From IMG/VR virus record IMGVR_UViG_3300005573_000154, positions 1 to 41,236 of that record: 41,236 nucleotides of DNA; one strand, 5' to 3'. Below the pieces are notes generated by a model that had not been told where the DNA came from, ran no database searches, and was given only the letters and a program-made list of their open reading frames with translations. Both the position numbers and the translations under genes were made by a program. This document shows, piece after piece, positions 1 through 41,236 of this stretch (positions within the stretch are counted from its first letter, which is position 1; each line of letters opens with the position of its first letter).

Positions 1-392
1 TACACGTGTAAGCCTTTGTGTGGGCTTTTTTTGGCTATTGGGCTTGTTTTTGCGGGTTTTTTGTGTTTTGTGTGATGTGTGCGTATGGTGTGTTTTGTTG
101 TGCTTGTGTGTATGCTTTGGGGGGGTATAGGGTTTATGGTGATGCCTACATGTGTAGGCTTATTTGGGCTTAGTGTGATAAGTGTATGCGTGTGTATGTG
201 ATTGTGCTTGTAGTTGGTGAACAAGATGAGGAAACAATTAGAGAATGGGGCTATTGGGCTGATAATGGGGTTGAGAATAGGGTTCAGGCTAAGGCCATAA
301 AGCAAAGAGAGGATAGGGAAAAGCGTTAGGAATAGGGGGATTAAAGCATTAGGATAAAACAATAAGAGGGCTTAAAAAAATAAAGAAGATAG
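1..392 (+). repeat. Left inverted terminal repeat (392 bp)
   Basis: 1-392 is the reverse complement of 40845-41236, with the first mismatch at 393. It starts with the palindrome TACACGTGTA and is non-coding and G/T-rich. Confidence 0.97.
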
Positions 393-541
393 GGCTTTAA
401 TTGTTAAAGTAGATGGAGCTTTAAGCATTAAAGTAGGGGGGGCTTAAAGCATTAAAGTTTGGGGAACTTTAAGCATTAAAGTAGATGGAGCTTAAAACAT
501 TAAAGAAACACATAGAGAAAAGAGGACTTCAATTATTAAAG
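371..541. repeat. Cluster 1 of palindromic CTTTAA-N3-TTAAAG sites (7 copies)
   Basis: Copies start at 371, 395, 419, 443, 467, 491 and 527 (spacings 24 x5, then 36). Confidence 0.9.
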
Positions 542-991
542 TAGCGCATAATAAGCTTTTAGAAAAGGTTATTTATGGGCTTTATGCATATAATACTATA
601 TGTAATAATATGCAAAAGACCCAAAACTAAGATCTTATTTATAAAGTTTTCTAATTCCTGGAGGATTATCTAATATTTAAAGCTTTGTTTTCGCCGCATT
701 TTGCGATTAAGGCCTAAATGTATCATGATGAGTTTAGCGAGTTTTTCAAGGATTTTAGGGGTTTTATGGGATTAAGGTTTATATGTCTCTCAAGTGCATT
801 ATCTTTTGCGGAAAAAGGTGATGGAAAAATGAATGCGAGATGCGTTTTAGAGGAAAGAGCCAGAGAGGCCGTAAAAGTAGTTAAGGGAATAATCTTTCAG
901 CCAATATCTGAGAGAGAGAACGCTAGAGCTAGAGCGGATTAAAGAAACTCCTCTCCTCTTTTTTTATGTTTTGAATTGGGGGGATAAAAAA

Positions 992-2287
992 ATGGAGGCT
1001 CGAGTAATTGGGTCTTGGTATTTGATTGATGTGTTGAGAAGTATAGACATTAACAATAGGCTAGCGATTTTGCTATACCATTATCTGAGAAGGGAAAAAG
1101 GTAAAGTGATAAAGCTTTTTACCAATAGAGTGCATTATGAGATATTTAAGCAATTGTGGAATAAGCCGCTAGCGATATACGTTTCTAGAAACTATGTTGT
1201 TCTTCAGTTTCAAGGAGGAAGTAGATCTCATTTTTACGTTATCGGAATTAATACTGATAAGAGGCTTTTCATAAACAAGATTAGAGACTTTGATAATTAT
1301 GGGGCTAGAATTATTTGCGAATATCATGATGATTTTGATAAAGAGGATGATTACAATATTCCGATATACTTAGTAGAGGATAAGAATATTTTCAGAGCAA
1401 TGGACTTTGAGGAGGATATTGAGAATAGCGAGGAGAAGGTGATCCCAAAATATCGCAAAGATGGAGATAGAGAACAAATGATAAGCTCTTATCGCATTCA
1501 AGGTGATCTAATACTAAGAGTTACTACTGAGGATATTTTCTTTGGGAACATAAGACAATTGGTTATAGAACAAGTTGATCAAATCTTGAATAGAGTTATA
1601 CTTTTGAGGATACAAAATGTTCTAGCTGATATAGGTATATCCTCGCAAATTGTTATAAGATTTAGGAGAGAGGCCTTAATGTTCCGAGCTTTTCCGAGAA
1701 ACACATCTCTGGAAGAAGAAGAATATTACCTTGGGAACTTAATTGAGATACTGAAAAGGAAATTGAATATCAGCGATATAGCTGAACGCATTAAGTTTGC
1801 TATAGGTTTTGATTCTGATACAATTGGATGTGATATAGCCATTCACTTGTTTAATGAGCGGGCGGAATTTGGACAAAGATTTGAGCCTACAATTATTAGG
1901 GCTTTAATTAGTTGGGAAACACTCCAGAAATTTGCGGATAAGATAATGAGCCAATTGAAATTAGAGCCTCAAGACAATATAATCTCGAGAGGCCGACATT
2001 TGATAAGATATTTTGGGCTTCCATCACGATTTACCATAATGGCTAAACTTCCAAATGCCAATATGGCAAAGGAAGAATATATCATCCCAATAAATATGGA
2101 TGTTTTGCATATTATGAAGGGAAAAATATATTTGTATCATCCAGAACATAGTCATTTAACAATTGATATTGCGCAAAACCTAGCGGCTGAAGTAAATTCA
2201 ATTCCACTAGATGATGATTTTGAGGAGAGAATGAATTATTACGCATTAAAGCTACTACCGGATTCAAGACAATTAACGCTTTTTTAA
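992..2287 (+). CDS. Hypothetical protein (~431 aa), AT-rich gene
   Basis: Long ORF; ATG at 992 follows a GGGGGA RBS; T-tract downstream; no recognisable motif. Confidence 0.85.
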   Translation: MEARVIGSWYLIDVLRSIDINNRLAILLYHYLRREKGKVIKLFTNRVHYEIFKQLWNKPLAIYVSRNYVVLQFQGGSRSHFYVIGINTDKRLFINKIRDFDNYGARIICEYHDDFDKEDDYNIPIYLVEDKNIFRAMDFEEDIENSEEKVIPKYRKDGDREQMISSYRIQGDLILRVTTEDIFFGNIRQLVIEQVDQILNRVILLRIQNVLADIGISSQIVIRFRREALMFRAFPRNTSLEEEEYYLGNLIEILKRKLNISDIAERIKFAIGFDSDTIGCDIAIHLFNERAEFGQRFEPTIIRALISWETLQKFADKIMSQLKLEPQDNIISRGRHLIRYFGLPSRFTIMAKLPNANMAKEEYIIPINMDVLHIMKGKIYLYHPEHSHLTIDIAQNLAAEVNSIPLDDDFEERMNYYALKLLPDSRQLTLF

Positions 2288-2330
2288 ACCCCTTTTTCTT
2301 TTTTTCCGTTTTTTTCTTTTCCTCATTTTT
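2288..2330 (+). terminator. Oligo-T archaeal-type terminator
   Basis: CCCCTTTTTCTTTTTTTCCGTTTTTTTCTTTT directly after the stop codon. Similar C-then-T tracts follow other genes (about 6056, 7325, 8525, 23900). Confidence 0.6.
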
Positions 2331-2590
2331 GCTTTTTGGGCTTTAGCGTTTAGCGTTTTTTGGGATATTTGGCTTTTGGCTTATGGGGGGGCTTAAGGGG
2401 CTTTCTAGCTTTCCCGCAATTTTCTAGCACTTATTTGCGATAAGCCGGTCGAGCTTAGTCTAGGCTTTTGGATTTTTTTGCGGCTTATGCTTTTCGAGCT
2501 TCGAGCTTTTCGAGGCTTCGAGGCTTCAGGCTTTTCGAGCCAGTTGAGTTCGAGCTAGTTGGGGGGATGATGGGGGGCTGAAGTGTGGAG

Positions 2591-2917
2591 CTTTAAGAAT
2601 TAAAGTAGCGTATGTGCTGGATTGATGTTGGCACGGGGCTTTAATTGTTAAAGTAGCGTGTGTTGGGGGAATTCTAGCCTAGGGGGCTTAAAGCATTAAA
2701 GTAACTGATGCGGATAAGCCTGAGGATAATGGGGCTTTAATTGTTAAAGTTACTTCCACTTTGATCATTAAAGTTAGGCATGGGTTAGAGTTGTGCTATT
2801 GGGGGGCTTTGATTGTTAAAGTGGTCTGATGGGGGCATAGCATCCTACCCCGGGCTTTGATGATTAAAGAAACGCATATTGATTAGGCTGAGGATAATGG
2901 GGCTTTAATGCTTAAAG
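2591..2917. repeat. Cluster 2 of palindromic CTTTAA-N3-TTAAAG sites (8 copies)
   Basis: Copies start at 2591, 2639, 2687, 2735, 2759, 2807, 2855 and 2903 (spacings 48, 48, 48, 24, 48, 48, 48). Confidence 0.9.
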
Positions 2918-3114
2918 TAGCGCATATGTGTGTTGGCCTCGGTTGAGGAGCTGGCTTATAAGGCTTTGCCTCCCCCGCATTCTCGAGGCGAGCCTTAGAG
3001 AGATGGTTACATGTGTTTATATTTGTTGTCGTAATGCTTATATGGGTCTAGTGGTTTCTAGTCCCCTAAGGTTTATATTCTACACATGTATTGTTGCTTG
3101 TGAGGTGGTGCGGG

Positions 3115-3681
3115 ATGGTTGGTGGAAAGGTGCTTGTGTATGATCTTGTTTCGGAGAATCATCGAGCGTTAAGGAATACGCCTCTGTTTGGTAAAGTTCG
3201 AGCCGTCCGGATCAAGTGCACCAGCATGTTGTATAAGCTTGGCATACCTTGCACTGAGAGCGTTATACTGATAAACTCTAGCCATGCTGAGAGGATTAGT
3301 GAGACCATCGAGATGGTTAGGGAGCTTTATGAAGATGTTTTACATGAGGTTAATAATGCGCTAGGCGTAAGGCTTCCTGAGCCGGTTATTAAGGTGCTTG
3401 ATATAACTCAAGATCAGTATCAGGTTTTCCGAGATCTCGCTGAGAGAAGACTAAGGGAATCAATTGATGGCCAAATAGATAGAGTCTCGATGATTATCGA
3501 GACGGTTGCGGATCAGTCTGATCAAAATAAGAGGAGGAGCATTATACATAGCCTTAAGAAGCTTAAGAAGGAATGGGTTAGAATCAGAAATAGCTGTTTA
3601 GAAATTGGCATAAATCTCGAGGATGAGATTAACTATTTGCTTGATTTGATTGATCAGGCGATAAATGCGCTTTATAGCTGA
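3115..3681 (+). CDS. Hypothetical protein, possible Cas2/VapD-like ferredoxin N-terminal domain plus coiled coil
   Basis: ATG at 3115 after GAGGTG RBS and GGTTTATAT promoter. The pattern VLVYDL...LYKLGIPCTESVIL resembles the Cas2/VapD/PaaX-type 'vvYD...L...G...q.SV' motif. C-terminus is helical. Confidence 0.7.
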   Translation: MVGGKVLVYDLVSENHRALRNTPLFGKVRAVRIKCTSMLYKLGIPCTESVILINSSHAERISETIEMVRELYEDVLHEVNNALGVRLPEPVIKVLDITQDQYQVFRDLAERRLRESIDGQIDRVSMIIETVADQSDQNKRRSIIHSLKKLKKEWVRIRNSCLEIGINLEDEINYLLDLIDQAINALYS

Positions 3682-3698
3682 TTTCAGGAGGGGTCTTT

Positions 3699-5267
3699 AT
3701 GGAGCCGAGCTTTGGAATAGAGTTTGAATTTGATCTTATCCTGAAGAATGGCCGTAGGATTAGGGATGTTGCGCCACGTGCTAGGCGGTATGTTTATGGA
3801 TGGGATTATCAAGATGATCATACGTGTGCAGTAGAACTTAGGTCTCCCGTGTTCCGAGGTCTTGATCACGCTGTCAGCGAGATTGAGAGGCAGTTTAACT
3901 ATTGGTGTGATGTTTTCCAAGATGTTGCTCCATACCCGTATAGCGTTAATGGCCGAAGTCTAGGCATGCATATACATATTGGCTTACCCAATAGATGCCT
4001 ACACTATCACGAGGTTGATGTTGTTGGTAAGAGCGTCGCTAACGTTTATCCATTCCTAGCCGCTTTACAATGCCAGCCTGTTCCAAGCGAGAGGATACTC
4101 AGGAGCGCTTACCTCAGGCCATTATGGGCTTACGATTACGAAATAACTGACGATGACCATTATGCTGAGATTAATTTTAATGCCATTGGAACGGTTGAGT
4201 TTAGGATCTTTGACGCTAATGTTCCACAAGTTGCATTAACAAATGCGTGGATCATGCGGGAGATAGCTAAAGTTATGCTTGAGAATCAAAATTCAGATGT
4301 TGGTGTTAATCGAGAGAGATATAGGCATGATAGGAATATGGCGATTAGGTATGGCCTTAAAGCCCTAAATATTCTAAACTATTTGCAAATGATCAAAGAT
4401 ATGATAGGAAATGTTGCCATTCCTAGTTATCCATTTATCCGTGAGTTGCTATATCTTGCCGTGAAGTATCGCATGAATGCATGGGATATTATGAGAGCTG
4501 TAACGCAATCGCTTGGGACTAAAGAATTTGAATATTTCAGGGCTATGTTCAAGAATCCAAGAGACTTTATGTCTAATGTTATGTCGGTTATCAATAATTC
4601 TATGCATGATGTTGTTGATGAGCGATGTAAACAGATTATTTTAGATGCGCTTGAAAATTCTAGAAATCTAAATACTCTGGATGATCTGATTGCATTGGCT
4701 AGAACATTTGCGCCAGAAGTTCCCTCGATTTACGTGATACCGTTCCATTCAAAGAATCTACCGAGCCGAAGCTATGTTAAGAGGTGCATAGACCTGCACT
4801 ATTATCGTGTGTGTAGAATTAACGAGGTTGATAATACTCCATACGATGATGTAGCTAGTAGGATACATTACCTTATGAGGCATCACGGGGACGGATTTGT
4901 AAACGTGCTTAGCCCCGAGGATGTGATCAATAGGCCTGAGCGGTTCTATGTTTTCGTGGTGCCTGATCCGGATAATAGGCGTGAGGTTGTTCTAGGATGC
5001 ATAGCTGTCAGAATGTCCACAGGAGAGATTTCGAGCCTAGTTGTTGATAGGAGATATAGGCGCCTTGGAATCGCCAAGATTCTGATAAAAACCGTTATGC
5101 AAGTATTTGATCTGCATTATAGGAATTCATCGAGGCCGATTTTGCACGGATACGTTAAGAAGAAGAATGAGCCGATGATTAATTTGCTTAGAAGCATGGG
5201 CTTCGTGATTGAGCCGTTTAATCAGGATGTGTATAGGTTTAGGGTTGCTGTGAAGGAGAGTGATTAG
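3699..5267 (+). CDS. Putative amidoligase (glutamine-synthetase-like COOH-NH2 ligase) fused to a C-terminal GNAT acetyltransferase
   Basis: Ligase motifs FGIEFE, VELRSP, GMHIHIG and TVEFRIFD. C-terminal SSLVVDRRYRRLGIAKILI and NEPMINL match GNAT motifs A and B. Confidence 0.85.
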   Translation: MEPSFGIEFEFDLILKNGRRIRDVAPRARRYVYGWDYQDDHTCAVELRSPVFRGLDHAVSEIERQFNYWCDVFQDVAPYPYSVNGRSLGMHIHIGLPNRCLHYHEVDVVGKSVANVYPFLAALQCQPVPSERILRSAYLRPLWAYDYEITDDDHYAEINFNAIGTVEFRIFDANVPQVALTNAWIMREIAKVMLENQNSDVGVNRERYRHDRNMAIRYGLKALNILNYLQMIKDMIGNVAIPSYPFIRELLYLAVKYRMNAWDIMRAVTQSLGTKEFEYFRAMFKNPRDFMSNVMSVINNSMHDVVDERCKQIILDALENSRNLNTLDDLIALARTFAPEVPSIYVIPFHSKNLPSRSYVKRCIDLHYYRVCRINEVDNTPYDDVASRIHYLMRHHGDGFVNVLSPEDVINRPERFYVFVVPDPDNRREVVLGCIAVRMSTGEISSLVVDRRYRRLGIAKILIKTVMQVFDLHYRNSSRPILHGYVKKKNEPMINLLRSMGFVIEPFNQDVYRFRVAVKESD

Positions 5268-5269
5268 CC

Positions 5270-6052
5270 ATGTGCGGGATAGCCGGGGTTTATGGTGTTA
5301 ATGCGTTAAGGCTATCATTGATGATTACGTTGGCGCAAATTAACCGAGGCACTAGGGGGACTGGATTAGCGTGGATCAACCATAACAGGATTAAGGTGTT
5401 GAAGGAGCCGATTCATCCGGTTAAATTCTTCAAGAAGCATTATGATAGGCTTGAGTGGAAGGTTAAGGTTGCTGTTGCGCATAATAGACAGCCATCACGT
5501 GGAGGGGTTACGTATCAGAATACGCATCCATTTACAGACTGTAAGGGTAGATTCGCACTCGTTCATAATGGCTCTTGCATGTTCGATAATAACATAGTGT
5601 CTAAGATAAAGAGGGAGCATATGGTATTGGGAGAGACCGATAGCGAGATAATCACGCATCTTCTCGAGGATCTGTATGAGGAGCATGGAGACATGGTTAG
5701 CGCTATTGAGGCGCTATTTGATACGGATTTCTCTGGAGCTATTCTAGTGCTGACGAGAGACGGTAAAATCTATGGCGCTAGGGATGGCGTGATGCCACTA
5801 CACTACTGTAAGACTAATACACATGTCTTACTGGCATCAGAGGCCTCTGCGATTGAGGCGATACTAGACACGAACGCCAAGATTGAGGCATTGAAGATAC
5901 AGCAAATAATTGAGGTTGATGGCGGTAGGATAGAGATACACGGGGAAGGTATAGAGGAGGCGCCAGCACGTTATTATTATTATCCATATGCCTATGCATC
6001 AAGGCGGGCTAGCTCCCCCTATTATCCCTGGTATTATGATTGGGAAGACTGA
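5270..6052 (+). CDS. Class II (Ntn) glutamine amidotransferase
   Basis: N-terminal MCGIAG with catalytic Cys, plus NRG, HNR, NTHPF, HNG and TDSE motifs. Confidence 0.92.
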   Translation: MCGIAGVYGVNALRLSLMITLAQINRGTRGTGLAWINHNRIKVLKEPIHPVKFFKKHYDRLEWKVKVAVAHNRQPSRGGVTYQNTHPFTDCKGRFALVHNGSCMFDNNIVSKIKREHMVLGETDSEIITHLLEDLYEEHGDMVSAIEALFDTDFSGAILVLTRDGKIYGARDGVMPLHYCKTNTHVLLASEASAIEAILDTNAKIEALKIQQIIEVDGGRIEIHGEGIEEAPARYYYYPYAYASRRASSPYYPWYYDWED

Positions 6053-6142
6053 AGCCCCTTCTTTTTTTATTTTTTAGGTTTACACGTGTAGCTTTGCTTC
6101 TAGTGTATGGGTTTATGAGTAATTGAATATGTCCTAGGGGGG

Positions 6143-6289
6143 CTTAAAGAATTAAAGAAAAGCATAGAGATAAGGGAGCTTTAAGTATCAAAGTGACGGA
6201 TAGAATAAGCCGATAACAATATGGGGCTTTAAAAATTAAAGTAACGGATAGAATTGGGCTTATTGATGATGGGGCTTAAAGCATTAAAG
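6143..6289. repeat. Cluster 3 of palindromic CTTTAA-N3-TTAAAG sites (4 copies)
   Basis: Copies start at 6143, 6179, 6227 and 6275 (spacings 36, 48, 48). Confidence 0.9.
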
Positions 6290-6343
6290 TAACATGAGAG
6301 ATGAGCCATCTAGGGTAATACTCCTAAGGCTTATGTCATGTAT

Positions 6344-6362
6344 GGTTTATATGGTGCTTATG
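6344..6362 (+). promoter_or_regulatory. Conserved viral promoter GGTTTATATGGTGCTTATG
   Basis: TATA box plus conserved downstream element, about 45 nt before the ATG at 6390. Near-identical copies at 7496 and 8613. Confidence 0.75.
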
Positions 6363-6389
6363 CGCTATACCTATTGAGGTGAGGCGGGT

Positions 6390-6968
6390 ATGGTGGAGGA
6401 GTGGGATGAAAAAGTTAGGGAGGCGGCTAAGGCAATATTGGCGCATAGAAACGAGATTGAGGAGCTGATACGGATTTACAGGGATTTGCCTATTGTGTAT
6501 GTGTGTCCGTTTTGCGGCTATATCAGTAGGGAGCCGATGAATAGGGAGATAAAGGCGGAAGTGTATTATCGTGGTTGGCCATATGAAGATGAGTGGATTA
6601 CGGAGGTTATTGGTTTCTGTTTTTGTTCTAGGTGTGGAGCGACTCCGGAGAATTGCAAATATTTCTTTGGGTATGTTAAGGATGGTGAGAAGGTGTTGCA
6701 GATAAATAGCGATGACTTGGATAAGGTGAGGGCTAGGAGCCTTAAGGTTATGACGAGGGAGTATAAGGCGGCTGTCGAGAGGATAAAAGCGATACTAGCC
6801 GATGAATTGAATCGCATACGGGAGAGTGCTGACGAGATAGTTTATTGTGCATCTTCCGGAGAATGTTATTGTGTTGAGGAGATGCCTGAGGATGTAGGGA
6901 GGCTGGTGATGACACTTTACTGCCTAATCAAAGATCCGCCTGAAATGGTTGATGAGGAGGTGATTTGA
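6390..6968 (+). CDS. Zn-finger protein
   Basis: CPFC and CSRC pairs; GAGGTGA RBS. Confidence 0.8.
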   Translation: MVEEWDEKVREAAKAILAHRNEIEELIRIYRDLPIVYVCPFCGYISREPMNREIKAEVYYRGWPYEDEWITEVIGFCFCSRCGATPENCKYFFGYVKDGEKVLQINSDDLDKVRARSLKVMTREYKAAVERIKAILADELNRIRESADEIVYCASSGECYCVEEMPEDVGRLVMTLYCLIKDPPEMVDEEVI

Positions 6969-6969
6969 T

Positions 6970-7323
6970 ATGGCCGGGTTCATTAATTTAACACCACATA
7001 AGGTAACCATTTATTCTAGGGATGGCAAAAAGATAATAGCAGAGATTCCTCCAAGCGGGCTAGTCGCAAGGGTTACGGTAACCTCTAGGATTGTAGGCGA
7101 GATAGCAGGGATTCCGGTCAGGAAAACGGAATATGGGGAGATAGAGAATTTGCCTGATCCGATGCCTGACACGTATTACATCGTCAGCACGGTGGTGTTG
7201 ATTGCGTTGAAGGAAAAAGGAATCAATAGGCCTGACGTTATTTCGCCGGACACCAACCCGGATTCCGTTATAAGGGATTCAGAAGGAAGGGTTATAGGGG
7301 TCAGGTTCTTCCAGACCCTATAA
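6970..7323 (+). CDS. Small NLTPH-motif protein; candidate Crn4-like ring nuclease / anti-CRISPR
   Basis: NLTPH...IPPSG.VARV...LP.P....YIVS...R.D...P....RD.EGR.IG pattern. The CDS is secure; the Crn4 assignment is from memory of the family motif and is unverified. Confidence 0.55.
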   Translation: MAGFINLTPHKVTIYSRDGKKIIAEIPPSGLVARVTVTSRIVGEIAGIPVRKTEYGEIENLPDPMPDTYYIVSTVVLIALKEKGINRPDVISPDTNPDSVIRDSEGRVIGVRFFQTL

Positions 7324-7495
7324 AACCCCCCACTTTTTTCCTGTTTTTGGTTCTGTTTTTTATCTCTTGAAGTAGTGGTTAGGCCATTTATCTCTGTAAC
7401 TACACGTGTAATTCCATCTTTAGGGTATGAGCCCATAGACGAGCCGACATAGACGAGCTATTTCCGGTATTACTCTCGAGGTTTGTGGTGCATAT

Positions 7496-7514
7496 GGTTT
7501 ATATGGCGCTTATG
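7496..7514 (+). promoter_or_regulatory. Conserved viral promoter GGTTTATATGGCGCTTATG
   Basis: One mismatch to the 6344 copy; upstream of the ATG at 7543. Confidence 0.75.
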
Positions 7515-7542
7515 CACAGTATCTGTCGAGGTGGATAGGAGT

Positions 7543-8076
7543 ATGGTCGAGGTTGGAAAGGTTGGGAGGTTTAGCGTCCGCATGCATGACTTCATGCAGT
7601 TTAGCATATGTCTTGATGACGTGGTGTATGACCTTAGTGGGAGTATGGCGATGGATCTGATGATGTTGCTGAGGAGCGTTGATTATGTAACCGTCGAGAA
7701 AAGGCGTGGCAGGCTTATCGTAACATGTGATGGCCTAAGGACGCTGTATATCGAGGATGAGGAGAGCCGCCCGGGATACCGTGTTCTGGCGATTGCGAGG
7801 GTTGTGGGTAATGATGGCGTGAACTATTTTGTCGCATTCTCAGACCCGATGGCGGATGAATACGTGCATTACCATGAATGGGTTGATAGGAACATGAATA
7901 GCCAAGGATACTTGTATGACGATATTGCGGAGTTTATCTATGTTAATGAGTGGGATGCAAGGCCGGAGATCATAGACGAGTGGATTAAGGTGTTTAGCGA
8001 TCCGAGAATCCTTGAACACTTCCCCGAGCTTAGCTTTATTGTAAAGAGGCTTGAGGAGGTGAGGAAGCATGCCTGA
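7543..8076 (+). CDS. Hypothetical protein
   Basis: Start moved to ATG 7543, downstream of the promoter and GAGGTGG RBS. Confidence 0.75.
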   Translation: MVEVGKVGRFSVRMHDFMQFSICLDDVVYDLSGSMAMDLMMLLRSVDYVTVEKRRGRLIVTCDGLRTLYIEDEESRPGYRVLAIARVVGNDGVNYFVAFSDPMADEYVHYHEWVDRNMNSQGYLYDDIAEFIYVNEWDARPEIIDEWIKVFSDPRILEHFPELSFIVKRLEEVRKHA

Positions 8077-8521
8077 GGTTGTTGGTAGATGTTGGGTCTG
8101 GAGGGACGAGGAAAACAAAATGGAGTATGCGATAACCATTGAGGGCTTTGATTCGCACAATGGTATCATAACCAAGCTGAGGCTTGAGAGGTTCTATAGG
8201 CCGCTTGGATTTTGTTTTAAGAATAAGTGGGGGCATGTTTGGATCGTTGAGTTCAATAAGGTTGGGCCGAAGGGGAAGCTGAGGGTAAAATGTATTGAGA
8301 GGGGCTATGAGTGGAACGGGACTTACGTTAAAACCAGGTATTCGGTGAGCATTGAGACGGATTTCATAGAGCCTCCTTGGTTCGTTAAGTTGGACGAGCT
8401 TGAAAAGGAGATCGGCTACTGTGATGTGGATTATGGGTTGCAGACGATAATCACCCATATAAAAGACCTGTTCATGATACACTTCAAGATCCCCGAAGAG
8501 CTACCGGAAAAAATCGGCTAG
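8069..8521 (+). CDS. Hypothetical protein
   Basis: Overlaps the upstream stop; GAGGTGA RBS; T-tract downstream. Confidence 0.75.
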   Translation: MPEVVGRCWVWRDEENKMEYAITIEGFDSHNGIITKLRLERFYRPLGFCFKNKWGHVWIVEFNKVGPKGKLRVKCIERGYEWNGTYVKTRYSVSIETDFIEPPWFVKLDELEKEIGYCDVDYGLQTIITHIKDLFMIHFKIPEELPEKIG

Positions 8522-8612
8522 AAACCCCCTCTCCTTCTTTTTTCATCCTAGCCTACACATGTAGAAAAGACGAGCCAATAACGGTATGACCGTTTTTGTG
8601 TTGGGTGTATAA

Positions 8613-8631
8613 GGTTTATATGGTGCTTATG
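8613..8631 (+). promoter_or_regulatory. Conserved viral promoter GGTTTATATGGTGCTTATG
   Basis: Identical to the 6344 copy. Confidence 0.75.
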
Positions 8632-8656
8632 TGTTCTCATTATCGAGGTGGTTGAG

Positions 8657-8911
8657 ATGAAAGAGGTTAAGTTGGGTGATAAGATCAGCATCTTCGAGCC
8701 GGTAACCGTGATAAGGATTCGTAAGGAGGCTCTGGAGCGCTTGAATAGGTTTTCAAGGGATGTAAGGAACATGGTGTTGGATGAGGCTGTAAAGGCTACT
8801 TTGGAGACTGATCATCCATATGATGTTACCCTTGAAGACGTTATAAGGGCGGAGGCCAAGGTCTATTCGAAGATTAAGGTTAAGGTTAATTCGAGCTGGA
8901 GGTGGTGGTAG
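8657..8911 (+). CDS. Small hypothetical protein (possible RHH-like)
   Basis: ATG 8657 after GAGGTGG; beta-strand then helix-helix pattern (TVIRIRKEALERL). Confidence 0.7.
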   Translation: MKEVKLGDKISIFEPVTVIRIRKEALERLNRFSRDVRNMVLDEAVKATLETDHPYDVTLEDVIRAEAKVYSKIKVKVNSSWRWW

Positions 8912-8914
8912 GAT

Positions 8915-9139
8915 ATGTCAAACGGAAGGGGTAAAATTACGTGTCATTATTGCGGTGCAAAGTGGTATCGCAGGGAACTAAAAATTATGGCTGACACCGA
9001 CGCCGATGAATACGGTGTCTATGTAGTGTATGAATATGTTTGCCCAGCATGTTCAGAGCCGATCTACGACAGACGTTTAAAACCGCTTCGTGGATATGTG
9101 GCACCAAGTTTTGACGAACCATTAAGGTGGGAAGATTGA
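8915..9139 (+). CDS. Zn-ribbon protein
   Basis: CHYC and CPAC pairs. Confidence 0.75.
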   Translation: MSNGRGKITCHYCGAKWYRRELKIMADTDADEYGVYVVYEYVCPACSEPIYDRRLKPLRGYVAPSFDEPLRWED

Positions 9140-9184
9140 GAAACCATTTAGTCAAATTGATTTGACCCATAGGGGGGTGATTTA

Positions 9185-9361
9185 ATGGGAGAGGATGAGT
9201 GGGATAATATTGTGATTGGAGGGTGGAGGGTAATTACTGCTTGGGATATAAGTCTTGCTGTAGTAAAGGTGCAGGAGCTGGAGAAGAGGGTTAAGAAGCT
9301 GGAGGAGGATGTGGCGAGAATATCCAAGATGCTGGACGATATTGTTAAAAAGATAGCCTAG
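9185..9361 (+). CDS. Small coiled-coil protein (58 aa, not in ORF track)
   Basis: GGGGTGA RBS. Translates to MGEDEWDNIVIGGWRVITAWDISLAVVKVQELEKRVKKLEEDVARISKMLDDIVKKIA. Confidence 0.7.
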   Translation: MGEDEWDNIVIGGWRVITAWDISLAVVKVQELEKRVKKLEEDVARISKMLDDIVKKIA

Positions 9362-9376
9362 GTGGGGGTGGTTGGG

Positions 9377-9658
9377 ATGAAGGATGGGGAGGAGCTTGTT
9401 AATGAGCTTGTGGAGGAGGGGGAGAGGGCCGTGAGTTGCAAGTGCCCATACTGCGGCAGGATGCTGGATCATCTTGAGATGATCACGGAGGAGGAGTGGG
9501 CTAGGGACTTCAGGGCCACAGGCGTCGGGCTGGAGCGGAGATACCTGAGGACGGTTGATTGGTATTTCTGTTGCCCATACTGCGGCGCATTATTAACCGA
9601 TTGCGAGAACATCGCCAAGGCCATCCTCCAAGGGACTTGGAACTGGGAGGGGGATTGA
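9377..9658 (+). CDS. Zn-ribbon protein
   Basis: Two CPYCG motifs; start placed at ATG 9377. Confidence 0.75.
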   Translation: MKDGEELVNELVEEGERAVSCKCPYCGRMLDHLEMITEEEWARDFRATGVGLERRYLRTVDWYFCCPYCGALLTDCENIAKAILQGTWNWEGD

Positions 9659-9961
9659 GTGATGAGTGAGGACGTAATTAAGGATGTGGTTTCGATTTAT
9701 AGGGAGGTTCCGGTTGAATGCCTTATTGAGGCGTTGCATGCTAGCTGGGACGAGATAGACGAGGATCTAAAAGCGGTCATGAGAGCCTACAGCATCCCGG
9801 AGGAGTTGCTGTTACATATCAGGGAGTCAATGAGGCAGTATATTGTCAAGGAGCTGAGGGAAAGGGGGTTGCCGGAGGAGGAGTGGATGGTTGAGCCACT
9901 TTTAAAGCTGTTCATCCGCCTATCCAAGGTAATGCTATTAGATGATCTACGGGGGAGGTGA
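9659..9961 (+). CDS. Hypothetical helical protein
   Basis: Tightly packed in the operon; codon usage like neighbours. Confidence 0.7.
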   Translation: MMSEDVIKDVVSIYREVPVECLIEALHASWDEIDEDLKAVMRAYSIPEELLLHIRESMRQYIVKELRERGLPEEEWMVEPLLKLFIRLSKVMLLDDLRGR

Positions 9962-9965
9962 TGGG

Positions 9966-10145
9966 ATGAGGGGGTTGGAGTTCATGTTATGGGATGGGAT
10001 GGACTCAAATGCGTATGGGTGGGTCTGGGATGGGATGGATATAAATGCGTATGGATGGGTTTCTGTATTTGTTTATAGACCGCAGAGTTCTTTTGAGAGG
10101 ATCATATGGGAGGATATGAGGAGGCGTTACCGGAGGAGGAAGTGA
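9966..10145 (+). CDS. Small protein with a 12-aa tandem duplication
   Basis: GGAGGTGA RBS; WDGMDSNAYGWV / WDGMDINAYGWV (36-bp repeat at 9990 and 10026). Confidence 0.6.
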   Translation: MRGLEFMLWDGMDSNAYGWVWDGMDINAYGWVSVFVYRPQSSFERIIWEDMRRRYRRRK

Positions 10146-10149
10146 AGGG

Positions 10150-10452
10150 ATGAGGAGGAAAAAGGAGTCATCCTTGAGGATGGAGAGGCCGCCATTTCTT
10201 TGGCGACTTCAATACTATATTCATTGTCATCCACGCTTATCTTACACCACCTTTATCTGGCTTTTCCAACCCGATCCGGCGTGGCGCAATGGAATCATTG
10301 ATATAATACGGGATCCGGATCTCAGCCTAGGGGAAAAAATTAAGCTGTTTATATTGAATTTGATGGAGGTCATACCGATATTCAGTGGCCTTGAGTGGTG
10401 GCTGTTCTACCTGAAGTTCTGGAAAAGTGTGAGAAAGGGGGAGATACCATGA
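10150..10452 (+). CDS. Hypothetical protein, possibly membrane-associated
   Basis: Aromatic/hydrophobic C-terminal half; in operon. Confidence 0.6.
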   Translation: MRRKKESSLRMERPPFLWRLQYYIHCHPRLSYTTFIWLFQPDPAWRNGIIDIIRDPDLSLGEKIKLFILNLMEVIPIFSGLEWWLFYLKFWKSVRKGEIP

Positions 10453-10465
10453 TGAGGAGGGGGAG

Positions 10466-10912
10466 ATGATGGGGGTTATAGATGAGGTTGATAGGATTGT
10501 CGAGGAGGTTAAGGATCGGTATGTCGAGCAGTTTCTCAAGAATATCGAGGATTGGCTTGACAGGTATTCTGGTTGGGATGGTAGGATTGAGGTGGGCGAG
10601 GGTAAGAAGCCCTGGATAATCAAGGTTGATGTCTATGACGAGTCCGGAGTTCCGGTAGAGTCCGGTGTCTTCGATACGAGTATATTGGCCTCCATCATTT
10701 CCCGTGAGATACACGTGAAGGTCAGGGAGATCGTTGATGAGGATAATGTTGCTACCGTTGTTGCGGCCTTGCTACTCAGGCTGAACACGCTGGCATGGGA
10801 TGTTAGGGATGAGGTGATGGGCGGCATAATGCAATATTTGGGCGAGCTTGGGTTCCGGGGCCAATTCTCCCAGACGGATCAGAGCAGGATAGTCTTTAGG
10901 AGTGGGAGGTGA
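10466..10912 (+). CDS. Hypothetical protein
   Basis: GAGGAGGGGG RBS; acidic 148-aa ORF. Confidence 0.75.
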   Translation: MMGVIDEVDRIVEEVKDRYVEQFLKNIEDWLDRYSGWDGRIEVGEGKKPWIIKVDVYDESGVPVESGVFDTSILASIISREIHVKVREIVDEDNVATVVAALLLRLNTLAWDVRDEVMGGIMQYLGELGFRGQFSQTDQSRIVFRSGR

Positions 10913-11028
10913 GGGCCTTGAGGAGGGATTTTGATGTTGAGTGGGATACACGTGATCATGATACGTGGGATATGATCTGGTTTTTCGATCAGTCCAAAAA
11001 GGGAAAGAAGAGGAGGAAGAAGCGGTAG

Positions 11029-11241
11029 CTAGATTTTTATTTCGTCGAGGCAGTCCACCTTAACAACTTCCTTCCAGTTATACACGTGATATTTTCCATC
11101 ATCTGATTTCAGTAGGAGCAGGTATGGTGGTTTCATGTTGAAGAATATTAGGACGCCTATTTCTGGGCTTTCAATGTATCTAGTCCAGATCTTAACCTTA
11201 TGGCCAAGGAAGGAGGCCACGATGCGATCCAGCGATGGCAT
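11029..11241 (-). CDS. Sm/LSm/Hfq-like small beta-barrel protein
   Basis: N-terminal helix, then FLGHKVKIWT...GVLIFFN...YLLLL....GKYHVYNWKEVVKV, consistent with Sm1/Sm2 strand order. Confidence 0.5.
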   Translation of the reverse strand: MPSLDRIVASFLGHKVKIWTRYIESPEIGVLIFFNMKPPYLLLLKSDDGKYHVYNWKEVVKVDCLDEIKI

Positions 11242-11274
11242 GTCTATTGTTGTGCACTCCTAGACATAAATCTT

Positions 11275-11400
11275 TTATCTCGTTTTCGTGAGCTTGAGGG
11301 ATACGAATATGTATAGCAGTATTAGCCCATATGCTATCAGTATCATCGCCCAGATCCAAGGCCAAGGGTCTGGAGTGTTGATCACGGGCAACTCGCTCAT
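11275..11400 (-). CDS. Small single-TM protein (41 aa, not in ORF track)
   Basis: Translates to MSELPVINTPDPWPWIWAMILIAYGLILLYIFVSLKLTKTR. Confidence 0.55.
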   Translation of the reverse strand: MSELPVINTPDPWPWIWAMILIAYGLILLYIFVSLKLTKTR

Positions 11401-11493
11401 ATGATTAAATGAATGTGCAAGGTGTTTATAAATTTTCTCTTTACGAAAAATTTTTATGAGGGCTTATTATTTATTATTGCGAGGTGGGGTGGT

Positions 11494-11793
11494 GTGCCCG
11501 GTAGTAGTTTACTTGATGCGGTTTTGAACCGTGAGCGGATTAGGATTATTCGCTTGCTTGTAAGGAAAAAGATGTATCCTTTGCAGATTTCGAAGAAGTT
11601 GAATCTCAGCCATTCAGATGTTGCGTATCATCTTTCAGTTCTGCATGATGCCGGTATTGTTAAGCGTGAAGTTGGCAGGACTGGCGAGGGTAGGCTTGCG
11701 TATTTTTATGACATTGATCGGCCTAGGCTTAAGCACATATTGTATGAAGTCCAGGCAATTATAAACGGCATTCTTGACGAGCTTGGGGAGTAG
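11494..11793 (+). CDS. ArsR-like winged-HTH regulator
   Basis: NRERIRIIRLL...ISKKLNLSHSDVAYHLSVLHDAGIV; GTG start after GAGGTGG. Confidence 0.85.
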   Translation: MPGSSLLDAVLNRERIRIIRLLVRKKMYPLQISKKLNLSHSDVAYHLSVLHDAGIVKREVGRTGEGRLAYFYDIDRPRLKHILYEVQAIINGILDELGE

Positions 11794-11808
11794 TGAGGTG
11801 ATGAGTGA

Positions 11809-12141
11809 ATGAGCGAATCACCTACCAAGAAGTTTATTGTTGCAATTGATAGGGAGGAGTTCGTGAAGACGTGCCACAGGATTGCCGACGCCTATATAGC
11901 GTCTGAGGTTGAGGATCATGAGGGAAAGCTTGATGAAGAGCATCTTAAGGATGTTCTGGAGGTGGCTGAGAAGATTAGGAGGGCGAAGAATTTTGATGAG
12001 GTTGTTGATGCGCTCCTAGATGATGCCGCATTAAAATTCGACATATTCGTGGACTTCATTTGCGGGCTTGATTTACCACGATGGCATAGGATAATCTTAT
12101 ATGGCATAGCCGTAGAAAAGGAATATGGGGATATTGTATGA
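11809..12141 (+). CDS. Hypothetical protein
   Basis: GAGGTGA RBS; in operon. Confidence 0.75.
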   Translation: MSESPTKKFIVAIDREEFVKTCHRIADAYIASEVEDHEGKLDEEHLKDVLEVAEKIRRAKNFDEVVDALLDDAALKFDIFVDFICGLDLPRWHRIILYGIAVEKEYGDIV

Positions 12142-12157
12142 TGCGGGGTGAAAAATA

Positions 12158-12574
12158 ATGAGCAAACATGTTGGCTTGAAAATATCGCTTGATGAGTGTA
12201 TTCATAGCATTAAGCTTGATTCCGGCTTGAAGTATGATCGCTATTTTGCAATCGCATTCCTGAAGAGTAAGGGTGATCTGCCTCCATGTGTAGCTGTTGG
12301 CAGTCTTGAGGTTGAGAAAGAGACGGGGGAGGCTGAATACTTTAACCCATGTAAGTTCTATTCCCTTGATAAGATGTTTGAGGCGGTCATACACATGTTG
12401 GCCTCATACATAGCGTTTTATGCTTTCGAGAACTCCGTCAGCCCGAGACATGTCTTCATGAAGTTATTGGATATGTTTAGATCCGATTATAGGTTGCTTG
12501 ATAAGCTCGTGAATCTATCTGAGGGGTATTATAGAAAAATGGTGGAGATTGAGTCTAGTGGGGCAGGGGAGTAG
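12158..12574 (+). CDS. Hypothetical protein
   Basis: GGGGTGA RBS. Confidence 0.75.
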   Translation: MSKHVGLKISLDECIHSIKLDSGLKYDRYFAIAFLKSKGDLPPCVAVGSLEVEKETGEAEYFNPCKFYSLDKMFEAVIHMLASYIAFYAFENSVSPRHVFMKLLDMFRSDYRLLDKLVNLSEGYYRKMVEIESSGAGE

Positions 12575-12929
12575 CTGTTAGTAGCTCTATCAGTGCCCAT
12601 AGCAGTAGTATTAGCACCTCTAGTAGCATTGATGGGATTTCGTGTCCGCTTCCGATGCTTAATTTATGGTTTTGCGCTACTGCCTCGTCTATGAGCCATA
12701 TCGTGGCCATGCCGCCGAATAACGGCATGTGTAGTCTAAAGCATAGTATGTATGCTATCGTAGCCCAATGATAGTGTTCGAATAGTGTTAATAGCGGATA
12801 CCGGTATTTGCCCAATGGCTTTCCCCGGCGAGCATCGTATATGGCCCATTTCCAATACCAGATGGCGTTTGCAATGCCGCCTATCCACAAGCCTATTACC
12901 GCCCAGGCTAGATTCCAGATGTTCATCAC
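12555..12929 (-). CDS. Multi-pass membrane protein
   Basis: 3-4 hydrophobic segments; EHYHW motif. Confidence 0.7.
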   Translation of the reverse strand: MMNIWNLAWAVIGLWIGGIANAIWYWKWAIYDARRGKPLGKYRYPLLTLFEHYHWATIAYILCFRLHMPLFGGMATIWLIDEAVAQNHKLSIGSGHEIPSMLLEVLILLLWALIELLTATPLPH

Positions 12930-12984
12930 TTTCTCGTGTTTATGGGGAGAAATTTAAATATAGCGCCATGAAAAACTACTAGGC

Positions 12985-13506
12985 ATGGAGTTCATGATCG
13001 TTGAGGCGTTGAGCTTGATAATAGTGGTGGGTGCATTGGTGCTCTTGGGCATGAGGGTGATAACGTATGAGCAGGCGGTTACATTAATCTCAATAGCATT
13101 ATCAATGATCACCGGCAAATACATAGCAAAATATGAGAGAACTATTGTAGCCAAGGCGAGATCACTACATGTGAATAGGAGGAGGGTCTGGGGAATCCTA
13201 GCCGTGATAGGCTTAGTTCTAGGCATATTCCTATTCTGGGGTGGCGAATGGTTAATCTGGGATTGGATAAACAGTATAGTGAACGGGCCTTGGATTAACA
13301 TGGACATGTTTTGCAAGGAGTGGAGCTTCTATGCGCCACTGTTTCTTTATCGTTGGGATTGCCGGACGTGGACTGGCCCATTTGACTTGGGTAAGATGTG
13401 GATTGATCTCGGCGGCTTCTTAATTATCGTCTCTGCATTCGTATTAGGATATATAGCTAGGCCTGTTATTGAGGGGTTCATCAGAAAAAAATTTGGAGAG
13501 AGGTAG
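12985..13506 (+). CDS. Multi-pass membrane protein
   Basis: About four TM segments; divergent from the 12929 gene across an AT-rich spacer. Confidence 0.75.
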   Translation: MEFMIVEALSLIIVVGALVLLGMRVITYEQAVTLISIALSMITGKYIAKYERTIVAKARSLHVNRRRVWGILAVIGLVLGIFLFWGGEWLIWDWINSIVNGPWINMDMFCKEWSFYAPLFLYRWDCRTWTGPFDLGKMWIDLGGFLIIVSAFVLGYIARPVIEGFIRKKFGER

Positions 13507-13512
13507 TATGTG

Positions 13513-13995
13513 TTAGCTGACTTCGTATGCACGGTTTACGGCTTTTACTGATCCCCATGCGCCGATGATCAGGCCTATTACCACAAGCCATAGACCCAGT
13601 AGTAGTTTGCCGGTGTCGAAGAATGTTAGCACCTGTGTTGTTACTATGGGTGATTCCCACAGTTCATATGCTGGGATTGTTATGATCCGCTCTATCTCCG
13701 GGACGTAGTGTTTGCTTGGGGAGCTTAGGAGCGAATATTTGTATCCGGTGGTTGCTTGGACATAATGATATGACACGGCTGAGCCTATGACGCATAGGCC
13801 AGCAATTATTAGCACTATTGCGATCAGCCCATGTGGCTTGGTGATGCATTTCAGTATCTTGCCGATGTCCTTGAACACCACGTGCCATCTTGTCTCTCCC
13901 TTGCTCACCTTGTGCATGAATCCGCCGAAGGCTAGGCCTAACACTATTGCTAGCACCCATACGAATATTGTTACTAGCAGGCCTATGCTCAGCAT
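13513..13995 (-). CDS. Membrane protein (3 TM)
   Basis: Three hydrophobic segments. Confidence 0.75.
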   Translation of the reverse strand: MLSIGLLVTIFVWVLAIVLGLAFGGFMHKVSKGETRWHVVFKDIGKILKCITKPHGLIAIVLIIAGLCVIGSAVSYHYVQATTGYKYSLLSSPSKHYVPEIERIITIPAYELWESPIVTTQVLTFFDTGKLLLGLWLVVIGLIIGAWGSVKAVNRAYEVS

Positions 13996-14049
13996 TTTTC
14001 CCTGACCTTCGATAGGGGGTGGGTGGATCTGGCTAATAAATCTTACCTA

Positions 14050-14796
14050 TCACGGGTTCCACCTAACTTTTAAGAGGTCTTCCAGATGCTTGTATTTGCA
14101 GACTATGAAGTATTCATCGCTCCCGGCAAATAGTAGCCCAACCAGTTGATCGTTCTCGCTTGGCTGGTCTCCCTGCATCAGGAAGACCGGGCTTCCGCTG
14201 TCGCCTCCCTGTGATTGGCCTTTTACCACTATTTGATCCGTGAATACCACGTATTCGTCGTTATACCAGACTTTTACGGTTGCATTGTCATTTACTATTA
14301 CGCCTTCGGTGTATCCCGTAGTTCTCCCGCATTTCCATACCTTGCGGCCAACCACGCCATCCCCGGGGTGGGTTCCCTTTGGAAGTATGATTGATCCATC
14401 CTCCATGTAAACCCCTTTCGCTATGCTCCTATCATTGGATGATGGCTGGAATGTGGCCACAGCCGCATCTATGAGCCTGTATTCCTCTGAGCACCATTTT
14501 CTCAGTAGTTGGCCGAATATCATGCATATGTATGCCTTGAGTGTTGATGGCATTACTGGAACGTATCTCTTTAGTATTCCAACCCTATCATGCGGGTCTT
14601 TGCCCCCGTCATATGGGCCAGGCTGGACTATTGCCGTTTTTCCAGGGTCTCCTCGGAAGACGTGCCAGTTGCTTACCAGCACCTCCGTGTTGTCGGTTAT
14701 GTCTTGGAAGACGCCGGATAAAGTCCCGGCGGTAGTTTTTGTTGAGCCAATGCTGACTCCCCCCGCCAACACGCTTACCCGGCCCTTCCTGTCCAT
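14050..14796 (-). CDS. Chymotrypsin-like serine protease, catalytic domain
   Basis: GTL, SNWHV (His), IDAAVA (Asp), GRTTG and GGDSGSPV (Ser) motifs. Confidence 0.9.
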   Translation of the reverse strand: MDRKGRVSVLAGGVSIGSTKTTAGTLSGVFQDITDNTEVLVSNWHVFRGDPGKTAIVQPGPYDGGKDPHDRVGILKRYVPVMPSTLKAYICMIFGQLLRKWCSEEYRLIDAAVATFQPSSNDRSIAKGVYMEDGSIILPKGTHPGDGVVGRKVWKCGRTTGYTEGVIVNDNATVKVWYNDEYVVFTDQIVVKGQSQGGDSGSPVFLMQGDQPSENDQLVGLLFAGSDEYFIVCKYKHLEDLLKVRWNP

Positions 14797-14806
14797 CCCA
14801 ACCCCC

Positions 14807-15019
14807 CTAAAGGGCTTTGAATCTCCCGGTAACGATGACCTCTATGGAGTATCCCGATATTTCAAATTTCCTGAACAGGGTTGCGTGCTCCTCGTCATCC
14901 ACGTATAACACTATCTTGTTGCCATTCACCGAGTATCCGGATACCCCCTTCTCCTTCATGAAGGTATCCAATATTTTCTTGAGCTTTTTATCAATTTTCT
15001 GTTGGGCCATCACATCCAC
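14807..15019 (-). CDS. Probable stand-alone protease pro-domain
   Basis: KGVSGYSV...IVLYV...IEVIVTGRFKAL resembles the N-terminal pro-region of this protease type; lies directly upstream of the protease. Confidence 0.6.
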   Translation of the reverse strand: MDVMAQQKIDKKLKKILDTFMKEKGVSGYSVNGNKIVLYVDDEEHATLFRKFEISGYSIEVIVTGRFKAL

Positions 15020-15096
15020 CCACCCATAAACTTTAGCATATGACTTGCTTATATGTGTTATGTTAAAAAGAAAAAAGATTATGAGGGTTTACGGGC

Positions 15097-15456
15097 CTAT
15101 TCTTCCTTCATGCCGTCCATGATGAAGTTCGTTATCGCCAGCCTGATGTATTCGGATCTGTTCCTGATTCCTTTCTTTTGCATGTCCATCTTCATTAGCG
15201 CTAGCAATCCTTTTGGGATCTTTAGGCTGACGAATACCATGTTCGTGTCATCGTCATCGAATGCGAACTTTTTGACCGGGTTGTTGTCATTGGATTTTCC
15301 GCCATCCAAGATTGATAGCAACTTCATGTGTTCTTTCAAGCCTCTCTGGATTATGAATCGCAGGGCGGTATTGCGGTATCGGTAGAGCTTCATCCGCACC
15401 ATTTTATCAACTATTTGGACTATCGGCTCTGGGAGGTGTAGTGTTACTATTTGCAT
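15097..15456 (-). CDS. Tandem ribbon-helix-helix (CopG/MetJ-like) regulator
   Basis: Two RHH units (IVTLHLPEPIVQIVDKMV...YRNTALR; VSLKIPKGLLALM...NRSEYIRLAI). TAATG overlap with the upstream gene. Confidence 0.85.
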   Translation of the reverse strand: MQIVTLHLPEPIVQIVDKMVRMKLYRYRNTALRFIIQRGLKEHMKLLSILDGGKSNDNNPVKKFAFDDDDTNMVFVSLKIPKGLLALMKMDMQKKGIRNRSEYIRLAITNFIMDGMKEE

Positions 15457-15656
15457 TACTCCTTCACCTCCTCGACGCTCACACGTATAGTCCATCCTAT
15501 GACTTGGTCGCCGTAGCAGTCATTGCTCCAGAATGTCTCGTGCATTCCCTTGATCATGTCTAATGCTTCTTGAATTGTGTCACATTTCTTTATCCTGACG
15601 CTTCCATCCTCGCCGTCCAAGAATACGTCAAACTTCAATACCTTGATCTCGCCCAT
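15456..15656 (-). CDS. Small hypothetical protein
   Basis: Start at MGEIKV; stop overlaps the RHH start codon. Confidence 0.6.
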   Translation of the reverse strand: MGEIKVLKFDVFLDGEDGSVRIKKCDTIQEALDMIKGMHETFWSNDCYGDQVIGWTIRVSVEEVKE

Positions 15657-15801
15657 AGTCCCACGTGATTGTGATGCATCAAGTGTGATATATAGATGTC
15701 TTCCGGGTATTTGACATGGTATTAGCATGGTGTATTACACGTGTATGTGTTATGCGCTATGTTTATATGGTGTTTGGGTTAATTATGGATTGTGAGGGGA
15801 T

Positions 15802-15987
15802 ATGGCTCGGGTTAAGCTGGTGCATGTAAGGATTGAGGAGGATGTGTATCGCAAGATATGGGCTATTGTGGCGGATAGGTATCTGACGCATAGCCGCAAC
15901 TTGTCAGCTATTGTGAATGAGGCTTTGAAGGAGTATATTCGAAAATATGAGAGTAAAGGCGAGAAGAGGCGAAAGAGGAGGACATAA
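15802..15987 (+). CDS. RHH DNA-binding protein
   Basis: VHVRIEEDVYRKI...LSAIVNEALKEYI. Confidence 0.85.
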   Translation: MARVKLVHVRIEEDVYRKIWAIVADRYLTHSRNLSAIVNEALKEYIRKYESKGEKRRKRRT

Positions 15988-16044
15988 TATACATAAAGTT
16001 TTTAAGGTGCTTATGTGTATAATTATCTGTGAGGTGAGGGGTGA

Positions 16045-16452
16045 ATGGAAAACGAGTTCCTGAAACTATGGTCTGAGCTGGAGGAAATCGCCGACAGGGC
16101 TAGGCGTGAGGCTAGGGGCGTCGCCATCAAGGTATGCAACGTGATCAAGGAGAGGTATTGGGATCGCATCAAGGCTGTGGCCGAGAAGTATGGCCTTGAG
16201 CCGAAGCTTGGCATAGAGATCAATGGTAGTGATCCAATTAGCTATGTGCCGGTGCTGTATTTGATTTCCGAGGAGGTGCTGGCGCCGGAGCTGGTCGAGA
16301 ACCTTAAGGAGAATATCCATAGGGAGCTAGGGGCGTGGATCAGCGATGCAAGGCTACATGTGGTGTTGCTGACAAGGGATGCCAAGCGTTTCCTGAACCT
16401 GGAGCTGATCAAGAATAATGAAAAGAAGGGGGGTGAGGGTGATGGAAGCTGA
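16045..16452 (+). CDS. Hypothetical protein overlapping the tas-like gene start
   Basis: GAGGTGA RBS; promoter-like TTTTTAAGGTGCTTATG upstream; 3' end overlaps the ATG at 16442. Confidence 0.75.
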   Translation: MENEFLKLWSELEEIADRARREARGVAIKVCNVIKERYWDRIKAVAEKYGLEPKLGIEINGSDPISYVPVLYLISEEVLAPELVENLKENIHRELGAWISDARLHVVLLTRDAKRFLNLELIKNNEKKGGEGDGS

Positions 16453-17326
16453 GGCTGGAGGGATCCTAGTCTTCGATGACTGGAATGAACTGTGGAGGTT
16501 CATCGAGTCCCGGAAAGAATATGTTGCCATTGATAGGGCGAAGACTAAAGGGAATAAGACGGCGTATTTGGCTAGGCTGACGAACGACATATGTAGGCTT
16601 CCGGAGATCTTTAAGGGCAGTATGGCGCATCATTATAGCTTGGAAGGGTTTGCGAAGCTTGCCTTGATGCTGAGGAGGCAGAAGCAGAGCTTGGACGCCA
16701 TACGGAAAGAGTATGCTTGGCAGGATTGGGCTGTCGATGCTTTAAACCAGATTATTAAGCAACGTGAAGGGCTGATTGACGAGATATACGAGCATGTCGC
16801 TGTTCACCCGGTAGTCCAATGGGTTAAGCGGGTAAAAGGGCTTGGAAAGCATGATGCAATACTATTCTTGGGCTTTATTGATCCGCATATTGCGACCTCG
16901 GCGGGGAAGGCTTACAAGTATTGGTGCCTCGCAGGCCCCGAATCGAGGCTAAAGTCTGGTAGGAAAGCTGAGGGCAGGCCTATCCTTAGAGGCGAGGGGT
17001 TCTTCATGGCAAGCAGGATCTGGATGCGAGGCGATGAATATTACAAGCCGCTAGCTGAAGCAAAAAAGGCATATTATTTGGACAAGCTACCGCAAGATGA
17101 GAAAGGTAGAAATGCACATGCACATATCAGGGCATTGCTTTGGCTGGCCAGACTACTTGTTGGCCATGCTTGGGAGATGCATCGCAAGTTCGAGCGGTTG
17201 CCGATTAACCCGCATGCCAACCATATTCCGCCAAAGCCCGATGAAGATGCCGTTTTCGATAACGATAAGATCCTAAATGCGATAAGGAATGGCCTAAGGC
17301 TTCCGCCCGAGGCTGTCAAGGTTTAA
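16442..17326 (+). CDS. TIGR-associated (Tas-like) RNA-guided protein: IS110/Nop-like RNA-binding domain, coiled coil and short N-terminal domain
   Basis: HPVVQWVKRVKGLG...LGFIDP...SAGKAYKYWCL...HAHIRALLWLARLLVGHAW...LP resembles the IS110 C-terminal / Nop fold. Directly upstream of a dual-repeat array. ATG 16442 follows a GGTGAGGG RBS. Confidence 0.85.
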   Translation: MEAEAGGILVFDDWNELWRFIESRKEYVAIDRAKTKGNKTAYLARLTNDICRLPEIFKGSMAHHYSLEGFAKLALMLRRQKQSLDAIRKEYAWQDWAVDALNQIIKQREGLIDEIYEHVAVHPVVQWVKRVKGLGKHDAILFLGFIDPHIATSAGKAYKYWCLAGPESRLKSGRKAEGRPILRGEGFFMASRIWMRGDEYYKPLAEAKKAYYLDKLPQDEKGRNAHAHIRALLWLARLLVGHAWEMHRKFERLPINPHANHIPPKPDEDAVFDNDKILNAIRNGLRLPPEAVKV

Positions 17327-17330
17327 ATTT
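17321..17330 (+). promoter_or_regulatory. Putative TATA box for the guide array
   Basis: AAGGTTTAAATT overlaps the tas stop codon, centred about 26 nt upstream of G17352 in the first repeat. It resembles the other viral AAGGTTTATA promoters. Confidence 0.55.
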
Positions 17331-17350
17331 TCCACCTCTTTTTCTTTTTT

Positions 17351-18310
17351 TGCGAGCTGGAAAACTTAGTGAGCTGTATGATGTAGCGAGCTACTCTTAA
17401 CAGTGAGCTAGATAGATGAGCGAGCTTAGGAAGAGAGTGAGCTGGATTAGGAAGCGAGCTTGAGAATTAAGGGAGCTTAATGCCAGAGCGAGCTTCTTCT
17501 AAAAGTGAGCTGGAACACATAGCGAGCTGGAAAGAAAAGTGAGCTACGCACGAAAGCGAGCTGGACTGTGAAGTGAGCTAAGTCTTTGGGCGAGCTTAAA
17601 ATCGGAGTGAGCTACGGGTTCCAGCGAGCATACCCCTGAAGTGAGCAACCTATCTGAGCGAGCTGATTTTTTAAGTGAGCTATGAGGCATAGCGAGCTAA
17701 ATTGTCCAGTGAGCTGAAGAGAAGAGCGAGCTGGTGGGTGAAGTGAGCTACAATATTTAGCGAGCTTTTTCTGAAAGTGAGCTGGAACACGGAACGAGCT
17801 ACAAGACGGAGTGAACTGCATTGTGTAGCGAGCTAGGATGATGAGTGAGCTGTTCATTGAAGCGAGCTGAGGAATAAAGTGAGCTATCTACTCAAGCGAG
17901 CCACGATAATGAGTGAGCAACCCTCGGGAGCGAGCTGAATGGCTTAGTGAGCAAATAGGTATAGCGAGCTGAGACGATAAGTGAGCTGGGACATAAAGCG
18001 AGCTGAAATAAAAAGTGAGCTAAATAAAAAAGCGAGCTATGAAATCTAGTGAGCTGTGGATTGAAGCGAGCTGTGAGCTTGAGGGAGCTACCAATACAAG
18101 CGAGCTGGAATCGTGAGGAAGCTAGGGGGAATAGCGAGCTTAAAATCTGAGTGAGCTGGAGTCTATAGCGAGCTTTGAATAAAAGTGAGCTACCTCAAGA
18201 AGCGAGCTATATGAAAGAGTGAGCTGGAGGAATGAGCGAGCTGAAATAGAAAGTGAGCTACGCAATAAAGCGAGCTTGAGAAGAAAGTGAGCTATCCCGT
18301 CAAGCGAGCT
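17351..18310 (+). ncRNA. TIGR-type tandem interspaced guide RNA array: 28 units of 34 nt (AGCGAGCT-N9-AGTGAGCT-N9)
   Basis: 57 8-nt repeats at an exact 17-nt period from 17351 to 18303, alternating AGCGAGCT / AGTGAGCT with a few variants; 56 distinct 9-nt spacers; adjacent to the Nop/IS110-like gene. Confidence 0.92.
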
Positions 18311-18331
18311 GAATGGGAAAAAATATGGGGG

Positions 18332-18637
18332 TTAGATGTCTATGAACTGGTATTTGCCTTTGACCCTCATGAATGCTTTTGGCTTGACCTTGTATTCTCC
18401 TTCAAGGGCTTTGAGGTCTTTGAATCTTTCCGCTAGCCTGCTTTGATCCGCTGGGGCGTCTTCCTGTTTTACCTGTATCAGCCATATCTCCTTGTTTTCG
18501 GGGAATATTGCTATGATGTCTGCTGGGCCTAGGCTTCGGCTACTTCTTATGACAAGTGCCCCCATCTCCCTTAGCTTTTCACGGCAGAAGTGTTCCACCT
18601 GGTAGCCCTTCTTGTATGGCGTGGTTTTCTGGCTCAT
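18332..18637 (-). CDS. hjc: Archaeal Holliday junction resolvase (PD-(D/E)XK)
   Basis: KGYQVE...G..VIRS..S.GPADIIA...LIQVK; a typical rudiviral gene. Confidence 0.88.
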   Translation of the reverse strand: MSQKTTPYKKGYQVEHFCREKLREMGALVIRSSRSLGPADIIAIFPENKEIWLIQVKQEDAPADQSRLAERFKDLKALEGEYKVKPKAFMRVKGKYQFIDI

Positions 18638-18643
18638 GGGCGG

Positions 18644-19075
18644 CTATCGCCCCAGCATCTGGACGTATTTTGCACGTGCTACTCCTAGGGCGCCTAGGAC
18701 TCGTAGGATCACGAAGTTGGCCAGCTTCCTGTTTTTCTCGATGTAGCTCTTGGGGATGTAGAATGCCTGTTCCTCGAGGTCAATGTATATTGGGATTCGG
18801 TCTCTTACCTTCTTCCTCTTTCCGTCGGGCGTGATTATGTAGCTCTTCCTCGTGATCACGTAGTATTCTTTTCCTTCTACTTTTACCTTCTTGAGCATGA
18901 AGTTTTTGTCGGGGAACCTTGTCTGCAGACTCTTGACATATTGCTGTATCCGATCTAGATCTACTCTTGCATTGGGTATCCTTACAACTTCGAAGAGAGC
19001 ATCGTATCTACTGTGATTGGACTTTCCCATTACCGTGATGTCGGCGTATTCATCGAAGATCCGCACCAGCCGCAT
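18644..19075 (-). CDS. Basic hypothetical protein
   Basis: GGGGTGA RBS; co-oriented with hjc. Confidence 0.8.
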   Translation of the reverse strand: MRLVRIFDEYADITVMGKSNHSRYDALFEVVRIPNARVDLDRIQQYVKSLQTRFPDKNFMLKKVKVEGKEYYVITRKSYIITPDGKRKKVRDRIPIYIDLEEQAFYIPKSYIEKNRKLANFVILRVLGALGVARAKYVQMLGR

Positions 19076-19093
19076 CCATCATCACCCCCGGGG

Positions 19094-19282
19094 CTATCTT
19101 ACCTTATGCCTCTCCACGTATTCCTTTAACGCCTCATTTATGACCAGCCAGATAGTCCTTACTGGTGTTCCATACTTGAAGGCGGCGATCAGGGCTAGCT
19201 CCCGGTAAACATCACTGTCTATCATGACGTGTTTCCTGACGTATTTTGCCTTGTCTTTTTGGGCAACTTTCTGAGCCGGCAT
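19094..19282 (-). CDS. RHH DNA-binding protein (similar to 15802-15987)
   Basis: KHVMIDSDVYREL...INEALKEYV. Confidence 0.85.
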   Translation of the reverse strand: MPAQKVAQKDKAKYVRKHVMIDSDVYRELALIAAFKYGTPVRTIWLVINEALKEYVERHKVR

Positions 19283-19620
19283 GCCTCAATCACCCTATGG
19301 GTATTATGGTTATTGTGCTATTTAAGCAATACGCCAATAAGTGATGGAAGTAATACCCATATGGGCGCCATAATTGTTCAAGGGTCTTGAGGTATGATCA
19401 AGTCCCTATACTTTAGCAGTGCCTCCACACCATACCACCTTATCATCTGATTCACGAATAGCCAAACATCCCTCATGGGAAGCCTTACCCTACCCAACCC
19501 ATCAACCACCTCATGGGATTTATGGTTATTGTGTTATTTAATCATTACCTGTATCGGTGCTAGAACTACACGTGTAATCCCACGCATGAAACAAAAAAAT
19601 AAAGAGGGGGGTTTTAGTTG

Positions 19621-20046
19621 CTAGAGGACTTCGTATAGTTCGGGGGTTATCATCTTGATTAGCTTGTTGGCTAGGAAGGCGTCAAACCATTTCTTGACCG
19701 TCCTGTCATCGGGGCCTCTGACGTTTGCTATCGCCATCAGGATATGCTTGCGGGGGATTTGCTGGCCGGGTATTATCGCTATGTATCCAAGATGCTCCTC
19801 TAGGAACTTCCTAACCTCTGCGAAGACCCTTCCAACCTTGGGCTGGGGGTTGGCCGCATTCAAAAGTTTGTGCGCTTCTTGCGTGTGCTGGGCGATCCAT
19901 ACCTTCATTGCCTGCTCGATCTCATGGCTCAAAACCCCGTGAAATCTGCCGTATTTCTGGAAAGCTACCCGCCTAAACTCCTCTAACACCTTCTTATCCA
20001 CATAGACATATATACCGGCTTTATTGGGAGGAAGCCTCGGCATCAT
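19621..20046 (-). CDS. RHH domain fused to a probable winged-helix domain
   Basis: IYVYVDKKVLEEFRR...LSHEIEQAM; C-terminal DDRTVKKWFDAFLANKLIK. Confidence 0.75.
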   Translation of the reverse strand: MMPRLPPNKAGIYVYVDKKVLEEFRRVAFQKYGRFHGVLSHEIEQAMKVWIAQHTQEAHKLLNAANPQPKVGRVFAEVRKFLEEHLGYIAIIPGQQIPRKHILMAIANVRGPDDRTVKKWFDAFLANKLIKMITPELYEVL

Positions 20047-20468
20047 TGTTCACCTCGGATACTAGTAAACTTTCACGGATACTAGTGCTATATGATACAT
20101 ATATATATACATTTCTATCAAGAAAGTTAGAGTAGAGTTCAAAAAAATTAGAGATAAATAAGGCTTATGCAAAAACCTTATTATCAGAAGGGGTGGCGAA
20201 GCCTTATGGGGCGGGGGCACCCACGCACGCAAAATGCACACATTTTTTTGTGCTGTAACGTAGCCTCAAGCCTCTTATAACTACACGTGTAGTTACTCCC
20301 TATCTTCTTCAACGGCCCTAGCGAAGCTGAAGCCATCCACAGCTTTTGGCCTTAACCTGAACGTTAGCATCAGCCACACGAGGAACCTGACCTTAAGCCT
20401 CTCCAGCCTCTCCCCTATCCGCATCACGCATCAGGCATAATAACGACCAATATATTTCTATTAACGAT

Positions 20469-20645
20469 ATGAGCAGGGCTGAGCTTATCGCATACATCGT
20501 CCTCATGGCCATGTTCCTGATCACGGTAATCATGTTGCTGGTCTTCTTGGGCCAGATGATAAACCTGCTAAACAAGTGCCTAGACCAGCCATGCACATGC
20601 TTCCAATGGCCCTCAAATATACTGTGCTACAATATTACAAGGTGA
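20469..20645 (+). CDS. Small membrane protein with Cys-rich tail (58 aa, not in ORF track)
   Basis: Translates to MSRAELIAYIVLMAMFLITVIMLLVFLGQMINLLNKCLDQPCTCFQWPSNILCYNITR. Its stop lies in the GGTGA RBS of the next gene. Confidence 0.6.
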   Translation: MSRAELIAYIVLMAMFLITVIMLLVFLGQMINLLNKCLDQPCTCFQWPSNILCYNITR

Positions 20646-20652
20646 ATCACAC

Positions 20653-21294
20653 GTGAATATCAAGGAGCTGATAGACAGGTCAATGACAAACAGGGCTAAC
20701 GAGAGGCCCCTTGAATACGCCTTCGCATGGTCTTGCCTAGCGCCGCTCCTACTAGTCCCAGAGAAGCATAGGAGGAGGATCAGGATTCTGGATGTTGGAG
20801 GGGCTGACAGCCTGCTATCTAAAACCCTAGCCAACCTGGGCTTCGACACAACCGTAATAGACATAAACCCCGTAGATCACGGCAAGGCGAAATACATATG
20901 CGCCAACATCCTCACATACGACTTTCCCGAGCAGTCATTCGACATCATAATAGCCATCTCAACGATAGAACACATTGGCCTACAATGCTACGGCCAAGAC
21001 ATACAAGACCCGGACGGAGACATCAAGACGATGGAGAAGATCCACAGGTGGCTGAGAAACGGCGGCCTAGCAATAATAACCCTACCATACGGAAAACCAC
21101 ACCACCCGCCAACCTTCGAACGAACCTATAACAAGGACACCCTCAAAGACAGGATACTCAGACACGGATGGAACATCCTAAGGCTGGAATACACGTGTAA
21201 TAACGGGACATGGAGACAATGCCTAGAACAAGAAGCAAACACACATGATGCCGCAGTCCTAATGCTCCTCCAGAAACACAATGCTTATAAATGA
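20653..21294 (+). CDS. Class I SAM-dependent methyltransferase
   Basis: ILDVGGA, VIDIN, FDIIIAISTIEH and LRNGG motifs. Confidence 0.9.
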   Translation: MNIKELIDRSMTNRANERPLEYAFAWSCLAPLLLVPEKHRRRIRILDVGGADSLLSKTLANLGFDTTVIDINPVDHGKAKYICANILTYDFPEQSFDIIIAISTIEHIGLQCYGQDIQDPDGDIKTMEKIHRWLRNGGLAIITLPYGKPHHPPTFERTYNKDTLKDRILRHGWNILRLEYTCNNGTWRQCLEQEANTHDAAVLMLLQKHNAYK

Positions 21295-22154
21295 TCACGA
21301 GTAAAATGGCCATGAACACCATGAGGCGGGAAATACCAATACTGTTCTGCATAATCCTATTAGCCTTCTCGATGATCGTCCCGGCATTCGCCGCCAAGAC
21401 GATGCAAATAGAAGTTGAGACCCACAGGGAGTTCGTCAGCCCATATACGGGCGAGGTTGAGAGACACGCATCATTCTACGCATTAACGGGAGACCATATC
21501 CAATGGTGGACTGGCGGAGCAGTCTTCATCTACAACGTAAATGGAACCGAGGCCAAGGCCAAGATACAGAACTTCACCCAAAGCCTAGTAAAGCTCCTAA
21601 AGGACATAGGATTCATCATCGTAGCCGGAACGGTTAAACCAGTATATGCCAAGATAGTATATGTATATGAAGGCGTGATAGAATACGAGGGATTCTACTT
21701 CGTGGACGACAATGGCTCAATAGTGGTAGAATGGGCGGAGGGGAAGCCGCTCACAATAACAATCACGGCAAAGGCCACGATCAACGCCAGCACAGCAACA
21801 TATGCAGGCCGAGCTGACTGGGCCGAGGTAAAGGTTCCAGGAGGAAAGGCATACATAACCCCGAAGCTAGAAATACCATTACCAGACAAGCCGATACAAG
21901 TCCTAGTAATCCCACGTGAAGGATTCACCGGAATAACAACAGAGGTCAGCAACTATTACCATAACGAGACCAGAACATACATGCTCGGAGGAGGCCCAGA
22001 AGTCTTCACCATAGAGCCATCACCGGCTGGATGGACGCTCCACGACTCGCCGACATTCTGGGGCAAATACCCCGCCTTGAAAATCCTCTATGACGAAGAA
22101 GGCAGACACGTCCTCCTAATTGACTGGTTCTGGCACTCCGAAGTCCCAATATAA
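21291..22154 (+). CDS. Secreted/surface protein with signal peptide
   Basis: RRE + hydrophobic core + AFA cleavage-like site; beta-rich mature part with N-x-T/S sequons. Confidence 0.75.
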   Translation: MITSKMAMNTMRREIPILFCIILLAFSMIVPAFAAKTMQIEVETHREFVSPYTGEVERHASFYALTGDHIQWWTGGAVFIYNVNGTEAKAKIQNFTQSLVKLLKDIGFIIVAGTVKPVYAKIVYVYEGVIEYEGFYFVDDNGSIVVEWAEGKPLTITITAKATINASTATYAGRADWAEVKVPGGKAYITPKLEIPLPDKPIQVLVIPREGFTGITTEVSNYYHNETRTYMLGGGPEVFTIEPSPAGWTLHDSPTFWGKYPALKILYDEEGRHVLLIDWFWHSEVPI

Positions 22155-22184
22155 CCCTGAAACCCTCTTATTTTTTTATGTGTT

Positions 22185-22493
22185 TCAGAATAATCCTTTG
22201 CCCCTAGCCCCTGATAAGGCCCTCATCCTAAGGCCCTCGATCTTAATCGCCCTAACAAGGTCATCAACAATCAGCTCAACCCTATCCCTAATATCCTCCT
22301 CAAGCAGATCCGGCATGGTATATGATACAACAGTCCTAACCACATCCGCTAGATCACGCCTGAGGTCATCCTCACCTATCCTGCCGTGAGTATAGAGGTC
22401 TGCTAGTAGCTTTATCGTGGCCGCAACATCAACCTTAGCCCTCGGATCATCAATGCCAGCAATCAACGCCTGAACCTTAGCCATCAACACCAT
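22185..22493 (-). CDS. Helical protein, possibly the conserved small rudiviral gene near the MCP
   Basis: Size, helical pattern and divergent position upstream of the MCP recall a rudiviral core gene; unverified. Confidence 0.6.
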   Translation of the reverse strand: MVLMAKVQALIAGIDDPRAKVDVAATIKLLADLYTHGRIGEDDLRRDLADVVRTVVSYTMPDLLEEDIRDRVELIVDDLVRAIKIEGLRMRALSGARGKGLF

Positions 22494-22506
22494 GCCCCAT
22501 CACCCC

Positions 22507-22677
22507 CTAATCGAACACCTTTACCACAGCCCCGCACTCGGGGCACTGGAACCCCTCAATAACCTTAACAACCGCACTCATAAGTATATCCTCCTTCCTA
22601 ACCCCAGTCCTCTGCTCCAGCTCATTAAGCTTCTCCCAAACCCTGATCGGAACAACGATCTCAAGCTTCATGGACAT
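22507..22677 (-). CDS. Small RHH protein with CPECG motif (56 aa, not in ORF track)
   Basis: Translates to MSMKLEIVVPIRVWEKLNELEQRTGVRKEDILMSAVVKVIEGFQCPECGAVVKVFD; GGGTGA RBS. Confidence 0.7.
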   Translation of the reverse strand: MSMKLEIVVPIRVWEKLNELEQRTGVRKEDILMSAVVKVIEGFQCPECGAVVKVFD

Positions 22678-22689
22678 GCCCCATCACCC

Positions 22690-23355
22690 TTATACCTTGA
22701 CACCGCCCCGGGCTGACATAAATTTCAGGATTATATGCGCCCCAGCCCTAAGGGCCTTCGGATCAGTATTAGGCTTCCTCTCCCATATCTTAAGCTCCTC
22801 CTCAGCTATAGCCGTCCACCGGCTCACAGACTCCTTCTTAAGCCTCTGATAAAGATGCAACATGAACCTTAAGACGGTCAACCTCTTATCCCCGGTAAAG
22901 CCAAAAGCATCACAGACATAGCGGGAAAGCGTCTCAATATACGCCCTATCATACCAGAACTGCTCATAAGCCTTTTGAGCATCTTCCGATAGCTCCCTCC
23001 CCCGCTTCCTCCACCATTTCTCATACTTTAACTTAGCTCTTTCTATAATCCTCATCTCATTCTCCGCCAAAAGGATATGACTATAAATCCACCTATCCTT
23101 TATGCTCTGAAATGTAATCGGCTCATCACCAAGCTTCACGATCTCATTATAGTATAAGAAAGGCTTTCTTTCATACAATACAGTAAAAGGCAGTAGCCTT
23201 ACATCTCTATTCCCAGTTGACATCTGCTGAGACTCCTGTATCTCGTCTTGGGGATTATTTCCTTCACCAGATTGAGCATCATCTCCCTTAACGCTATTAC
23301 CATTCATCCCCTTTGCATCTTTGCTATTTTTCGCACTCTCCTTCGCCAAAGTCAT
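22690..23355 (-). CDS. Protein with disordered N-terminus and a possible C-terminal MCP-like helical domain
   Basis: KYEKW...VCDAFGFTGDKR..VLRFMLHLY...NTDPKALRA aligns by eye with the MCP (YLDSKGITGGVRALYLAFALKLW...GLDTTLL). Confidence 0.65.
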   Translation of the reverse strand: MTLAKESAKNSKDAKGMNGNSVKGDDAQSGEGNNPQDEIQESQQMSTGNRDVRLLPFTVLYERKPFLYYNEIVKLGDEPITFQSIKDRWIYSHILLAENEMRIIERAKLKYEKWWRKRGRELSEDAQKAYEQFWYDRAYIETLSRYVCDAFGFTGDKRLTVLRFMLHLYQRLKKESVSRWTAIAEEELKIWERKPNTDPKALRAGAHIILKFMSARGGVKV

Positions 23356-23489
23356 ACCTCAACACTAGAGAATATTATAGCGAAGTATATAAAGATAATG
23401 CTGGCACCCACATTGAAACCCCTGCATCGCAAGATTTAAAAGCTGGTATTACGTGCCTACACATGCAGGTAAAGGGGTGAGGTAGGGAG

Positions 23490-23867
23490 ATGCCGCTCTA
23501 CCGAGACGGCATAATGATGTTCGAGAAGTATTCGAAGAAGTATAACCCGACGGTAATCGGCACCAGGTTCACGGATGTCCAGGCCACAGCGCTAGCGAGG
23601 GCTCAGGCAGGCCTCAACAAGGTTGACACCATCAGGTCAATGGTCAGGGACTACCTAGACTCCAAGGGGATCACGGGCGGCGTCAGGGCGCTCTACCTGG
23701 CGTTCGCCCTGAAGCTGTGGGCCCACGTTGAGAGGCAGGGAAACACCGCATCCAACAAGATTGCAGACGGCCTAATCGCCTACTTCAACAAGGCCTACGG
23801 GCTTGATACTACGCTACTCACCGACATCGCCAACGCAATCATCGTGAAGCCATCGGCTACACCGTAA
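23490..23867 (+). CDS. Major capsid protein, SIRV2/Adnaviria fold
   Basis: KYSKKYNPTV, GITGGVRALYLAFALKL and GLIAYFNKAYGLDTTLL match the SIRV2 MCP pattern (NPTV...GITGPNRAIYQGFGLKV...GLKGYYISAFNANPQVL). Strong RBS and terminator. Confidence 0.9.
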   Translation: MPLYRDGIMMFEKYSKKYNPTVIGTRFTDVQATALARAQAGLNKVDTIRSMVRDYLDSKGITGGVRALYLAFALKLWAHVERQGNTASNKIADGLIAYFNKAYGLDTTLLTDIANAIIVKPSATP

Positions 23868-23918
23868 AACAGCCAACCAGCTCACATCTTTTAAATTCCC
23901 CCTTTTTCTTTTTTTCTG

Positions 23919-25007
23919 ATGAACGGGAGACCGGTAGTATATTACATCTACCCAACCACGAAATGGGTCTCCTTCAGGATAATAGCCGAGGAACATATAA
24001 GACAGATACAAAAACAGTTTTACGTCCAGAAGGTTGATGAGACGGCCCTAGCAACAATACTACCGATAGCATCAATATCAGCCAAATCAGTCATATTCCT
24101 CCACCCATACTTCTATCCGATACAGGTCTATGAGAGGAGGCTTTTTTCAAGGATCGGAAAAATAGGCAACCTCATAGGGGTAGATGTTGCGGACACGGAT
24201 CATATGACAGAGATAGCCGTAAGGCTAACGGGATACGCAACAGCCATGATAGTCCCATCAAACTTCTCAGGGAAAACATATGTAGAGTCAGGGGTAAAGA
24301 CGCCAGTCCACGTGATTCCACATGGAGTCCACGAGTCATACATTGATGCAGAGCCATCAAAGCCCAACATATTCAAGGCCCTCCACGACTACAAGGCTAT
24401 GACGAAGAAGAAGCTGATGCAGATATGGGTCTTACACAGCTCATACCGCAAGGGCGAAGACCTCGCATACAAGATCTTCAACATACTCGTTAAAGAAAGG
24501 ATGGACGTAGCCCTAGTCGTCAGAAGACCACTAAGCATAGACCTATACGACTCCCCAATAAACCCCGAAAAGCTAACGCCAAAGATAACAATAGGCAAAT
24601 CATACCTCACGGATGAGGAGATAAAGGAGCTGATGGACATATGCGACATCTTCCTCCTAGCAAGCAGGGGAGGAGGCTTCGAACACCCACCCCTACTGGG
24701 AATGGCCAGGGGTGAGATAGTCATAGCGGCCAAGGGAGGAGCATGGGAGGACTACATGCCGGAATGGGGCCTAGTCCAATCACAGAAAAGCGAAACAGTC
24801 CTGCCCGGAAACCCGATACACGACGGCAGGGGAGTAGAAATGATAGCCGACAACGCAGTAGCAAAGATCTACGAAATACTAAACAACATGGACGAATACA
24901 AGGCGAAAATCAAAGAACACGTAGAAAAACACGTAAAACCAAACTTCACATGGGATAAAATAGGCCAAAAGCTCAGAGAGCTGACAGCAAGATATTTACA
25001 CATGTAG
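23919..25007 (+). CDS. GT-B (family 4) glycosyltransferase
   Basis: IVPS, VIPHG, RKGED and SRGGGFEHPPLLGMARG motifs; adjacent to the MCP as in rudiviruses. Confidence 0.9.
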   Translation: MNGRPVVYYIYPTTKWVSFRIIAEEHIRQIQKQFYVQKVDETALATILPIASISAKSVIFLHPYFYPIQVYERRLFSRIGKIGNLIGVDVADTDHMTEIAVRLTGYATAMIVPSNFSGKTYVESGVKTPVHVIPHGVHESYIDAEPSKPNIFKALHDYKAMTKKKLMQIWVLHSSYRKGEDLAYKIFNILVKERMDVALVVRRPLSIDLYDSPINPEKLTPKITIGKSYLTDEEIKELMDICDIFLLASRGGGFEHPPLLGMARGEIVIAAKGGAWEDYMPEWGLVQSQKSETVLPGNPIHDGRGVEMIADNAVAKIYEILNNMDEYKAKIKEHVEKHVKPNFTWDKIGQKLRELTARYLHM

Positions 25008-25040
25008 GATCACCCCATTATATGGGGGAGGAGGAAAAAG

Positions 25041-26360
25041 ATGGCAACATCAGACCAGATACTCAAGAAGCAGAAATACTTTGAGAAGACGCTATCGCAG
25101 AGCGCAATCTACGCAATATACCTCAGGCACCTGGACACGGCACCCCTATTCGCAGAGAACATCTGGTTCCAGATACCGGTCTTCGACCTATCAGCGCTAG
25201 GGCTAGGCCTCCTATACAATATACTCCCAATAGAGTTCCTGCCATTCCCAATAGACTTCCAATACCAGTCGCCCACAGCTGAAGAGACGCTACAAGGCAT
25301 ATGGGCCAACTTCGTTCCAGTTGAATTCGCTAGGATGTATATCTGGATGACCGACTACCGTGAATACATCCTAGAAAACATGAAGGAGGAATATCAATTC
25401 GACATGATAATGGAGTCCCCGAAGAAGGCCGTCTATGGCAAGACGCTATACGCCAAGGGCATATATGACCCGCCAGTCCAGAGAGAATTCCTCAGGAGCA
25501 CATTCATGAGGCTAAGGTTGCTCAGGAAGCCAGACGTATCATACCGAGACATGCTTAAAGACCTAGCAGAATACCTGAGGATGGCTGGGGTCACGGATGA
25601 ACACGTGTGGAACAGGCTGATGCTGATATACGCCGCCCAGACACAGGCATTTGTCCTCGGGCTAAGCCCACTGGGGGTGGGCAGGCTATCCAGAAGGGAT
25701 GGAGACATGGCGGTTGTAACGATAATGGATGCACGTGGAAACATAGTTGACGTAAGGTTCAGGACTCTAGACCACAACCAAATAGGATTCATACTCGGCC
25801 TAACGCCCCTAGGATACGGCTACCTCCTCCCCCGTGACGAAAGCATATACAAGATGCCCGATGGAAAGAAGAACCCGCAGATCATAGACATAATCAAGAA
25901 GAAGATCAGGGGAATGAGGGATAGATACGTGCTAACAACCTTCGCCTACACCAACTACCACCCCGCCCAAGAGATGTCAGACTACCACAAGAGCCTCAAA
26001 ACAGCGCAATACGACACTCTCCAAACATATAGATCCATGATAGAGGACTGGGTTGCACGCCAAATACCGCCCGATGAGGCAAACCCGGCCAGAATAAGAC
26101 ACTACCAGAACGCAGTCCTCCAGCTCATATCATGGCGGGCGAAGCGCCATAGGTGGGGCTGGGAGGGCTGGAAGGCCATGACCGAGGACGAATTCAGGGA
26201 CTGGTGGCTCGGATACTGGAAACAGCAAGGCTTAAATCAGTCTGTGCTAAGGAATTTATACGAGGGAATAGAGCCTTGGCTGAGGAAGCTCCGAGAAGGA
26301 AAGCTAGAATTAGGAGAGAGGGTGAAGAGGCTGAGGCGGACGTTAGCCCGGCTGATGTAG
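25041..26360 (+). CDS. Probable minor structural protein
   Basis: In the structural operon; internal repeat (FVLGLSPLG / FILGLTPLG); C-terminal helical region weakly MCP-like. Confidence 0.7.
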   Translation: MATSDQILKKQKYFEKTLSQSAIYAIYLRHLDTAPLFAENIWFQIPVFDLSALGLGLLYNILPIEFLPFPIDFQYQSPTAEETLQGIWANFVPVEFARMYIWMTDYREYILENMKEEYQFDMIMESPKKAVYGKTLYAKGIYDPPVQREFLRSTFMRLRLLRKPDVSYRDMLKDLAEYLRMAGVTDEHVWNRLMLIYAAQTQAFVLGLSPLGVGRLSRRDGDMAVVTIMDARGNIVDVRFRTLDHNQIGFILGLTPLGYGYLLPRDESIYKMPDGKKNPQIIDIIKKKIRGMRDRYVLTTFAYTNYHPAQEMSDYHKSLKTAQYDTLQTYRSMIEDWVARQIPPDEANPARIRHYQNAVLQLISWRAKRHRWGWEGWKAMTEDEFRDWWLGYWKQQGLNQSVLRNLYEGIEPWLRKLREGKLELGERVKRLRRTLARLM

Positions 26361-26392
26361 CGCCAGTAAGGCCTCAATCAATAATACAGACA

Positions 26393-26629
26393 ATGCCACA
26401 GCCCGTTGCGACACAGCAACCCGTCATCGCCCCAGACATACGTGACGAGCTAACAACCCTAATACAAGACCTGCTCCTAAAAACACATGAGCTAAGCTTC
26501 GAATATTCGACAATGGAATGCGAGGATCTGAGCGCATGCCCACTTGGAAAGAAGTGCAAGGAGCTATTCAAGATCGTTAAGAGGCTCAATGAGGTCGTCA
26601 GGAAGGCGACGCCGCCCCCAGTAGGATGA
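26393..26629 (+). CDS. Small Cys-containing helical protein (start uncertain)
   Basis: CEDLSACPLGKKC. The upstream part of the track ORF overlaps the previous gene. Confidence 0.6.
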   Translation: MPQPVATQQPVIAPDIRDELTTLIQDLLLKTHELSFEYSTMECEDLSACPLGKKCKELFKIVKRLNEVVRKATPPPVG

Positions 26630-26642
26630 ACGGTGGGGTGAG

Positions 26643-26918
26643 ATGGAGACCAAATCCATCCTCATCCCCCCAATTTTTATGCAGATAGACGGCGTCACGG
26701 TAGAGCTAGTTGAGGTCAGCAAGCACTTCCTAGCCCCAGACCAGCCATACTACATAGCCTCAGTAAAGATTATATACAAGGGGATACACAGCCGGGTCTT
26801 CCCAATCTTCGCAAAAGATATAACAGACCTGAAGAACAAGCTCAAGGTGGAAATAAACAAGGTGAAATTCATAGAATACTCATGCGGACTTGAGGAGGTG
26901 AAGAAGCTCATATGCTAG
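26643..26918 (+). CDS. Hypothetical protein
   Basis: GGGGTGA RBS; overlaps the start of the large gene. Confidence 0.75.
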   Translation: METKSILIPPIFMQIDGVTVELVEVSKHFLAPDQPYYIASVKIIYKGIHSRVFPIFAKDITDLKNKLKVEINKVKFIEYSCGLEEVKKLIC

Positions 26919-29900
26919 ACGATGAACCATTCCAGCTAACCCCAGAGGAAATAGAGGCCATAAGCAAGGCGGTAGCAGACGCAATAGCCCAAAACATACA
27001 AACCATCCAAAACACGATAACAAACAACCTACACGTGTATGAAATAATACCCGAAGACAAAATAGAAGAACTAATTGACCTAGACCTAATAGCATCATCA
27101 GTTCATGGCGTAACCGACATACTGGGACAGATCTCAGGCTGGTTCCAAAGCGTAATAGACAACGCAAGAAAACTCATAGTAAGCGGAATACAGGGGTTCA
27201 TAAATACATATGTAATGCCAGCGATAAACACCATAAAAGACTGGTTCTCTAAAACAGTTCCAGAAGTTGGAAGGGCCTTCGGCGACCTCGTAGGAATAAT
27301 ATCGGACAAGATCACGGCCCCATTAAGATCTGTAGCAAACTTCTTCACAGTAGATATACCAAACTACTTTAGAAAAGTAACCGACTTCTTTACAAAGGAT
27401 ATACCCAGCTTCTTCTCAAAGGTAGTAGATTTCTTCACGAGAGACCTACCCGGATACTTCAGCAAGGTAGCCGACTTCTTCACCAGAGAACTACCAAGCC
27501 GATTCAGCACAGTAATAGACTTCTTCACAAAGACGCTACCGCAACACTTCGGGTCAGTAATAGACTTCTTCACAAAAACACTCCCACAACACTTCGGCAT
27601 GGTAGCCGACTTCTTCACAAAGACAATGCCCCAATACTTTGGAACAGTAGTTAACTTTTTCACCAAAACCCTGCCAGACAACTTCAACATAGTAATAAAC
27701 TTCTTCACCAAAACAATTCCACAATACTTCGGCCTCGTAGCCGACTTTTTCACAAAGACAGTCCCACAATATTTTGGCATGGTAGCAGACTTCTTTACCA
27801 AGACAATTCCACAATACTTCGGCATGGTAACTGACTTCTTCACCAACACGGTGCCAAAATACTTTGGACTATTAGCTGACTTCTTTACCAAAACAGTCCC
27901 ACAATACTTTGGAATGGTGGATGATTTCTTCACTAAAACGGTTCCACAATACTTTGGGCTAGTCGTTGATTTCTTTACCAAGACAGTGCCACAATTCTTC
28001 AGCATGGTAATGGATTTCTTCACCAAAACAGTTCCACAATATTTTACCCTCGTAGCAGACTTCTTCACTAAGACGGTTCCGCAATATTTTGGAATGGTAG
28101 CCGACTTCTTTACTAAGATGGTTCCACAATATTTTGGCATGGTGGCGGACTTCTTCACTAAGACAATTCCACAATATTTTGGAATGGTAGCCGACTTCTT
28201 CACCAAAGCAGTTCCACAATACTTTGGAATGGTAGGCGCATTCTTCACCGAAACGTTGCCAAAATGGATAGAGGGAATGAGAAAAGGGGTTACAGACTTC
28301 ATAGACCTGTTAATGAAACTGCCATCAAGAGCGGCTGACATACTCATGACAGTTGGAAAATTCCTATTCGACACAATTATAGATCCCATGATAAAGGGAA
28401 TCAACACATACATCATAGCACCACTCGCAGGCGGCGTAGAAAGAATGTCAGGAATACTCAACAGCGTTGGAGCCGCATTCCAAGGATTCATGAACGCAAT
28501 CCTAAAATTCCCAGAATGGTTCCAGAGAAACCTAGTCGAACCATTCCTATCAGGACTAGGAAAAATAGGTGAATGGATCTGGAATGCACTGCCAGGATGG
28601 GTGAAAGATGCATTAAACGCAATCACGAACTTCTTCACCAAAGACTTGGTAAACTTCTTCACCAAAACCCTGCCAAGCTTCTTCGACACATTATCCAAAG
28701 GGTTCCAAGACTTCATAAAAGACCCACTTGGATGGTTCCAGAGAAACCTAGTTGAACCGCTAGTTGAAGGCCTAAACGCCATCGGGCAATGGATATGGAA
28801 CGCCCTCCCAGACTGGATGAAGAACGCAATAACAGCAATACAAGACTTCTTCACCAAGACAGTTCCAGAATTCTTCAGCTCAATTGCAAAAGGAATACAG
28901 GAATTCTTCAAAGACCCATTAGGATGGCTCAAAACACACCTAGTCGAACCAATAATCCAAGGATTCAATGCCCTGGGACAATGGATTTGGAACGCATTAC
29001 CGGATTGGCTCAAAGAAGGGCTAGAGGCAATAGGAAACGTATTCAAGGCAATAGCAGAAGGTGTAGTAAACTTCTTCAAAGACCCACTGAGAACAATCAT
29101 GAAAGGATTCGAAGCATTATGGAGCGGAATACAATGGCTGGGACAGAAAATCTGGGAAGGCCTACAATGGCTAGGCGGAATAATATTCAAGGGGCTGGTA
29201 ACCGCAGGAGAATGGCTATGGAACGCAATTAAGGGAGGGGTAGAATGGTTCATAAAGGCGCTAACAGACTTCGGGACAACAATCGTCAACACGATAACAG
29301 GCGCAGTAGTAGGGGGGCTAAAGGCAATAGGGGAATCGCTCATAAAAATGACCGTTGACTTCGTGGAATGGCTACTCGGAGCATCACAGAAATGCGCAAC
29401 ACATGTGGGCCCAGCAATAACCGACCTAGCCGTCGCATTAGTTAAGCCATTCGGAGTTATAGTTCCAACACAATTAGGTGCACCACTAGTAGCACTAGTT
29501 GACGAAGTCAAGCTCGCCAAGAACATCTCACAGTCCATAACATCCCTTGGCAAACTAATCGTGCTATGGGGTGGAACCATCGCAACCAGCCAAGCCCTCG
29601 CAACAGGAGCATGGGCGATACTGCACGGCATCGCAACGCCGCTGGACAAGGTGAGGATAGTAACACCATTCAAGATAAAGGCTAAGGCAAAAGGCAAGGG
29701 CAAGTTTCATCCGGCTGGAGTTGGCGCTGAGGGAGGAGCAGAGGGAGGCGCTGAGGCAGGAATATCTGTCCCACTAACGATAAACCTAGGACTATTCATA
29801 AGGCATATTGCCAGCGAGATAAGGAAACACGCCGACACAATAGGAAGATCACTTGCATATGGATTCGGCATATGGATAACCCAGCCGATGGTCAGGCTCG

Positions 29901-32900
29901 CAAGTAGCATATTCAGAAACATGCTAGTCGTTGAGCTACCAACACTAGAAATGATTACCGAATCCATGAGGAGACACATGCCACACGAAAAATTCAAGGA
30001 CATATTGAACAAGTCAAGAGAATACCTAGCCCTCTACGGATACAGCGACACCGTGATACAATGGCTCACCTCAACAGTAGATGAAGAGGGAATGGCAATA
30101 ACCATAACTGACAGATTTGGCAGACCAAGGAAGATCCCAGTATCATTAATGTATAACCTGCCGTCACCATCCGACGTTGCCAGAATGGTTATCAGAGATG
30201 TAATCATAAACATTGACGACCTGAAAAAGATGTTCATGATGAGAGGCATGAGCGAGGACATAGGCATCCTATACTACCTGCTACACTTCAGATACCCGCC
30301 ACCCGAAAGGCTATGGATATTCTACACCAGGGGAATAAGCGGGCTACTATGGGCTAGAATATCAGGAACAGAAGCTAGAGACGTTGAAAGGGATGTTAAG
30401 GCATCTGGAGGATTCCTGCCAAGATCACCAGAAGAACTCAACTTTGAAGCATCAACGTTAGAGAACCTACTAAAGACATACCTAAAGTGGCATGATTTTG
30501 CGAGGTTTGCATATGCAGAAGGATGGCCATCAGACAACCTCATAGTAATGGATACACTTGCAGACATACCGACGAAGATTGATCAGAGATGGCTCGTTAG
30601 GTTTGGGCTATACCAGCTACTGAGCGAGAGGGGAGTCGGATATAAATCAGCCGTAAGCGAATTCTGTGAAAAGGTTGTAGAAAGCGCATCAAAAGGAAAG
30701 GTAATATTAGACCTAACCAACTTCTGCCGGACGCTACAAGCGACAGGCCTGCACCCATACTGGGTTCCAATAACTGCGGTAGCTGAGACGATAAACGCCA
30801 TAACGGATGAGAGAACGCTCCTGAGAACCGGCGTAATGAGCCTATATAAGGAGGGATTCCTCGACAGCTCCGCTGTATCAAGGCTTGGCCAGGGGATAGT
30901 GATGACATCATTCAACGTGGCATACTTTGACCCAGTATCAAACACGTGGAAGACCGGATACATAAACGTCCCGCTAAGATACCTTGGAATGGAGGCCCAG
31001 CTAATAGGCCTAAGGGCCATAATGGACAGGGCCCTAGACATCCTAAGAGACATACAGAGAGATGCACTAACAGCATACCAGGAATTCATAATAACGGATG
31101 AAAGCGAATTCAAGTCAAAGCTATCAAACATAATAAACAGCATAAACTCAATCTACGAACAGGAATACACCAAGATAATCGGAGAATCGCCGCCAGAGGA
31201 TCTAAAGCTCAAATACGTTGAAAGCTACTACTCAGCATACCTCAAATCCCTAGAGATTTGGAGAGAGGTATTCACCACAAGAAGGATCAGGATGTGGACT
31301 CAGAGATGGCTAGGATGGGTCATGTATAGGGCCGCATACGGAACAGTAACAAAGGAAGACATACAGAAACTCGTATCACTAATGGGAGACTACGCAAAGC
31401 TAACCGAAAAAGAAGTCCAATTCATACAAGAAGTCCTAAACATAATGTATGGCATGGCAAGGAGGGAGGTGGCGGCTGAATACCTGCCAACGCCATCAAC
31501 AATGGCCACGCTAAGCGAATACCTGACACTAGACACAGGCCTAGTCAAGAAAATACTAACGGAGAGGGGAATACCAGAAGAATGGCAGAACATATGGCTG
31601 AGATACATATCGGTAAAGCCGATCAAATCAGATGCAAAATCACTGCTATCAGCACATGTAAGAGCATTCAGATACGGGGCAATAACAAGGGAAGCCCTAG
31701 ACGCATTCATATCAACCCTGCCACAATACGGCTTCACGGATAAGGAGATAGACATCGTAAGGAGAATCGCAGAACTGGAGGAGATGATACTTGAAGCCCG
31801 TGAAAACAGGCGTGAATACATACCAACACCATCAATGCTGGCAACACTATCAGAGTATGTAGCCCTAGACCCAAGCATGATTCAAAAGGTATTTGATGCC
31901 AGAAATGTTCCACCAGAATGGAGGGCAATATGGTCTCAATACATATCAGTCAGGCCGATAGCGGATGATGTTAAGGCATTGCTATCAACATACAGGCGTG
32001 TATTACTATACGTCAAGATACCCGACGAAATAGCCAAACAGGTGCTAGAATACGCCAAGCTGATAGGGTTTACTGACAGAGAGCTAGCAATACTAGACCT
32101 GAGAAACAGGCTAGAGGAAATGCTCATAGAATACAGGGAGAACAGGAGAGAATACATACCAACACCATCAATGCTTGCAACAATGTCAGAATACATGACA
32201 ATACCAGCAGATCTAATACAAAAGGTGTTCGAAGCAAGGCATGTTCCACCTGAATGGCAGACAATATGGATGCAGTATATCAACATCAGGCCGATAGTTG
32301 ATGATGTAAGAGGCTTATTATCCTCATACCGGAGAGCCCTGATATACGTCACGCTACCGGATGACATAAAGAAGAAGGTGGAATCCTACGCCAACACAAT
32401 AGGCTTCACCCAGACGGAATGGGACATACTGACACTAAGAGTAACCCTTGAGGAACTGATACTAGAGGCCAGGGAGAATAGGCGTGAATACATACCAACA
32501 CCAATGACATTGGCAACACTATGCGAATACCTCCCAGAGGCCAGAGAGTTCTTTGACGACGTCGTAAAGGCTAGGAGGATACCAACTGAATGGCAGAAGC
32601 TATGGGCCAAATACATAGACCTCAGGCCGCTTATTGACGACATAAAGAGATACCTGTCAAGGGCAGAACAACTATACGTCAGATTCATGATAAAGAAGGA
32701 CGACTTCATGAAGGTTCTAAACGAGGTTGCCAAGAACCTAGGATACACGACAACCGAGGTTGACTTCCTGCTAAAGGTAACAGAATTCGAGAGATACGCC
32801 AACGCATGGAGAGAGCTAATAGGAACCGTTGACAGGCTAGTAGAGCTCAGCGAATATAGCCCAAGAGCATCAAAATACGCCCTAGGAAAGGTCTATGAGA

Positions 32901-33178
32901 TGATAGACGCCCTCCCACTCCCACAGGCAGACAAACAGGAGCTAAAGGCCATGTGGGAGGAATACATCAAGAATAGGCCGGTCAAATCAGAGGCAAGGCT
33001 ATACATCACACAGCTATCAAACGCCTATGCAGAAGGCCTGATAAGCGATGCGGACTTCTCCAGAGAACTAGAATCAATGAAGCAATGGGGATTCTCCGAC
33101 AACGAGATAATGTTCTATAAAGCAAGGGCCGCACTCATGAAGGCAAGAAAGCTCAAGCTACCGCTAATGTGGGAGTAG
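26912..33178 (+). CDS. Large (2088 aa) repeat-rich structural protein, probably terminal structure/fibre
   Basis: 21 x 15-aa repeats (VADFFTKTVPQYFGM), Trp-rich amphipathic repeats, and four 112-aa C-terminal repeats (EYIPTPSMLATLSEY). Confidence 0.8.
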   Translation: MLDDEPFQLTPEEIEAISKAVADAIAQNIQTIQNTITNNLHVYEIIPEDKIEELIDLDLIASSVHGVTDILGQISGWFQSVIDNARKLIVSGIQGFINTYVMPAINTIKDWFSKTVPEVGRAFGDLVGIISDKITAPLRSVANFFTVDIPNYFRKVTDFFTKDIPSFFSKVVDFFTRDLPGYFSKVADFFTRELPSRFSTVIDFFTKTLPQHFGSVIDFFTKTLPQHFGMVADFFTKTMPQYFGTVVNFFTKTLPDNFNIVINFFTKTIPQYFGLVADFFTKTVPQYFGMVADFFTKTIPQYFGMVTDFFTNTVPKYFGLLADFFTKTVPQYFGMVDDFFTKTVPQYFGLVVDFFTKTVPQFFSMVMDFFTKTVPQYFTLVADFFTKTVPQYFGMVADFFTKMVPQYFGMVADFFTKTIPQYFGMVADFFTKAVPQYFGMVGAFFTETLPKWIEGMRKGVTDFIDLLMKLPSRAADILMTVGKFLFDTIIDPMIKGINTYIIAPLAGGVERMSGILNSVGAAFQGFMNAILKFPEWFQRNLVEPFLSGLGKIGEWIWNALPGWVKDALNAITNFFTKDLVNFFTKTLPSFFDTLSKGFQDFIKDPLGWFQRNLVEPLVEGLNAIGQWIWNALPDWMKNAITAIQDFFTKTVPEFFSSIAKGIQEFFKDPLGWLKTHLVEPIIQGFNALGQWIWNALPDWLKEGLEAIGNVFKAIAEGVVNFFKDPLRTIMKGFEALWSGIQWLGQKIWEGLQWLGGIIFKGLVTAGEWLWNAIKGGVEWFIKALTDFGTTIVNTITGAVVGGLKAIGESLIKMTVDFVEWLLGASQKCATHVGPAITDLAVALVKPFGVIVPTQLGAPLVALVDEVKLAKNISQSITSLGKLIVLWGGTIATSQALATGAWAILHGIATPLDKVRIVTPFKIKAKAKGKGKFHPAGVGAEGGAEGGAEAGISVPLTINLGLFIRHIASEIRKHADTIGRSLAYGFGIWITQPMVRLASSIFRNMLVVELPTLEMITESMRRHMPHEKFKDILNKSREYLALYGYSDTVIQWLTSTVDEEGMAITITDRFGRPRKIPVSLMYNLPSPSDVARMVIRDVIINIDDLKKMFMMRGMSEDIGILYYLLHFRYPPPERLWIFYTRGISGLLWARISGTEARDVERDVKASGGFLPRSPEELNFEASTLENLLKTYLKWHDFARFAYAEGWPSDNLIVMDTLADIPTKIDQRWLVRFGLYQLLSERGVGYKSAVSEFCEKVVESASKGKVILDLTNFCRTLQATGLHPYWVPITAVAETINAITDERTLLRTGVMSLYKEGFLDSSAVSRLGQGIVMTSFNVAYFDPVSNTWKTGYINVPLRYLGMEAQLIGLRAIMDRALDILRDIQRDALTAYQEFIITDESEFKSKLSNIINSINSIYEQEYTKIIGESPPEDLKLKYVESYYSAYLKSLEIWREVFTTRRIRMWTQRWLGWVMYRAAYGTVTKEDIQKLVSLMGDYAKLTEKEVQFIQEVLNIMYGMARREVAAEYLPTPSTMATLSEYLTLDTGLVKKILTERGIPEEWQNIWLRYISVKPIKSDAKSLLSAHVRAFRYGAITREALDAFISTLPQYGFTDKEIDIVRRIAELEEMILEARENRREYIPTPSMLATLSEYVALDPSMIQKVFDARNVPPEWRAIWSQYISVRPIADDVKALLSTYRRVLLYVKIPDEIAKQVLEYAKLIGFTDRELAILDLRNRLEEMLIEYRENRREYIPTPSMLATMSEYMTIPADLIQKVFEARHVPPEWQTIWMQYINIRPIVDDVRGLLSSYRRALIYVTLPDDIKKKVESYANTIGFTQTEWDILTLRVTLEELILEARENRREYIPTPMTLATLCEYLPEAREFFDDVVKARRIPTEWQKLWAKYIDLRPLIDDIKRYLSRAEQLYVRFMIKKDDFMKVLNEVAKNLGYTTTEVDFLLKVTEFERYANAWRELIGTVDRLVELSEYSPRASKYALGKVYEMIDALPLPQADKQELKAMWEEYIKNRPVKSEARLYITQLSNAYAEGLISDADFSRELESMKQWGFSDNEIMFYKARAALMKARKLKLPLMWE
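27332..28276 (+). repeat. 45-bp (15-aa) coding tandem repeat, 21 copies
   Basis: GACTTCTTCACCAA-type units every 45 nt. Confidence 0.9.
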
Positions 33179-33190
33179 GGGTGACAAAAA

Positions 33191-33514
33191 ATGAGCAAAT
33201 GGTCATTAACCTATAAAGGGATTGAGCCAGTCTTCCCAGAGGAATGGAACACCATAATAGACGCCCTAGACTACTTGGACAAAAAGGTGGTAGGCGGGCT
33301 TGCAACATTCATGGGGGACGGAGCGACAATAACCTTCAGCATAGGACACGGCATAGGGGCAAAACCGGTAACAGCAATGGTTGTAAAAGGTGCATCAGGG
33401 CTACCTGACATAGACTATATAACCGTTGACGAATCCTCGATAAACGTGACGTTCAAGACACCGCCAGCAGACGGCGCAAACGTGGCCATATGGTGGCTCG
33501 CAGTAAAACCGTGA
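33191..33514 (+). CDS. Small structural/fibre-associated protein
   Basis: EEWNTIIDAL, then beta-rich GDG...HGIGAKP...VTF.TPP. Confidence 0.7.
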   Translation: MSKWSLTYKGIEPVFPEEWNTIIDALDYLDKKVVGGLATFMGDGATITFSIGHGIGAKPVTAMVVKGASGLPDIDYITVDESSINVTFKTPPADGANVAIWWLAVKP

Positions 33515-33519
33515 TCCCA

Positions 33520-34137
33520 TCAAACATTCCTATCAATTTCACGCATGGCAACCTCGATAACCTTCAGCGTATCAATGACCAGATTATGATCCTTGGTTAG
33601 CACGAAGTCGCCGAAAGCAACCTTACGCATCATCCCAGCCCTAGTCTCAGCCATAGCAATCCAATACTCGACATTAGACAAAGTCCTCCCAGTCTTAGCC
33701 TTAAAAAGCTCATAAAGGTGCTTCAGAAGATCTAGGGACTTACACGTGTAATCAACCGGCAAATTAGTATCCTGAGACAAGACATAATCCCCATCACTAA
33801 CATACCTCATCTGGCCGACATAGCCCTCAAGATCCGAGATAAGGCTATTGGCATAGTCGTCCCCGATCTTGGATGAAACGGCCTTAAACAGGTCTATCAT
33901 ATTCCTGCACGCATCAACCTTGGTATTATTATCCTCGGCCACTATCACGTCCCATATGGCCACAAGCTCCGGGGTAAATGAATAGACCCGCCTAACCTCA
34001 ACCCCGGCAAGAGTATATCTAACCTTGGCCTCAACATCATTAAACTTGAAAGAATCAACAACACCCATACTCGCCCCCATCCCGGTAAAGCCCTCGTCCA
34101 AGAACTTATCCATAACCTCTACAACATAGTTCGCCAT
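33520..34137 (-). CDS. Hypothetical protein with internal repeat
   Basis: MRYVSDGDYVLSQDTNL / MRKVAFGDFVLTKDHNL; start placed at MANY. Confidence 0.7.
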   Translation of the reverse strand: MANYVVEVMDKFLDEGFTGMGASMGVVDSFKFNDVEAKVRYTLAGVEVRRVYSFTPELVAIWDVIVAEDNNTKVDACRNMIDLFKAVSSKIGDDYANSLISDLEGYVGQMRYVSDGDYVLSQDTNLPVDYTCKSLDLLKHLYELFKAKTGRTLSNVEYWIAMAETRAGMMRKVAFGDFVLTKDHNLVIDTLKVIEVAMREIDRNV

Positions 34138-34191
34138 CACCAAAACAGCCATCAACACATATATATAAACCATCTAACACACCTAATCACG

Positions 34192-34773
34192 ATGTCCCAC
34201 ACAAGCCATGAAAAGCCCGACACAGCAAAACTGAGTGGATGGGTTGAGGCCATAGTCAGGGACAAGGACGGAAACATAAAATACCATATAAACACGCTTG
34301 AAGAAGGCGAAAAAGAAGAGGAAGAAGAAGGAGACTGCGCCATCTCAATATTCCCAGCATCACAATCAGTGACATTCTACTGGAGGAGAAACGTAATAAC
34401 AAACGTAGGATTTGCGGCGGTCATACGGCTAATATTCGAAGGCTTAACAGAGACGAAATTCGGCTACCTAGCAATCGGGACTGGAACAACAGTGGAAGCC
34501 GTAACGGATACAAAGCTGGAGAATGAGATAGCGAGAAAAAGCGCCACAACCACGCAATCAACCCTAAACATAACAGGAGACCTAGCAATAGTTGAAGCAA
34601 CATTCTCAAAGGATGACGGCCTATCAGGGACACACAATGTCTCAGAGGTAGGAATATTCAACGCCCCGACAGGAGGCATACTACTAGCACGAAAAGTATT
34701 CGCACCAATACCAATAAACTGGGACATAGGAGACACCATAACCATGAGATACTTCATAAACATAACAAGATAA
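34192..34773 (+). CDS. Tail-fibre/baseplate-anchor-like beta protein (paralog of 37055-37543)
   Basis: NVITNVG...FGYLAIGTGTT...DTKLENEIARK...SEVGIFNAPTGGILLARKVF. Confidence 0.75.
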   Translation: MSHTSHEKPDTAKLSGWVEAIVRDKDGNIKYHINTLEEGEKEEEEEGDCAISIFPASQSVTFYWRRNVITNVGFAAVIRLIFEGLTETKFGYLAIGTGTTVEAVTDTKLENEIARKSATTTQSTLNITGDLAIVEATFSKDDGLSGTHNVSEVGIFNAPTGGILLARKVFAPIPINWDIGDTITMRYFINITR

Positions 34774-34783
34774 AGGTGAGATA

Positions 34784-35152
34784 ATGCCGGTTCGAATAAG
34801 GGAGAAAAAACGATTCAAGGGAACGGCAACCCCAACGGAACTAAACCGTGAGACAACAGTAATAGACCTGCCAAACCAGGCAGACGACTTCATCCTAGAA
34901 GGTCAAATAAGCCTCCAGAACATGCAGTCAGGGGATACGGTAATATTAAAGTTCTACATAGCAGTAGATGGTGAAAACCAAGTGTTAAGCGACAATGTAA
35001 TGTTCATGGGCGCACAGGCCATACCAGTCGTAAGAATACCATCAATAACCCTAGCATACGACTCAAAGCCGAAGCTAACCCTAACACAGACAACTGGAGT
35101 CATCAGATCATATCCATACAGTATAATAATCCAGGTAATGGAGGTGATCTGA
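34784..35152 (+). CDS. Beta-sandwich structural protein
   Basis: Similar to the C-terminal domain of 38273-39031 (G.I.L..M..GDTV...Y;  L.QTTG..RSY.Y). Confidence 0.7.
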   Translation: MPVRIREKKRFKGTATPTELNRETTVIDLPNQADDFILEGQISLQNMQSGDTVILKFYIAVDGENQVLSDNVMFMGAQAIPVVRIPSITLAYDSKPKLTLTQTTGVIRSYPYSIIIQVMEVI

Positions 35153-35155
35153 GAC

Positions 35156-36805
35156 ATGAGCCTATGGCATCCCATGAGGCTTAGATGGACGGTAAAGCTA
35201 TCAGAACTAGAAATAGACACAAGCAAGGACTGGAGAGGCTATGTAATAAAAAACCTCGGAGCACCAACAGACCCATACGACTCAGCAAGAAAAATAGACC
35301 TAGACACCCTAGAAATACCCTGGAATAGAGTAACAGATAAGCCGGAAAAATATCCACCAGAATCACACGGGTCAAGTCATGGAGCAGATCCAAATTATCC
35401 AACCTCGGGAGCAAGCGATCCAATAACCGGGTGGATCTATCCAAGCCACATAGGCCCAAGATCAACGGACTATACCACGCCGGTGCGCATGTGGTTCTGG
35501 ACAAGGGACTACACCGGACAAAACACGCTAAACAACATACTATCACCAATGGACTCTGGAGCCGGTAAACTTGGAGACAGCAGTTACCCCTGGGGAGAAA
35601 CATGGACTAGATCACTCTACACGGATAACATAAGGCCGGTAGCAAGCGGCAGTGGAGGAAACATCGGCGCATCAGACAATTACTACTACTCAGCATACAT
35701 ATACAACATCTACACGAGATACATTGACTGCGGAACACCAATATCAGGAGTGCCATCAAGCGAAATACATGCCGACTATATATACAACAAGTCAGGAGAC
35801 GGATACGGATACCTCGGATCATCAAGTCAAAGATGGGGCTACGCCTACATCGTAAACCTATACGCCAACTATCTAAACGGCTGGAACCCAGACGCCCATA
35901 GGAGCCGACATGAAAGCGGTGGAGCTGATGCCATAACCGGCTGGATAAGCCCATCATATATAGGGCCGAGATCTGATACCGCATCATCTACAATATTTAG
36001 AACTGATAACATTGCTGGCACTAGCGGAGTTAACCACAAGTTCCGCCCATCACGGGATACGTTTGGATACTTGGGTGATACAAGCTACCGTTGGAACTTC
36101 CTATACACATATTATTCATATATGTGGGAGCTACGTTTCAGGGGAAGCGGGTATGCATACTTCCCAGCCGACACCAATACGGATTGCTATATAGAGCCCA
36201 TGTCGGATGCACGTAGCTTTGTCGGCACATCCAGCTATCGTTTTTACCAAGTTAGAGCAGTTTACATAACCTCTGGGGATCTATGCTTTGAGGATCGGTA
36301 TTGCGCCGTTTGTGGTAAGAAGTTTAAAGTCGGAGACTCCATCACGCTTAAAGTTATAGCCGTAGATGATGATGAATGCAGAATAAGGACGATACCAGTT
36401 CACGTTGAGTGCAACCCCCATAACCCTAACCCAGACCTCCTCAAATTACACGAGGAGATGTTGAAGCCTAACAGGGGTAATCTACCGGAAGAGTTCAGGC
36501 CAAAGGCTAAGCCTTTCGGCAATCCCGAACCCTTAAAAGAGGGAGAATTTGAAGTTGTAAGCGTCACGGTTGAGGATGAAAACACAGCCATGTTCAACGT
36601 AATAATGTGGGATGGGACACCCCTCAGCATACCAGCGCCAACAAATATATCGGATGAAGATCTAAACAAACTAGTCCAAGAATATTACGAAATGAAGAAA
36701 CAATTTGAAAGGGAGCTTGAGGAGAGGAGGAAGAAAGGCCAAGCTAGGTTAAATAGGGACTGGCGTGGCTACAAGGGGAAGATACCAGCCGGAAAACCCT
36801 CATAA
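35156..36805 (+). CDS. Fibre/adhesin-like protein with internal repeats
   Basis: Duplicated DPITGWIYPSHIGPRS / DAITGWISPSYIGPRS; repeated G.LG.SS..W..Y units; HRSRHESGGAD motif; C-terminal CAVC...H..C. Confidence 0.75.
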   Translation: MSLWHPMRLRWTVKLSELEIDTSKDWRGYVIKNLGAPTDPYDSARKIDLDTLEIPWNRVTDKPEKYPPESHGSSHGADPNYPTSGASDPITGWIYPSHIGPRSTDYTTPVRMWFWTRDYTGQNTLNNILSPMDSGAGKLGDSSYPWGETWTRSLYTDNIRPVASGSGGNIGASDNYYYSAYIYNIYTRYIDCGTPISGVPSSEIHADYIYNKSGDGYGYLGSSSQRWGYAYIVNLYANYLNGWNPDAHRSRHESGGADAITGWISPSYIGPRSDTASSTIFRTDNIAGTSGVNHKFRPSRDTFGYLGDTSYRWNFLYTYYSYMWELRFRGSGYAYFPADTNTDCYIEPMSDARSFVGTSSYRFYQVRAVYITSGDLCFEDRYCAVCGKKFKVGDSITLKVIAVDDDECRIRTIPVHVECNPHNPNPDLLKLHEEMLKPNRGNLPEEFRPKAKPFGNPEPLKEGEFEVVSVTVEDENTAMFNVIMWDGTPLSIPAPTNISDEDLNKLVQEYYEMKKQFERELEERRKKGQARLNRDWRGYKGKIPAGKPS

Positions 36806-36847
36806 ACAAGCTTTTATACCAGCAAATACCCATAGCATCAGGGAAGC

Positions 36848-37030
36848 ATGATCTGCCCATTCATAGGGGTATGTAGGTTAAAGGTCTCGATAGAGCACTA
36901 CTCGAATGTATGCTCCAACCTGTCAAAGGACGCATACAAGGGATGCGACGAGTATAAGCGGCTATCCGCAGAGCCGAGAACACCATCAGAATGGGGAAGA
37001 CTGCTAACAATAACACCACCGCCACCATAA
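36848..37030 (+). CDS. Small Cys-rich protein
   Basis: CPFIGVC...C...C. Confidence 0.6.
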   Translation: MICPFIGVCRLKVSIEHYSNVCSNLSKDAYKGCDEYKRLSAEPRTPSEWGRLLTITPPPP

Positions 37031-37054
37031 AAGTGAAACACCCAGTGAACGGAA

Positions 37055-37543
37055 ATGCACGACAAAAGCAGGGTCAAGGGATGGATAGAGGTGATAATAA
37101 CCGACAGACACGGAAACATCAAGTATCACATCGGATCTACACGTGTAAGACAACTATCAAACATCATCACCAACGTGGGGCTGGCCGCACTAGTAAGGCT
37201 CATGGGAAGCGGCCTAACCGAGTCAAAATTCGGCTACATAGCCATAGGAACGGGAACAACCCCGGAATCCGAGACAGACACAGCCCTAGAAAACGAGATA
37301 AAGAGAAAAGCCGCAACCATAAGACAGGTAACAACAACAATAGACGGGGACACATGCCTCTTCGAAGCAATCTTCTCAAGAATAGACGGTCTAACAGGCT
37401 CGCACAACATATCAGAAATAGGCATATTCAACGCCCCGACAGGGGGAATACTACTAGCACGGAGAACCTTCCTACCAGCACCAGTAAACTGGGACGCAGA
37501 AGAACAGGTAACAGCACGATACTGGATACAATTCACACGGTAG
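37055..37543 (+). CDS. Tail-fibre/baseplate-anchor-like protein (paralog of 34192-34773)
   Basis: High identity to 34192-34773 but lacking its acidic insertion. Confidence 0.8.
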   Translation: MHDKSRVKGWIEVIITDRHGNIKYHIGSTRVRQLSNIITNVGLAALVRLMGSGLTESKFGYIAIGTGTTPESETDTALENEIKRKAATIRQVTTTIDGDTCLFEAIFSRIDGLTGSHNISEIGIFNAPTGGILLARRTFLPAPVNWDAEEQVTARYWIQFTR

Positions 37544-38171
37544 GATCAGGCTTCCAAATACAAAGATCCTTGAGGTAATCAAGGCTCGGCAACCTCAAGA
37601 CACGCCTAACATACGACACCTCAGGCGGCTTTGCGCCAACCATAACCCCGGGCTGATCATGGTCACGGACATACACGGAATCCCTAGCCTCAACAACCAC
37701 AATATTATACACCCTCCTAGCCATAGCCGGAGCATAACCCCTCTCAACACGTGCATCAGACACCCCAACACCATCCCTAACCTCAATCACAATATTCTTC
37801 AACCCCTCCCTATACACCCTAGCGCCAAGAACATCACACCCCCTATCAACCATCCTAACCCGGTCACGGGCCTCAACAGTCCAGCCATAAGCAACATAGC
37901 CATCCTCAACAAGCCTATTAATTAGATACCCCAAGAAATTCTTAATAAAAGCAGACGGCCTAAAATCAGTAAAACGATCCTTAACAGGCATCCAAGACTC
38001 CTTCGAAACCCTCCAAAGCCTCTCACGATAAACCCTCTCAGCCAAAACCTGCAAATCCAGCGGAGCGCCATCAAGATAAAAAACCCTCAAACACTCAAGA
38101 ATCCTCCTAGCCTTCAACTCAGCCCATTGTTCATACGACAAGCCATACCTATCAGTATAACTAACCCCCAT
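37533..38171 (-). CDS. Hypothetical protein with short repeats
   Basis: GAGGT RBS; three VEARD.V-like repeats; G/T-rich codons as in other minus-strand right-arm genes. Confidence 0.65.
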   Translation of the reverse strand: MGVSYTDRYGLSYEQWAELKARRILECLRVFYLDGAPLDLQVLAERVYRERLWRVSKESWMPVKDRFTDFRPSAFIKNFLGYLINRLVEDGYVAYGWTVEARDRVRMVDRGCDVLGARVYREGLKNIVIEVRDGVGVSDARVERGYAPAMARRVYNIVVVEARDSVYVRDHDQPGVMVGAKPPEVSYVRRVLRLPSLDYLKDLCIWKPDPTV

Positions 38172-38272
38172 AACCTCAAAAACACACGTGTAATCAACAA
38201 CATCAAGCTTTTCCAGCCGCTTAAAAAAAGCTTATAAACATGTGCGGCCACGAAACCCTAGAGGGGATCGTA

Positions 38273-39031
38273 ATGCCCGGAAAAAGAAGGCGAACACTCA
38301 CTAGAAGCCCAGCCCTAAGGCTGGAAATGTGGGATAAGAAGATGAGGGGAGACGTGTATGGAACCATACTCGAAAGCGTCAAGCCCCTAGCACTCCAGAA
38401 GGTCGGAAGCTACCAAGCGATACACGAACACCTCATAGACATCGTAAAAGACGCAGTATCAAGATCATACTCGCAATCAGATCAGGAGAAATCCATGATA
38501 CATGAATACATGTGGTTCGGATCAAAGCTATGGAGGTTATCACAGACCTACGACGGCCAGGCGCTACAAAACGAGGCAGACGCACTATTCATGTGGTATG
38601 TAACCCGGGGAAGAGACCCATATATACTAAGGACAATAGCCCAGGCGCTAAACGTTAAAATATCGCCCACAGATGAGATAGTCCAGAGGATCTTGGCCAG
38701 GCCATACGTCTCAGTCGTAGCAGAGGGCCGAGTCACAATGGATGGAACCGAGAAGGTCTTGGCAGAATACACGGGCCCAACCTCATTCATAACAGGATAC
38801 ATAGACCTATCGCCGATGGTGGACGGCGATACTGTAACAATATCAGAATACGTCAAGATAAGGTATGACGGAGAATACAGGCTCATCTTCTCAGAAACAT
38901 TAGGAAATAAGCAACCAGAACCAGCAACGTATATACTCCCAAGGCTAACCGGATACGCAATCAAAATAACAATGAAGCAGACAACGGGAACATACAAGAC
39001 ATTCGAATACATGATCGTGAAGGTGATCTAA
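38273..39031 (+). CDS. MCP-like N-terminal domain fused to a beta-sandwich domain
   Basis: RSPALRLEMWDKKM...YGTILESVKPLA...EYMWFGSKLWRL...ALFMWYVTRGRDPYILRTIA follows the SIRV2 MCP pattern; C-terminal domain similar to 34784. Confidence 0.75.
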   Translation: MPGKRRRTLTRSPALRLEMWDKKMRGDVYGTILESVKPLALQKVGSYQAIHEHLIDIVKDAVSRSYSQSDQEKSMIHEYMWFGSKLWRLSQTYDGQALQNEADALFMWYVTRGRDPYILRTIAQALNVKISPTDEIVQRILARPYVSVVAEGRVTMDGTEKVLAEYTGPTSFITGYIDLSPMVDGDTVTISEYVKIRYDGEYRLIFSETLGNKQPEPATYILPRLTGYAIKITMKQTTGTYKTFEYMIVKVI

Positions 39032-39032
39032 C

Positions 39033-39446
39033 ATGTCCCCAGATATACCACTCCCAAGAGTATATGAATTCGTGATCCCAAGCATAGCCCTCCCAGTAGA
39101 TCAACAATACCGCAGAAAGGAGAACCTCGGGACATTATACTCCGGAACGGTTACGGCGAGCGGTAGCTCATCTGATATAAGCGTGGACAACTTCTCGGCG
39201 GCTGAGCTGGAGCTGAAGGTTACATCGGTCTCTGGCACGAGCCCGACGATGGATATCTATATTGAGGGCAAGTTCGAGGCGACTGGAGACTACAAGACGC
39301 TTGCATCGCAGACGGGCATAACGGCTACGGGGACATGGTTCTTCACACTGAACCCATTGATCTTCAGATATATCAGGATAAGATGGGTCGTGGGCGGAAC
39401 GTCGCCCTCGTTCACATTCACGGTCGCAGGCCAGGCAATCGTCTAA
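39033..39446 (+). CDS. Beta-sandwich structural protein
   Basis: S/T/G-rich beta strands; RYIRIRW. Confidence 0.75.
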   Translation: MSPDIPLPRVYEFVIPSIALPVDQQYRRKENLGTLYSGTVTASGSSSDISVDNFSAAELELKVTSVSGTSPTMDIYIEGKFEATGDYKTLASQTGITATGTWFFTLNPLIFRYIRIRWVVGGTSPSFTFTVAGQAIV

Positions 39447-39462
39447 AATGGAGGCGGCATAG

Positions 39463-40275
39463 ATGCCATTGGCGCCCAGCAGGCTGGTTACATGGCCGAG
39501 CAGATACGCCGTTTACTTCGACGGGATAGATGACTACGTGGTGATTACGCCGTTCACGGTCTACGGCTGGAGCGGGATAACGATTCAGGAGTGGATATAC
39601 CTGTTCCACCCGAAGGCCAACAGTAGTTTCTCGCAATTCTCAATGATAGGGGACACGTGGACAGATTTTCCATCTATGCGCTTAGTTACAGACAATAGGT
39701 TTGATTACACTTCTCTCGATGCTAGATTCGACACGAGAACAAGCGGTGGAGCTAAGAGAGTTTATAGTTTCAGTTTTTATGCTTATAGAAACATATGGGT
39801 TAATATTGCAAGGCGATTCTATCTCTCGGATAGAGTCTTTGCATTCTTTATAAATGCTGGTAAAGTAGGCTCGGCAACCATCCCATTAGACGAGAAGACT
39901 ATCTTAGAATGGAACCCGGACACGGCGACATATCCTATATATTATAAGCGTTTCGTCCTAGGAGCAAACACTATGTTGAATGAATGGATGAAGCTGATGC
40001 AGTTCCAGCTACTGATATACAGCAGGGCGTTAAGCGACAGCGAGATAGCGTGGAACTATAATAACCCGTTCAACCCCGTCAGGGACGGCCTCAGAGTATG
40101 CTTGATAGCCGACCCGCAATACATTAAGGACATAGACGGTGACGGCAGACTGGAGTGGATAGACCTCAGCGGCTACAATAATCACGGGAAGATTTACGGC
40201 GCAAAATTAGTTGACCTATACAAGAGTCCCGTGAGAGCTCTTTCATCCGTCAGAACAATGCTGGTTGCGAGGTGA
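39463..40275 (+). CDS. LamG/concanavalin A-like lectin domain protein (candidate receptor binding)
   Basis: FDGIDDYV, ITIQEWI, IYSRALSDSEI and DLSGYNNHGKIYGA motifs. Confidence 0.85.
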   Translation: MPLAPSRLVTWPSRYAVYFDGIDDYVVITPFTVYGWSGITIQEWIYLFHPKANSSFSQFSMIGDTWTDFPSMRLVTDNRFDYTSLDARFDTRTSGGAKRVYSFSFYAYRNIWVNIARRFYLSDRVFAFFINAGKVGSATIPLDEKTILEWNPDTATYPIYYKRFVLGANTMLNEWMKLMQFQLLIYSRALSDSEIAWNYNNPFNPVRDGLRVCLIADPQYIKDIDGDGRLEWIDLSGYNNHGKIYGAKLVDLYKSPVRALSSVRTMLVAR

Positions 40276-40278
40276 TGG

Positions 40279-40473
40279 ATGAGTATGGATGGGGTAGGTT
40301 TGATTCGTGGCTTTGATGGCATAGATGACTACGTGAAGGTTCCGCCTAGCCCGTTATGCCCAAGATGCGGGAAGCATATGGAGTTTATTAAGAGTGAAGG
40401 CGTTTATGTCTGTGAGCAGTGTGGCTTGAGAGTATCTGAGTGGGTATATGTCGAGTGGAAGAGGTGGTTCTAG
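40279..40473 (+). CDS. Small Zn-ribbon protein beginning with a LamG N-terminal fragment
   Basis: FDGIDDYV, then CPRC...CEQC. Confidence 0.6.
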   Translation: MSMDGVGLIRGFDGIDDYVKVPPSPLCPRCGKHMEFIKSEGVYVCEQCGLRVSEWVYVEWKRWF

Positions 40474-40475
40474 GC

Positions 40476-40613
40476 ATGGTGAAGCTCAGGAGCAAGAGGA
40501 AGCCGAAAAAGCTCGATGTCTGGGTCACGGAGATAAGCGTCAAGGATAAAAATGTTAGGAAGAGCCTGCATGATTTGATCAGGCTGGTGAGAAAATATGA
40601 GGATCTATCTTGA
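40476..40613 (+). CDS. Small basic protein (45 aa, not in ORF track)
   Basis: GAGGTGG RBS. Translates to MVKLRSKRKPKKLDVWVTEISVKDKNVRKSLHDLIRLVRKYEDLS. Confidence 0.55.
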   Translation: MVKLRSKRKPKKLDVWVTEISVKDKNVRKSLHDLIRLVRKYEDLS

Positions 40614-40821
40614 GCTAATGGAGATCCTAGAGGAGATAGCAACTGAGGAGCCGGACTTCATTAGAGTGGATGTCACGGAGTGGAGCCCGAAAGACGTGGA
40701 TGTGGCTATCAATTTGCTGTTGGATCAGGCTCAAGCCTACAAGCATTTCACGCTCCAAAAACATTACTGTGGCCACGAGGAAGGCGAACCATGCCATGCA
40801 GAGACCATCATACAGAAATAG
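40597..40821 (+). CDS. Small hypothetical protein
   Basis: GGTGA RBS; HYCGH...C motif; last gene before the right ITR. Confidence 0.7.
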   Translation: MRIYLELMEILEEIATEEPDFIRVDVTEWSPKDVDVAINLLLDQAQAYKHFTLQKHYCGHEEGEPCHAETIIQK

Positions 40822-40844
40822 CCGCCTAATGGCCCTGGCCAGTT

Positions 40845-41236
40845 CTATCTTCTTTATTTTTTTAAGCCCTCTTATTGTTTTATCCTAATGCTTTAATCCC
40901 CCTATTCCTAACGCTTTTCCCTATCCTCTCTTTGCTTTATGGCCTTAGCCTGAACCCTATTCTCAACCCCATTATCAGCCCAATAGCCCCATTCTCTAAT
41001 TGTTTCCTCATCTTGTTCACCAACTACAAGCACAATCACATACACACGCATACACTTATCACACTAAGCCCAAATAAGCCTACACATGTAGGCATCACCA
41101 TAAACCCTATACCCCCCCAAAGCATACACACAAGCACAACAAAACACACCATACGCACACATCACACAAAACACAAAAAACCCGCAAAAACAAGCCCAAT
41201 AGCCAAAAAAAGCCCACACAAAGGCTTACACGTGTA
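40845..41236 (-). repeat. Right inverted terminal repeat (392 bp)
   Basis: Reverse complement of 1-392; ends in AAGGCTTACACGTGTA. Confidence 0.97.

Follow-up and report, generated by a model that had tools for sequence, protein, structure and literature searches.

Positions modulo 12 are kept by palindromic sites, and by almost every insertion or deletion, in a rod-shaped archaeal virus and its known relatives

The left arm of a rod-shaped archaeal virus genome (IMG/VR record IMGVR_UViG_3300005573_000154; the window is the whole 41,236-nucleotide stretch analysed, positions 1 to 41,236 of the record) contains three intergenic clusters of a short palindromic site. An initial annotation, made from the sequence alone, had described nineteen copies locked in one 12-bp register, and this raises the questions of whether the register is real, whether it is a property of the sites alone, and what could impose it on a double-stranded DNA genome.

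The observation itself was confirmed. The pattern CTTTAANNNTTAAAG gave 8 exact matches where 0 are expected, and 23 matches where 2.1 are expected when up to 2 mismatches were allowed. A 21-nt weight matrix separated exactly 19 left-arm copies of GGGG-CTTWRA-N3-TTAAAG-TA, scoring 16.8-32.5 bits, from everything else, which scored 12 bits or less and consisted mostly of the same palindromes read on the other strand. All 19 are on the + strand and start at 11 mod 12, and the gaps between clusters are 2064 = 172x12 and 3240 = 270x12. The only other good hit is the mirror image of copy 371 in the right inverted terminal repeat (ITR), and a hit at 668 is weak (7-10 bits). No comparable copy lies out of phase, although a degenerate, out-of-phase copy, read by eye, lies in the ITR near 337. 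Two further points correct the initial annotation: the element is directional, with GGGG on its 5' side, TA on its 3' side and a right half-site much better conserved than its left; and a register "measured from the left end" cannot be read from window coordinates, because the same genome exists as a 41,400-bp contig (Ga0207433_10002105) with 82 more bases at each end. The coordinates of the arrays and of associated features are listed in Table 1.

Table 1. Features of the 41,236-bp window; L-numbers denote metagenomic relatives.
Position	Strand	Feature	Further observations
371..541	+	Cluster 1: 7 copies of the 15-bp palindromic core (starts 371, 395, 419, 443, 467, 491, 527)	Spacings of 24 bp five times, then 36 bp; first copy inside the ITR
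2591..2917	+	Cluster 2: 8 copies (starts 2591, 2639, 2687, 2735, 2759, 2807, 2855, 2903)	Spacings of 48, 48, 48, 24, 48, 48, 48; in L139, L126 and L133 the whole cluster is a 336-bp (7x48) presence/absence difference
6143..6289	+	Cluster 3: 4 copies (starts 6143, 6179, 6227, 6275)	Spacings of 36, 48, 48; absent from the 93%-identical relative L051, with a net difference of 192 bp = 16x12
40852..40866	-	Mirror image of copy 371	In the right ITR
1..392	.	Left ITR	100% complementary to 40845-41236; the window lacks at least 82 bp of each terminus
40845..41236	.	Right ITR	
567..578	+	TATA-like promoter element GGTTATTTATGG	About 35 bp downstream of the last copy of cluster 1; the module of last copy plus this element is conserved in L006, L113, L048, L126 and L139
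776..784	+	Promoter-like GGTTTATAT	Upstream of a small ORF and of the 431-aa gene
3070..3078	+	Promoter-like GGTTTATAT	Downstream of cluster 2, upstream of genes 3091-6052
6344..6352	+	Promoter-like GGTTTATAT	64 bp downstream of cluster 3, within an 83-nt promoter/leader module repeated at 7451 and 8568
992..2287	+	431-aa gene between clusters 1 and 2	Its family shows only 4-aa or 8-aa indels (12 or 24 bp)
3091..6052	+	Genes between clusters 2 and 3	A 196-aa ORF, a 522-aa protein with a C-terminal GNAT domain, and a 260-aa class-II glutamine amidotransferase-like protein
23490..23867	+	Major capsid protein (MCP) of SIRV2 type	By homology its dimer is expected to cover 12 bp of A-form DNA (PMC5517147)
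11413..11793	+	ArsR-type winged-helix protein	Candidate binder of the palindromes (inferred only); conserved in L139
15097..15495	-	Protein with a weak C-terminal ribbon-helix-helix match	Second candidate binder (inferred only)

The window is a near-complete linear genome of rudivirus type. Its MCP matches Pfam Sulf_coat_C (1.3e-18) and the PDB entries 6wq0 (1.2e-10) and 3j9x, the SIRV2 virion (4.4e-8), and is 31-33% identical to rudiviral MCPs. Only one ORF matched coat-protein families in the Pfam scans, which cannot exclude a divergent second MCP. Each MCP dimer covers 12 bp of A-form DNA in SIRV2 and AFV1 (PMC5517147), and 12-bp indels have been described in rudiviruses and lipothrixviruses (PMC4390879); both of these literature facts, on which the initial annotation had relied, were corroborated, whereas the same footprint is inferred for the present virus by homology only.

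The arrays carry signs of selection on the sites. Between orthologous arrays the core is 92.5% identical and the spacers 78% (window against relative L125), or 83% against 65% (window against relative L099), and spacer lengths are unchanged, although spacers within cluster 2 are only 39% alike. The core can flip (GCA or TGC in the centre) while the flanks stay in place. The three arrays are paralogous: the 36-bp unit at 486-522 pairs with the one at 6138-6174, including its spacer, and the regions around the last copies of clusters 1 and 2 also pair. Copy number varies among relatives, and clusters 2 and 3 are absent from some, but in about a dozen metagenomic relatives all of roughly 40 further spacings between good copies are 24, 36, 48 or 60 bp. 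The few out-of-phase copies are degenerate (L139 at 349, L113 at 241, and the window near 337). Phase-locking is not automatic for repeats in this genome, since another dispersed palindrome, TACACGTGTA, is not phase-locked.

The register is not private to the arrays. Out-of-phase copies of equal quality, or relatives with indels other than multiples of 12 between the clusters, had been named in advance as refuting a "rule of twelve"; no such copy exists in the window, and indels against relatives in and around the gaps between clusters are multiples of 12. Net shifts against the left-arm relatives include +12, +24, -60, +192, +336, +444 and +468. Against a syntenic 39.5-kb relative, 15 of 21 shifts are multiples of 12, and 93% of aligned bases over window positions 524-22049 keep one phase despite 21 indels of up to 1.5 kb (P = 2e-12); the non-multiples form adjacent sets with net -1260, -300 and -1620, and an array of 17-bp period differs by exactly 204 = 12x17. 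Multiples of 12 also account for 20 of 23 shifts in SIRV4/SIRV8, 16 of 20 in SIRV1/SIRV2 and 10 of 12 in AFV6/AFV3, but for only 2 of 37 in T3/T7 and 1 of 13 in the fuselloviruses SSV-RH/SSV-K1. Adjacent compensating sets of non-multiples were found in three genome pairs. Exceptions exist: SIRV1/SIRV2 carry three uncompensated 1-bp shifts and one of 529 bp, and the only right-arm relative (L136, window 26-41 kb) keeps no common phase, although its split ORFs may reflect either biology or assembly error. The 41,400-bp contig of the same genome is 12x3450 bp long, but assembly ends are not proven termini, and related contigs of 39,530 and 47,049 bp are not multiples of 12. No distinctive 12-bp periodicity in base composition was found once the arrays were masked (P = 8e-4, the same as for period 10), and the breakpoints of clean 12- to 72-bp indels show no common phase. 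The lattice therefore does not appear to guide where DNA is cut, which favours selection on net length but leaves the mechanism open.

The interpretation of the initial annotation, that these are capsid-phased nucleation, packaging or uncoating signals implying a "rule of twelve" on this arm, is thus supported in part. The rule is real, reaches at least 22 kb in this lineage rather than this arm only, and extends across three Adnaviria lineages, but nothing in the present evidence shows that the palindromes are capsid signals. The explanation favoured here, with moderate confidence, is that the arrays are regulatory protein-binding sites whose register is kept by the genome-wide constraint. 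The sequence comparisons establish three paralogous arrays of a 21-bp directional element with a 15-bp core of two-fold symmetry, as in a binding site for a protein dimer; their location next to the terminal repeat and about 35 to 165 bp upstream of TATA-like promoters, themselves predicted from sequence only, of rightward transcription units; and a 12-bp phase shared with the whole lineage and with the SIRV and AFV pairs. Because units share spacer sequence between clusters, the arrays were copied and then spaced in steps of 12 like everything else. What remains inferred is that the arrays are bound by a viral or host regulator and act as upstream sites for early left-arm genes, and that the virion causes the rule, selection keeping sequence in register with a lattice of MCP dimers that each cover 12 bp of A-form DNA. 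A homodimeric MCP would also fit a palindrome.

The regulatory reading has a parallel in the conserved regulatory sequences and the Aca8 winged-helix regulator at early genes of SIRV2 termini (PMC11065993), where repeated promoter modules precede small terminal genes and a virus-encoded regulator is predicted to bind. The motif described there is the core promoter itself (BRE plus TATA) and not an upstream tandem array of a 15-bp palindrome spaced in multiples of 12, and no Aca8 homologue was identified in the window, which nevertheless has repeated promoter modules and encodes a winged-helix protein. The register is analogous to the rule of six of paramyxoviruses, in which the genome is constrained to multiples of the nucleoprotein footprint and cis elements must keep their phase on the nucleocapsid; that rule concerns an RNA genome, a 6-nt footprint and template recognition by the polymerase, whereas here the genome is double-stranded DNA with an inferred 12-bp dimer footprint, and the palindrome arrays are only candidates for a cis element whose function would depend on its phase on the nucleocapsid.

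Twelve-bp indels in rudiviruses and lipothrixviruses have been known since 2004 (Peng et al. 2004; Vestergaard et al. 2008, as cited in PMC4390879) without an accepted cause, and the 12 bp per coat-protein dimer since 2015. The indels are described as small and "generally within ORFs" (PMC4390879), and one of the cited papers reportedly linked them to CRISPR pressure. In the genomes compared here the same quantum also governs non-coding DNA, repeat arrays and gene-scale differences of up to 3.5 kb, and deviations are compensated, so whole genomes stay in one register. No paper linking the indels to the 12 bp per MCP dimer was found in the literature searched, which did not include the original reports. 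The evidence linking the two, a pattern found in three Adnaviria lineages and not in two control virus groups, one of which infects Sulfolobus hosts, turns an oddity into a testable constraint on a double-stranded DNA genome. It gives a rule for engineering these viruses, in that insert lengths may matter, as well as a way to recognise Adnaviria genomes in metagenomes and a quality check on their assemblies. The arrays are a new cis element of a poorly known lineage of rod-shaped viruses from neutral hot springs, and the obvious place to ask whether sequence and capsid lattice are in register.

The alternative that survives best, though only as a tentative one, is that of the initial annotation: the palindromes would be high-affinity, two-fold-symmetric sites for the MCP homodimer that nucleate or set the phase of the lattice, or mark where uncoating starts, and the need to keep several nucleation clusters in register to avoid lattice faults would create the rule. 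In favour are the SIRV2-type MCP, the agreement of array spacings with the 12-bp footprint, the degeneracy of the few out-of-phase copies, the absence of phase-locking in the other dispersed palindrome, and the phase of the array relative to the ITR block, which is kept in lineages that share almost no genes with the window (L006 and L113, with shifts of 156, 5160 and 5856, all multiples of 12). Arrays are next to the termini and point inward at the right end of L136. A terminal array is present in most related contigs that reach a terminus, whereas clusters 2 and 3 are dispensable. Against it, clusters 2 and 3 are missing in relatives that still obey the rule, the constraint reaches 22 kb, far beyond the last array, the arrays lie just upstream of predicted promoters, the 15-bp core and 21-bp element are longer than one 12-bp footprint, and rudiviral MCP-DNA contacts are described as backbone contacts. 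SIRV and AFV genomes also obey the rule, in comparisons that did not include a scan for such arrays. The closest analogue of this model, the origin-of-assembly sequence of tobacco mosaic virus, likewise has an internal period equal to the coat-protein footprint, but is a single RNA hairpin locus essential for assembly, whereas here up to three labile DNA arrays lie in front of promoters and close relatives lack two of them. In its broadest form, which is doubtful but would explain the 20-year-old puzzle of 12-bp indels, the lattice of Adnaviria would be laid down in a fixed register relative to the sequence, the arrays would set or read that register by nucleation or uncoating, and any indel other than a multiple of 12 between phase-sensitive elements would be counter-selected.

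Mutational bias alone is unlikely. A slippage or "ruler" mechanism, or small mobile 12-bp elements, as first proposed for SIRV1 variants and later linked to CRISPR evasion, could make the register a passive product, and is consistent with the described 12-bp indels (PMC4390879), with the many shifts of exactly plus or minus 12 or 24 bp, and with the lack of a common breakpoint phase. However, presence/absence differences of hundreds to thousands of bp, including whole genes, are also multiples of 12 (-360, -1056, +480, -636, +324, -264, 3528, 3552), which a 12-bp slippage step does not explain. Non-multiples do occur but cancel locally (6 with -18, 6 with -450, 15 with -315), the signature of selection on the net; the 17-bp-period array changed by exactly 12 units, and fuselloviruses of Sulfolobus hosts lack the pattern.

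Still less likely is a role of the arrays in replication, terminus resolution or partition. They adjoin the ITR, arrays of dimer sites are typical of iterons and plasmid centromeres, and the right end of L136 carries a mirrored array; but clusters 2 and 3 are internal, at 2.6 and 6.1 kb, each in front of a predicted promoter and gene set, they come and go between close relatives, and no Rep, ParA or ParB-like gene was detected by Pfam and PHROG scans of the predicted ORFs.

Coincidence is very improbable: tandem-repeat origin could explain the phase within clusters, and the two in-phase gaps alone have a probability of only 1/144 in a pattern noticed after the fact, but spacings of 24, 36, 48 and 60 bp co-occur with diverged spacers of exact length, relatives differ by multiples of 12 in and between the clusters, and the genome-wide pattern has P of about 1e-12. 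A virus-borne mini-CRISPR array or another structured-RNA locus, loosely suggested by repeats of about 21 nt ending in TTAAAG at a 48-bp period, can be set aside, because there is no Rfam match at E up to 1 in positions 1-7000, the copies are degenerate rather than near-identical, 24-bp units leave only about 3 bp between 21-nt elements where unique spacers of about 26 bp or more would be expected, and the core is a protein-type palindrome with an unconstrained centre.

The 41,236-bp linear genome IMGVR_UViG_3300005573_000154 (about 46% G+C) has a perfect 392-bp inverted terminal repeat (ITR), and is also present as metagenome contig Ga0207433_10002105 of 41,400 bp, in which all three clusters of the palindromic element lie 82 bp further from the contig end; the window therefore lacks at least 82 bp at each terminus. 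The longer assembly is exactly 12x3450 bp, but assembly ends are not proven termini and this may be coincidence. One ORF encodes a major capsid protein (MCP) of the SIRV2 type, which matches Pfam Sulf_coat_C (1.3e-18) and PDB chains 6wq0 (1.2e-10) and 3j9x, the SIRV2 virion (4.4e-8), and is 31-33% identical to rudiviral MCP genes. The initial annotation was therefore correct in placing the genome in a rod-shaped archaeal virus with a SIRV2-like capsid.

The initial annotation's observation, that nineteen palindromes on the left arm share a single 12-bp register, holds in full. The bare pattern gives 8 exact matches where 0 are expected, and 23 matches with up to 2 mismatches where 2.1 are expected. 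A weight matrix built on the sites separates 19 left-arm copies (16.8-32.5 bits) from all other sequence (12 bits or less); all 19 are on the + strand and start at 11 mod 12, and the only other good copy is the ITR mirror of copy 371. However, the element is longer and less symmetric than first described. Its consensus is GGGG-CTTWRA-N3-TTAAAG-TA, with a G-run on the 5' side, a strongly conserved right half-site and a looser left one. The central three bases are free, and the core occurs in both orientations inside fixed flanks (GCA at 419, its complement TGC at 2903), so that it behaves as a true palindrome, the kind of site that a protein dimer binds.

Each array is followed by a TATA-like promoter element and a rightward gene set: cluster 1 by GGTTATTTATGG, then GGTTTATAT, a small ORF and a 431-aa gene; cluster 2 by GGTTTATAT, a 196-aa ORF, a GNAT-domain protein and an amidotransferase-like protein; and cluster 3 by GGTTTATAT and a 192-aa ORF. 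The predicted promoter and leader after cluster 3 form an 83-nt module that is found three times in front of successive small genes, its second and third copies without palindromes; the first two copies are 1152 = 96x12 bp apart and the third is 1117 bp further. This resembles the conserved regulatory sequences before early and anti-defence genes of rudiviruses, for which repeated regulatory modules in front of terminal early genes are described together with a winged-helix regulator (PMC11065993). Units are paralogous between clusters, spacer included: a 36-bp unit of cluster 1 pairs with one of cluster 3, and the regions around the last copies of clusters 1 and 2 share flanking sequence. The run of CGAGCT/CGAGGCTT repeats immediately upstream of cluster 2 recalls the GYGAGCT motif of a separate 17-bp-period array.

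Positions of features in the window (the last row refers to a relative)
Feature	Position	Description
Decayed palindrome copy	near 337	Out of phase; read by eye from the sequence
Paired 36-bp units	486-522; 6138-6174	Paralogous, spacer included
GGTTATTTATGG	567	TATA-like element after cluster 1
GGTTTATAT	776; 3070; 6344	Promoter-like elements after clusters 1, 2 and 3
CGAGCT/CGAGGCTT repeats	2461-2560	Immediately upstream of cluster 2
Adjacent gene pair	3699-6052	522-aa protein with C-terminal GNAT acetyltransferase domain; class-II glutamine amidotransferase-like protein
83-nt promoter and leader module	6299-6381; 7451-7533; 8568-8650	In front of successive small genes
17-bp-period array	17352-18293	About 1 kb, non-coding, between ORFs 16418-17326 and 18332-18637
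MCP	23490-23867	SIRV2 type
Giant ORF	26912-33178	2088 aa; 45-nt repeats at 27.3-28.2 kb and 336-nt repeats at 31.5-32.6 kb
549-aa protein	35156-36805	Right arm
Palindrome copy	40852	ITR mirror of copy 371
Palindrome TACACGTGTA	1; 6081; 7401; 15736; 19567; 20282; 21190; 27030; 33741; 37138; 41227	Plus 6 one-mismatch and 1 further exact copy
Mirrored array in L136 (Ga0527077_0624, 47,049 bp)	locus 19200-19709	Three palindrome copies just inside the right ITR

No DNA-level relative was found among 50,697 phage and archaeal-virus records. A motif-pair scan of IMG/VR returned only the window itself and an unrelated 8-bp satellite, single-protein and profile searches of IMG/VR for left-arm and right-arm relatives returned only the window, and a motif-pair scan of GTDB genomes found nothing. 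A motif-pair scan of metagenome contigs, together with contigs encoding homologues of window proteins, recovered about a dozen further arrays (designated L006, L113, L051/L042, L099, L118, L125, L126, L136, L139, L048, L024 and L019). Their architectures differ, for example 48-36-36-24-24-36-48 in L118 and 60-48-48-36 in L139, yet every spacing between good copies, roughly 40 in all, is 24, 36, 48 or 60 bp. Two copies are out of phase (L139 at 349 and L113 at 241), and both are degenerate. Contigs of the 431-aa family are short or carry only one cluster, and a syntenic 39.5-kb relative has only the terminal array, so the register between clusters is documented in the window alone. Between orthologous arrays the cores are better conserved than the spacers (92.5% against 78% for the window and L125; 83% against 65% for the window and L099), and spacers keep their exact length although they are only 39% alike within cluster 2.

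The arrays are labile. L051, which is 93% identical to window 2945-7254, has four copies instead of eight and lacks cluster 3, whereas L126, L133 (another left-arm relative) and the syntenic 39.5-kb relative lack cluster 2. In L136 an array lies at the right end in mirror orientation, so that in some relatives the arrays are at the right end and perhaps at both ends; the sequence of this contig also runs about 33 bases beyond the window's terminal TACACGTGTA. L006 and L113 share almost no protein with the window, yet they share the ITR, the array and the first promoter.

Indels between relatives that are not multiples of 12 had been named beforehand as evidence that would contradict a rule of twelve, and relatives were compared accordingly. 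The 431-aa protein encoded between clusters 1 and 2 has eleven full-length family members, all of whose indels are exactly 4 or 8 residues, at three sites. The GNAT family, at 50% identity or less, shows length differences that are not multiples of 4 aa, but it mixes many sources and start-codon calls and was not used. Genomes were then compared by ungapped BLAST blocks that were chained collinearly, each change of diagonal being recorded as a net indel free of alignment ambiguity. Against the short left-arm relatives the net changes include +12, +24, -24, -60, -72, +192, +204, +336, +444 and +468, and the few non-multiples cancel in pairs. Against positions 1-25,661 of the syntenic 39.5-kb contig Ga0453686_000131, 33 blocks cover window 524-22,049, and 15 of 21 diagonal changes are multiples of 12, including -360, -1056, +480, -636, +324, -264 and +936. 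The six others form three adjacent sets with net changes of -1260, -300 and -1620, all multiples of 12. Of the aligned bases, 93% keep one phase modulo 12, against 22-35% for moduli 9, 10, 11, 13 and 15 (P = 2e-12). The non-coding array of GYGAGCT motifs on a strict 17-bp period (spacings of 17, 34, 51, 68 bp and so on), which could be an origin or a protein-binding array, is conserved in this relative but is exactly 204 bp longer there, which is 12 units of 17 and the smallest length allowed by both periods.

The same procedure was applied to published genomes, with T3/T7 and a pair of fuselloviruses as controls.

Net indels and conservation of phase modulo 12 in published genome pairs
Pair	Shifts that are multiples of 12	Share of aligned bases in one phase
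SIRV4 / SIRV8	20 of 23 (including 3552, 516, -504, 540, -684, -948)	96%
SIRV1 / SIRV2	16 of 20 (including 3528)	47%
AFV6 / AFV3	10 of 12; the other two, 6 and -450, cancel	100%
T3 / T7 (control)	2 of 37	30%
SSV-RH / SSV-K1 (fusellovirus control)	1 of 13	26%

The method does not create the pattern, and the fuselloviruses, which also infect Sulfolobus, lack it. The pattern follows the virus realm whose capsid covers 12 bp of A-form DNA per MCP dimer (PMC5517147). Twelve-bp indels in these families are already known (PMC4390879), but nothing was found in the literature searched that extends them to kilobase events, describes compensation, or links them to the capsid repeat, although earlier mention, as in the original papers of 2004 and 2008, cannot be excluded.

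The one relative that covers window 26-41 kb is an exception. L136, about 93% identical over 26-35 kb, drifts through many phases; in that contig the 2088-aa ORF is split in three and the 549-aa ORF in two, and the small indels are not obviously homopolymer errors, so that either the rule lapses on the right arm of this lineage or the contig is unreliable. In SIRV4/SIRV8 and AFV6/AFV3 the rule spans almost the whole genome.

Gene lengths in the window are not enriched for multiples of 12 (13 of 54), and gene starts are uniform modulo 12, so the rule concerns changes between relatives and not the size of units. A second over-represented palindrome, TACACGTGTA, occurs 12 times exactly and 18 times with up to one mismatch, where 0.5 matches are expected even with one mismatch allowed; its copies lie at both ends of the window and in many intergenic regions, but share no phase modulo 12. 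They may be recombination or recognition sites, as specific recombination sites are reported for the neutrophile virus HAV1 (PMC4390879). The signal in base composition at period 12 beyond codon periodicity has P = 8e-4 after masking of the arrays, no better than period 10, and was not counted as evidence. Breakpoints of clean small indels have no common phase, which speaks against lattice-guided cutting. The constraint therefore acts on the net change in length between flanking sequences, and not on unit sizes or on where DNA breaks.

The analysis establishes the arrays and their register, their position in front of predicted promoters, selection on the half-sites, spacing in multiples of 12 across relatives, and genome-wide conservation of position modulo 12. 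It is only an inference that the arrays are binding sites for a dimeric regulator of left-arm, probably early, genes; that their common phase is inherited, the arrays being paralogous modules copied and modified only in twelves and kept so by the genome-wide constraint; and that this constraint comes from the 12-bp capsid lattice. Candidate binders of the palindromes, likewise inferred only, are the winged-helix protein encoded at 11413-11793 and a protein with a weak ribbon-helix-helix match at 15097-15495. The initial annotation's interpretation was thus supported in part: the rule that it implied is real and wider than proposed, but its stronger claim, that the palindromes themselves are capsid-phased signals, remains possible although unlikely. 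That claim would gain from the conserved phase between ITR and array in otherwise unrelated genomes and from the decay of out-of-phase copies, but it is weakened because two of the three clusters are dispensable and because the constraint extends far beyond the arrays. The net action of the constraint, together with local compensation, points to selection rather than a pure mutational "ruler", although a ruler may add to the many 12-bp and 24-bp events. A reading of the arrays as CRISPR or structured RNA was rejected, with no Rfam match at E up to 1 in window 1-7000.

Repeats are also found within coding sequence. The giant ORF holds about 20 tandem 45-nt (15-aa) repeats, four 336-nt repeats, and repeats spaced 168, 192 or 216 nt apart; all the non-45 spacings are multiples of 24, and 20x45 = 900 is also a multiple of 12. 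Two gene families offer possible clues to the hosts of this virus group. The GNAT protein has 78 homologues in hot-spring metagenomes, some of whose sources name Ignisphaera or Thermoproteota genomes, which hints at the host range or at gene exchange. Relatives of the 549-aa right-arm protein are annotated in bins named Candidatus Korarchaeota archaeon NZ13-K and Thermofilaceae archaeon.

What the first reader, a model, noticed from the sequence alone, without database searches (positions are those of the whole stretch)
3699..6052. Amidoligase-GNAT fusion plus glutamine amidotransferase: a modification cassette in an archaeal virus
Seen: adjacent genes for a GS-like COOH-NH2 ligase fused to an acetyltransferase and an Ntn glutaminase, behind one promoter with the 3115 gene and flanked by palindrome clusters. 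Established: amidoligase plus class II GATase neighbourhoods occur in bacteria and some phages and are proposed to amidate or peptide-tag substrates. Inference: sequential amidation and acetylation of a host surface glycan, a protein or a signalling metabolite, perhaps for superinfection exclusion or counter-defence.
Basis: partly seen in the sequence, partly recalled or inferred. Interest (0 to 1): 0.6.

Follow-up and report, generated by a model that had tools for sequence, protein, structure and literature searches.

The report
Viral ligase-acetyltransferase plus glutaminase operon
A filamentous hot-spring archaeal virus carries a conserved three-gene operon for an ATP-dependent carboxylate-amine ligase fused to an acetyltransferase, a stand-alone glutamine-splitting enzyme and a small partner protein; the domains are real and always travel together, but what they modify is still unknown.

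Summary
ORF 3699-5267 encodes a 522-aa fusion. Residues 1-285 are a YbdK/GCS2-type glutamine-synthetase-fold carboxylate-amine ligase (model pLDDT 92.8; Z 23.2 to 1tt4) with all metal/ATP motifs invariant. Residues 365-522 are a GNAT nearest archaeal protein acetyltransferases. ORF 5270-6052 is a stand-alone class II (Ntn) glutaminase with Cys2, closest to the GlmS/PurF glutaminase domains.

The ligase-then-glutaminase gene order held in all nine related loci examined, including distant ones without a GNAT. A third gene (3115-3681, weakly Cas2/PaaX-like fold) accompanies the GNAT-bearing versions. One TATA-like box, internal ribosome-binding sites and a T-tract terminator fit a single operon. 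Arrays of a palindromic motif bracket it.

The genome is a complete 41.2-kb linear virus with 392-bp inverted terminal repeats and a filamentous-archaeal-virus coat protein, found in hot springs.

The ligase family is small, almost wholly metagenomic and viral-like, and is not captured by Pfam. It is a sister of GCS2 and of the phage Amidoligase_2 family.

Most likely mechanism (inferred): a two-subunit glutamine-dependent amidotransferase with a coupled acetyltransferase. The substrate is unknown. This is a new variant of the known, still uncharacterised, phage amidoligase-GATase theme.

The parts
2589..2917 (.). Array of about 8 copies of the palindromic motif GGGGCTTTAAnnnTTAAAGTA at 48-bp spacing, upstream of the operon promoter
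   Evidence: 29 matches in the window against 0.65 expected, in three clusters only; sequence
3070..3078 (+). TATA-like promoter box GGTTTATAT, 37 bp before the ATG at 3115; GAGGTGG ribosome site at 3102-3108
   Evidence: 6 copies against 0.46 expected, each before an ORF start; the same box sits before the homologous operon in L002; sequence
3115..3681 (+). Gene 1: 188-aa protein with a ferredoxin-like N-terminal domain (weakly Cas2/VapD/PaaX/ChrB_N-like) and a C-terminal three-helix bundle; invariant CTESV motif; function unknown
   Evidence: 45 homologues; trio context in L002, L005/6, L009 and L014; model pLDDT 93.6; Foldseek top hits are Cas2 but at E >= 0.13; Atlas neighbours ChrB_N/PaaX_M at TM 0.5-0.6
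3699..4568 (+). Gene 2, residues 1-290: GS/GCL-fold carboxylate-amine ligase domain (YbdK/GCS2-like). Invariant residues E8, E10, D40, E46, H91, H93, E157, E167, R169, D172, N174
   Evidence: motif alignment with YbdK; Z 23.2 to 1tt4; Z 19.6 to plant GCL
4569..4790 (+). Gene 2, residues 291-364: helical linker region with no assigned fold
   Evidence: Secondary structure; barely covered by any structural match
4791..5267 (+). Gene 2, residues 365-522 plus stop: GNAT acetyltransferase domain. Acetyl-CoA motif R454-R-L-G-I-A459 is conserved; the usual Tyr general-acid position is Phe or Leu
   Evidence: archaeal Ard1/Pat, Naa10, RimI; Z about 16
5270..5959 (+). Gene 3, residues 1-230: class II (Ntn) glutaminase domain. 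Invariant C2, R26, R73, N100-G101, D124; no synthase domain
   Evidence: invariant columns; GlmS/PurF glutaminase domains, E 5e-19 over residues 1-239
5960..6052 (+). Gene 3, residues 231-260 plus stop: Tyr/Trp-rich, poorly conserved C-terminal tail
6060..6075 (+). T-tract (TCTTTTTTTATTTTTT) directly after the stop codon; likely archaeal terminator
   Evidence: Sequence; interpretation from general knowledge of archaeal oligo-T termination
6141..6289 (.). Second array (4 copies) of the same palindromic motif, upstream of the next promoter box at 6344-6352

Best explanation
The three genes 3115-6052 form one operon of a hot-spring filamentous archaeal virus. They encode a small-substrate or protein-modifying enzyme set. 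SHOWN: gene 2 is a GCS2/YbdK-type ATP-dependent carboxylate-amine ligase with an intact active-site signature, fused to a GNAT with an intact acetyl-CoA motif. Gene 3 is a catalytically intact GlmS/PurF-type glutaminase that lacks any acceptor domain. The ligase-then-glutaminase pair is inherited as a unit across very divergent viruses. INFERRED: the two proteins work as a two-subunit glutamine-dependent amidotransferase. The glutaminase splits glutamine. The ligase phosphorylates a carboxylate with ATP, and the ammonia released turns the acyl-phosphate into a carboxamide. The fused GNAT then N-acetylates an amine of the same substrate or product, giving a charge-neutralised (acetylated and amidated) amino acid, peptide or protein terminus. 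Gene 1 is a regulatory or scaffolding subunit tied to the GNAT-bearing versions. Because the operon is an accessory unit near the genome end, its role is probably host takeover or inter-virus/host conflict rather than virion building. The substrate is not known.
For: Domain identities. Invariant ligase residues E8/E10, E46, H91/H93, E167/R169 across 79 sequences, and across the wider set, align with the GIELE, GQHVHVG and GTVEVR motifs of YbdK. Glutaminase invariants are C2, R26, R73, N100-G101 and D124. Its best matches are the glutaminase domains of true amidotransferases, over its whole core; YafJ-like 1te5 matches only partly and no EgtC chain is listed. It has no acceptor domain of its own, so it needs a partner. 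Linkage: the glutaminase gene lies directly downstream of the ligase in L002, L003/4, L005/6, L007, L008, L009, L010, L014 and the NCBI contig of P0073. Identities of the two proteins fall together: ligase 50, 44, 38, 32, 30, 26 % against glutaminase 61, 53, 44, 44, 31, 31 %. Operon signals. Accessory, end-proximal position: 3-6 kb from the left repeat here; 4-7 kb, 1-4 kb and under 3 kb from contig ends in L002, L005 and L014. A known pathway uses the same three chemistries from a fused bifunctional enzyme plus an adjacent class II amidotransferase, namely N-acetylglutaminylglutamine amide synthesis by Ngg/AsnO (own knowledge, Sagot et al. 2010). This shows that such a product logic exists.
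Against: No experiment exists for this family or for the related phage cassettes. The complex prediction for ligase plus glutaminase gave no verdict, so there is no support for a physical complex or an ammonia channel. No GS/GCL-fold enzyme is known experimentally to take ammonia from a GATase partner. Class II 'GATases' can instead be gamma-glutamyl amidohydrolases, such as EgtC working alongside the GCS2-type ligase EgtA. The GNAT lacks the usual Tyr general acid (Phe/Leu). It is truncated or replaced in part of the family (P0020-22, P0074-81; only 19 of 46 wider representatives show a GNAT). Acetylation is therefore not essential to the core function and need not act on the same substrate.
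Confidence: 0.45

Rival explanations
1. Gamma-glutamyl conjugation cycle, like EgtA/EgtC or PuuA/PuuD. The GCS2-like ligase joins glutamate (or another acid) to an organic amine such as a polyamine, cysteine or an amino sugar. The Ntn protein is not an ammonia donor but an amidohydrolase that makes glutamate locally or later removes the gamma-glutamyl group. The GNAT acetylates the amine substrate, as SpeG does with polyamines.
For: The nearest families by sequence, features and structure are GCS2/YbdK glutamate-cysteine-type ligases, whose known members join an amino acid to glutamate rather than ammonia. Pfam's best model for the glutaminase is the YafJ-type GATase_4. SpeG polyamine acetyltransferases appear among the GNAT fold matches. 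The EgtA (GCS2-type) with EgtC (class II GATase-like) precedent comes from own knowledge.
Against: Over its full length the glutaminase matches GlmS/PurF glutaminase domains far better than YafJ-like proteins, and no EgtC model or chain was hit. The GNAT is closer to protein acetyltransferases (Ard1, Pat, RimI) than to SpeG by sequence.
Confidence: 0.2
2. Protein or peptide modification. The GNAT is a protein N-terminal or lysine acetyltransferase taken from the host. The ligase modifies a protein carboxylate, either amidating a C-terminus or acidic side chain or attaching an amino acid or tag as PafA does. Targets would be viral structural proteins or host chromatin or defence proteins.
For: The best sequence and profile matches of the GNAT are archaeal and eukaryotic protein acetyltransferases: Sulfolobus Pat 3f8k, Ard1 SSO0209, Naa10, RimI. 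PafA and Dop, which are protein-modifying GS-fold enzymes, are structural neighbours of the ligase domain at Z 15-16. Gene 1 has an invariant CTESV motif and could be a substrate or carrier.
Against: YbdK and GCL-type small-molecule ligases score clearly higher than PafA/Dop (Z 23.2 and 19.6 against 15-16). No Pup-like small protein gene was recognised in the operon. GNAT substrate class cannot be read from nearest neighbours.
Confidence: 0.15
3. Post-replicative hypermodification of viral DNA bases. The ligase and glutaminase amidate, and the GNAT acetylates, an amino-acid-derived side chain on a pyrimidine, as proposed for amidoligase and amidotransferase genes seen next to thymidine-hypermodification genes in phage metagenomes.
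For: PMC8989533 reports amidoligase and glutamine amidotransferase genes co-associated with 5-hmdU kinase and amino-acid:DNA transferase genes, and a GNAT that acetylates 5-aminomethyl-dU in DNA.
Against: A Pfam scan of 62 further ORFs of this complete genome found no thymidylate-synthase-like hydroxymethylase, TET/JBP, P-loop 5-hmdU kinase or aGPT-Pplase family. It found only a SAM methyltransferase, HTH/RHH regulators, an Mrr-like nuclease fold, a glycosyltransferase and the coat protein.
Confidence: 0.05
4. Modification of a host surface glycan or virion glycan (uronic acid to uronamide, plus N-acetylation) for superinfection exclusion.
For: Amidated and acetylated sugars exist in archaeal N-glycans (own knowledge). 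The genome has a GT1-type glycosyltransferase next to the coat protein gene.
Against: The glycosyltransferase is 18 kb away in a different module. There are no sugar-nucleotide enzymes in the operon or the window. Known sugar amidotransferases are asparagine-synthetase-like, not GS-fold (own knowledge).
Confidence: 0.07

Closest known systems
YbdK / GCS2 family carboxylate-amine ligases (Pfam PF04107; PDB 1r8g, 1tt4)
   Same: Same fold over about 276 residues (Z 23.2, rmsd 3.1 A). The GxExE, E, GQHxHxG and TxExR motifs align. Nearest Atlas clusters by features and structure, TM 0.72, include Thermoproteota members.
   Different: P0001 does not reach any Pfam GCS2 score; only 7 of 35 family members hit it at E<1, best 0.005. 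About 28 residues are deleted after the HxH strand. The family has its own invariant PSxRG, D40 and D172-x-N174 positions. It is fused to a GNAT and always followed by a glutaminase gene.
Phage amidoligase-GATase cassette (phiEco32 / LUZ24 / PaP3 type; Pfam Amidoligase_2 PF12224 and COOH-NH2_lig PF14395; Iyer et al. 2009)
   Same: A virus-borne GS-fold ligase next to a class II GATase in an early or accessory region; function uncharacterised in both. The glutaminase profile matches LUZ24 gp19 at hhalign E 2e-10. The weak tail of the family search is made of Amidoligase_2 proteins, 31 of 57.
   Different: LUZ24 has two separate GS-fold ligases, a 510-aa GATase, an ATP-grasp enzyme and a gamma-glutamyl cyclotransferase, and no GNAT. 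Here there is one ligase fused to a GNAT, a 260-aa glutaminase and a Cas2-like-fold protein, and no ATP-grasp or cyclotransferase family anywhere in the genome. Ligase-to-ligase similarity is marginal: hhalign E 0.013 to gp18 and 0.0027 to gp16. The host domain (Archaea) and virus type (filamentous) also differ.
Ngg / AsnO pathway for N-acetylglutaminylglutamine amide (own knowledge, Sagot et al. 2010)
   Same: A bifunctional GNAT-plus-ATP-dependent-ligase fusion encoded next to a class II glutamine amidotransferase; the product is both N-acetylated and amidated.
   Different: Ngg's ligase is an ATP-grasp fold, not a GS fold. AsnO carries its own asparagine-synthetase domain, whereas the glutaminase here has none. 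There is no sequence relationship beyond the generic GNAT and GATase domains (the TIGR03104 hit at E 0.001 is generic).
EgtA / EgtC of ergothioneine synthesis, and PafA / Dop of pupylation
   Same: GS/GCL-fold ligases that work with a class II GATase-like amidohydrolase (EgtC) or a homologous deamidase (Dop). Dop and PafA are structural neighbours at Z 15-16.
   Different: No EgtB, EgtD, EgtE or Pup-like genes are present. The glutaminase resembles GlmS/PurF rather than EgtC. The ligase resembles YbdK more than PafA.

Membership tests
GS/GCL-fold carboxylate-amine ligase superfamily | Characteristic fold of the catalytic domain | tested here: met
   AlphaFold model pLDDT 92.8. VIA-align Z 23.2 (1tt4), 19.6 (plant GCL), 13-14 (glutamine synthetases). 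Foldseek YbdK E 2.9e-8.
GS/GCL-fold carboxylate-amine ligase superfamily | Acidic and His metal/ATP ligands and the E-x-R phosphate-binding motif | tested here: met
   E8, E10, E46, H91, H93, E157, E167 and R169 are invariant in 26-35 divergent sequences and aligned to the YbdK motifs. E, E, D, E, H, H, E and R are also invariant in the 46 wider representatives.
GS/GCL-fold carboxylate-amine ligase superfamily | ATP-dependent ligation via an acyl-phosphate | not testable with these tools
   Needs an enzyme assay.
Pfam GCS2 (PF04107) | Score above the family's gathering threshold | tested here: not met
   No hit for P0001 at E<=1. 7 of 35 relatives hit at E<1, best 0.0048. 1 of 46 wider representatives hit at E<=0.001.
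Pfam Amidoligase_2 (PF12224) | Score above the family's gathering threshold | tested here: not met
   No hit for P0001. 13 of 35 relatives hit at E<1, best 9.2e-5. hhalign to LUZ24 gp18 gives E 0.013, probability 3%.
GNAT acetyltransferases | Pfam score above threshold, and the fold | tested here: met
   Acetyltransf_1 at 35.9 bits against 20.7. Z about 16 to Ard1, RimI and NAT structures over residues 365-522.
GNAT acetyltransferases | Acetyl-CoA pyrophosphate-binding motif A (R/Q-x-x-G-x-G/A) | tested here: met
   R454-R-L-G457-I-A459, with G in 72 of 79 and A/G in 69 of 79 sequences.
GNAT acetyltransferases | Catalytic general-acid Tyr in motif B (as in RimI and the NATs) | tested here: inconclusive
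   The corresponding position 497 is Phe (38), Leu (19) and never Tyr. The alignment to RimI is by motif from own knowledge, and many active GNATs lack this Tyr.
Class II (Ntn) glutamine amidotransferase | N-terminal nucleophile Cys directly after Met1 | tested here: met
   MCG start, with C2 invariant in 7 of 7.
Class II (Ntn) glutamine amidotransferase | Glutamine-binding Arg and Asp and the Asn-Gly oxyanion hole | tested here: met
   R26, R73, N100-G101 and D124 are invariant and aligned to GlmS. Residue roles are from own knowledge of GlmS.
Class II (Ntn) glutamine amidotransferase | Covalently attached synthase (acceptor) domain | tested here: not met
   The protein is 260 aa. Only the glutaminase domain plus a 30-aa aromatic tail is present, so an acceptor must be supplied in trans.
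Phage amidoligase-GATase cassette (LUZ24/phiEco32 type) | Amidoligase_2 plus COOH-NH2_lig plus GATase, commonly with an ATP-grasp enzyme and a gamma-glutamyl cyclotransferase | tested here: not met
   Only the ligase-next-to-GATase core is shared. No ATP-grasp, GGCT or second ligase family was found among 62 other ORFs. Compare the LUZ24 annotation.
Thymidine hypermodification gene clusters | 5-hmdU source, 5-hmdU DNA kinase and aGPT-Pplase transferase in the genome | tested here: not met
   None appears among the Pfam families hit by the window's ORFs. Caveat: distant versions could escape Pfam.
Two-subunit glutamine amidotransferase (functional class) | Physical complex with an ammonia channel between glutaminase and synthase | tested here: inconclusive
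   Complex prediction scored 0.00, reported by the tool as no verdict. It needs biochemistry or a structure.

The most novel reading that the evidence does not exclude
The pair is the first glutamine amidotransferase whose acceptor (synthase) subunit has a glutamine-synthetase/GCL fold. Filamentous archaeal viruses would use it, with the fused acetyltransferase, to make or to neutralise a small charged molecule or a protein terminus of the host, as a weapon in virus-host or virus-virus conflict. Examples of a target are a polyamine, an amino-acid-derived signal, or a defence or chromatin protein. This would be a rare enzymatic takeover module in a group of viruses whose genes are almost all of unknown function.
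Probability: 0.2. Interest if true: 0.8.

Novelty: new variant of a known kind. Interest (0 to 1): 0.55.

Why it matters
Genomes of crenarchaeal filamentous viruses consist almost entirely of genes without recognisable function, so a conserved operon of three recognisable catalytic domains is one of the few direct handles on what these viruses do to their hosts.

The wider theme, a GS-fold ligase next to a class II glutaminase in viruses, has been noted in phage genomes since 2009. It is repeatedly annotated as an 'auxiliary metabolic gene', yet it has never been characterised. The compact archaeal version has two proteins, thermostable, with an added GNAT. It may be the easiest member to work out biochemically.

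If the glutaminase really feeds ammonia to a GS/GCL-fold ligase, that adds a new synthase fold to the amidotransferase repertoire.

Tried and rejected
1. megablast of the region and tblastn of P0001 against 50,697 phage and archaeal-virus records found no match. tblastn of P0002 found only distant GlmS-like genes of bacterial phages. No cultured virus carries the cassette.

2. Two IMG/VR scans, one with the protein and one with the alignment, found no confirmed relatives. The tool may leave out near relatives of the window.

3. Complex prediction for ligase-GNAT plus glutaminase scored 0.00, which the tool reports as 'no verdict'. It is not used as evidence either way.

4. The PADLOC defence-system models gave nothing.

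5. Gene 1 (P0003) has no significant hit in Pfam, NCBIfam or PHROGs. The PDB fold search gave only generic three-helix bundles and sub-threshold Cas2/VapD/PaaX matches. The Cas2-like reading is a lead, not a finding.

6. The Iyer et al. 2009 paper (PMC3268129) is not held. Its content is cited only through papers that quote it and from my own memory.

7. The DNA-hypermodification idea was considered after and set aside, because the companion enzymes are absent.

8. The flanking palindromes were considered as borders of a mobile element and rejected. The same motif also forms an array at 369-541. Each of the three arrays lies upstream of a GGTTTATAT box. Relatives carry a different repeat in the same place.

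9. tblastn of two candidate coat genes found nothing. The coat gene was then located with the Pfam model.

10. No RNA runs hold the region, so expression could not be checked.
Full report
WHAT THE WINDOW IS

The window is a whole virus record of 41,236 bp with perfect 392-bp inverted terminal repeats.

One ORF (23490-23867) matches the coat protein family of filamentous Sulfolobus viruses, Sulf_coat_C, at E 6e-20, above the curated cut-off. A GT1-type glycosyltransferase lies next to it. Most other ORFs match nothing. The rest are a SAM methyltransferase, HTH/RHH regulators and an Mrr-like nuclease fold.

Near-identical DNA is held in hot-spring metagenomes of 13 studies. Named relatives of the proteins come from Ignisphaera and Thermoproteota bins. 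'Archaeal virus' is therefore correct: a filamentous, Ligamenvirales-like virus of a hyperthermophilic host.

THE OBSERVATION

The C-terminal part of the first ORF is a GNAT:
- Pfam Acetyltransf_1 scores 35.9 bits against a cut-off of 20.7.
- The best solved relatives are the archaeal protein acetyltransferases Pat and Ard1, then Naa10 and RimI.

The second ORF is a class II glutamine amidotransferase domain that begins Met-Cys. It matches Pfam GATase_4, _6 and _7, and the GlmS N-terminal half at E 1.4e-25.

The ligase domain is not seen by Pfam in this protein. The evidence for it is as follows:
- NCBIfam gives only weak YbdK-family hits, E 1.5e-4.
- A search for homologues found 78 proteins, with E down to 1e-174.
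- Their alignment shows invariant E8, E10, D40, E46, H91, H93, E157, E167, R169, D172 and N174.
- A profile of the first 290 residues matches E. coli YbdK at E 1.3e-6. GIEFEF pairs with GIELEM, GQHIHIG with GQHVHVG, and GTVEFRIFD with GTVEVRVMD.
- An AlphaFold model built on the 79-sequence alignment is confident, with mean pLDDT 92.8.
- Residues 1-285 of that model superpose on the YbdK-type protein 1tt4 at Z 23.2 (rmsd 3.1 A, 276 residues). They superpose on plant glutamate-cysteine ligase at Z 19.6, on Dop and PafA at Z 15-16, and on glutamine synthetases at Z 13-14.
- Residues 365-522 superpose on Ard1, RimI and NAT acetyltransferases at Z about 16.

OPERON SIGNALS

- A box GGTTTATAT lies at 3070-3078, 37 bp before the ATG at 3115. 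It occurs six times in the genome against 0.46 expected, each time before an ORF start. It also stands before the homologous operon of a relative that is only 45-60 % identical in protein.
- The three genes are separated by 17 and 2 bp, with GGAGG-like ribosome sites and no further box.
- A T-tract follows the last stop codon.

I take the three genes as one transcription unit. This is inferred from sequence, because no RNA data exist.

PALINDROME CLUSTERS

The motif GGCTTTRAnnnTTAAAG has 29 matches against 0.65 expected. All fall in three arrays: 369-541 (24-bp period), 2589-2917 (48-bp period) and 6141-6289. Each array lies upstream of one GGTTTATAT box, at 776, 3070 and 6344.

A relative has a different repeated word (GACGAGCT) in the corresponding place. 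I therefore read the arrays as upstream control regions of successive left-arm operons, not as borders of a mobile cassette.

LINKAGE TO THE GLUTAMINASE

Every context I could fetch has a 244-303-aa GATase_4/6/7 gene directly after the ligase gene. Nine independent loci show this:
- L002, a 39.5-kb contig.
- L003/L004.
- L005/L006.
- L007 and L008, whose ligases are only 26-30 % identical and lack a GNAT.
- The NCBI contig of P0073.
- L009 and L010, from binned genomes.
- L014.

Identities of the two proteins fall in parallel across these loci, as expected for a unit inherited together. Three still more distant ligase-like loci (L011-L013, 25-30 % identity over part of the domain) show no glutaminase within 6 kb. 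They probably belong to neighbouring families.

THE THIRD GENE

The gene at 3115-3681 has 45 homologues. It sits directly upstream of the ligase in L002, L005/6, L009 and L014, and in rearranged form in L003. These are the GNAT-bearing versions. It is absent before the GNAT-less ligases of L007 and L008.

Its model (pLDDT 93.6) has a ferredoxin-like N-terminal domain and a three-helix bundle. The nearest structures are Cas2, VapD and PaaX, but at E >= 0.13. Atlas neighbours are ChrB_N/PaaX_M clusters at TM 0.5-0.6. Its function stays open.

SIZE AND PLACE OF THE FAMILY

- An exhaustive profile search of 1.84 billion cluster representatives found only 150 proteins at E <= 0.001 and 68 at E <= 1e-30.
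- Of 46 further strong representatives, 19 show a GNAT and almost none reach Pfam GCS2 or Amidoligase_2.
- The weak tail consists of Amidoligase_2 (31 of 57) and GCS2 (17 of 57) proteins.
- The Atlas places the domain nearest to GCS2 clusters (TM 0.72), then to the phage COOH-NH2_lig and Amidoligase_2 families.
- Only five loci were found among the contigs of 185,579 species-representative genomes. All five are contigs of metagenome-assembled bins. The three that carry the glutaminase or the whole trio (L009, L010) are short contigs of 4-9 kb.

The family is thus a small, essentially viral, unnamed sister of GCS2/YbdK and of the phage amidoligases.

WHAT IS KNOWN ELSEWHERE

Phage genome papers repeatedly list an amidoligase and a glutamine amidotransferase as neighbours. 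They cite Iyer et al. 2009 for proposed roles in metabolite synthesis, cell-wall modification or superinfection immunity. Examples are LUZ24-like phages, OM43 phages and a tailed virus of marine Poseidoniales archaea. None reports an experiment.

In LUZ24 the cassette holds two GS-fold ligases, a 510-aa GATase, an ATP-grasp enzyme and a gamma-glutamyl cyclotransferase. Similarity of my family to these ligases is marginal. The glutaminases are clearly related.

No paper in the library describes such genes in filamentous crenarchaeal viruses.

MECHANISM

Shown: an intact GS/GCL-type active-site signature, an intact acetyl-CoA motif, an intact glutaminase triad of features, no acceptor domain on the glutaminase, and strict gene linkage.

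The glutaminase is most like those of GlmS and PurF, which are true amidotransferases, over its whole core. It is like YafJ-type proteins only in part.

From this I infer that the ligase is the missing acceptor subunit. ATP activates a carboxylate as an acyl-phosphate, and ammonia from glutamine makes the amide. The GNAT acetylates an amine of the same molecule. The Ngg/AsnO pathway to N-acetylglutaminylglutamine amide (own knowledge) shows that nature makes such doubly capped products from a fused ligase-acetyltransferase and an adjacent class II amidotransferase. I put this at 0.45.

Points against:
- The complex prediction gave no verdict.
- No GS-fold enzyme is known to use a GATase partner.
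- The GNAT lacks the usual Tyr general acid (Phe or Leu).
- The GNAT is dispensable in parts of the family.

Rivals:
- A gamma-glutamyl conjugation cycle of the EgtA/EgtC or polyamine type (0.2).
- Protein or peptide modification (0.15).
- Glycan modification (0.07).
- DNA base hypermodification (0.05). The last was raised by PMC8989533, but the companion enzymes are absent.

The operon lies 3-6 kb from the genome end here, and similarly close to contig ends in three relatives.

Contigs from two other hot-spring samples hint at relatives in which the operon is replaced or skipped. The joints are 3017 to 6344 and 2330 to 6154. Each rests on one contig with a short side of 20-23 letters, so the evidence is weak. 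This fits an accessory, conflict-related role but does not prove it.

VERDICT

The finding is real and well read. The kind of system is known from phages but has not been characterised. This is a distinct, compact, GNAT-fused variant in a new virus group, with a third conserved partner. Novelty: new variant of a known kind. Interest: 0.55.

Noticed in passing
window 369-541, 2589-2917, 6141-6289: Three arrays of the palindromic motif GGCTTTRAnnnTTAAAG (periods 24, 48 and 36/48 bp), 29 matches against 0.65 expected. Each array lies upstream of a GGTTTATAT promoter-like box (776, 3070, 6344). They are probably binding-site arrays for a viral regulator. Relatives carry a different repeat word (GACGAGCT in L002 3800-3950) at the same place.
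   Followed up: partly
window 17501-18310: Dense 17-bp-period repeats of AGCGAGCT / AGTGAGCT in a mostly non-coding stretch near the middle of the genome. Possibly a replication origin or another regulator array. The word resembles the GACGAGCT repeats of L002.
   Followed up: no
window 26912-33178 (repeat at 27503-28254): A 2088-aa ORF without any family match holds about 17 tandem copies of a 45-bp (15-aa) unit. It is probably a terminal fibre or structural protein.
   Followed up: no
window 23490-25007: Coat protein gene (Sulf_coat_C, E 6e-20) directly followed by a GT1 glycosyltransferase (phrog_2170, E 2e-40). This identifies the virus as a filamentous archaeal virus.
   Followed up: partly
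window 5960-6049 and the homologous tails in L002, L003, L005, L014: The glutaminases end in poorly conserved tails of about 30 residues, very rich in Tyr and Trp (for example YYYYPYAY...PYYPWYYDWED). Possibly a docking peptide for the ligase; not tested.
   Followed up: no
L003 5130-5986: The homologue of gene 1 is split. Its first 47 residues are encoded on the opposite strand (5270-5130) and the rest on the + strand (5519-5986), which suggests a local inversion or rearrangement.
   Followed up: no
window 3017-6344 and 2330-6154 (runs X3, X4): Single metagenome contigs from other hot springs join the flanks and skip the operon (3326 and 3823 bases; sides of only 20-23 letters). In X4 the right flank is several-fold deeper than the operon. 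This hints that relatives lack or replace the cassette, but the evidence is weak.
   Followed up: partly
L008 708-5887: The most distant GNAT-less ligase-glutaminase pair sits next to a family B DNA polymerase and an AAA/clamp-loader-like gene. The pair therefore also occurs in a quite different, replication-competent virus type.
   Followed up: no
window 14050-14796 (- strand): A 248-aa ORF matches a PHROG annotated as protease (phrog_20754, E 2e-27). In the pooled Pfam scan of the window's ORFs, which does not say which ORF matched, Nal1_C (a serine-protease-like domain) was hit at E 2.3e-8; it may or may not be this ORF.
   Followed up: no

What the first reader, a model, noticed from the sequence alone, without database searches (positions are those of the whole stretch)
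6081..37147. Terminal decamer TACACGTGTA recurs throughout the genome
Seen: exact internal copies at 6081, 7401, 15736, 19567, 20282, 21190, 27030, 33741 and 37138, plus variants (TACACATGTA at 3081, 8554, 24997; TACATGTGTA at 147). A given 10-mer is expected well under once in 41 kb. Several copies lie between a terminator and the next promoter, others inside genes. Inference: a site for a dimeric viral protein linking telomere function to transcription, or internal nicking/recombination sites bounding gene cassettes.
Basis: partly seen in the sequence, partly recalled or inferred. Interest (0 to 1): 0.65.

Follow-up and report, generated by a model that had tools for sequence, protein, structure and literature searches.

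The report
Palindromic junction site bounding viral gene cassettes
A 10-base palindrome that recurs through this hot-spring archaeal virus marks the exact points where related viruses gain, lose and swap single-gene cassettes, and it also brackets the folded-back genome ends, so it looks like a recombination and regulation "punctuation mark", not a true end sequence.

Summary
TACACGTGTA occurs 11 times (0.01-0.16 expected), and 11 of the 28 CACGTG cores carry the full TA..TA flanks (0.14 expected). Five of seven one-mismatch variants are CG>TG/CA at the centre.

It is not the physical end. A 41,400-bp JGI contig of the same virus runs 82 bp further at each end into a perfect 98-nt fold-back. 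The decamer therefore lies 33 bp from a hairpin or dimer-junction apex, in a rudivirus-like virus (SIRV-type coat protein).

Internal copies sit after oligo-T terminators and at fixed distances (16, 51 or 86-87 nt) before TATA boxes. They are conserved at syntenic sites in relatives while their flanks diverge.

Synteny breaks fall on the decamer to within 0-5 nt:
- One 0.7-kb segment between two copies is replaced by an unrelated 1.9 kb.
- One 575-bp leader-gene-terminator unit, 95.5% identical, lies between two decamer copies at different loci in two relatives. That locus is "empty" (a single copy) elsewhere.

Best reading: a cassette-junction site, probably bound by a dimeric protein. The enzyme and the binding are unproven.

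The window also holds a TIGR-Tas system.

The parts
1..10 (.). Decamer TACACGTGTA at the left end of the record. In the longer JGI contig it is sub-terminal, 33 bp inside the fold-back apex.
41227..41236 (.). Decamer at the right end of the record (ITR mate of 1-10); likewise sub-terminal.
1..392 (.). Left inverted terminal repeat. It is perfect over 392 bp in the window and over 474 bp, fold-back included, in the 41,400-bp contig.
40845..41236 (.). Right inverted terminal repeat.
147..156 (.). Variant TACATGTGTA inside the ITR, within CCTACA-TG-TGTAGG. Its mate lies at 41081-41090.
3081..3090 (.). Variant TACACATGTA immediately after a TATA-like box and just before the ORF 3091-3681. Conserved as the same variant in L028 (1440).
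6081..6090 (.). Exact copy 5 nt after the oligo-T run that follows the GATase gene. The 93% homology with relative L028 stops at its last base.
7401..7410 (.). Exact copy in a conserved module: oligo-T run, ~40 nt, GTAAC-decamer-AATT, two GACGAGCY boxes, then a TATA box 87 nt on. A 3.1-kb block is inserted beside it in relative R29.
7438..7459 (+). Two GACGAGCY boxes of the leader module that follows the decamer. They are conserved in six module copies across three genomes.
8554..8563 (.). Variant TACACATGTA; the exact decamer stands at the same place in L028 and R29. This is the 'empty' state of the site that carries a 575-bp cassette in L028.
15736..15745 (.). Exact copy in the divergent promoter region between the 90-aa/double-RHH operon (- strand) and the RHH-61/135-aa/tas operon (+ strand). 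A TATA box lies 16 nt to its right. It is TACATGTGTA in R29.
19567..19576 (.). Exact copy 16 nt downstream of the oligo-T terminator of the - strand gene 19621-20046. It is the left edge of a swapped segment.
19577..20281 (-). 705-bp segment (141-aa gene) lying between two decamers. In relative R29 it is replaced by an unrelated 1,917 bp (188- and 197-aa genes).
20282..20291 (.). Exact copy, centre of the 18-bp perfect palindrome TAACTACACGTGTAGTTA. It is the right edge of the swapped segment.
21190..21199 (.). Exact copy in the 3' tail of the SAM-methyltransferase ORF, 84 nt before a TATA-like box of the next gene. Conserved in R29 (23800).
24997..25006 (.). Variant TACACATGTA overlapping the end of the glycosyltransferase gene, 10 nt before a TATA-like box of gene 25041-26360.
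27030..27039 (.). Exact copy inside the 2,088-aa ORF (codons ~40-43). No relative covering this place was available.
33741..33750 (.). Exact copy inside the 217-aa ORF on the - strand. Conserved in L036 (94% nt identity overall, so weak evidence).
37138..37147 (.). Exact copy inside the 162-aa ORF. Conserved in L036.
38183..38192 (.). Variant CACACGTGTA in the divergent intergenic region between genes 37533-38171 (-) and 38240-39031 (+).
15802..15987 (+). 61-aa ribbon-helix-helix protein. It is a candidate binder only because its promoter carries a copy.
15097..15495 (-). 132-aa protein with two RHH domains in one chain; candidate binder.
11413..11793 (+). 126-aa ArsR-type winged-helix protein; candidate binder.

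Best explanation
TACACGTGTA is a lineage-specific palindromic junction site of a rudivirus-like archaeal virus.

Shown:
- It is about 100-1000 times over-represented.
- It is kept at the same places in relatives while its flanks diverge.
- In the left arm it stands between the oligo-T terminator of one transcription unit and the leader and promoter of the next.
- It is the exact boundary at which related genomes differ by insertion, loss, replacement or relocation of self-contained units (leader, promoter, ORF, terminator).
- A copy lies 33 bp on each side of the palindrome axis that forms the hairpin or head-to-head junction at each genome end.

Inferred:
- A dimeric protein, viral (RHH or winged-helix) or host, recognises the dyad.
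- Bound sites are brought together, or cut, so that exchange between any two copies inserts, deletes or swaps the DNA between them. A circular unit carrying one copy would integrate at a genomic copy and give copy-unit-copy, which is the pattern seen.
- The same binding probably also affects transcription at unit boundaries.

Whether exchange is true site-specific recombination or recombination focused on this short homology is open.
For: Enrichment. Intergenic bias: P=0.006.

Conservation at syntenic sites with diverged flanks:
- 6081, 7401, 8554 and 15736 in L028.
- 6081, 7401, 8554, 15736, 19567, 20282 and 21190 in R29.
- 33741 and 37138 in L036.
- A 63%-identity relative (L015) has the same GTAAC-decamer-AATT module.

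Breakpoints on the site:
- The 93% homology between window and L028 ends at the last base of 6081-6090.
- Homology between window and R29 ends 3 nt after 19567-19576 and resumes 5 nt before 20282, with unrelated DNA of different length between.
- R29 has extra single-gene units separated by copies at 3105, 3549 and 4293.
- A 575-bp unit is 95.5% identical in L028 7382-7956 and R29 4293-4868. It is bounded by TACACGTGTA on the left and TACATATGTA on the right and sits at different loci. The L028 locus holds a single copy in R29 (10006) and in the window (8554).

Telomere: the decamer brackets the 66-bp axis palindrome at both ends of the 41,400-bp contig.

Analogy: recombination between conserved promoter-terminator motifs shuffles genes in T4-type phages (PMC2839356).
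Against: - No recombinase was identified. Pfam and PHROGs scans of most ORFs found no tyrosine or serine recombinase, Rep or protelomerase.
- Protein binding is untested.
- Other synteny breaks between the same genomes do not fall on a copy.
- Only parts of three to four related genomes could be read.
- The in-gene copies (27030, 33741, 37138) show no cassette behaviour so far.
- Conserved flanking modules up to ~150 bp could support ordinary homologous recombination at some sites.
- Laid contigs showed no joints at 37138 or at the end, but contigs cannot show rare forms.
Confidence: 0.55

Rival explanations
1. The decamer is only a transcription-factor operator, a repressor or roadblock site like a stoperator or an early-gene regulatory sequence. 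Cassette boundaries coincide with it merely because it marks the start of each conserved regulatory module, and ordinary homologous recombination between those modules does the shuffling.
For: - The site is a perfect dyad.
- A copy lies in the divergent promoter of two RHH genes.
- The variant at 3081 lies between a TATA box and the gene start, and 24997 lies 10 nt before a TATA box.
- Distance to the TATA box is fixed within each module type (16, 51, 86-87 nt).
- Conserved flanking modules exist.
- Unrelated viral contigs carry operator-like arrays of the same decamer.
- Virus-specific regulatory sequences precede small accessory genes in rudiviruses (PMC11065993).
- CopY/BlaI-type winged-helix operators read TACAnnTGTA (PMC7253601).
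Against: - At the swapped 19567/20282 segment and at the relocated 575-bp unit, the only sequence shared across the junctions is the decamer plus at most 5 nt. That is too short for ordinary homologous recombination to hit repeatedly by chance.
- Three or four copies lie inside ORFs, far from promoters.
- A copy brackets each telomere.
Confidence: 0.25
2. The decamer is a telomere-processing or replication-initiation site: a nick site for a Rep-like protein, or a resolution signal flanking the concatemer junction as in poxviruses. On this reading the internal copies are secondary nick or origin sites.
For: - Inverted copies flank the 66-bp axis palindrome at both ends.
- Rudiviruses have hairpin ends, a Rep that nicks near the terminus and palindromic head-to-head dimers (PMC5062984).
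- The window record stops exactly at the outer edge of the decamer, and a Logan contig stops 8 nt earlier.
Against: - No Rep, protelomerase or clear Holliday-junction resolvase homologue was found. The only lead is a 101-aa PD-(D/E)XK-like ORF.
- The site is 33 bp from the axis, not on it.
- Internal copies track transcription-unit and cassette boundaries, not any replication feature.
- No read-level ends could be examined.
Confidence: 0.08
3. The decamer is the target of a restriction-like endonuclease or of a methyltransferase (CACGTG-type palindrome). Its spread and the central CG>TG/CA decay reflect cleavage or methylation, not regulation.
For: - The site is a palindrome with a CACGTG core.
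- Five of seven one-mismatch variants are CpG transitions, and orthologous sites flip CG/CA/TG between close relatives.
- The genome has a small Mrr-like nuclease ORF.
- A more distant relative encodes a C5 DNA methyltransferase.
Against: - Viruses normally lose restriction sites, not gain them.
- No DNA methyltransferase was found in the window. The only methyltransferase is a generic class I enzyme.
- The relative that has the C5 methyltransferase lacks the decamer altogether.
Confidence: 0.05
4. Chance or compositional bias.
For: CACGTG as a hexamer is itself above expectation (28 against 4-6.5).
Against: - 11 observed against 0.01-0.16 expected, and none of 100 shuffles has any copy.
- The full flanks occur on 11 of 28 cores against 0.14 expected.
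- Copies are conserved in independent assemblies from several samples.
Confidence: 0.01

Closest known systems
PeSL (promoter-early stem-loop) mobile regulatory cassettes of T4-type phages (PMC2839356, PMC4122927)
   Same: A short conserved composite terminator/promoter motif is repeated between small accessory genes. Insertions, deletions and replacements between close relatives are bounded by the motif. Single-ORF units behave as movable modules.
   Different: The conserved core here is a 10-bp perfect palindrome with no loop, not a stem-loop terminator plus sigma-70 promoter. Termination signals are archaeal oligo-T runs. The shared sequence at junctions can be as short as 10-15 bp. A copy also brackets each telomere. 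Mini-circles were not tested.
Integron gene cassettes and attC sites (own knowledge)
   Same: A unit carrying one recombination site is found at different positions. A filled site has the unit between two site copies, and an empty site has one copy.
   Different: No IntI-type tyrosine recombinase was found. attC sites are 57-141-nt imperfect palindromes used as folded single strands. Integron cassettes lack promoters, whereas these units carry their own leader, promoter and terminator. Units here are dispersed, not held in one array.
Stoperators of cluster A mycobacteriophages (PMC9283540, PMC6550527)
   Same: Many copies of one short protein-binding site are spread over a viral genome, mostly between genes.
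   Different: Stoperators are asymmetric 13-mers oriented with transcription and bound by a monomeric repressor. Here the site is a symmetric dyad, the binder is unknown, and the site coincides with recombination junctions.
Hairpin telomeres of Rudiviridae and poxviruses with resolution signals flanking the concatemer junction (PMC5062984; poxvirus details from own knowledge)
   Same: A linear dsDNA genome with ITRs, a perfect palindrome at the end consistent with a hairpin or head-to-head dimer, and inverted copies of a short signal on both sides of the axis.
   Different: No function at the telomere is shown. The same signal recurs 9 times internally, which is not described for those viruses. 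No Rep homologue, and no clear Holliday-junction resolvase, was detected.
Virus-specific early-gene regulatory sequences of rudiviruses and lipothrixviruses (Aca8-type control; PMC11065993)
   Same: Small, poorly conserved, single genes in the genome arms share a conserved regulatory sequence with a strong TATA/BRE promoter and a presumed repressor site.
   Different: Those motifs are 30-100-bp promoter-centred consensus sequences. Here the conserved core is a decamer 16-87 nt upstream of the TATA box, also found in ORFs and at the telomeres. No Aca8 homologue was tested.
TACAnnTGTA operators of CopY/BlaI/MecI winged-helix repressors (PMC7253601) and the 8-bp MetJ box AGACGTCT of an RHH repressor (own knowledge)
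   Same: The same TACA..TGTA dyad geometry, or a short ACGT-centred palindrome read by one dimer.
   Different: Those are bacterial families. No Penicillinase_R or MetJ homologue was found in the window. The resemblance is a lead only.

Membership tests
PeSL-type mobile regulatory cassettes | A conserved motif repeated in intergenic regions next to small accessory genes, combining terminator and promoter | tested here: met
   The decamer lies 5-40 nt after oligo-T runs and 16, 51 or 86-87 nt before TATA-like boxes. Terminator and promoter functions are inferred from sequence only.
PeSL-type mobile regulatory cassettes | Indels and replacements between close relatives are bounded by the motif | tested here: met
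PeSL-type mobile regulatory cassettes | The motif is a sigma-70 early promoter plus a stem-loop terminator | tested here: not met
   The host is archaeal. The core is a loop-less 10-bp palindrome and the terminators are oligo-T runs.
PeSL-type mobile regulatory cassettes | Mini-circles formed by exchange between neighbouring motifs | not testable with these tools
   Only assembled contigs of the runs were available.
Integron cassette / attC | An IntI-type tyrosine recombinase encoded beside the array | tested here: not met
   No integrase family was hit in Pfam or PHROGs scans of about 50 ORFs. A few ORFs were not scanned: the 2,088-aa ORF was never scanned, and small ORFs such as 40279-40473 and 40597-40821 were missed.
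Integron cassette / attC | attC: a 57-141-nt imperfect palindrome that folds as a single strand | tested here: not met
   The site is a 10-bp perfect palindrome with an extended dyad of at most 18 bp.
Integron cassette / attC | The same cassette at different positions, flanked by site copies; empty sites with one copy | tested here: met
Operator / stoperator array | A cognate DNA-binding repressor encoded by the virus and shown to bind | not testable with these tools
   Candidates only: RHH-61, the double RHH and the ArsR-type wHTH.
Operator / stoperator array | An asymmetric site oriented with transcription | tested here: not met
   The site is a perfect palindrome.
Telomere resolution site (protelomerase type) | The site is centred on the axis of the junction palindrome, and a protelomerase gene is present | tested here: not met
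   The decamer is 33 bp from the axis. No such family was hit in the scans. The 438-aa end-proximal protein has no PDB or Atlas match.
Telomere resolution signal (poxvirus type) | Inverted copies of a short signal on both sides of the hairpin axis, needed for resolution | tested here: inconclusive
   The position criterion is met. Requirement for resolution is untestable here.
Rudiviridae-like virus (context) | SIRV-type major coat protein | tested here: met
   ORF 23490-23867 hits PF12193 at E=1.3e-18 and PDB 6wq0/3j9x at E=1e-10/4e-8.
Rudiviridae-like virus (context) | Linear dsDNA with ITRs and covalently closed hairpin ends | tested here: inconclusive
   ITR of 392 bp; 98-nt terminal fold-back in the longer contig. 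A hairpin and a head-to-head dimer junction give the same assembly.
Rudiviridae-like virus (context) | Rep (SIRV1 ORF119 type) and Hjc-type resolvase | tested here: inconclusive
   Neither was found in the window by Pfam or PHROGs. A distant relative (L032) has PF01870 Hjc.

The most novel reading that the evidence does not exclude
The decamer is the core site of a dedicated, protein-mediated site-specific exchange system in an archaeal filamentous virus. This would be an integron-like mechanism built on a 10-bp dyad, in which promoter-bearing single-gene cassettes integrate and excise at any copy. The same machinery would process the telomere, with the 66-bp hairpin palindrome itself a unit bounded by two copies. 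The enzyme would be a new or unrecognised recombinase or nuclease among the virus's many unannotated ORFs.
Probability: 0.2. Interest if true: 0.85.

Novelty: new variant of a known kind. Interest (0 to 1): 0.62.

Why it matters
Archaeal viruses are famous for genomes full of unrelated orphan genes, but how those genes are exchanged is largely unknown. Here a single, easily recognised 10-bp site marks exact exchange points in several independent environmental genomes. That gives a concrete, testable handle on cassette traffic: which protein binds, whether circles form, and whether the accessory units are anti-defence genes. It also gives a possible link between that traffic and hairpin-telomere processing in the rudivirus lineage.

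A practical warning follows. The record's 'terminal' sequence is an assembly boundary, not the physical end.

Tried and rejected
1. Relatives in IMG/VR. A protein-pattern scan, the ITR+decamer 20-mer and the 18-mer module all found nothing. The JGI metagenome scan found only the same contig. A genome-collection scan with the coat protein found nothing. The genome search could not open the JGI records behind the loci, so the 45- and 47-kb relatives were read only in part.

2. INPHARED. There was no DNA match, and only the serine protease matched Aeropyrum coil-shaped virus.

3. Reads. Only Logan contigs exist for the 22 runs found. Laying four of them on 35237-41236 showed no joint or contig break at 37138 and no contig running past the window's end. 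One source-sample contig covers exactly 40845-41228. This neither supports nor excludes nicks or ends.

4. An IS110-like recombinase acting on the decamer: rejected. The 302-aa ORF is a Tas (TIGR-associated Nop-domain) protein.

6. TIGR spacers targeting the decamer or the virus itself. There were 3 dual-spacer hits at 16/18 against about 1.5 expected, and none at a decamer.

7. The 438-aa end-proximal protein as a tyrosine recombinase or protelomerase. It has no PDB profile hit, and the Atlas model is poor with only weak kinase-like resemblances.

8. A single-sequence AlphaFold model of the 302-aa ORF was useless (pLDDT 42).

9. A substitute palindrome in relatives that lack the decamer (L032-L035): none found.

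10. The decamer-N50-80-decamer scan of viral contigs found nine unrelated contigs with operator-like arrays of the same decamer but no relative of this virus.

11. The literature search for the decamer gave only the CopY operator lead.

Full report
**What the window is**

The window is a complete IMG/VR virus record of 41,236 bp with inverted terminal repeats. The repeats are perfect over 392 bp.

- ORF 23490-23867 is a SIRV-type coat protein: PF12193 at E=1.3e-18, and rudivirus capsid structures 6wq0 and 3j9x.
- Other recognisable genes are a glycosyltransferase, a class I SAM methyltransferase, GNAT and class II amidotransferase domains, a Nal1-type serine protease shared with Aeropyrum coil-shaped virus, zinc ribbons, an ArsR-type winged helix and several ribbon-helix-helix proteins.
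- All public runs that hold the sequence are hot-spring or sediment metagenomes.
- Names attached to distant homologues point to hyperthermophilic Thermoproteota such as Thermofilum. The host itself was not determined.

**The observation**

TACACGTGTA occurs at exactly the places listed, 11 times counting both ends of the record.

- No shuffle contains a copy. Markov models of order 1-4 predict 0.013-0.16 copies.
- It is the most over-represented palindrome of the genome.
- The hexamer CACGTG is itself enriched (28 against 4-6.5), but 11 of the 28 have TA on both sides against 0.14 expected. A hexamer bias therefore does not explain the decamer.
- With one mismatch there are 18 sites against 0.5 expected.
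- Five of the seven variants change only the central CG to TG or CA. Orthologous sites flip between CG, CA and TG in close relatives.
- Flanks show a weak extended dyad, roughly GAAY-decamer-RTTC. At 20282 the palindrome is perfect over 18 bp.

**The decamer is not the physical end**

JGI contig Ga0207433_10002105 (41,400 bp) is identical to the window over every part fetched, which is window 1-12287 and 29463-41236. It carries 82 more bases at each end.

- Its first 98 nt are a perfect palindrome: six ITR bases, the decamer, 33 bp, the axis, 33 bp, the decamer, six ITR bases.
- As single-stranded DNA this folds at -60 kcal/mol, z = -18.9.
- A 98-nt terminal palindrome is what I would expect, from reasoning about de Bruijn graphs and not from a test, if an assembler with k=99 ran into a covalently closed hairpin or a head-to-head replicative dimer. 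Both forms are known for rudiviruses (PMC5062984).
- The genome therefore extends 33 bp beyond each 'terminal' decamer, and inverted copies of the decamer bracket the 66-bp axis palindrome.

Why the window record stops exactly at the outer edge of the decamer is unexplained. A graph branch there, caused by strains that differ outside the site, would fit the behaviour seen internally, but I could not test it. In the likely source run a Logan contig covers exactly 40845-41228 and none runs past the end.

**Where the internal copies lie**

- Five of the nine exact copies are intergenic, against 15.4% non-coding sequence (P=0.006).
- The variants at 3081, 8554 and 38183 are also intergenic. The variant at 24997 overlaps the last codons of the glycosyltransferase gene, just before the next promoter.
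- In the left arm the site lies 5-40 nt after an oligo-T run. By established knowledge that is the archaeal termination signal.
- Its distance before a TATA-like box is fixed within each module type: 86-87 nt, 51 nt or 16 nt.
- Six module copies from three genomes align as: oligo-T run, about 40 nt, GTAAC-decamer-AATT, about 25 nt, GACGAGCC, 6 nt, GACGAGCY, GGTAATAC, then the promoter.
- At 15736 the site sits between divergent operons that each begin near an RHH gene. At 3081 a variant lies between a TATA box and the gene start.
- Copies at 27030, 33741 and 37138 are inside ORFs. The copy at 21190 is in the 3' tail of the methyltransferase ORF, 84 nt before the next TATA-like box.

**Relatives**

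Homologues of the 117-aa protein (6970-7323) led to long contigs from other samples:

- L028: the first 16 kb of a 47.4-kb contig.
- R29: L029 joined with L038, 25.2 kb of a 45.2-kb contig.
- L036: 11 kb of the right arm at 94% nucleotide identity.
- L015: 3.9 kb, 63% protein identity in the 438-aa protein.

The decamer is present at the syntenic places:

- 6081, 7401, 8554 and 15736 in L028.
- 6081, 7401, 8554, 15736 (as TACATGTGTA), 19567, 20282 and 21190 in R29.
- 33741 and 37138 in L036.
- At 6081 the upstream flank is conserved and the downstream flank is unrelated in all three genomes, yet the ten bases are invariant.

More distant relatives (L032, 79% identity in the 117-aa protein; L033-L035, 63%) have no copy and no substitute palindrome. 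The site is therefore specific to one clade.

**Breakpoints**

This is the main result.

- (a) Window and L028 are 93% identical up to the last base of 6081-6090 and unrelated after it.
- (b) Window and R29 are about 90% identical up to 3 nt past 19567-19576 and again from 5 nt before 20282. Between the two copies the window has 705 bp with a 141-aa gene, and R29 has an unrelated 1,917 bp with two genes.
- (c) R29 has additional single-gene units separated by copies at 3105, 3549 and 4293.
- (d) A 575-bp unit (leader, promoter, 135/149-aa ORF, oligo-T run) is 95.5% identical in L028 (7382-7956) and R29 (4293-4868). It is bounded on the left by TACACGTGTA and on the right by TACATATGTA in both genomes but sits at different loci. 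At the L028 locus, R29 (10006) and the window (8554) have a single copy with identical outer flanks. This is the empty-site/filled-site pattern expected if a unit carrying one copy recombines with a genomic copy.
- (e) A 3.1-kb block in R29 is inserted about 50 nt to the right of the 7401-type copy, and homology to the window resumes inside the decamer.

Across the two comparisons, six block ends fall within 5 nt of a copy. By my rough estimate about 0.2 would be expected if ends were uniform, and about 1.5 if ends were confined to intergenic DNA. Other breakpoints do not involve a copy.

**Mechanism**

Shown: a conserved dyad at unit boundaries, exact coincidence with exchange points, and bracketing of the telomere axis.

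Inferred: a dimeric protein recognises the dyad, and exchange between copies inserts, deletes or swaps units.

- Because the shared sequence at junctions (b) and (d) is only the decamer plus a few bases, I favour a process focused on the site (binding, synapsis or cleavage) over diffuse homologous recombination. The conserved modules around some copies make the latter possible there.
- No recombinase, Rep or protelomerase was recognised.
- The only nuclease lead is a 101-aa PD-(D/E)XK-like ORF.
- Candidate binders are named by position only.
- A regulatory role is likely as well, given the fixed spacing to promoters. The same decamer forms operator-like arrays in unrelated viral contigs.

**Comparison with known systems**

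The nearest functional analogue is the PeSL promoter-terminator cassette system of T4-type phages (PMC2839356). The empty/filled pattern also resembles integron cassettes. Defining features of both fail here: there is no stem-loop plus sigma-70 promoter, no IntI, no attC fold, and the units carry their own promoters. I therefore class the finding as a new variant of a known kind of modular shuffling, in an archaeal virus, with the added feature that the junction site brackets the telomere.

Stoperators, rudiviral early-gene regulatory sequences (PMC11065993) and poxvirus-type resolution signals each share one aspect.

**Side finding**

ORF 16418-17326 is a Tas protein:

- Profile against PDB: TIGR-TasR 9mty at E=6e-25 and TasH at E=2e-15.
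- AlphaFold model with pLDDT 91.5.
- Foldseek top hits are TasH and TasR complexes.

It is followed by a 57-repeat dual-repeat TIGR array with 9-nt spacers at 17351-18319, as described by Faure et al. (PMC12045711). No spacer pair targets the decamer.

**Limits**

- No raw reads were available.
- The relatives were read only in part.
- Promoters and terminators are inferred from sequence.
- The host is unknown.

Noticed in passing
window 16418-17326 (+) and 17351-18319: A TIGR-Tas system. The 302-aa Tas (Nop-domain) protein has a small N-terminal domain and no recognisable nuclease. It is followed by an array of 57 alternating 8-nt repeats (AGCGAGCT / AGTGAGCT) separated by 9-nt spacers, with a 34-nt period and about 28 units, which is unusually long. 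Both are conserved in relatives L028 and L039. No significant dual-spacer target was found in the window or in the fetched relatives.
   Followed up: yes
window 7438-7459, 8569-8576; L028, R29 and L015 modules (alignment A3): The GACGAGCC/GACGAGCT boxes that follow the decamer in the leader modules closely resemble the TIGR repeats; the array itself contains an AACGAGCT variant. They may be solo repeat-like elements or Tas-related sites. Unexplained.
   Followed up: no
L005 1-98 and L008 11759-11856 (JGI contig Ga0207433_10002105): The same virus was assembled 82 bp longer at each end, into a perfect 98-nt fold-back. The true genome is about 41,302 bp if the ends are hairpins. The window record is cut exactly at the outer edge of the decamer for reasons unknown.
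   Followed up: partly
window 419-507, 2591-2703, 2903-2919 (- strand), 6143-6291: Direct repeats of the type GGGGCTTAAAGCATTAAAGTA occur just inside the left ITR boundary, again upstream of gene 3091, and again after the decamer at 6081. This is a second family of dispersed non-coding repeats.
   Followed up: no
window 27339-28857, inside the 2,088-aa ORF 26912-33178: Thirteen copies of ACTTCTTCAC, several 45 nt apart. This indicates a 15-residue tandem repeat in the N-terminal part of the giant, probably terminal-fibre, protein.
   Followed up: no
whole window (composition, 2-kb windows): The + strand is strongly G-over-C skewed in the left 12 kb (GC skew 0.15-0.37) and A-over-T skewed in the right 20 kb (AT skew 0.2-0.36). 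The coding strand is purine-rich throughout, but with a different purine in each arm.
   Followed up: no
window 15097-15495 (-): A 132-aa protein with two ribbon-helix-helix domains in one chain (residues 8-55 and 84-132), that is, a covalent RHH pseudo-dimer.
   Followed up: partly
L026 7835-7913, L022 5717-6108, L024 6347-6902, L023 12480-12555 (unrelated IMG/VR contigs): Other, unrelated viruses carry tight arrays of the same decamer, for example GGTTACACGTGTAACC three times at 30-39-bp spacing. They look like operator or iteron arrays. There is no protein similarity to the window.
   Followed up: partly
L038 6667-7553 versus L039 6668-7576: In one of two near-identical 45-kb contigs from different samples the tas gene is split into three ORFs, while in the other it is intact. 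This may be a frameshift or an assembly error.
   Followed up: no
L032 3897-5075 and 9052-9414: A more distant relative that lacks the decamer encodes a C5 DNA methyltransferase (PF00145) and an Hjc-type resolvase (PF01870). Neither was found in the window.
   Followed up: no

Follow-up and report, generated by a model that had tools for sequence, protein, structure and literature searches.

A predicted nuclease-less TasA-type effector with a small ordered N-terminal domain, encoded beside a TIGR array in a viral contig

The tas gene, its array and the surrounding genes

The window analysed here is the entire IMG/VR contig IMGVR_UViG_3300005573_000154, a complete-looking viral contig of 41 kb (41,236 nucleotides). 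It carries a tas gene with an array behind it, a reading frame that overlaps the start of the gene, and a convergent gene beyond the array.

16045..16452, + strand: 135-aa reading frame overlapping the tas start; no Pfam, PHROG, NCBIfam or PADLOC match; 4 homologue clusters
16442..17326, + strand: tas gene, predicted to encode a 294-aa TasA-type TIGR-associated protein; stop codon included
16442..16630, + strand: N-terminal region of Tas, residues 1-63 (AF2 full-length and domain-only models; conservation in 17 sequences)
16631..16798, + strand: predicted coiled-coil dimerisation hairpin, residues 64-119, with model helices at 64-90 and 95-119; aligns with the coiled coil of TasR and TasH
16799..17323, + strand: Nop C-terminal RNA-binding domain (TasR/TasH alignments)
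17351..18311, + strand: dual-repeat TIGR array of 57 repeats in an exact 17-nt register
18332..18637, - strand: convergent 101-aa gene, weakly PD-(D/E)xK-like by Mrr_cat, 4qbn and PADLOC scores

The tas reading frame runs on the + strand from ATG 16418 or ATG 16442 to the stop codon at 17324-17326, and the peptide YVAIDRAKTKGNKTAYLARL is coded inside it at 16520-16579 (+). The start is likely ATG 16442, since most homologues start there or a few residues away, a Shine-Dalgarno-like run, GGTGAGGGTG, lies immediately 5' of it, and it overlaps the stop of the upstream frame by 11 nt. That overlap had been pointed out in a first-pass annotation made from the sequence. The longer frame from ATG 16418 is probably not used, and residues of Tas are numbered from ATG 16442.

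The relationship to known Tas proteins lies in the coiled coil and the Nop domain. A single-protein phmmer search of the PDB sequences matched TaTasR (9mty) at E=3e-5, and a profile of 50 homologues matched TasR 9mty at E=2.3e-19 and TasH (21kl and related entries) at E=3.2e-14, with both profile alignments spanning the coiled coil and Nop C-terminal domain only. The NCBIfam model TIGR_Tas_endo (NF052498), an equivalog for endonuclease forms, matched only the Nop part, at E=1.8e-10 and 41.1 bits, under its curated 100-bit cut-off. A full-length AF2 model built on the 50-homologue alignment (pLDDT 93.5, pTM 0.90) was searched with Foldseek; it returned TasH 9w04 and TasR 9mty (204 columns, rmsd 2.5), both at E of about 1e-6, and then the IS621 bridge-RNA recombinase. 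Judged by this model, the product of 16442-17326 has the coiled-coil and Nop architecture of TasR and TasH. Searches of the phage collection by megablast and tblastn gave nothing but one distant Tas-like match in a Microcystis phage, and a scan of IMG/VR returned the window itself and no other record.

The Nop domain has a 24-residue C-terminal loop (residues 251-274) with an invariant His258 (NPH), which aligns with H296 of SpTasH. The processing residues of SpTasH are Y289/H296 (PMC13421893). In the profile alignment, the 8-residue loop segment that bears Y289 is missing from the window Tas. Three residues past His258 there is a Tyr or His: HANH in the window Tas, H..Y in most relatives and HVDY in TaTasR. 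Since the segment carrying the catalytic Tyr in SpTasH is absent, self-processing of the guide by the window Tas is plausible but not certain.

The array starts 25 nt past the tas stop codon. In it, 29 copies of the edge repeat AGCGAGCT, which stands both first and last, alternate with 28 copies of the loop repeat AGTGAGCT; every spacer measures 9 nt, so that the array amounts to 28 units of 34 nt. Faure et al. 2025 (PMC12045711) described this dual-repeat TIGR architecture and list other contigs of the hot-spring metagenome 3300005573. The Tas-homologous coiled coil and Nop domain together with the adjacent alternating-repeat array place the locus among the TIGR-Tas systems. Arrays are found at the same position in every related contig with enough downstream sequence. 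Their repeat pairs co-vary in an xG....Cx frame, being GGCGAGCA/GGTAAACA in L001 and L003 and AGCGAGCA/AGGGAGCA in L006.

The history of the array can be followed by comparison with L004, whose Tas is 92% identical. Over roughly the first 22 repeat positions, the two arrays (window 17351-17730, L004 6934-7426) are collinear. Corresponding spacers are 0-3 point changes apart and some are replaced, so that the 8-nt repeats stay fixed while the spacers drift in place. Units 24-26 of L004 resemble a diverged copy of units 12-14. The window array itself contains near-duplicate spacers (GGAACACAT/GGAACACGG, TAAAATCGG/TAAAATCTG, ACGCACGAA/ACGCAATAA and GAAATAAAA/GAAATAGAA), which suggests growth by duplication of units followed by divergence. 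A TTTAAA at 17322-17327 overlaps the tas stop about 25 nt 5' of the first repeat and has a T-rich run after it. It is a candidate archaeal TATA box and could give the array a promoter of its own.

The 28 spacer pairs were also compared to their own contig, in both A/B registers and both orders. There were 0 matches at <=2 mismatches. At 3 mismatches there were 8, which is chance level (shuffles gave a mean of 3.6 and a maximum of 8). Self-targeting was set aside, the matches to the contig being at chance.

The largest reading frame of the window (26912-33178, +, 2088 aa) has no Pfam domain and shows weak tblastn similarity to tape-measure proteins and to Sulfolobus/Acidianus virus records; these similarities point to an archaeal virus origin of the contig. 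Three small ribbon-helix-helix-like proteins flank the tas locus, at 15097-15495 (-), 15802-15987 (+) and 19094-19282 (-), and those at 15802 and 19094 are paralogues. A Nal1_C-like trypsin-fold serine protease (14050-14796, -; Pfam E=2.3e-8) is kept in L004, L005 and L006. The frame at 20653-21294 (+) is class I SAM-dependent methyltransferase-like (PADLOC mad2 E=1.7e-11, weak UbiG/BioC matches). At 3699-6052 (+), a 522-aa protein with a C-terminal GNAT acetyltransferase domain precedes a class II glutamine amidotransferase-like protein.

Two neighbours of tas had been put forward in the first-pass annotation as partners of the protein, namely the upstream frame 16045-16452 and the convergent gene, taken to be an Hjc nuclease. 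The product of the convergent gene matches Mrr_cat at E=0.001 (under the cut-off), the PDB entry 4qbn ('Nuclease') at E=0.005 and PADLOC HEC-02B at E=1.2e-4, and an E15...D40...Q55-V-K57 motif can be read from its sequence; the assignment to Hjc is weak. Co-occurrence was screened with tblastn in 15 related loci (L001-L015). The 16045 frame precedes tas in the window, in L004 and in L005 (Tas 79% identical) only. It is absent from L006-8, L010-11 and L014-15 (Tas 73-76%), from L003 (58%) and from L001-2 and L012-13 (52%). On this distribution it is restricted to one lineage and is no conserved component of the system. Besides the window, only L006, L010 and L011 have the Hjc-like gene. The arrays of L014, L012 and L001 are not followed by it, and L003 has at that place a convergent 102-aa gene with no detected similarity to the 101-aa gene of the window. 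Since neither gene tracks the Tas clade, neither is, as judged from sequence, a credible obligate partner, and neither proposal is supported.

Fold, conservation and descent of the N-terminal region

The segment ahead of the coiled coil had been estimated at about 60-70 aa, and it is 63 residues long in the AF2 model. It consists there of strand b1 (8-11), helix a1 (14-22), strands b2 (26-34) and b3 (40-50) and a short linker leading into the coiled coil, and residues 8-50 are ordered with a pLDDT of about 90. A domain-only model of residues 1-70 again gives strand-helix-strand-strand (pLDDT 79.5). Strands b2 and b3 form a tight hairpin, with YVAIDRAK and TAYLARL as its two strands. An RNase H/RuvC fold opens with three strands in succession before its first helix, and its strands number five in all. 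The topology predicted here is unlike RuvC, since there are three strands, a helix comes after the first, and b2 and b3 make a tight hairpin.

The first-pass annotation had seen in this region an echo of the IS110/RuvC motifs. The resemblance is at chance level: DEDD_Tnp_IS110 does not appear at E<=10, and the stretches concerned are the two hairpin strands, residues 26-34 and 40-50. The KtD..DA..lA motif of IS110 sits in a helix. A hmmscan of the domain against Pfam at E<=10 likewise gave no RuvC, HNH or NOP5NT (PF08156). Structural comparison of the domain gave no RuvC match either. In the PDB, the best Foldseek match is at E 0.26, to small alpha/beta folds (uL23, dodecin, ACT-like), with nothing significant and no RuvC, RNase H, HNH or Nop5 chain among the 50 matches listed; in BFVD the best E is 0.11. 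A profile of the domain found no match in the PDB sequences, and the search for stand-alone homologues yielded one 38-aa fragment only. A reading of the domain as Nop5-NTD-like was dropped, both Pfam and Foldseek giving it no support.

To the extent that sequence and predicted structure can show it, then, this Tas is nuclease-less. Searches with Pfam, a PDB sequence profile and Foldseek turned up neither an HNH nor a RuvC/DEDD domain, and the earlier remark that no HNH motif is visible is borne out by all three.

Conservation was counted over 17 domain-bearing sequences. Y27, C51, L53 and H64 are invariant and Y42 and L67 nearly so. Acidity is conserved at two positions only, E16 (94%) and D/E49 (100%). 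At D31, the Asp of YVAID, 65% of the sequences have an acidic residue and the others R, K, S or V; the D12, D13 pair after the first strand is acidic in 76% and 71%. The invariant C51, L53 and H64, with the conserved acidic residue 49, form the neck of the region, whose one conserved Cys fits no HNH Cys/His pattern. The b2-b3 hairpin, basic at residues 32-39, has a K/R-G-rich tip in all domain-bearing members, which hints that it touches flanking DNA or the guide rather than catalysing a reaction.

The maximum likelihood tree of 65 Tas relatives puts the domain-bearing proteins in one clade of 18 rows with support 97/82, a count that takes in P0028, which bears a variant of the motif. The sister rows differ at the N-terminus: P0018 has a Cys-rich segment, P0033 has nothing before the coiled coil, and P0020 has the E-x-C-x-L...H neck only. 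Elsewhere among 117 phmmer relatives, P0107 has an HNH-like Cys/His pattern. Since the domain is confined to a single supported clade whose sisters have other N-termini or none, it is, on the sequences and models, a clade-specific addition to a TasA-like scaffold and not a leftover TasR RuvC domain.

Mode of action and rival explanations

We put at about 0.78 the probability that 16442-17326 encodes a nuclease-less TasA-type RNA-guided effector that would bind without cutting and block transcription or replication, a reading that draws on sequence, predicted structure and analogy with characterised Tas proteins. The first-pass annotation had named a binding-only, TasA-like roadblock beside recruitment of a nuclease in trans, and the roadblock stands as the best reading of a Tas that lies beside a TIGR array and is without a recognisable nuclease domain. 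TasA, TasR and TasH each bind unit-length tigRNAs cut from the array (PMC12045711). The two spacers of a tigRNA pair with opposite strands of an 18-bp site, and DNA in the TasR complex makes a bend of about 180 degrees, as reported in published Tas work. A 2026 preprint describes TasA as an RNA-guided transcriptional repressor: MbTasA binds its target DNA uncut and represses transcription reversibly, as do dead TasRs (bioRxiv 10.64898/2026.09.09.750476).

By analogy with published work on other Tas proteins, the array would be transcribed. Tas would dimerise through its coiled coil and bind the array RNA, as its homology implies, and the dimer would cut within the edge repeats, probably by means of the invariant His258 of the C-terminal loop, to release 34-nt tigRNAs (4+9+8+9+4 nt). 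Since no nuclease is present, the complex would stay on the bent, unwound matching DNA and so keep the target from being transcribed or replicated; a rival mobile element or a gene of the host is the likeliest target. In the chain, the N-terminal domain occupies the position that the nucleases hold in TasR and TasH.

That position raises the question of whether the domain does something more. It is conceivable, though we think it unlikely, that the domain and its D/E-x-C...H neck are an undescribed functional module of Tas, either a docking site for an enzyme acting in trans or a small catalytic or metal centre. If true, this clade of archaeal viruses would hold a fourth effector type beside TasA, TasH and TasR.

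The docking version has the domain recruit a nuclease or other enzyme (the Hjc-like nuclease, the 16045 protein or a host factor), so that targets would still be cut or modified. The N-terminal domain of Nop5 recruits fibrillarin, and the domain here is placed like that fibrillarin-binding domain and like the TasR and TasH nucleases. It is conserved and folded. A small PD-(D/E)xK-like gene lies just beyond the array in the window, L006, L010 and L011, and the 16045 frame is translationally coupled to tas in the window. Neither candidate, however, co-occurs with the domain-bearing clade, there is no NOP5NT match even at E<=10, and Faure et al. found no consistent partner of TasA besides ParB-like genes (PMC12045711). 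We give it a slim chance.

Slightly slimmer is the chance that D/E49-x-C51 and H64 are the heart of a new catalytic or metal-binding module in this region, which would endow the protein with its own activity, for example nicking or the processing of guides. The neck residues, L53 among them, are invariant in the 17 sequences even where identity to the window protein in this region is as low as about 20-24%, and P0020 retains the neck motif without the strand-helix-strand-strand part. Absence of the SpTasH-type Tyr loop segment also means that another processing residue may be needed. Three residues, however, define no known nuclease site, Foldseek matches the domain to no enzyme fold in the PDB or BFVD, and the motif sits where the region meets the coiled coil, so that it may be a mere packing interface.

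Decay of a TasR RuvC domain as the origin of the region, which the first-pass annotation had offered as an alternative, is very improbable: TaTasR 9mty is the closest solved relative by profile and the D12/D13 pair is roughly as far from the N-terminus as the catalytic D11 of TaTasR, but the strand-helix-strand-strand topology with its tight hairpin is not the three-strands-then-helix RNase H fold, the 204-column Foldseek alignment to 9mty is limited to the Nop part, the domain alone matches no RuvC structure among the 50 PDB matches listed and no DEDD_Tnp_IS110 or RuvC Pfam model, relatives have R, K, S or V in place of D31, a DEDD tetrad is lacking, none of the 117 phmmer relatives shows a GIDxxK-type RuvC opening by eye, none of the relatives scanned against Pfam has DEDD_Tnp_IS110, and the sister lineages are short TasA-like forms.

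Comparison with known systems

Binding of DNA without cleavage is the outcome expected of the TasA proteins, and these (FpTasA, PlTasA and MbTasA; PMC12045711, 10.64898/2026.09.09.750476) are the nearest parallel. Like the window Tas, they have a coiled coil and a Nop domain and no HNH or RuvC nuclease domain, and they lie next to a TIGR array with 9-nt split spacers. A TasA in the strict form is a solo Nop protein, whereas the window Tas has an ordered domain at residues 8-50, about 50 residues before the coiled coil that are neither a solo Nop nor a disordered extension. The window array has 8-nt repeats and a unit of 34 nt in place of 36 nt, and the context is archaeal-virus-like.

TaTasR, from a Thermoproteota archaeon, is the best solved sequence relative. 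Both systems have a dual-repeat array, and in both the C-terminal loop has a His with a Tyr or His three residues on (HVDY against HANH). TasR proteins are recognised by an RNase H-fold RuvC N-terminus, active or dead, and TaTasR has such a domain of about 105 residues with four catalytic acidic residues, whereas the window Tas has a 63-residue non-RuvC segment with three strands in the wrong order. With the dead TasRs (PateTasR and CsTasR; Xu et al. 2026) the window Tas probably shares its outcome, guided binding and repression without cleavage. In the dead TasRs a RuvC fold can still be recognised, its catalytic residues being substituted, and the tigRNAs are of the stem-loop kind, whereas the window system has no RuvC fold and a dual-repeat array. 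The beta-beta-alpha-metal HNH of TasH, with its Cys pairs and His/Asn, has no counterpart here, and Pfam finds no HNH. Archaeal Nop5 of the box C/D sRNPs has its domains in the same order as the window Tas, with a small one at the N-terminus, then the coiled-coil dimer and then the Nop domain for a bipartite guide RNA. It differs in that its N-terminal domain is the fibrillarin-binding NOP5NT, to which the window Tas has no match, and the expected target here is DNA and not RNA, with no evident fibrillarin-like partner.

TIGR-Tas was described in 2025, and what it does in its native hosts is not yet settled, least of all where the effector has no nuclease. The locus described here is a clean, long example with 28 guides, and the related contigs show its array evolving in place. 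Neither neighbouring gene is a conserved partner, and the picture of how a TasA-type protein acts is left unchanged. The clade-specific ordered N-terminal domain adds to the known range of Tas N-termini. On our reading the effector is probably of TasA type, and what sets it apart is the small conserved N-terminal domain with its neck motif.

What the first reader, a model, noticed from the sequence alone, without database searches (positions are those of the whole stretch)
19300..20650. Strong G+T versus A+C strand skew flips near the genome midpoint, independent of gene direction
Seen by eye: the plus strand is G/T-rich in the left half and A/C-rich in the right half, although most genes in both halves are on the plus strand (GTT/GAT/GAG codons left, ATA/GAC/ACA right). 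The switch region has a divergent intergenic stretch with a (TA)n run, a duplicated CGGATACTAGT and the 18-bp palindrome TAACTACACGTGTAGTTA (20278-20295). Inference: replication starts at both termini and converges centrally, or this is a central origin/terminus. No polymerase, primase, helicase or HUH Rep is recognisable.
Basis: partly seen in the sequence, partly recalled or inferred. Interest (0 to 1): 0.6.

Follow-up and report, generated by a model that had tools for sequence, protein, structure and literature searches.

The report
Two-arm strand skew in archaeal virus
A complete 41-kb linear genome of a new rod-shaped archaeal virus carries a very strong mutational fingerprint that flips sign near its centre regardless of gene direction. 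This is best read as DNA replication running inward from both ends, although no replication gene can be recognised.

Summary
The window is a complete linear virus genome with a perfect 392-bp inverted terminal repeat. At four-fold degenerate sites, read on the + strand, G+T minus A+C is +0.21/+0.31 for + and - genes left of about 19.9 kb and -0.45/-0.34 right of it. Arm effect is about 0.66, gene-strand effect about 0.10. The change is a step no more than about 2 kb wide at 19.85-20.4 kb (midpoint 20.6 kb), with no gradient inside the arms.

The virus is a distant relative of Rudiviridae/Lipothrixviridae, sharing the capsid protein, a glycosyltransferase and the large fibre protein. No polymerase, primase, helicase or Rep was found.

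The polarity, with the 5' arm of each strand keto-rich, is that expected for forks or strand displacement moving inward from the termini. I found the same polarity in the bottle-shaped viruses ABV and ABV3, which encode protein-primed polymerases. A central origin predicts the opposite sign.

Two caveats apply. A complete 28.5-kb relative flips at 24% of its length and ABV3 at 68%, so the midpoint is not a rule. I classify this as a new member of a known kind, with an unexplained sharp switch.

The parts
1..392 (.). Left inverted terminal repeat. It is keto-rich on the + strand, contains 9-nt TTTTGTGTG-type repeats at 48-111, and holds TACACGTGTA at 1-10 and a variant at 147.
   Evidence: Perfect 392-nt reverse-complement identity of the two ends. 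IMG/VR classes the record as ITR-ended. Tandem repeats, motif.
393..19890 (.). Left arm, with the + strand G+T-rich. Four-fold keto skew is +0.21 for + genes and +0.31 for - genes. There is no gradient along the arm.
   Evidence: (slope -0.0006 per kb).
19831..20841 (.). Support interval for the skew switch on four-fold sites. The all-site change point is 19896. The best 1-kb ramp is centred at about 20400, and the genome midpoint is 20618.
20047..20468 (.). Divergent intergenic region between the leftward operon and the rightward genes. It holds the TATA-like (TA)n run at 20096-20112, two CGGATACTAGT copies at 20056 and 20076, and the 18-bp palindrome at 20278-20295.
   Evidence: Sequence, repeats, ORF map. 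The 11-mers lie between the TA run and the start codon of ORF 19621-20046 (-), an operator-like position. That reading is inference.
20278..20295 (.). The 18-bp palindrome, one of 11 exact copies of the dispersed TACACGTGTA motif. A sister copy with the same AAC flank lies at 19564-19576.
19286..19568 (-). Two copies of a 67-nt promoter-like repeat (19286-19352 and 19502-19568, 75% identical). Each carries a TTAAATA box on the - strand.
   Evidence: and the sequence. The promoter role is inferred.
19621..20046 (-). 141-aa protein with an RHH-like N-terminus. It is the first gene of the leftward operon. Its homologue is on the capsid-gene strand in relative L002.
   Evidence: It has no Pfam or NCBIfam family. 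The RHH reading rests on resemblance to the paralogous small RHH proteins.
19094..19282 (-). 62-aa RHH-type small regulator, a paralogue of ORF 15802-15987.
   Evidence: Weak VapB/RHH Pfam matches. Both ORFs map to the same place in relatives.
18644..19075 (-). 143-aa protein conserved in nearly all relatives and always next to the nuclease. Its function is unknown.
   Evidence: The model has pLDDT 91, but the best structural match is only Z 6.7.
18332..18637 (-). 101-aa PD-(D/E)xK nuclease resembling archaeal Holliday-junction resolvase Hjc. It is conserved in most relatives.
   Evidence: Pfam Mrr_cat E 0.001. Invariant E15, D40, E50, Q55 and K57. The best structural matches are Hjc entries, led by 1gef_E at Z 6.2, rmsd 2.9 over 72 aa, 22% identity. 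Weak VRR-NUC hit 4qbn.
20469..20645 (+). 58-aa hydrophobic ORF, probably the first gene of the right arm. It is a more plausible gene than the overlapping - strand ORF 20393-20596.
   Evidence: This is a judgement from the sequence.
20653..21294 (+). SAM-dependent methyltransferase, the first large right-arm gene. Its four-fold keto skew is -0.44.
   Evidence: Pfam Methyltransf_23 at 2e-11, skew.
22690..23355 (-). Candidate second capsid-protein paralogue, encoded divergently from the main capsid gene.
   Evidence: hhalign E 5e-4 with probability 31%. Stronger matches of the capsid profile to the equivalent ORFs of relatives, for example 4.9e-16 in G002.
23490..23867 (+). Major capsid protein of the rudivirus/lipothrixvirus type.
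   Evidence: Pfam PF12193 at 1.3e-18. It is 29-33% identical to all Rudiviridae capsid proteins.
20842..40844 (.). Right arm, with the + strand A+C-rich. Four-fold keto skew is -0.45 for + genes and -0.34 for - genes, and four-fold AT skew is about +0.6. There is no gradient. The last 2 kb (39033-40888) is an exception, with skew near zero or positive.
40845..41236 (.). Right inverted terminal repeat.

Best explanation
The flip is a replication-linked mutational asymmetry in a complete linear genome with inverted terminal repeats, from a new filamentous archaeal virus of the Ligamenvirales type.

DNA synthesis enters from both termini and moves inward. In each arm, the strand whose 5' end lies at that terminus is the displaced or lagging-template strand. 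That is the + strand on the left and the - strand on the right. This strand accumulates C-to-T and A-to-G changes and becomes G+T-rich.

The two replication domains meet in a narrow zone at about 19.9-20.4 kb, next to a divergent promoter region.

What is shown:
- The asymmetry is positional and independent of gene strand.
- It is step-like and recurs in relatives.
- It has the same polarity as in archaeal viruses that carry protein-primed polymerases.

What is inferred:
- That replication is the cause.
- That initiation is at the termini.
- That deamination of exposed single strands at high temperature is the chemistry.

What fixes the meeting point is not explained.
For: 1. The record is a whole genome with a perfect 392-bp ITR.
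2. At four-fold sites the arm effect is about 0.66 and the gene-strand effect about 0.10. Both the GC and the AT components flip at the same boundary.
3. The left arms of the window and of the complete relative G1 share no detectable genes. Both are nonetheless keto-rich on both gene strands. The right arm of G1 contains a 7.3-kb block of - strand genes that still has -0.33. The bias is therefore imposed in place, not inherited with the genes.
4. Polarity calibrators computed here with the same script. ABV (ITR, protein-primed polymerase) flips at 0.51 of its length with +0.23/-0.16, independent of gene strand. ABV3 gives +0.11/-0.17. SIFV gives +0.23/-0.14.
5. Any initiation at the switch, coupled or by nick and displacement, would make the + strand keto-rich on the right. 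That is the opposite of what is seen (reasoning in the report, established polarity of skew).
6. Precedents in the literature. SIRV2 initiates at both termini by strand displacement, with some strand-coupled replication (PMC5062984). Borgs are linear ITR elements whose cumulative GC skew indicates initiation at the ends and two replichores (PMC9605863).
7. An Hjc-like nuclease is conserved next to the switch. This fits resolution of replicative concatemers as in rudiviruses.
Against: - No replication protein of any kind is recognisable. Nothing independent of composition supports initiation at the ends.
- Time-as-single-strand models of end-initiated displacement predict a ramp, as SIFV shows. 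Here the data give a sharp step.
- Symmetric firing predicts a midpoint switch, yet G1 switches at 0.23-0.24 and ABV3 at 0.68.
- Under this model most right-arm genes are transcribed head-on to the fork.
- Sulfolobales rudiviruses, for which terminal initiation is documented, show little skew. So does phi29.
- The block abutting the switch is inverted only in the window. The exact boundary may therefore be set by a rearrangement.
- Read-coverage evidence could not be obtained.
Confidence: 0.62

Rival explanations
1. The switch is a site-specific replication terminus or fork barrier. A bound protein complex at the divergent control region stops one or both inward forks. The position of the flip is therefore set by a cis element and not by geometry. 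This refines the best explanation and is not fully exclusive of it.
For: - The step is sharp, at most 2 kb in the window and at most 1 kb in G1.
- The switch is off-centre in G1 (0.23-0.24) and ABV3 (0.68). The arm carrying the structural module keeps a similar length: 21.3 vs 21.7 kb, and 11.7 vs 9.2 kb.
- In both the window and G1 the switch lies in a divergent intergenic region at the 5' side of the operon holding the 143-aa protein and the Hjc-like nuclease.
- Clusters of the TACAYRTGTA motif sit at the termini and around the switch in the window and in L003.
Against: - No sequence element is shared between the switch regions of the window and G1. G1 has no TACAYRTGTA at all.
- In L002, L031, L042 and G2 the A+C-rich arm extends well upstream of that operon, so the distance from operon to switch varies.
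- In ABV the switch lies inside a run of co-directional genes.
- To my knowledge no fork-trap system is known in archaeal viruses.
Confidence: 0.18
2. The pattern is historical, not current. The boundary marks a rearrangement, such as an inversion or arm replacement, or an older midpoint that has since been displaced by gain or loss of DNA in one arm. Skew relaxes slowly, so the present position of the flip says little about where forks meet today.
For: - The block at 18.3-20.05 kb is on the opposite strand in all 15 relatives examined, and its breakpoint coincides with the switch.
- The right arms have nearly equal lengths in a 41-kb and a 28.5-kb genome.
- In ABV3, the octants between the present midpoint and the switch have lower positive skew than most of the rest of the left arm.
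- The right-terminal 2 kb of the window lacks the arm's skew, as newly acquired DNA would.
Against: - History cannot create the skew, only move its boundary.
- The left arms of the window and G1 are unrelated in gene content, yet they have the same sign on both gene strands.
- An inversion with one end at the switch is skew-neutral, so it neither supports nor dates the event.
Confidence: 0.1
3. The switch is an internal origin from which replication diverges, and the mutational polarity in this virus-host system is the reverse of the canonical one.
For: - The switch lies in an AT-rich divergent intergenic region with repeats and palindromes, which looks like an origin.
- With diverging forks, most right-arm genes and the genes immediately to the left would be co-directional with replication.
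- From my own memory, not checked here: an internal D-loop start has been reported for the lipothrixvirus AFV1 (Pina et al. 2014). The paper was not found in the library.
Against: - The polarity is opposite to that at every well-characterised origin. It matches the ABV and ABV3 calibrators, where a protein-primed polymerase implies terminal initiation.
- The repeats are explained as promoter and operator elements and as a dispersed motif.
- Most left-arm genes (971-13506, + strand) would be head-on to the fork.
Confidence: 0.06
4. The asymmetry is not replicative. It would come from transcription-coupled mutation, from codon or mRNA selection differing between early and late modules, or from a chimeric assembly of two viruses.
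For: - The switch coincides with a boundary between gene modules, regulatory/accessory on the left and structural on the right.
- The genome comes from a metagenome.
Against: - Genes on the minority strand of each arm carry the arm's skew, not their coding strand's.
- Non-coding DNA has the same sign.
- Transcription-coupled deamination would make the right-arm coding strand keto-rich, which is the opposite of what is seen.
- The genome has a perfect ITR and an independent metagenome contig with the same sequence.
- The same architecture occurs in the complete relative G1 and in several fragments.
Confidence: 0.03

Closest known systems
Borg extrachromosomal elements of Methanoperedens (PMC9605863)
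   Same: Linear archaeal replicons with inverted terminal repeats. Their cumulative GC skew is read as initiation at the ends, with two replichores that can be unequal in length.
   Different: In Borgs each replichore carries nearly all its genes on one strand, so replication and transcription effects are confounded. Here about 85% of the genes in both arms point the same way, and the skew still flips. Borgs are up to about 1 Mb, against 41 kb here. The skew here is far stronger at synonymous sites.
Acidianus bottle-shaped viruses ABV and ABV3 (Ampullaviridae; EF432053, KP282674)
   Same: Hyperthermophile-infecting linear ITR genomes. With the same script they show a strand-independent flip of the same polarity, step-like in ABV, at 0.51 and 0.68 of the genome length.
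   Different: They encode a protein-primed family B polymerase, and the window encodes none that can be recognised. Their skew is about half as strong. The virion type is unrelated. I found no published description of their skew in the library searched.
Rudivirus SIRV2 replication (PMC5062984) and Rudiviridae in general
   Same: They share the capsid protein family, a glycosyltransferase, the large fibre protein, linear ITR genomes and an Hjc-type nuclease. SIRV2 initiates at both termini by strand displacement.
   Different: The window has no detectable Rep, SSB gp17, gp18 or Cas4-like gp19 homologue. The Sulfolobales rudiviruses SIRV2, ARV1, SBRV1 and SRV show only weak skew that largely follows the coding strand. 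The window lineage probably has a second capsid paralogue, as lipothrixviruses do.
Lipothrixvirus SIFV (AF440571)
   Same: Same order and a genome of about 41 kb. The strand-independent keto skew has the same polarity.
   Different: In SIFV a genome-wide linear ramp fits better than a step by 17 lnL, as expected if exposure time scales with distance from the ends. The window shows a step.
Adenovirus-type and mitochondrial strand-displacement asymmetry (Grigoriev 1999, Virus Res 60:1, cited from my own knowledge and via PMC12999951; PMC3269015 for mitochondria)
   Same: Composition asymmetry is attributed to deamination of the displaced single strand, and linear genomes are replicated from both ends.
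   Different: Those systems have known replication machinery, and mitochondria show graded skew. phi29, the bacterial protein-primed model, shows no such pattern at four-fold sites in my test.

Membership tests
Replichore-type strand asymmetry of a linear replicon that initiates at its termini | One internal sign switch of GC, AT and keto skew | tested here: met
   Change point at 19852-19896 with a gain of 273 lnL, and a single switch in the genome.
Replichore-type strand asymmetry of a linear replicon that initiates at its termini | Asymmetry persists at synonymous sites and is independent of gene orientation | tested here: met
   Four-fold sites: left arm + genes +0.21, left arm - genes +0.31, right arm + genes -0.45, right arm - genes -0.34.
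Replichore-type strand asymmetry of a linear replicon that initiates at its termini | Polarity: the strand with its 5' end at a terminus is G+T-rich in that arm (cumulative maximum at the switch) | tested here: met
   The sign is the same in the ABV and ABV3 calibrators, which carry protein-primed polymerases.
Replichore-type strand asymmetry of a linear replicon that initiates at its termini | Direct evidence of terminal initiation (marker frequency, replication intermediates, terminal protein or nicking Rep) | not testable with these tools
No initiator gene was recognised.
Replichore-type strand asymmetry of a linear replicon that initiates at its termini | The same architecture occurs in relatives | tested here: met
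   G1 gives +0.17/-0.42, strand-independent, with the switch at 0.23-0.24. L003 flips at about 1.8-2.6 kb. Many fragments are uniformly A+C-rich on the capsid-gene strand, and some relatives have no skew.
Ligamenvirales (Rudiviridae / Lipothrixviridae) | Major capsid protein of the SIRV2/AFV fold family | tested here: met
   PF12193 at 1.3e-18. It is 29-33% identical to all rudiviral capsid proteins.
Ligamenvirales (Rudiviridae / Lipothrixviridae) | Linear dsDNA genome with inverted terminal repeats | tested here: met
   392-bp perfect ITR.
Ligamenvirales (Rudiviridae / Lipothrixviridae) | Rudiviral replication module (Rep ORF119, SSB gp17, gp18, Cas4-like gp19) | tested here: not met
   phmmer against all ORFs of SIRV2, ARV1, SBRV1 and SRV finds only the capsid protein, the glycosyltransferase, the ORF1070-like protein and an ORF59b-like protein. 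The family scans are negative.
Ligamenvirales (Rudiviridae / Lipothrixviridae) | Holliday-junction resolvase of Hjc type | tested here: inconclusive
   The 101-aa protein matches Mrr_cat at E 0.001 and has conserved E/D/E/QxK residues. Its best structural match is Hjc entry 1gef_E at Z 6.2, and all matches are below Z 8.
Protein-primed replication (phi29 / adenovirus / Ampullaviridae type) | Family B protein-primed DNA polymerase encoded by the element | tested here: not met
   No polymerase family was matched by any ORF of 60 aa or more in Pfam, NCBIfam or PHROGs.
Protein-primed replication (phi29 / adenovirus / Ampullaviridae type) | Terminal protein covalently linked to the 5' ends | not testable with these tools
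   This needs virion DNA.
Site-specific replication fork trap (Tus-Ter / RTP type) | Conserved cis site at the skew switch, bound by a dedicated protein | tested here: not met
   No word is shared between the switch regions of the window and G1. The TACAYRTGTA motif is dispersed and absent from G1. Protein binding was not tested.

The most novel reading that the evidence does not exclude
An archaeal filamentous virus with no recognisable replication genes divides its linear genome into two replication domains that end at a programmed internal site. The evidence would be the sharp switch of at most 1-2 kb, off-centre in relatives and lying next to a conserved operon for a 143-aa protein and an Hjc-like nuclease. 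That would make it a viral replication terminus or fork barrier, or a resolution site, of a kind not described in archaea or their viruses. The dispersed TACAYRTGTA palindrome, found at the extreme termini and clustered at the switch, could be the binding site of the factor involved.
Probability: 0.15. Interest if true: 0.75.

Novelty: new member of a known kind. Interest (0 to 1): 0.5.

Why it matters
How hyperthermophilic archaeal filamentous viruses copy their genomes is mostly unknown, and this lineage offers no recognisable replication protein to start from.

Here the composition of the genome itself gives the direction of synthesis in each arm. The signal is unusually clean for three reasons:
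- Genes in both arms point the same way.
- The effect at synonymous sites is mitochondrion-like in size.
- It even shifts amino-acid use, with Thr at 2.8% on the left and 7.2% on the right.

The same test applied to ABV, ABV3, SIFV, PSV and the Sulfolobales rudiviruses gave step, ramp, uniform and near-absent patterns respectively. A simple four-fold-site scan could therefore sort uncultured linear viruses by replication mode.

The sharp, sometimes off-centre switch raises a concrete and testable question: what fixes the point where the two domains meet?

Tried and rejected
**Searches that found nothing or little**
- Nucleotide and tblastn searches of the switch region, the left end and the 439-aa protein against the phage collection gave no hit. 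Only the capsid protein reaches known viruses.
- Single-protein locus searches gave few or no relatives. An alignment-based search was needed.
- The atlas search for the 438-aa left-end protein gave nothing usable.
- The literature searches found no description of skew in lipothrixviruses or rudiviruses. They also did not find the AFV1 replication paper.

**Gradient model.** Regression of per-gene four-fold skew on position gives slopes near zero in both arms. Ramp models are rejected.

**The palindrome as a unique origin or terminus element.** Rejected. It is one of 11 exact copies and 17 degenerate copies. It is present in relatives without skew (L024, L025) and absent from strongly skewed ones (G1, L028, L031).

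**A shared motif between the termini and the switch in G1.** None was found.

**The 143-aa conserved protein as a Rep-like initiator.** The model is confident (pLDDT 91), but Foldseek E-values are all 5e-3 or worse and the best VIA-align Z is 6.7 to unrelated proteins. No conserved HUH motif was seen. Its function is left open.

**phi29 as a polarity calibrator.** It shows no usable positional signal.

**Ends of the metagenome contig.** The window's own metagenome contig is 82 nt longer at each end. The ends were not fetched, because more than half of that record was already held.

**Pairwise substitution test.** An unpolarised comparison with the 97%-identical fragment L017 was considered and dropped. 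At compositional equilibrium it cannot show direction.

Full report
**What the window is**

The 41,236-base window is an entire IMG/VR virus record. Its two ends are perfect reverse complements over 392 bases, so it is a complete or nearly complete linear genome with inverted terminal repeats. An independent metagenome contig carries the same sequence with 82 more bases at each end. I could not read those ends, because more than half of that record was already held.

ORF 23490-23867 is a major capsid protein of the rudivirus/lipothrixvirus family:
- It matches Pfam PF12193 at 1.3e-18.
- It is 29-33% identical to every rudiviral capsid protein in the phage collection.

By phmmer against all ORFs of SIRV2, ARV1, SBRV1 and SRV, only four proteins are shared:
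- the capsid protein;
- a glycosyltransferase, with E-values near 1e-48;
- the very large structural protein, 2088 aa here and ORF1070-like;
- one small protein.

A weakly similar second capsid paralogue lies divergently upstream.

Other recognisable genes are:
- a GNAT acetyltransferase domain;
- a class-II glutamine amidotransferase;
- a Nal1-like protease;
- a SAM methyltransferase;
- several wHTH and RHH regulators.

No polymerase, primase, helicase, Rep, SSB or Cas4-like nuclease was matched by any ORF of 60 aa or more in Pfam, NCBIfam or PHROGs. The virus is therefore a distant, unclassified member of the Ligamenvirales-type filamentous viruses with an unknown replication module.

**The observation**

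It holds in full.

- The + strand composition of the two halves differs strongly, and cumulative keto skew peaks at position 19892. The figures are in the observation check.
- Purine excess is the same in both halves, so the usual coding-strand purine loading is separable from the component that flips.

The key test uses four-fold degenerate sites, expressed on the + strand and split by arm and gene strand:

| Arm | Gene strand | Keto skew | Sites |
|---|---|---|---|
| Left | + | +0.21 | 1366 |
| Left | - | +0.31 | 570 |
| Right | + | -0.45 | 2471 |
| Right | - | -0.34 | 436 |

- The arm accounts for a shift of about 0.66 and the gene strand for about 0.10.
- Both the GC and the AT components change sign at the same place.
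- Non-coding DNA has the same signs.
- The pressure even reaches protein composition: Thr is 2.8% on the left and 7.2% on the right, and Cys is 1.7% against 0.5%.

**Position and shape**

- The maximum-likelihood change point on four-fold sites is 19852-19855, with support 19831-20841.
- On all sites it is 19896.
- With a 1-kb ramp the best centre is about 20400.
- The geometric midpoint is 20618.
- Ramps wider than about 2.5 kb lose more than 2 lnL, and a genome-wide linear ramp loses 88 lnL.
- Within each arm the per-gene skew has no trend.

One exception is the last 2 kb before the right repeat (39033-40888), where the skew is near zero or positive.

**The switch region itself**

It is a divergent control region.

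To the left, on the - strand, runs an operon of four genes:
- a 141-aa protein with an RHH-like N-terminus (19621-20046);
- a 62-aa RHH protein (19094-19282);
- a conserved 143-aa protein (18644-19075);
- a 101-aa PD-(D/E)xK nuclease (18332-18637).

The nuclease's best structural matches are archaeal Hjc resolvases. The top hit is 1gef_E at Z 6.2, rmsd 2.9 over 72 residues and 22% identity. All matches are below Z 8, so this is suggestive only.

To the right, on the + strand, lie a 58-aa hydrophobic ORF and the methyltransferase.

- The (TA)n run and the two CGGATACTAGT copies sit between a TATA-like element and the start codon of the 141-aa gene. That is the position of an operator. This reading is inference.
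- Two 67-nt promoter-like repeats lie between the first two genes of the operon.
- The 18-bp palindrome is real, but its core TACACGTGTA occurs 11 times exactly. With one mismatch it occurs 18 times, against 0.5 expected, and none of 100 shuffles reached 18.
- Copies of the core sit at positions 1-10 and 41227-41236, mostly in intergenic DNA.
- The degenerate form TACAYRTGTA is similarly enriched in many relatives, including ones with no skew. It is absent from the strongly skewed G1, L028 and L031.

The motif is therefore a lineage-specific dispersed site, most likely for a regulator, and it does not determine the flip.

**Relatives**

Alignment-based searches with a conserved 439-aa protein recovered 4 viral and 29 metagenomic loci.

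One of them, G1, is a complete 28,549-bp genome with a 123-bp perfect repeat. It has the same architecture:
- Four-fold keto skew is +0.12/+0.25 (+ and - genes) in the left arm and -0.48/-0.33 in the right arm.
- The right arm includes a 7.3-kb block of - strand genes (n=1063 sites).
- The step is at most 1 kb wide.
- The switch is at 6.6-6.8 kb, which is 0.23-0.24 of the length.

The left arms of G1 and the window share no detectable genes, so the bias is imposed in place and not inherited. The right arms are almost equal in length, 21.7 and 21.3 kb.

Fragment L003 flips at about 1.8-2.6 kb. Several fragments are uniformly A+C-rich on the capsid-gene strand for up to 10 kb upstream of the anchor. 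Other relatives of similar protein identity show no skew at all.

In all 15 relatives examined, the block of RHH gene, 143-aa protein and nuclease lies on the capsid-gene strand in the A+C-rich arm. Only the window has it inverted, abutting the switch from the other side. An inversion with one end at the switch keeps each gene's orientation relative to the inferred fork, and keeps its skew. It is therefore neutral for composition and cannot be dated. It does mean that the exact boundary in the window coincides with a rearrangement breakpoint.

**Which way does synthesis run?**

The strand exposed as single-stranded DNA, whether as lagging-strand template or as displaced strand, gains T and G through deamination of C and A. 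This is the accepted basis of skew in bacteria, mitochondria and eukaryotic replication domains (established knowledge; PMC3269015 for mitochondria).

- For a fork moving rightward, the exposed strand is the + strand.
- The window has + keto-rich on the left and - keto-rich on the right, so synthesis moves inward from both ends.
- I worked through initiation at the switch, by diverging coupled forks or by a nick on either strand of a hairpin-ended molecule. Every version predicts the opposite sign.

As an empirical check, I ran the same script on known linear viruses:

| Virus | Switch (fraction of length) | Four-fold keto skew, left/right | Pattern |
|---|---|---|---|
| ABV (ITR, protein-primed polymerase) | 0.51 | +0.23/-0.16 | Strand-independent step |
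| ABV3 (ITR, protein-primed polymerase) | 0.68 | +0.11/-0.17 | Left arm strand-independent; too few - strand sites on the right |
| SIFV | 0.35 | +0.23/-0.14 | Genome-wide ramp fits better than a step by 17 lnL |
| PSV | no switch | +0.25 uniformly | Uniform on both gene strands |
| Four Sulfolobales rudiviruses | not resolved | weak | Largely follows the coding strand |
| phi29 | not resolved | weak | No usable positional signal |

The protein-primed viruses must start at their ends, so the sign seen in ABV and ABV3 supports the reading for the window.

Published precedents are the terminal initiation and strand displacement of SIRV2 (PMC5062984) and the end-initiated replichores inferred from GC skew in Borgs (PMC9605863). 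In Borgs the skew is confounded with coding strand.

**What remains unexplained**

- End-initiated strand displacement, with exposure time proportional to distance, predicts a ramp like that of SIFV. It does not predict the step seen in the window, G1 and ABV.
- A step would follow from strand-coupled forks. It would also follow if single-strand lifetime were long compared with fork transit and both ends fired together. That scenario predicts a midpoint switch. The window (0.48-0.495) and ABV (0.51) fit it, but G1 (0.23-0.24) and ABV3 (0.68) do not.
- In both virus families the arm with the structural module keeps its length while the other arm varies. That fits either a fixed site or a fossil of an older midpoint.
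- Under the inward model, most right-arm genes are transcribed head-on to the fork.
- Skew strength ranges from none to extreme among relatives. I cannot say whether the cause is the host, the temperature or the replication mode.

**Limits**

- All gene models are my own greedy ORF calls of 60 aa or more. The large site counts make the arm contrasts robust to a few false ORFs.
- The Grigoriev 1999 adenovirus analysis and the AFV1 replication study are cited from memory, not from text I could read.

**Verdict**

- The feature is real, strong and positional.
- It is best explained as replication-linked mutational asymmetry with synthesis entering from both termini.
- The central-origin alternative is disfavoured.
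- The local palindrome and repeats are regulatory or dispersed elements, not a replication site.
- It is a new member of a known kind of genome architecture, and an unusually clean one.
- The open question is what fixes the sharp switch.

Noticed in passing
window 16418-18310: ORF 16418-17326 (+, 302 aa) weakly matches the NCBIfam model for the TIGR-Tas RNA-guided endonuclease (NF052498, E 2e-10, 41 bits, below the cutoff of 100) and a PHROG 'transposase'. Directly downstream, 17402-18310 holds arrays with a 17-nt period, made of a conserved AG[CT]GAGCT plus about 9 variable bases. This is a candidate virus-borne TIGR-Tas-like or TnpB-like guide-RNA locus.
   Followed up: partly
window 1, 147, 3081, 6081, 7401, 8554, 15736, 19567, 20282, 21190, 24997, 27030, 27205, 33741, 37138, 41081, 41227: A dispersed 10-bp palindrome TACAYRTGTA occurs 17 times (0.12 expected). 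Copies are mostly intergenic or within about 100 nt upstream of gene starts, sit at both extreme termini, and cluster around the switch. It is enriched 50- to 100-fold in many relatives and absent from others. It is probably the site of a virus or host regulator.
   Followed up: partly
L046 (ABV), L049 (ABV3), L048 (SIFV), L047 (PSV): Known hyperthermophile viruses carry strand-independent keto skew at four-fold sites. ABV has a step at 0.51 of its length. ABV3 has a switch at 0.68. SIFV has a genome-wide ramp. PSV is uniformly +0.25. I found no description of this in the library searched.
   Followed up: partly
window 39033-40888: The last 2 kb before the right ITR lacks the right arm's A+C excess, with four-fold keto skew of -0.01, +0.08 and +0.22. 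It may be recently acquired DNA. ORF 39463-40275 matches phrog_22373 at 8e-12.
   Followed up: no
window 27419-28254: About 17 tandem copies of a 45-nt (15-aa) unit lie inside the 2088-aa ORF1070-like structural protein.
   Followed up: no
window 3699-6052: Two adjacent metabolic-looking genes: a 522-aa protein with a C-terminal GNAT acetyltransferase domain, and a 260-aa class-II glutamine amidotransferase that resembles the N-terminal domain of GlmS at 1.4e-25.
   Followed up: no
window 14050-14796 (-): A Nal1-like serine protease domain (PF25819 at 2.3e-8; a PHROG 'protease' family scored 2.3e-27 in the all-ORF scan, ORF not stated). It has a 55%-identical homologue in relative L044 on the capsid-gene strand.
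   Followed up: no
L016 (Ga0207433_10002105): The window's own metagenome contig is 41,400 bp, which is 82 nt longer at each end than the IMG/VR record. The symmetric extra sequence could be a read-through of terminal hairpins. It was not inspected.
   Followed up: no
window, + strand genes of both arms: The mutational pressure reaches protein composition. Left/right percentages are Thr 2.8/7.2, Cys 1.7/0.5, Arg 8.0/5.4, Glu 8.0/5.8 and Pro 3.7/5.2.
   Followed up: partly
window 48-111 and 381-505: The ITR carries about 7 copies of a 9-nt TTTTGTGTG-type unit. About 5 copies of a 24-nt unit straddle the inner ITR boundary on the left side only.
   Followed up: no

What the first reader, a model, noticed from the sequence alone, without database searches (positions are those of the whole stretch)
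22690..39031. Several MCP-fold domains besides the single canonical capsid protein
Seen: apart from the 125-aa MCP, MCP-like helical patterns occur in the N-terminal half of 38273-39031 (fused to a beta-sandwich shared with 34784), the C-terminal half of 22690-23355, and weakly at the C-terminus of 25041-26360. Established: rudiviruses use one MCP homodimer; lipothrixviruses and tristromaviruses use two paralogs. Inference: these fusions are end-capping adaptors that join the helix to terminal fibres.
Basis: inference. Interest (0 to 1): 0.6.

Follow-up and report, generated by a model that had tools for sequence, protein, structure and literature searches.

The report
Extra capsid-fold proteins in archaeal rod virus
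This complete genome of a hot-spring rod-shaped archaeal virus encodes, besides its 125-residue capsid protein, three more proteins with the same capsid fold, but two of the three types were already published for related viruses and their proposed role at the virion tips is still untested.

Summary

- **38273-39031 (252 aa):** residues 9-126 are homologous to the window's own MCP (hhalign 97.9%, E 3.8e-13). The C-terminal half is shared with 34784-35152 (BLASTP E 2e-6).
- **22690-23355 (221 aa):** residues ~104-219 match the MCP profile (hhalign 79.9%, E 1.4e-5). In an unbiased search of 48,161 PDB chains with the AF2 model, the top 7 hits are all adnavirus MCPs (Z 10.2-6.7).
- **25041-26360 (439 aa):** there is no sequence signal. 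For the AF2 model (pLDDT 86), 8 of the top 10 PDB hits are adnavirus MCPs, on residues ~320-437 (Z 9.3-6.4).

The window is a complete genome with 392-bp inverted terminal repeats (ITRs), and it is Chiyouviridae-like.

Novelty is low. The 252-aa type (MCP plus jelly-roll) and the 439-aa type (rudiviral ORF488/ORF464 minor structural protein with an MCP-like domain) were described for relatives in 2024 and 2026. The 221-aa protein is a divergent occupant of a known "second MCP paralog" slot.

The end-capping idea is plausible for the 439-aa and 252-aa proteins, from homology to a rudiviral virion protein, the fibre-gene neighbourhood and the patchy distribution. It is untested, and a complex prediction gave no answer. 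It is doubtful for the 221-aa protein.

The parts
23490..23867 (+). Canonical SIRV2-type major capsid protein (125 aa)
   Evidence: Pfam Sulf_coat_C E 1.3e-18. It is 30-33% identical to rudivirus MCPs by tblastn.
22690..23355 (-). 221-aa MCP paralog, transcribed divergently from the MCP gene. Residues 1-61 are predicted disordered, residues 62-103 form a conserved helical extension, and residues ~104-219 carry the MCP fold.
   Evidence: AF2 model. VIA-align top hits are all adnavirus MCPs. hhalign 79.9%. A 47%-identical homolog on another contig shows the same synteny.
22699..23046 (-). MCP-fold domain of the 221-aa protein (residues ~104-219)
25041..26360 (+). 439-aa homolog of the rudiviral ORF488/ORF464 minor structural protein; more than 150 relatives in metagenomes
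   Evidence: Duan et al. [quoted passage not shown]
25998..26351 (+). MCP-like helical bundle of the 439-aa protein (residues ~320-437)
   Evidence: pdb_via_wide: 8 of the top 10 of 48,161 chains are adnavirus MCPs. This is fold evidence only; there is no sequence signal.
38273..39031 (+). 252-aa fusion of a full-length MCP homolog with a C-terminal beta-rich domain. The start at 38273 (MPGKRRR) agrees with the homologs.
38297..38650 (+). MCP-homologous part of the 252-aa protein (residues 9-126). The first 30 residues, which include the start of this part, are strongly basic (+6).
   Evidence: hhalign 97.9%; charge count.
38678..39028 (+). C-terminal domain of the 252-aa protein, shared with 34784-35152. 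Published homologs are described as a single jelly-roll.
   Evidence: BLASTP E 2e-6, alignment A7, literature. The fold was not tested here.
34784..35152 (+). 122-aa stand-alone paralog of that C-terminal domain
26912..33178 (+). 2088-aa terminal-fibre protein, a homolog of rudiviral P1070
   Evidence: phmmer against the SIRV3 gp29 coiled-coil structural protein, E 5.8e-13. phrog_7334 E 7e-40.
23919..25007 (+). GT4-type glycosyltransferase between the MCP gene and the 439-aa gene
   Evidence: phrog_2170 E 2e-40.
34192..34773 (+). Tail-collar/tail-fibre-like protein, paralog of 37055-37543
   Evidence: phrog_4176 tail fibre E 2e-11. The two paralogs match at E 9e-59.
37055..37543 (+). Second tail-collar/tail-fibre-like protein, upstream of the 252-aa gene with one minus-strand gene (37533-38171) between them
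   Evidence: phrog_4176 E 1e-13.

Best explanation
[quoted passage not shown] I propose that one protein, the 125-aa MCP, builds the body of the rod as in rudiviruses. Three further proteins carry the same SIRV2-type helical MCP fold.

- **439-aa protein.** It is the counterpart of the minor virion protein ORF488/ORF464 found in every rudivirus record. Its C-terminal MCP-like bundle would let it dock onto or terminate the MCP helix, while its large non-MCP part would contact the terminal apparatus. That apparatus includes the 2088-aa P1070-like fibre protein encoded just downstream.
- **252-aa protein.** It is a full-length MCP homolog that keeps a basic N-terminal arm, fused to a beta-rich domain. 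That domain also exists as a stand-alone protein (34784-35152). It would enter the helix locally and display the beta domain as an attachment point for fibre-module proteins.
- **221-aa protein.** It is a fast-evolving MCP paralog in the slot next to the MCP gene. It is more likely an accessory or assembly factor than a tip protein.

Shown here: the folds, the homologies, the gene order and the phyletic distribution. Inferred: presence in virions, location at the ends, and binding to the MCP.
For: - **Folds and homology:**
- **439-aa protein and rudiviral ORF488/464:** hmmsearch E 5e-6; hhalign 65.7%, E 5.8e-5 over 251 collinear columns with shared motifs; the BFVD top hit is the SRV 464-aa protein, annotated 'structural protein'. 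The family is present in all 42 rudivirus records, the same number as have an MCP.
- **Gene order:** the order MCP, GT, 439-aa, 91-aa, giant fibre protein is conserved in 4 related loci; in a fifth (L006) the same genes are present but the 439-aa homolog lies after the fibre gene.
- **Accessory distribution:** two complete ITR-bearing relatives (30 kb and 28.5 kb) have only one sequence-detectable MCP-like ORF and a stand-alone 134-aa beta-domain protein, with no MCP fusion. Other relatives have 2 or 3 MCP-like ORFs.
- **Linkage of the beta-domain genes:** in one relative the fusion gene is followed directly by two stand-alone beta-domain genes.
- **Literature:** body reconstructions of rudiviruses contain only MCP homodimers. 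The 2026 Asgard virome paper calls the ORF488-type protein an 'MCP-like minor structural protein'.
Against: - There is no virion proteomics, imaging or expression data for this uncultivated virus, and no RNA runs hold it.
- The 252-aa protein has a more basic N-terminal arm than the MCP itself (+6 against +2 in the first 30 residues).
- Between this virus and a distant relative, the 252-aa protein is better conserved (50% identity) than the MCP (35%) or the 439-aa protein (24%). Both points would also fit a stoichiometric partner of the MCP.
- The MCP-likeness of the 439-aa protein rests on a predicted structure with moderate Z-scores for a helical bundle, and no sequence signal.
Confidence: 0.45

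Rival explanations
1. Heterodimeric body capsid. The 252-aa protein (or the 221-aa protein) pairs 1:1 with the 125-aa MCP along the whole rod, as the two MCP paralogs do in lipothrixviruses and tristromaviruses. The rod would then be decorated along its length with the beta-rich domain.
For: The 252-aa protein aligns with the MCP over nearly its full length, including the N-terminal arm. That arm is strongly basic. The protein is conserved at 50% identity in a virus whose MCP is only 35% identical. Duan et al. 2024 list the Chiyouvirus counterpart as a second MCP and leave its role open.
Against: Two complete ITR-bearing relatives lack any such fusion and any second sequence-detectable MCP. 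The word-based search found only 16 homologs, against more than 150 for the 439-aa protein, although search sensitivity and contig fragmentation weaken this comparison. The gene lies 15 kb from the MCP gene, inside the fibre module. BaiyanV1, a complete genome, is reported to have a single MCP.
Confidence: 0.2
2. Non-virion paralogs. The 221-aa protein, and possibly the 252-aa protein, are not built into particles. Instead they would act inside the cell, for example as chaperones that hold the MCP or viral DNA before assembly, or as regulators or decoys.
For: The slot next to the MCP gene holds plain MCP paralogs with acidic tails in relatives (net charge -6 to -8 in the last 40 residues). The same slot holds an unrelated protein in other relatives, so it is dispensable and fast-evolving. 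SSRV1 and ARV2 carry a 108-aa MCP paralog just upstream of their MCP gene. Such rudiviral paralogs are reported not to be incorporated into virions.
Against: The 221-aa family keeps a strongly conserved core: 58 invariant columns fall within residues 61-213 across sequences down to 44% identity. This shows selection but does not say for what. Nothing tested here separates an intracellular role from a structural one.
Confidence: 0.25
3. For the 439-aa protein, the resemblance is a generic helical bundle, not a true MCP-derived domain.
For: No significant sequence similarity to any MCP profile: best hhalign 7.3%, E 0.005. Z-scores of 6.4-9.3 lie in the range the tool warns can arise for helical bundles. 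Foldseek alone did not rank MCPs.
Against: Eight of the top ten of 48,161 representative chains are MCPs of six different adnaviruses, covering nearly the whole reference domains (79 of 82 residues of 3fbl, 76 of 83 of 3f2e). The weak hhalign alignment falls on the same residues and in the same order. The motif G-L/I-N/S-x-x-x-L at the start of the last helix is shared with MCPs. An independent paper reached the same conclusion for homologs.
Confidence: 0.1

Closest known systems
Chiyouviridae (Bathyarchaeia bifangarchaeales chiyouvirus 1, 26.9 kb; Duan et al. 2024, PMC10848311)
   Same: The published gene table lists the same structural genes with near-identical sizes. [quoted passage not shown] Further downstream comes a 249-aa 'SIRV2-like MCP'. 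Both come from hot springs, and relatives sit in Bathyarchaeia MAGs.
   Different: This genome is 41.2 kb rather than 26.9 kb. Its MCP is only 52-54% identical to the 124-aa MCPs of the Chiyouvirus-sized relatives I could fetch. It has an additional 221-aa MCP-fold protein next to the MCP gene, which that paper does not list.
MCP-like minor structural protein and MCP plus jelly-roll (DUF6385) fusion of Baiyanviruses, Ahmunviridae, Chiyouviridae and Rudiviridae (Microbiome 2026, PMC13700489)
   Same: [quoted passage not shown] These are the 439-aa and 252-aa observations.
   Different: The Pfam DUF6385 model does not detect the window's C-terminal domain. The jelly-roll fold was not tested here. 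No function is demonstrated in that paper either.
Rudiviridae (SIRV2, SSRV1, SRV): MCP homodimer, ORF488/ORF464 minor structural protein, P1070 fibre protein, short MCP paralog of SSRV1/ARV2
   Same: The MCP family is shared (30-33% identity). So are the ORF488/464 homolog, the P1070 homolog and the glycosyltransferase beside the MCP gene. A second MCP paralog lies directly next to the MCP gene in SSRV1 and ARV2.
   Different: The rudiviral paralog is 108 aa, lies on the same strand and lacks an N-terminal arm. Here the neighbour is 221 aa, divergently transcribed, and has a 100-residue N-terminal extension. Rudiviruses have no MCP plus beta-domain fusion (tblastn found none).
Lipothrixviridae and Tristromaviridae two-MCP heterodimers (AFV1 ORF132/ORF140, SIFV, SFV1, PFV2)
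   Same: They share the fold. AFV1 ORF140 and ORF132 are among the best structural matches of both models.
   Different: In those viruses the two paralogs are similar in size, adjacent, and both universal in their families. Here the extra paralogs are fusions or extended forms, are scattered in the genome, and are absent from some complete relatives.

Membership tests
SIRV2-type adnaviral MCP (Pfam PF12193 Sulf_coat_C) | Sequence match to the family model above its threshold | tested here: met
   Met only for the 125-aa MCP (67.8 bits against a cut-off of 25.2). The three candidates do not reach it: 0 Pfam hits for the 252-aa and 439-aa proteins and none to this family for the 221-aa protein. 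Two homologs of the 252-aa protein hit it at E 0.008.
SIRV2-type adnaviral MCP (homology by profile comparison) | Profile-profile similarity to MCPs over most of the MCP length | tested here: met
   252-aa family: 97.9%, E 3.8e-13, met. 221-aa family: 79.9%, E 1.4e-5, against a background of 3.7% or less for all other window ORFs, probably met. 439-aa family: 0.4-7.3%, not met.
SIRV2-type adnaviral MCP (fold) | C-terminal four-helix bundle superposable on 3F2E/3J9X and relatives | tested here: met
   221-aa model: 3f2e Z 8.7, rmsd 1.9 over 77 residues; 6wq0 Z 9.8, rmsd 1.9 over 90 residues; the top 7 of 48,161 chains are all MCPs. 439-aa model: 3fbl Z 9.3, 3f2e Z 8.0, rmsd 3.4 over 76 residues; 8 of the top 10 are MCPs.
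SIRV2-type adnaviral MCP (function) | N-terminal basic helix that wraps A-form DNA, and dimer formation | tested here: inconclusive
   The 252-aa protein aligns from MCP residue 3 and carries +6 charge in its first 30 residues. The 221-aa model aligns with AFV1 5w7g_B residues 7-132. Two rows for the 439-aa model span residues 4 to 414-430, which hints that its N-terminal helices mimic the arm. Dimerisation was not resolved (one search gave no answer). DNA binding is not testable here.
Rudiviral ORF488/ORF464 minor structural protein | Collinear homology over most of the protein | tested here: inconclusive
   hhalign of A4 against A8 gives 65.7%, E 5.8e-5, over 251 columns, with the shared motifs GfILGvTPLGyG / GxILDxTPLDFA and FkxWW...QGLN / FLxYWK...YGIS. 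hmmsearch gives E 5e-6. The BFVD top hit is SRV ORF464 at E 0.048. tblastn finds nothing. Published HHpred for the Chiyouvirus counterpart reports 100%.
Rudiviral ORF488/ORF464 minor structural protein | Presence in purified virions as a minor component | not testable with these tools
   Known only for cultivated rudiviruses (the SRV ORF464 record note reads 'structural protein'). This virus is uncultivated.
MCP plus jelly-roll (DUF6385) fusion of Chiyouviridae, Ahmunviridae and BaiyanV2 | N-terminal MCP-like domain | tested here: met
MCP plus jelly-roll (DUF6385) fusion of Chiyouviridae, Ahmunviridae and BaiyanV2 | C-terminal single jelly-roll matching DUF6385 | tested here: not met
   The Pfam PF19912 model finds nothing in the window at E up to 10, nor in 14 domain homologs or 17 full-length homologs. 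The only hint is an ESM Atlas feature search that lists a DUF6385 cluster at 0.80. The fold itself was not tested, so the published assignment for homologs is neither confirmed nor contradicted.
Chiyouviridae | Shared structural gene set and order with the exemplar | tested here: inconclusive
   Gene sizes and order match the published table. The exemplar sequence was not in the collections searched, so identity and phylogeny were not tested.

The most novel reading that the evidence does not exclude
The 252-aa MCP plus beta-domain fusion could be a stoichiometric partner of the 125-aa MCP. The virion body would then be a heterodimeric helix studded along its length with jelly-roll domains, an adnavirus capsid architecture not yet seen. 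Separately, the ORF488-type protein could be a 'split MCP': an N-terminal arm and a C-terminal bundle separated by a roughly 260-residue insertion. Such a protein might nucleate or terminate the helix at the DNA ends in all rudivirus-like viruses.
Probability: 0.18. Interest if true: 0.65.

Novelty: new member of a known kind. Interest (0 to 1): 0.35.

Why it matters
How rod-shaped archaeal viruses close their helical capsids and attach their terminal fibres is unresolved, because high-resolution reconstructions cover only the body. A universal minor virion protein with an MCP-like domain is the obvious candidate for the junction, and lineage-specific MCP fusions encoded in the fibre module are further candidates. 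This genome carries four MCP-fold proteins (MCP, 221-aa, 252-aa, 439-aa), one more than the related records I could check. That makes it a useful case for in-vitro assembly or cryo-ET tests. The idea that these domains exist is already in the literature, so the gain here is independent confirmation, one additional divergent paralog, and distribution data that argue for accessory roles.

Tried and rejected
- **Complex prediction.** The MCP with residues 1-135 of the 252-aa protein gave no answer (score 0.01, mark 0.32). I do not use it as evidence either way.
- **Foldseek E-values.** None was significant for either model. For the 221-aa model the MCP chains were nevertheless the only low-rmsd, high-probability rows. 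VIA-align was needed to rank them.
- **Sequence-level link between the 439-aa C-terminus and MCPs.** I tried whole and trimmed profiles, the MCP2 group, and the 252-aa and 221-aa domains. None was significant. The rudiviral ORF488 family against the MCP profile also gave nothing.
- **The beta-rich domain.** A profile search of PDB sequences, Pfam scans of homologs and the DUF6385 model all found nothing usable. An ESM Atlas search gave only leads, and the Atlas holds no structure for this protein.
- **tblastn against the phage collection.** The 439-aa protein, its distant homolog and the 252-aa protein gave no match. Megablast of the 18.5-kb region also gave no match.
- **Expression.** No RNA run holds the region.
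- **Upstream slot in two relatives.** I tested whether the gene next to the MCP gene in L003 and L004 is MCP-like. It is not.
- **Not used.** The large representative-protein search was not run, because no claim here rests on absence of relatives.

Full report
**What the window is**

The window is a whole IMG/VR virus record of 41,236 bp with perfect 392-bp inverted terminal repeats. ORF 23490-23867 is a SIRV2-type major capsid protein (MCP). It matches Pfam Sulf_coat_C at E 1.3e-18 and is 30-33% identical to the MCPs of 42 rudivirus records. No nucleotide-level relative is in the phage collection. Near-identical DNA occurs in hot-spring and sediment metagenomes from many studies. Some protein homologs sit in Bathyarchaeia MAGs.

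The gene order runs MCP, GT4 glycosyltransferase, 439-aa protein, 91-aa protein, giant fibre protein. This order and the sizes match the published gene table of Chiyouvirus, the exemplar of the family Chiyouviridae. The present genome is 14 kb larger.

**The 252-aa protein (38273-39031)**

- BLASTP against the window's own MCP gives E 8e-5 over 102 columns.
- I built a profile from 16 homologs of 46-92% identity. Against an MCP profile of seven Chiyou-like and four rudiviral MCPs, hhalign gives 97.9% probability and E 3.8e-13. MCP residues 3-117 align with residues 9-126.
- The same profile's best hit among 177,635 PDB sequences is the SIRV2 coat protein 3j9x, but only weakly (E 0.41).
- The homology therefore covers the whole MCP, including the N-terminal arm. 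That arm is more basic here (+6 in 30 residues) than in the MCP itself (+2).
- The C-terminal half matches 34784-35152 at BLASTP E 2e-6. In one relative it also matches two stand-alone proteins encoded directly after the fusion gene (alignment).
Pfam, PDB sequences and the DUF6385 model are silent. A 2026 paper describes homologs as a single jelly-roll.

**The 221-aa protein (22690-23355, minus strand)**

- BLASTP sees nothing. The family profile (10 sequences) matches the MCP profile at 79.9%, E 1.4e-5, with MCP 9-118 aligned to residues 109-210.
- As a background check I compared the MCP profiles with all 113 window ORFs of 70 aa or more. Only the MCP (100%), the 252-aa protein (96.8%) and this protein (75.2%) stand out. 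The next best is 3.7% and the median is 0.2%.
- The AF2 model has a disordered N-terminus (residues 1-61) and a confident helical part (residues 62-219, pLDDT about 90).
- In an unbiased VIA-align comparison with 48,161 PDB representatives, the top seven are all adnavirus MCPs:
  - AFV1 ORF140, Z 10.2
  - SSRV1, Z 9.8, rmsd 1.9 over 90 residues
  - AFV1 ORF132, Z 9.2
  - Yellowstone SIRV coat C-terminus, Z 8.7, rmsd 1.9 over 77 residues
  - AFV1 virion chain, Z 8.6
  - SIFV, Z 6.9
  - SFV1, Z 6.7
- The re-alignment of Foldseek's own hits agrees.
- Synteny agrees too. The gene lies between a conserved 102-aa gene and the MCP gene, divergently transcribed, and a 47%-identical homolog on a 25-kb contig has the same arrangement. 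In the closest relatives this slot holds an obvious MCP paralog with an acidic tail (phmmer E 7e-13 to 8e-7; hhalign 99.4%). In two other relatives it holds an unrelated protein.

**The 439-aa protein (25041-26360)**

- No sequence method links it to MCPs. The best is a 7.3% hhalign alignment, which does fall on the expected residues in the expected order.
- The AF2 model is confident (pLDDT 86.4, pTM 0.83). Foldseek ranked nothing useful.
- The unbiased VIA-align search put MCPs of six different adnaviruses in eight of the top ten places, all on residues ~320-437:
  - AFV1 ORF132, Z 9.3 (79 of 82 residues aligned)
  - AFV1 ORF140, Z 8.3
  - SIRV coat C-terminus, Z 8.0 (76 of 83 residues aligned)
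  - SSRV1, Z 7.7
  - AFV1 virion chain, Z 7.5
  - SFV1, Z 7.4
  - PFV2, Z 6.5
  - SIFV, Z 6.4
- The Z-scores alone are modest for a helical bundle. The evidence is that this small family monopolises the top of a 48,161-chain list.
- Two rows span model residues 4 to 414-430. This suggests that the long N-terminal helices (5-58) occupy the position of the MCP arm, so the MCP fold may be split by a roughly 260-residue insertion.

**What the 439-aa protein is related to**

More than 150 metagenomic homologs exist. Its profile matches the rudiviral ORF488/ORF464 family in several ways:

- hmmsearch against SIRV3 gp25, annotated 'virion protein', gives E 5e-6.
- hhalign against a six-virus alignment gives 65.7%, E 5.8e-5 over 251 collinear columns with recognisable shared motifs.
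- The BFVD top hit is the 464-aa protein of Stygiolobus rod-shaped virus. Its GenBank record notes 'ORF464; structural protein'.
- That family occurs in all 42 rudivirus records.
- Duan et al. [quoted passage not shown]

**Distribution of the extra paralogs**

I searched whole related records with the MCP profile and the 252-aa profile.

| Record | Size and ends | Sequence-detectable MCP-like ORFs | Beta-domain proteins |
|---|---|---|---|
| G001 | 30.1 kb, ITRs | MCP only | stand-alone 134-aa protein, no fusion |
| G002 | 28.5 kb, ITRs | MCP only | stand-alone 134-aa protein, no fusion |
| G003 | 25.3 kb, classed as provirus | MCP plus divergent upstream paralog | none found |
| G004 | 17.4 kb, linear fragment | MCP plus divergent upstream paralog | none found |
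| G005 | 27.3 kb, ITRs | MCP, an 80-aa paralog and the fusion | two stand-alone proteins after the fusion gene |
| Window | 41.2 kb, ITRs | MCP, 221-aa paralog and the fusion | one stand-alone protein (34784-35152) |

The relatives whose structural module could be read have a 439-aa homolog. So the ORF488-type protein is universal and the other two are lineage-specific additions. This argues against either being an obligate half of the body capsomer.

**Comparison with the literature**

- Duan et al. 2024 (PMC10848311) list two 'SIRV2-like MCPs' in Chiyouvirus, of 124 and 249 aa. They say it is unclear whether both are used. They also note that the second paralog of some rudiviruses is not incorporated into virions.
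- Laso-Perez et al. 2023 (PMC9894754) make the same 'unclear' statement for Ahmunviridae.
- The 2026 Asgard virome paper (PMC13700489) states two things explicitly. [quoted passage not shown] Second, MCP homologs with a C-terminal jelly-roll (DUF6385) are conserved in Chiyouviridae and Ahmunviridae.

The 221-aa protein is a new, strongly diverged and N-terminally extended occupant of a known paralog slot.

**Mechanism**

The best-supported reading has three parts. The 125-aa MCP builds the body. The 439-aa protein is a minor virion protein whose MCP-like bundle docks on the helix. The 252-aa protein enters the helix locally and presents its beta domain to the fibre module. That module comprises the two tail-collar-like paralogs 34192-34773 and 37055-37543, the 549-aa protein at 35156-36805, and the stand-alone beta-domain protein.

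Only folds, homology, gene order and distribution are shown here. Virion presence, terminal location and binding to the MCP are inferred. A complex prediction gave no answer, and no expression data exist. The heterodimer rival is kept at about 0.2, because the 252-aa protein keeps a basic arm and is unusually well conserved. For the 221-aa protein, an intracellular or accessory role is at least as likely as a structural one.

**Verdict**

This is a new member of a known kind, of moderate to low interest.

Noticed in passing
window 1-392 and 40845-41236: Perfect 392-bp inverted terminal repeats, so the record is a complete linear genome. A 24-bp unit repeated about 5 times lies at 381-505, starting within the last bases of the left repeat and running about 110 bp into unique sequence.
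   Followed up: partly
window 17327-18331: A stretch of about 1 kb with almost no ORFs. It is filled with many copies of an AGCGAGCT/AGTGAGCT motif at 17-nt (or 34- and 68-nt) spacing. It could be a protein-binding array, a replication origin or a regulatory region.
   Followed up: no
window 27503-28254: About 17 tandem copies of a 45-bp unit (15-aa repeats) lie inside the 2088-aa fibre gene. The 779-aa ORF on the opposite strand (27364-29703) is probably an artefact of this repetitive coding region.
   Followed up: no
window 34192-34773 and 37055-37543: Two paralogous tail-collar/tail-fibre-like proteins (E 9e-59 to each other) have no counterpart in the related loci fetched. This suggests a lineage-specific duplication in the host-recognition module.
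   Followed up: partly
L013 10001-11723 (record G005): In a distant relative, three genes lie head to tail: the MCP plus beta-domain fusion (247 aa), a 179-aa protein with the same beta domain but a different N-terminus, and a 122-aa stand-alone beta domain. The fusion is 50% identical to the window's, while the MCP is 35% and the 439-aa homolog 24% identical. This hints at module exchange or unusually strong constraint.
   Followed up: partly
window 26643-26918: A 91-aa gene between the 439-aa gene and the fibre gene is conserved in five relatives. Its Chiyouvirus counterpart is labelled 'Acr' in the published table. No family match was found here.
   Followed up: no
window 1-13000: The left third of the genome has strongly positive GC skew (0.15-0.37), against about 0 on the right. 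The first 2 kb have lower G+C (36% against about 46%).
   Followed up: no
homologs of 25041-26360: Copies of the 439-aa family are binned into MAGs labelled Bathyarchaeia, Archaeoglobales, Ignisphaera and even Chloroflexi. Either the virus group has a wide host range or viral contigs have been mis-binned. One related record (G003) is classed as a provirus by IMG/VR.
   Followed up: no
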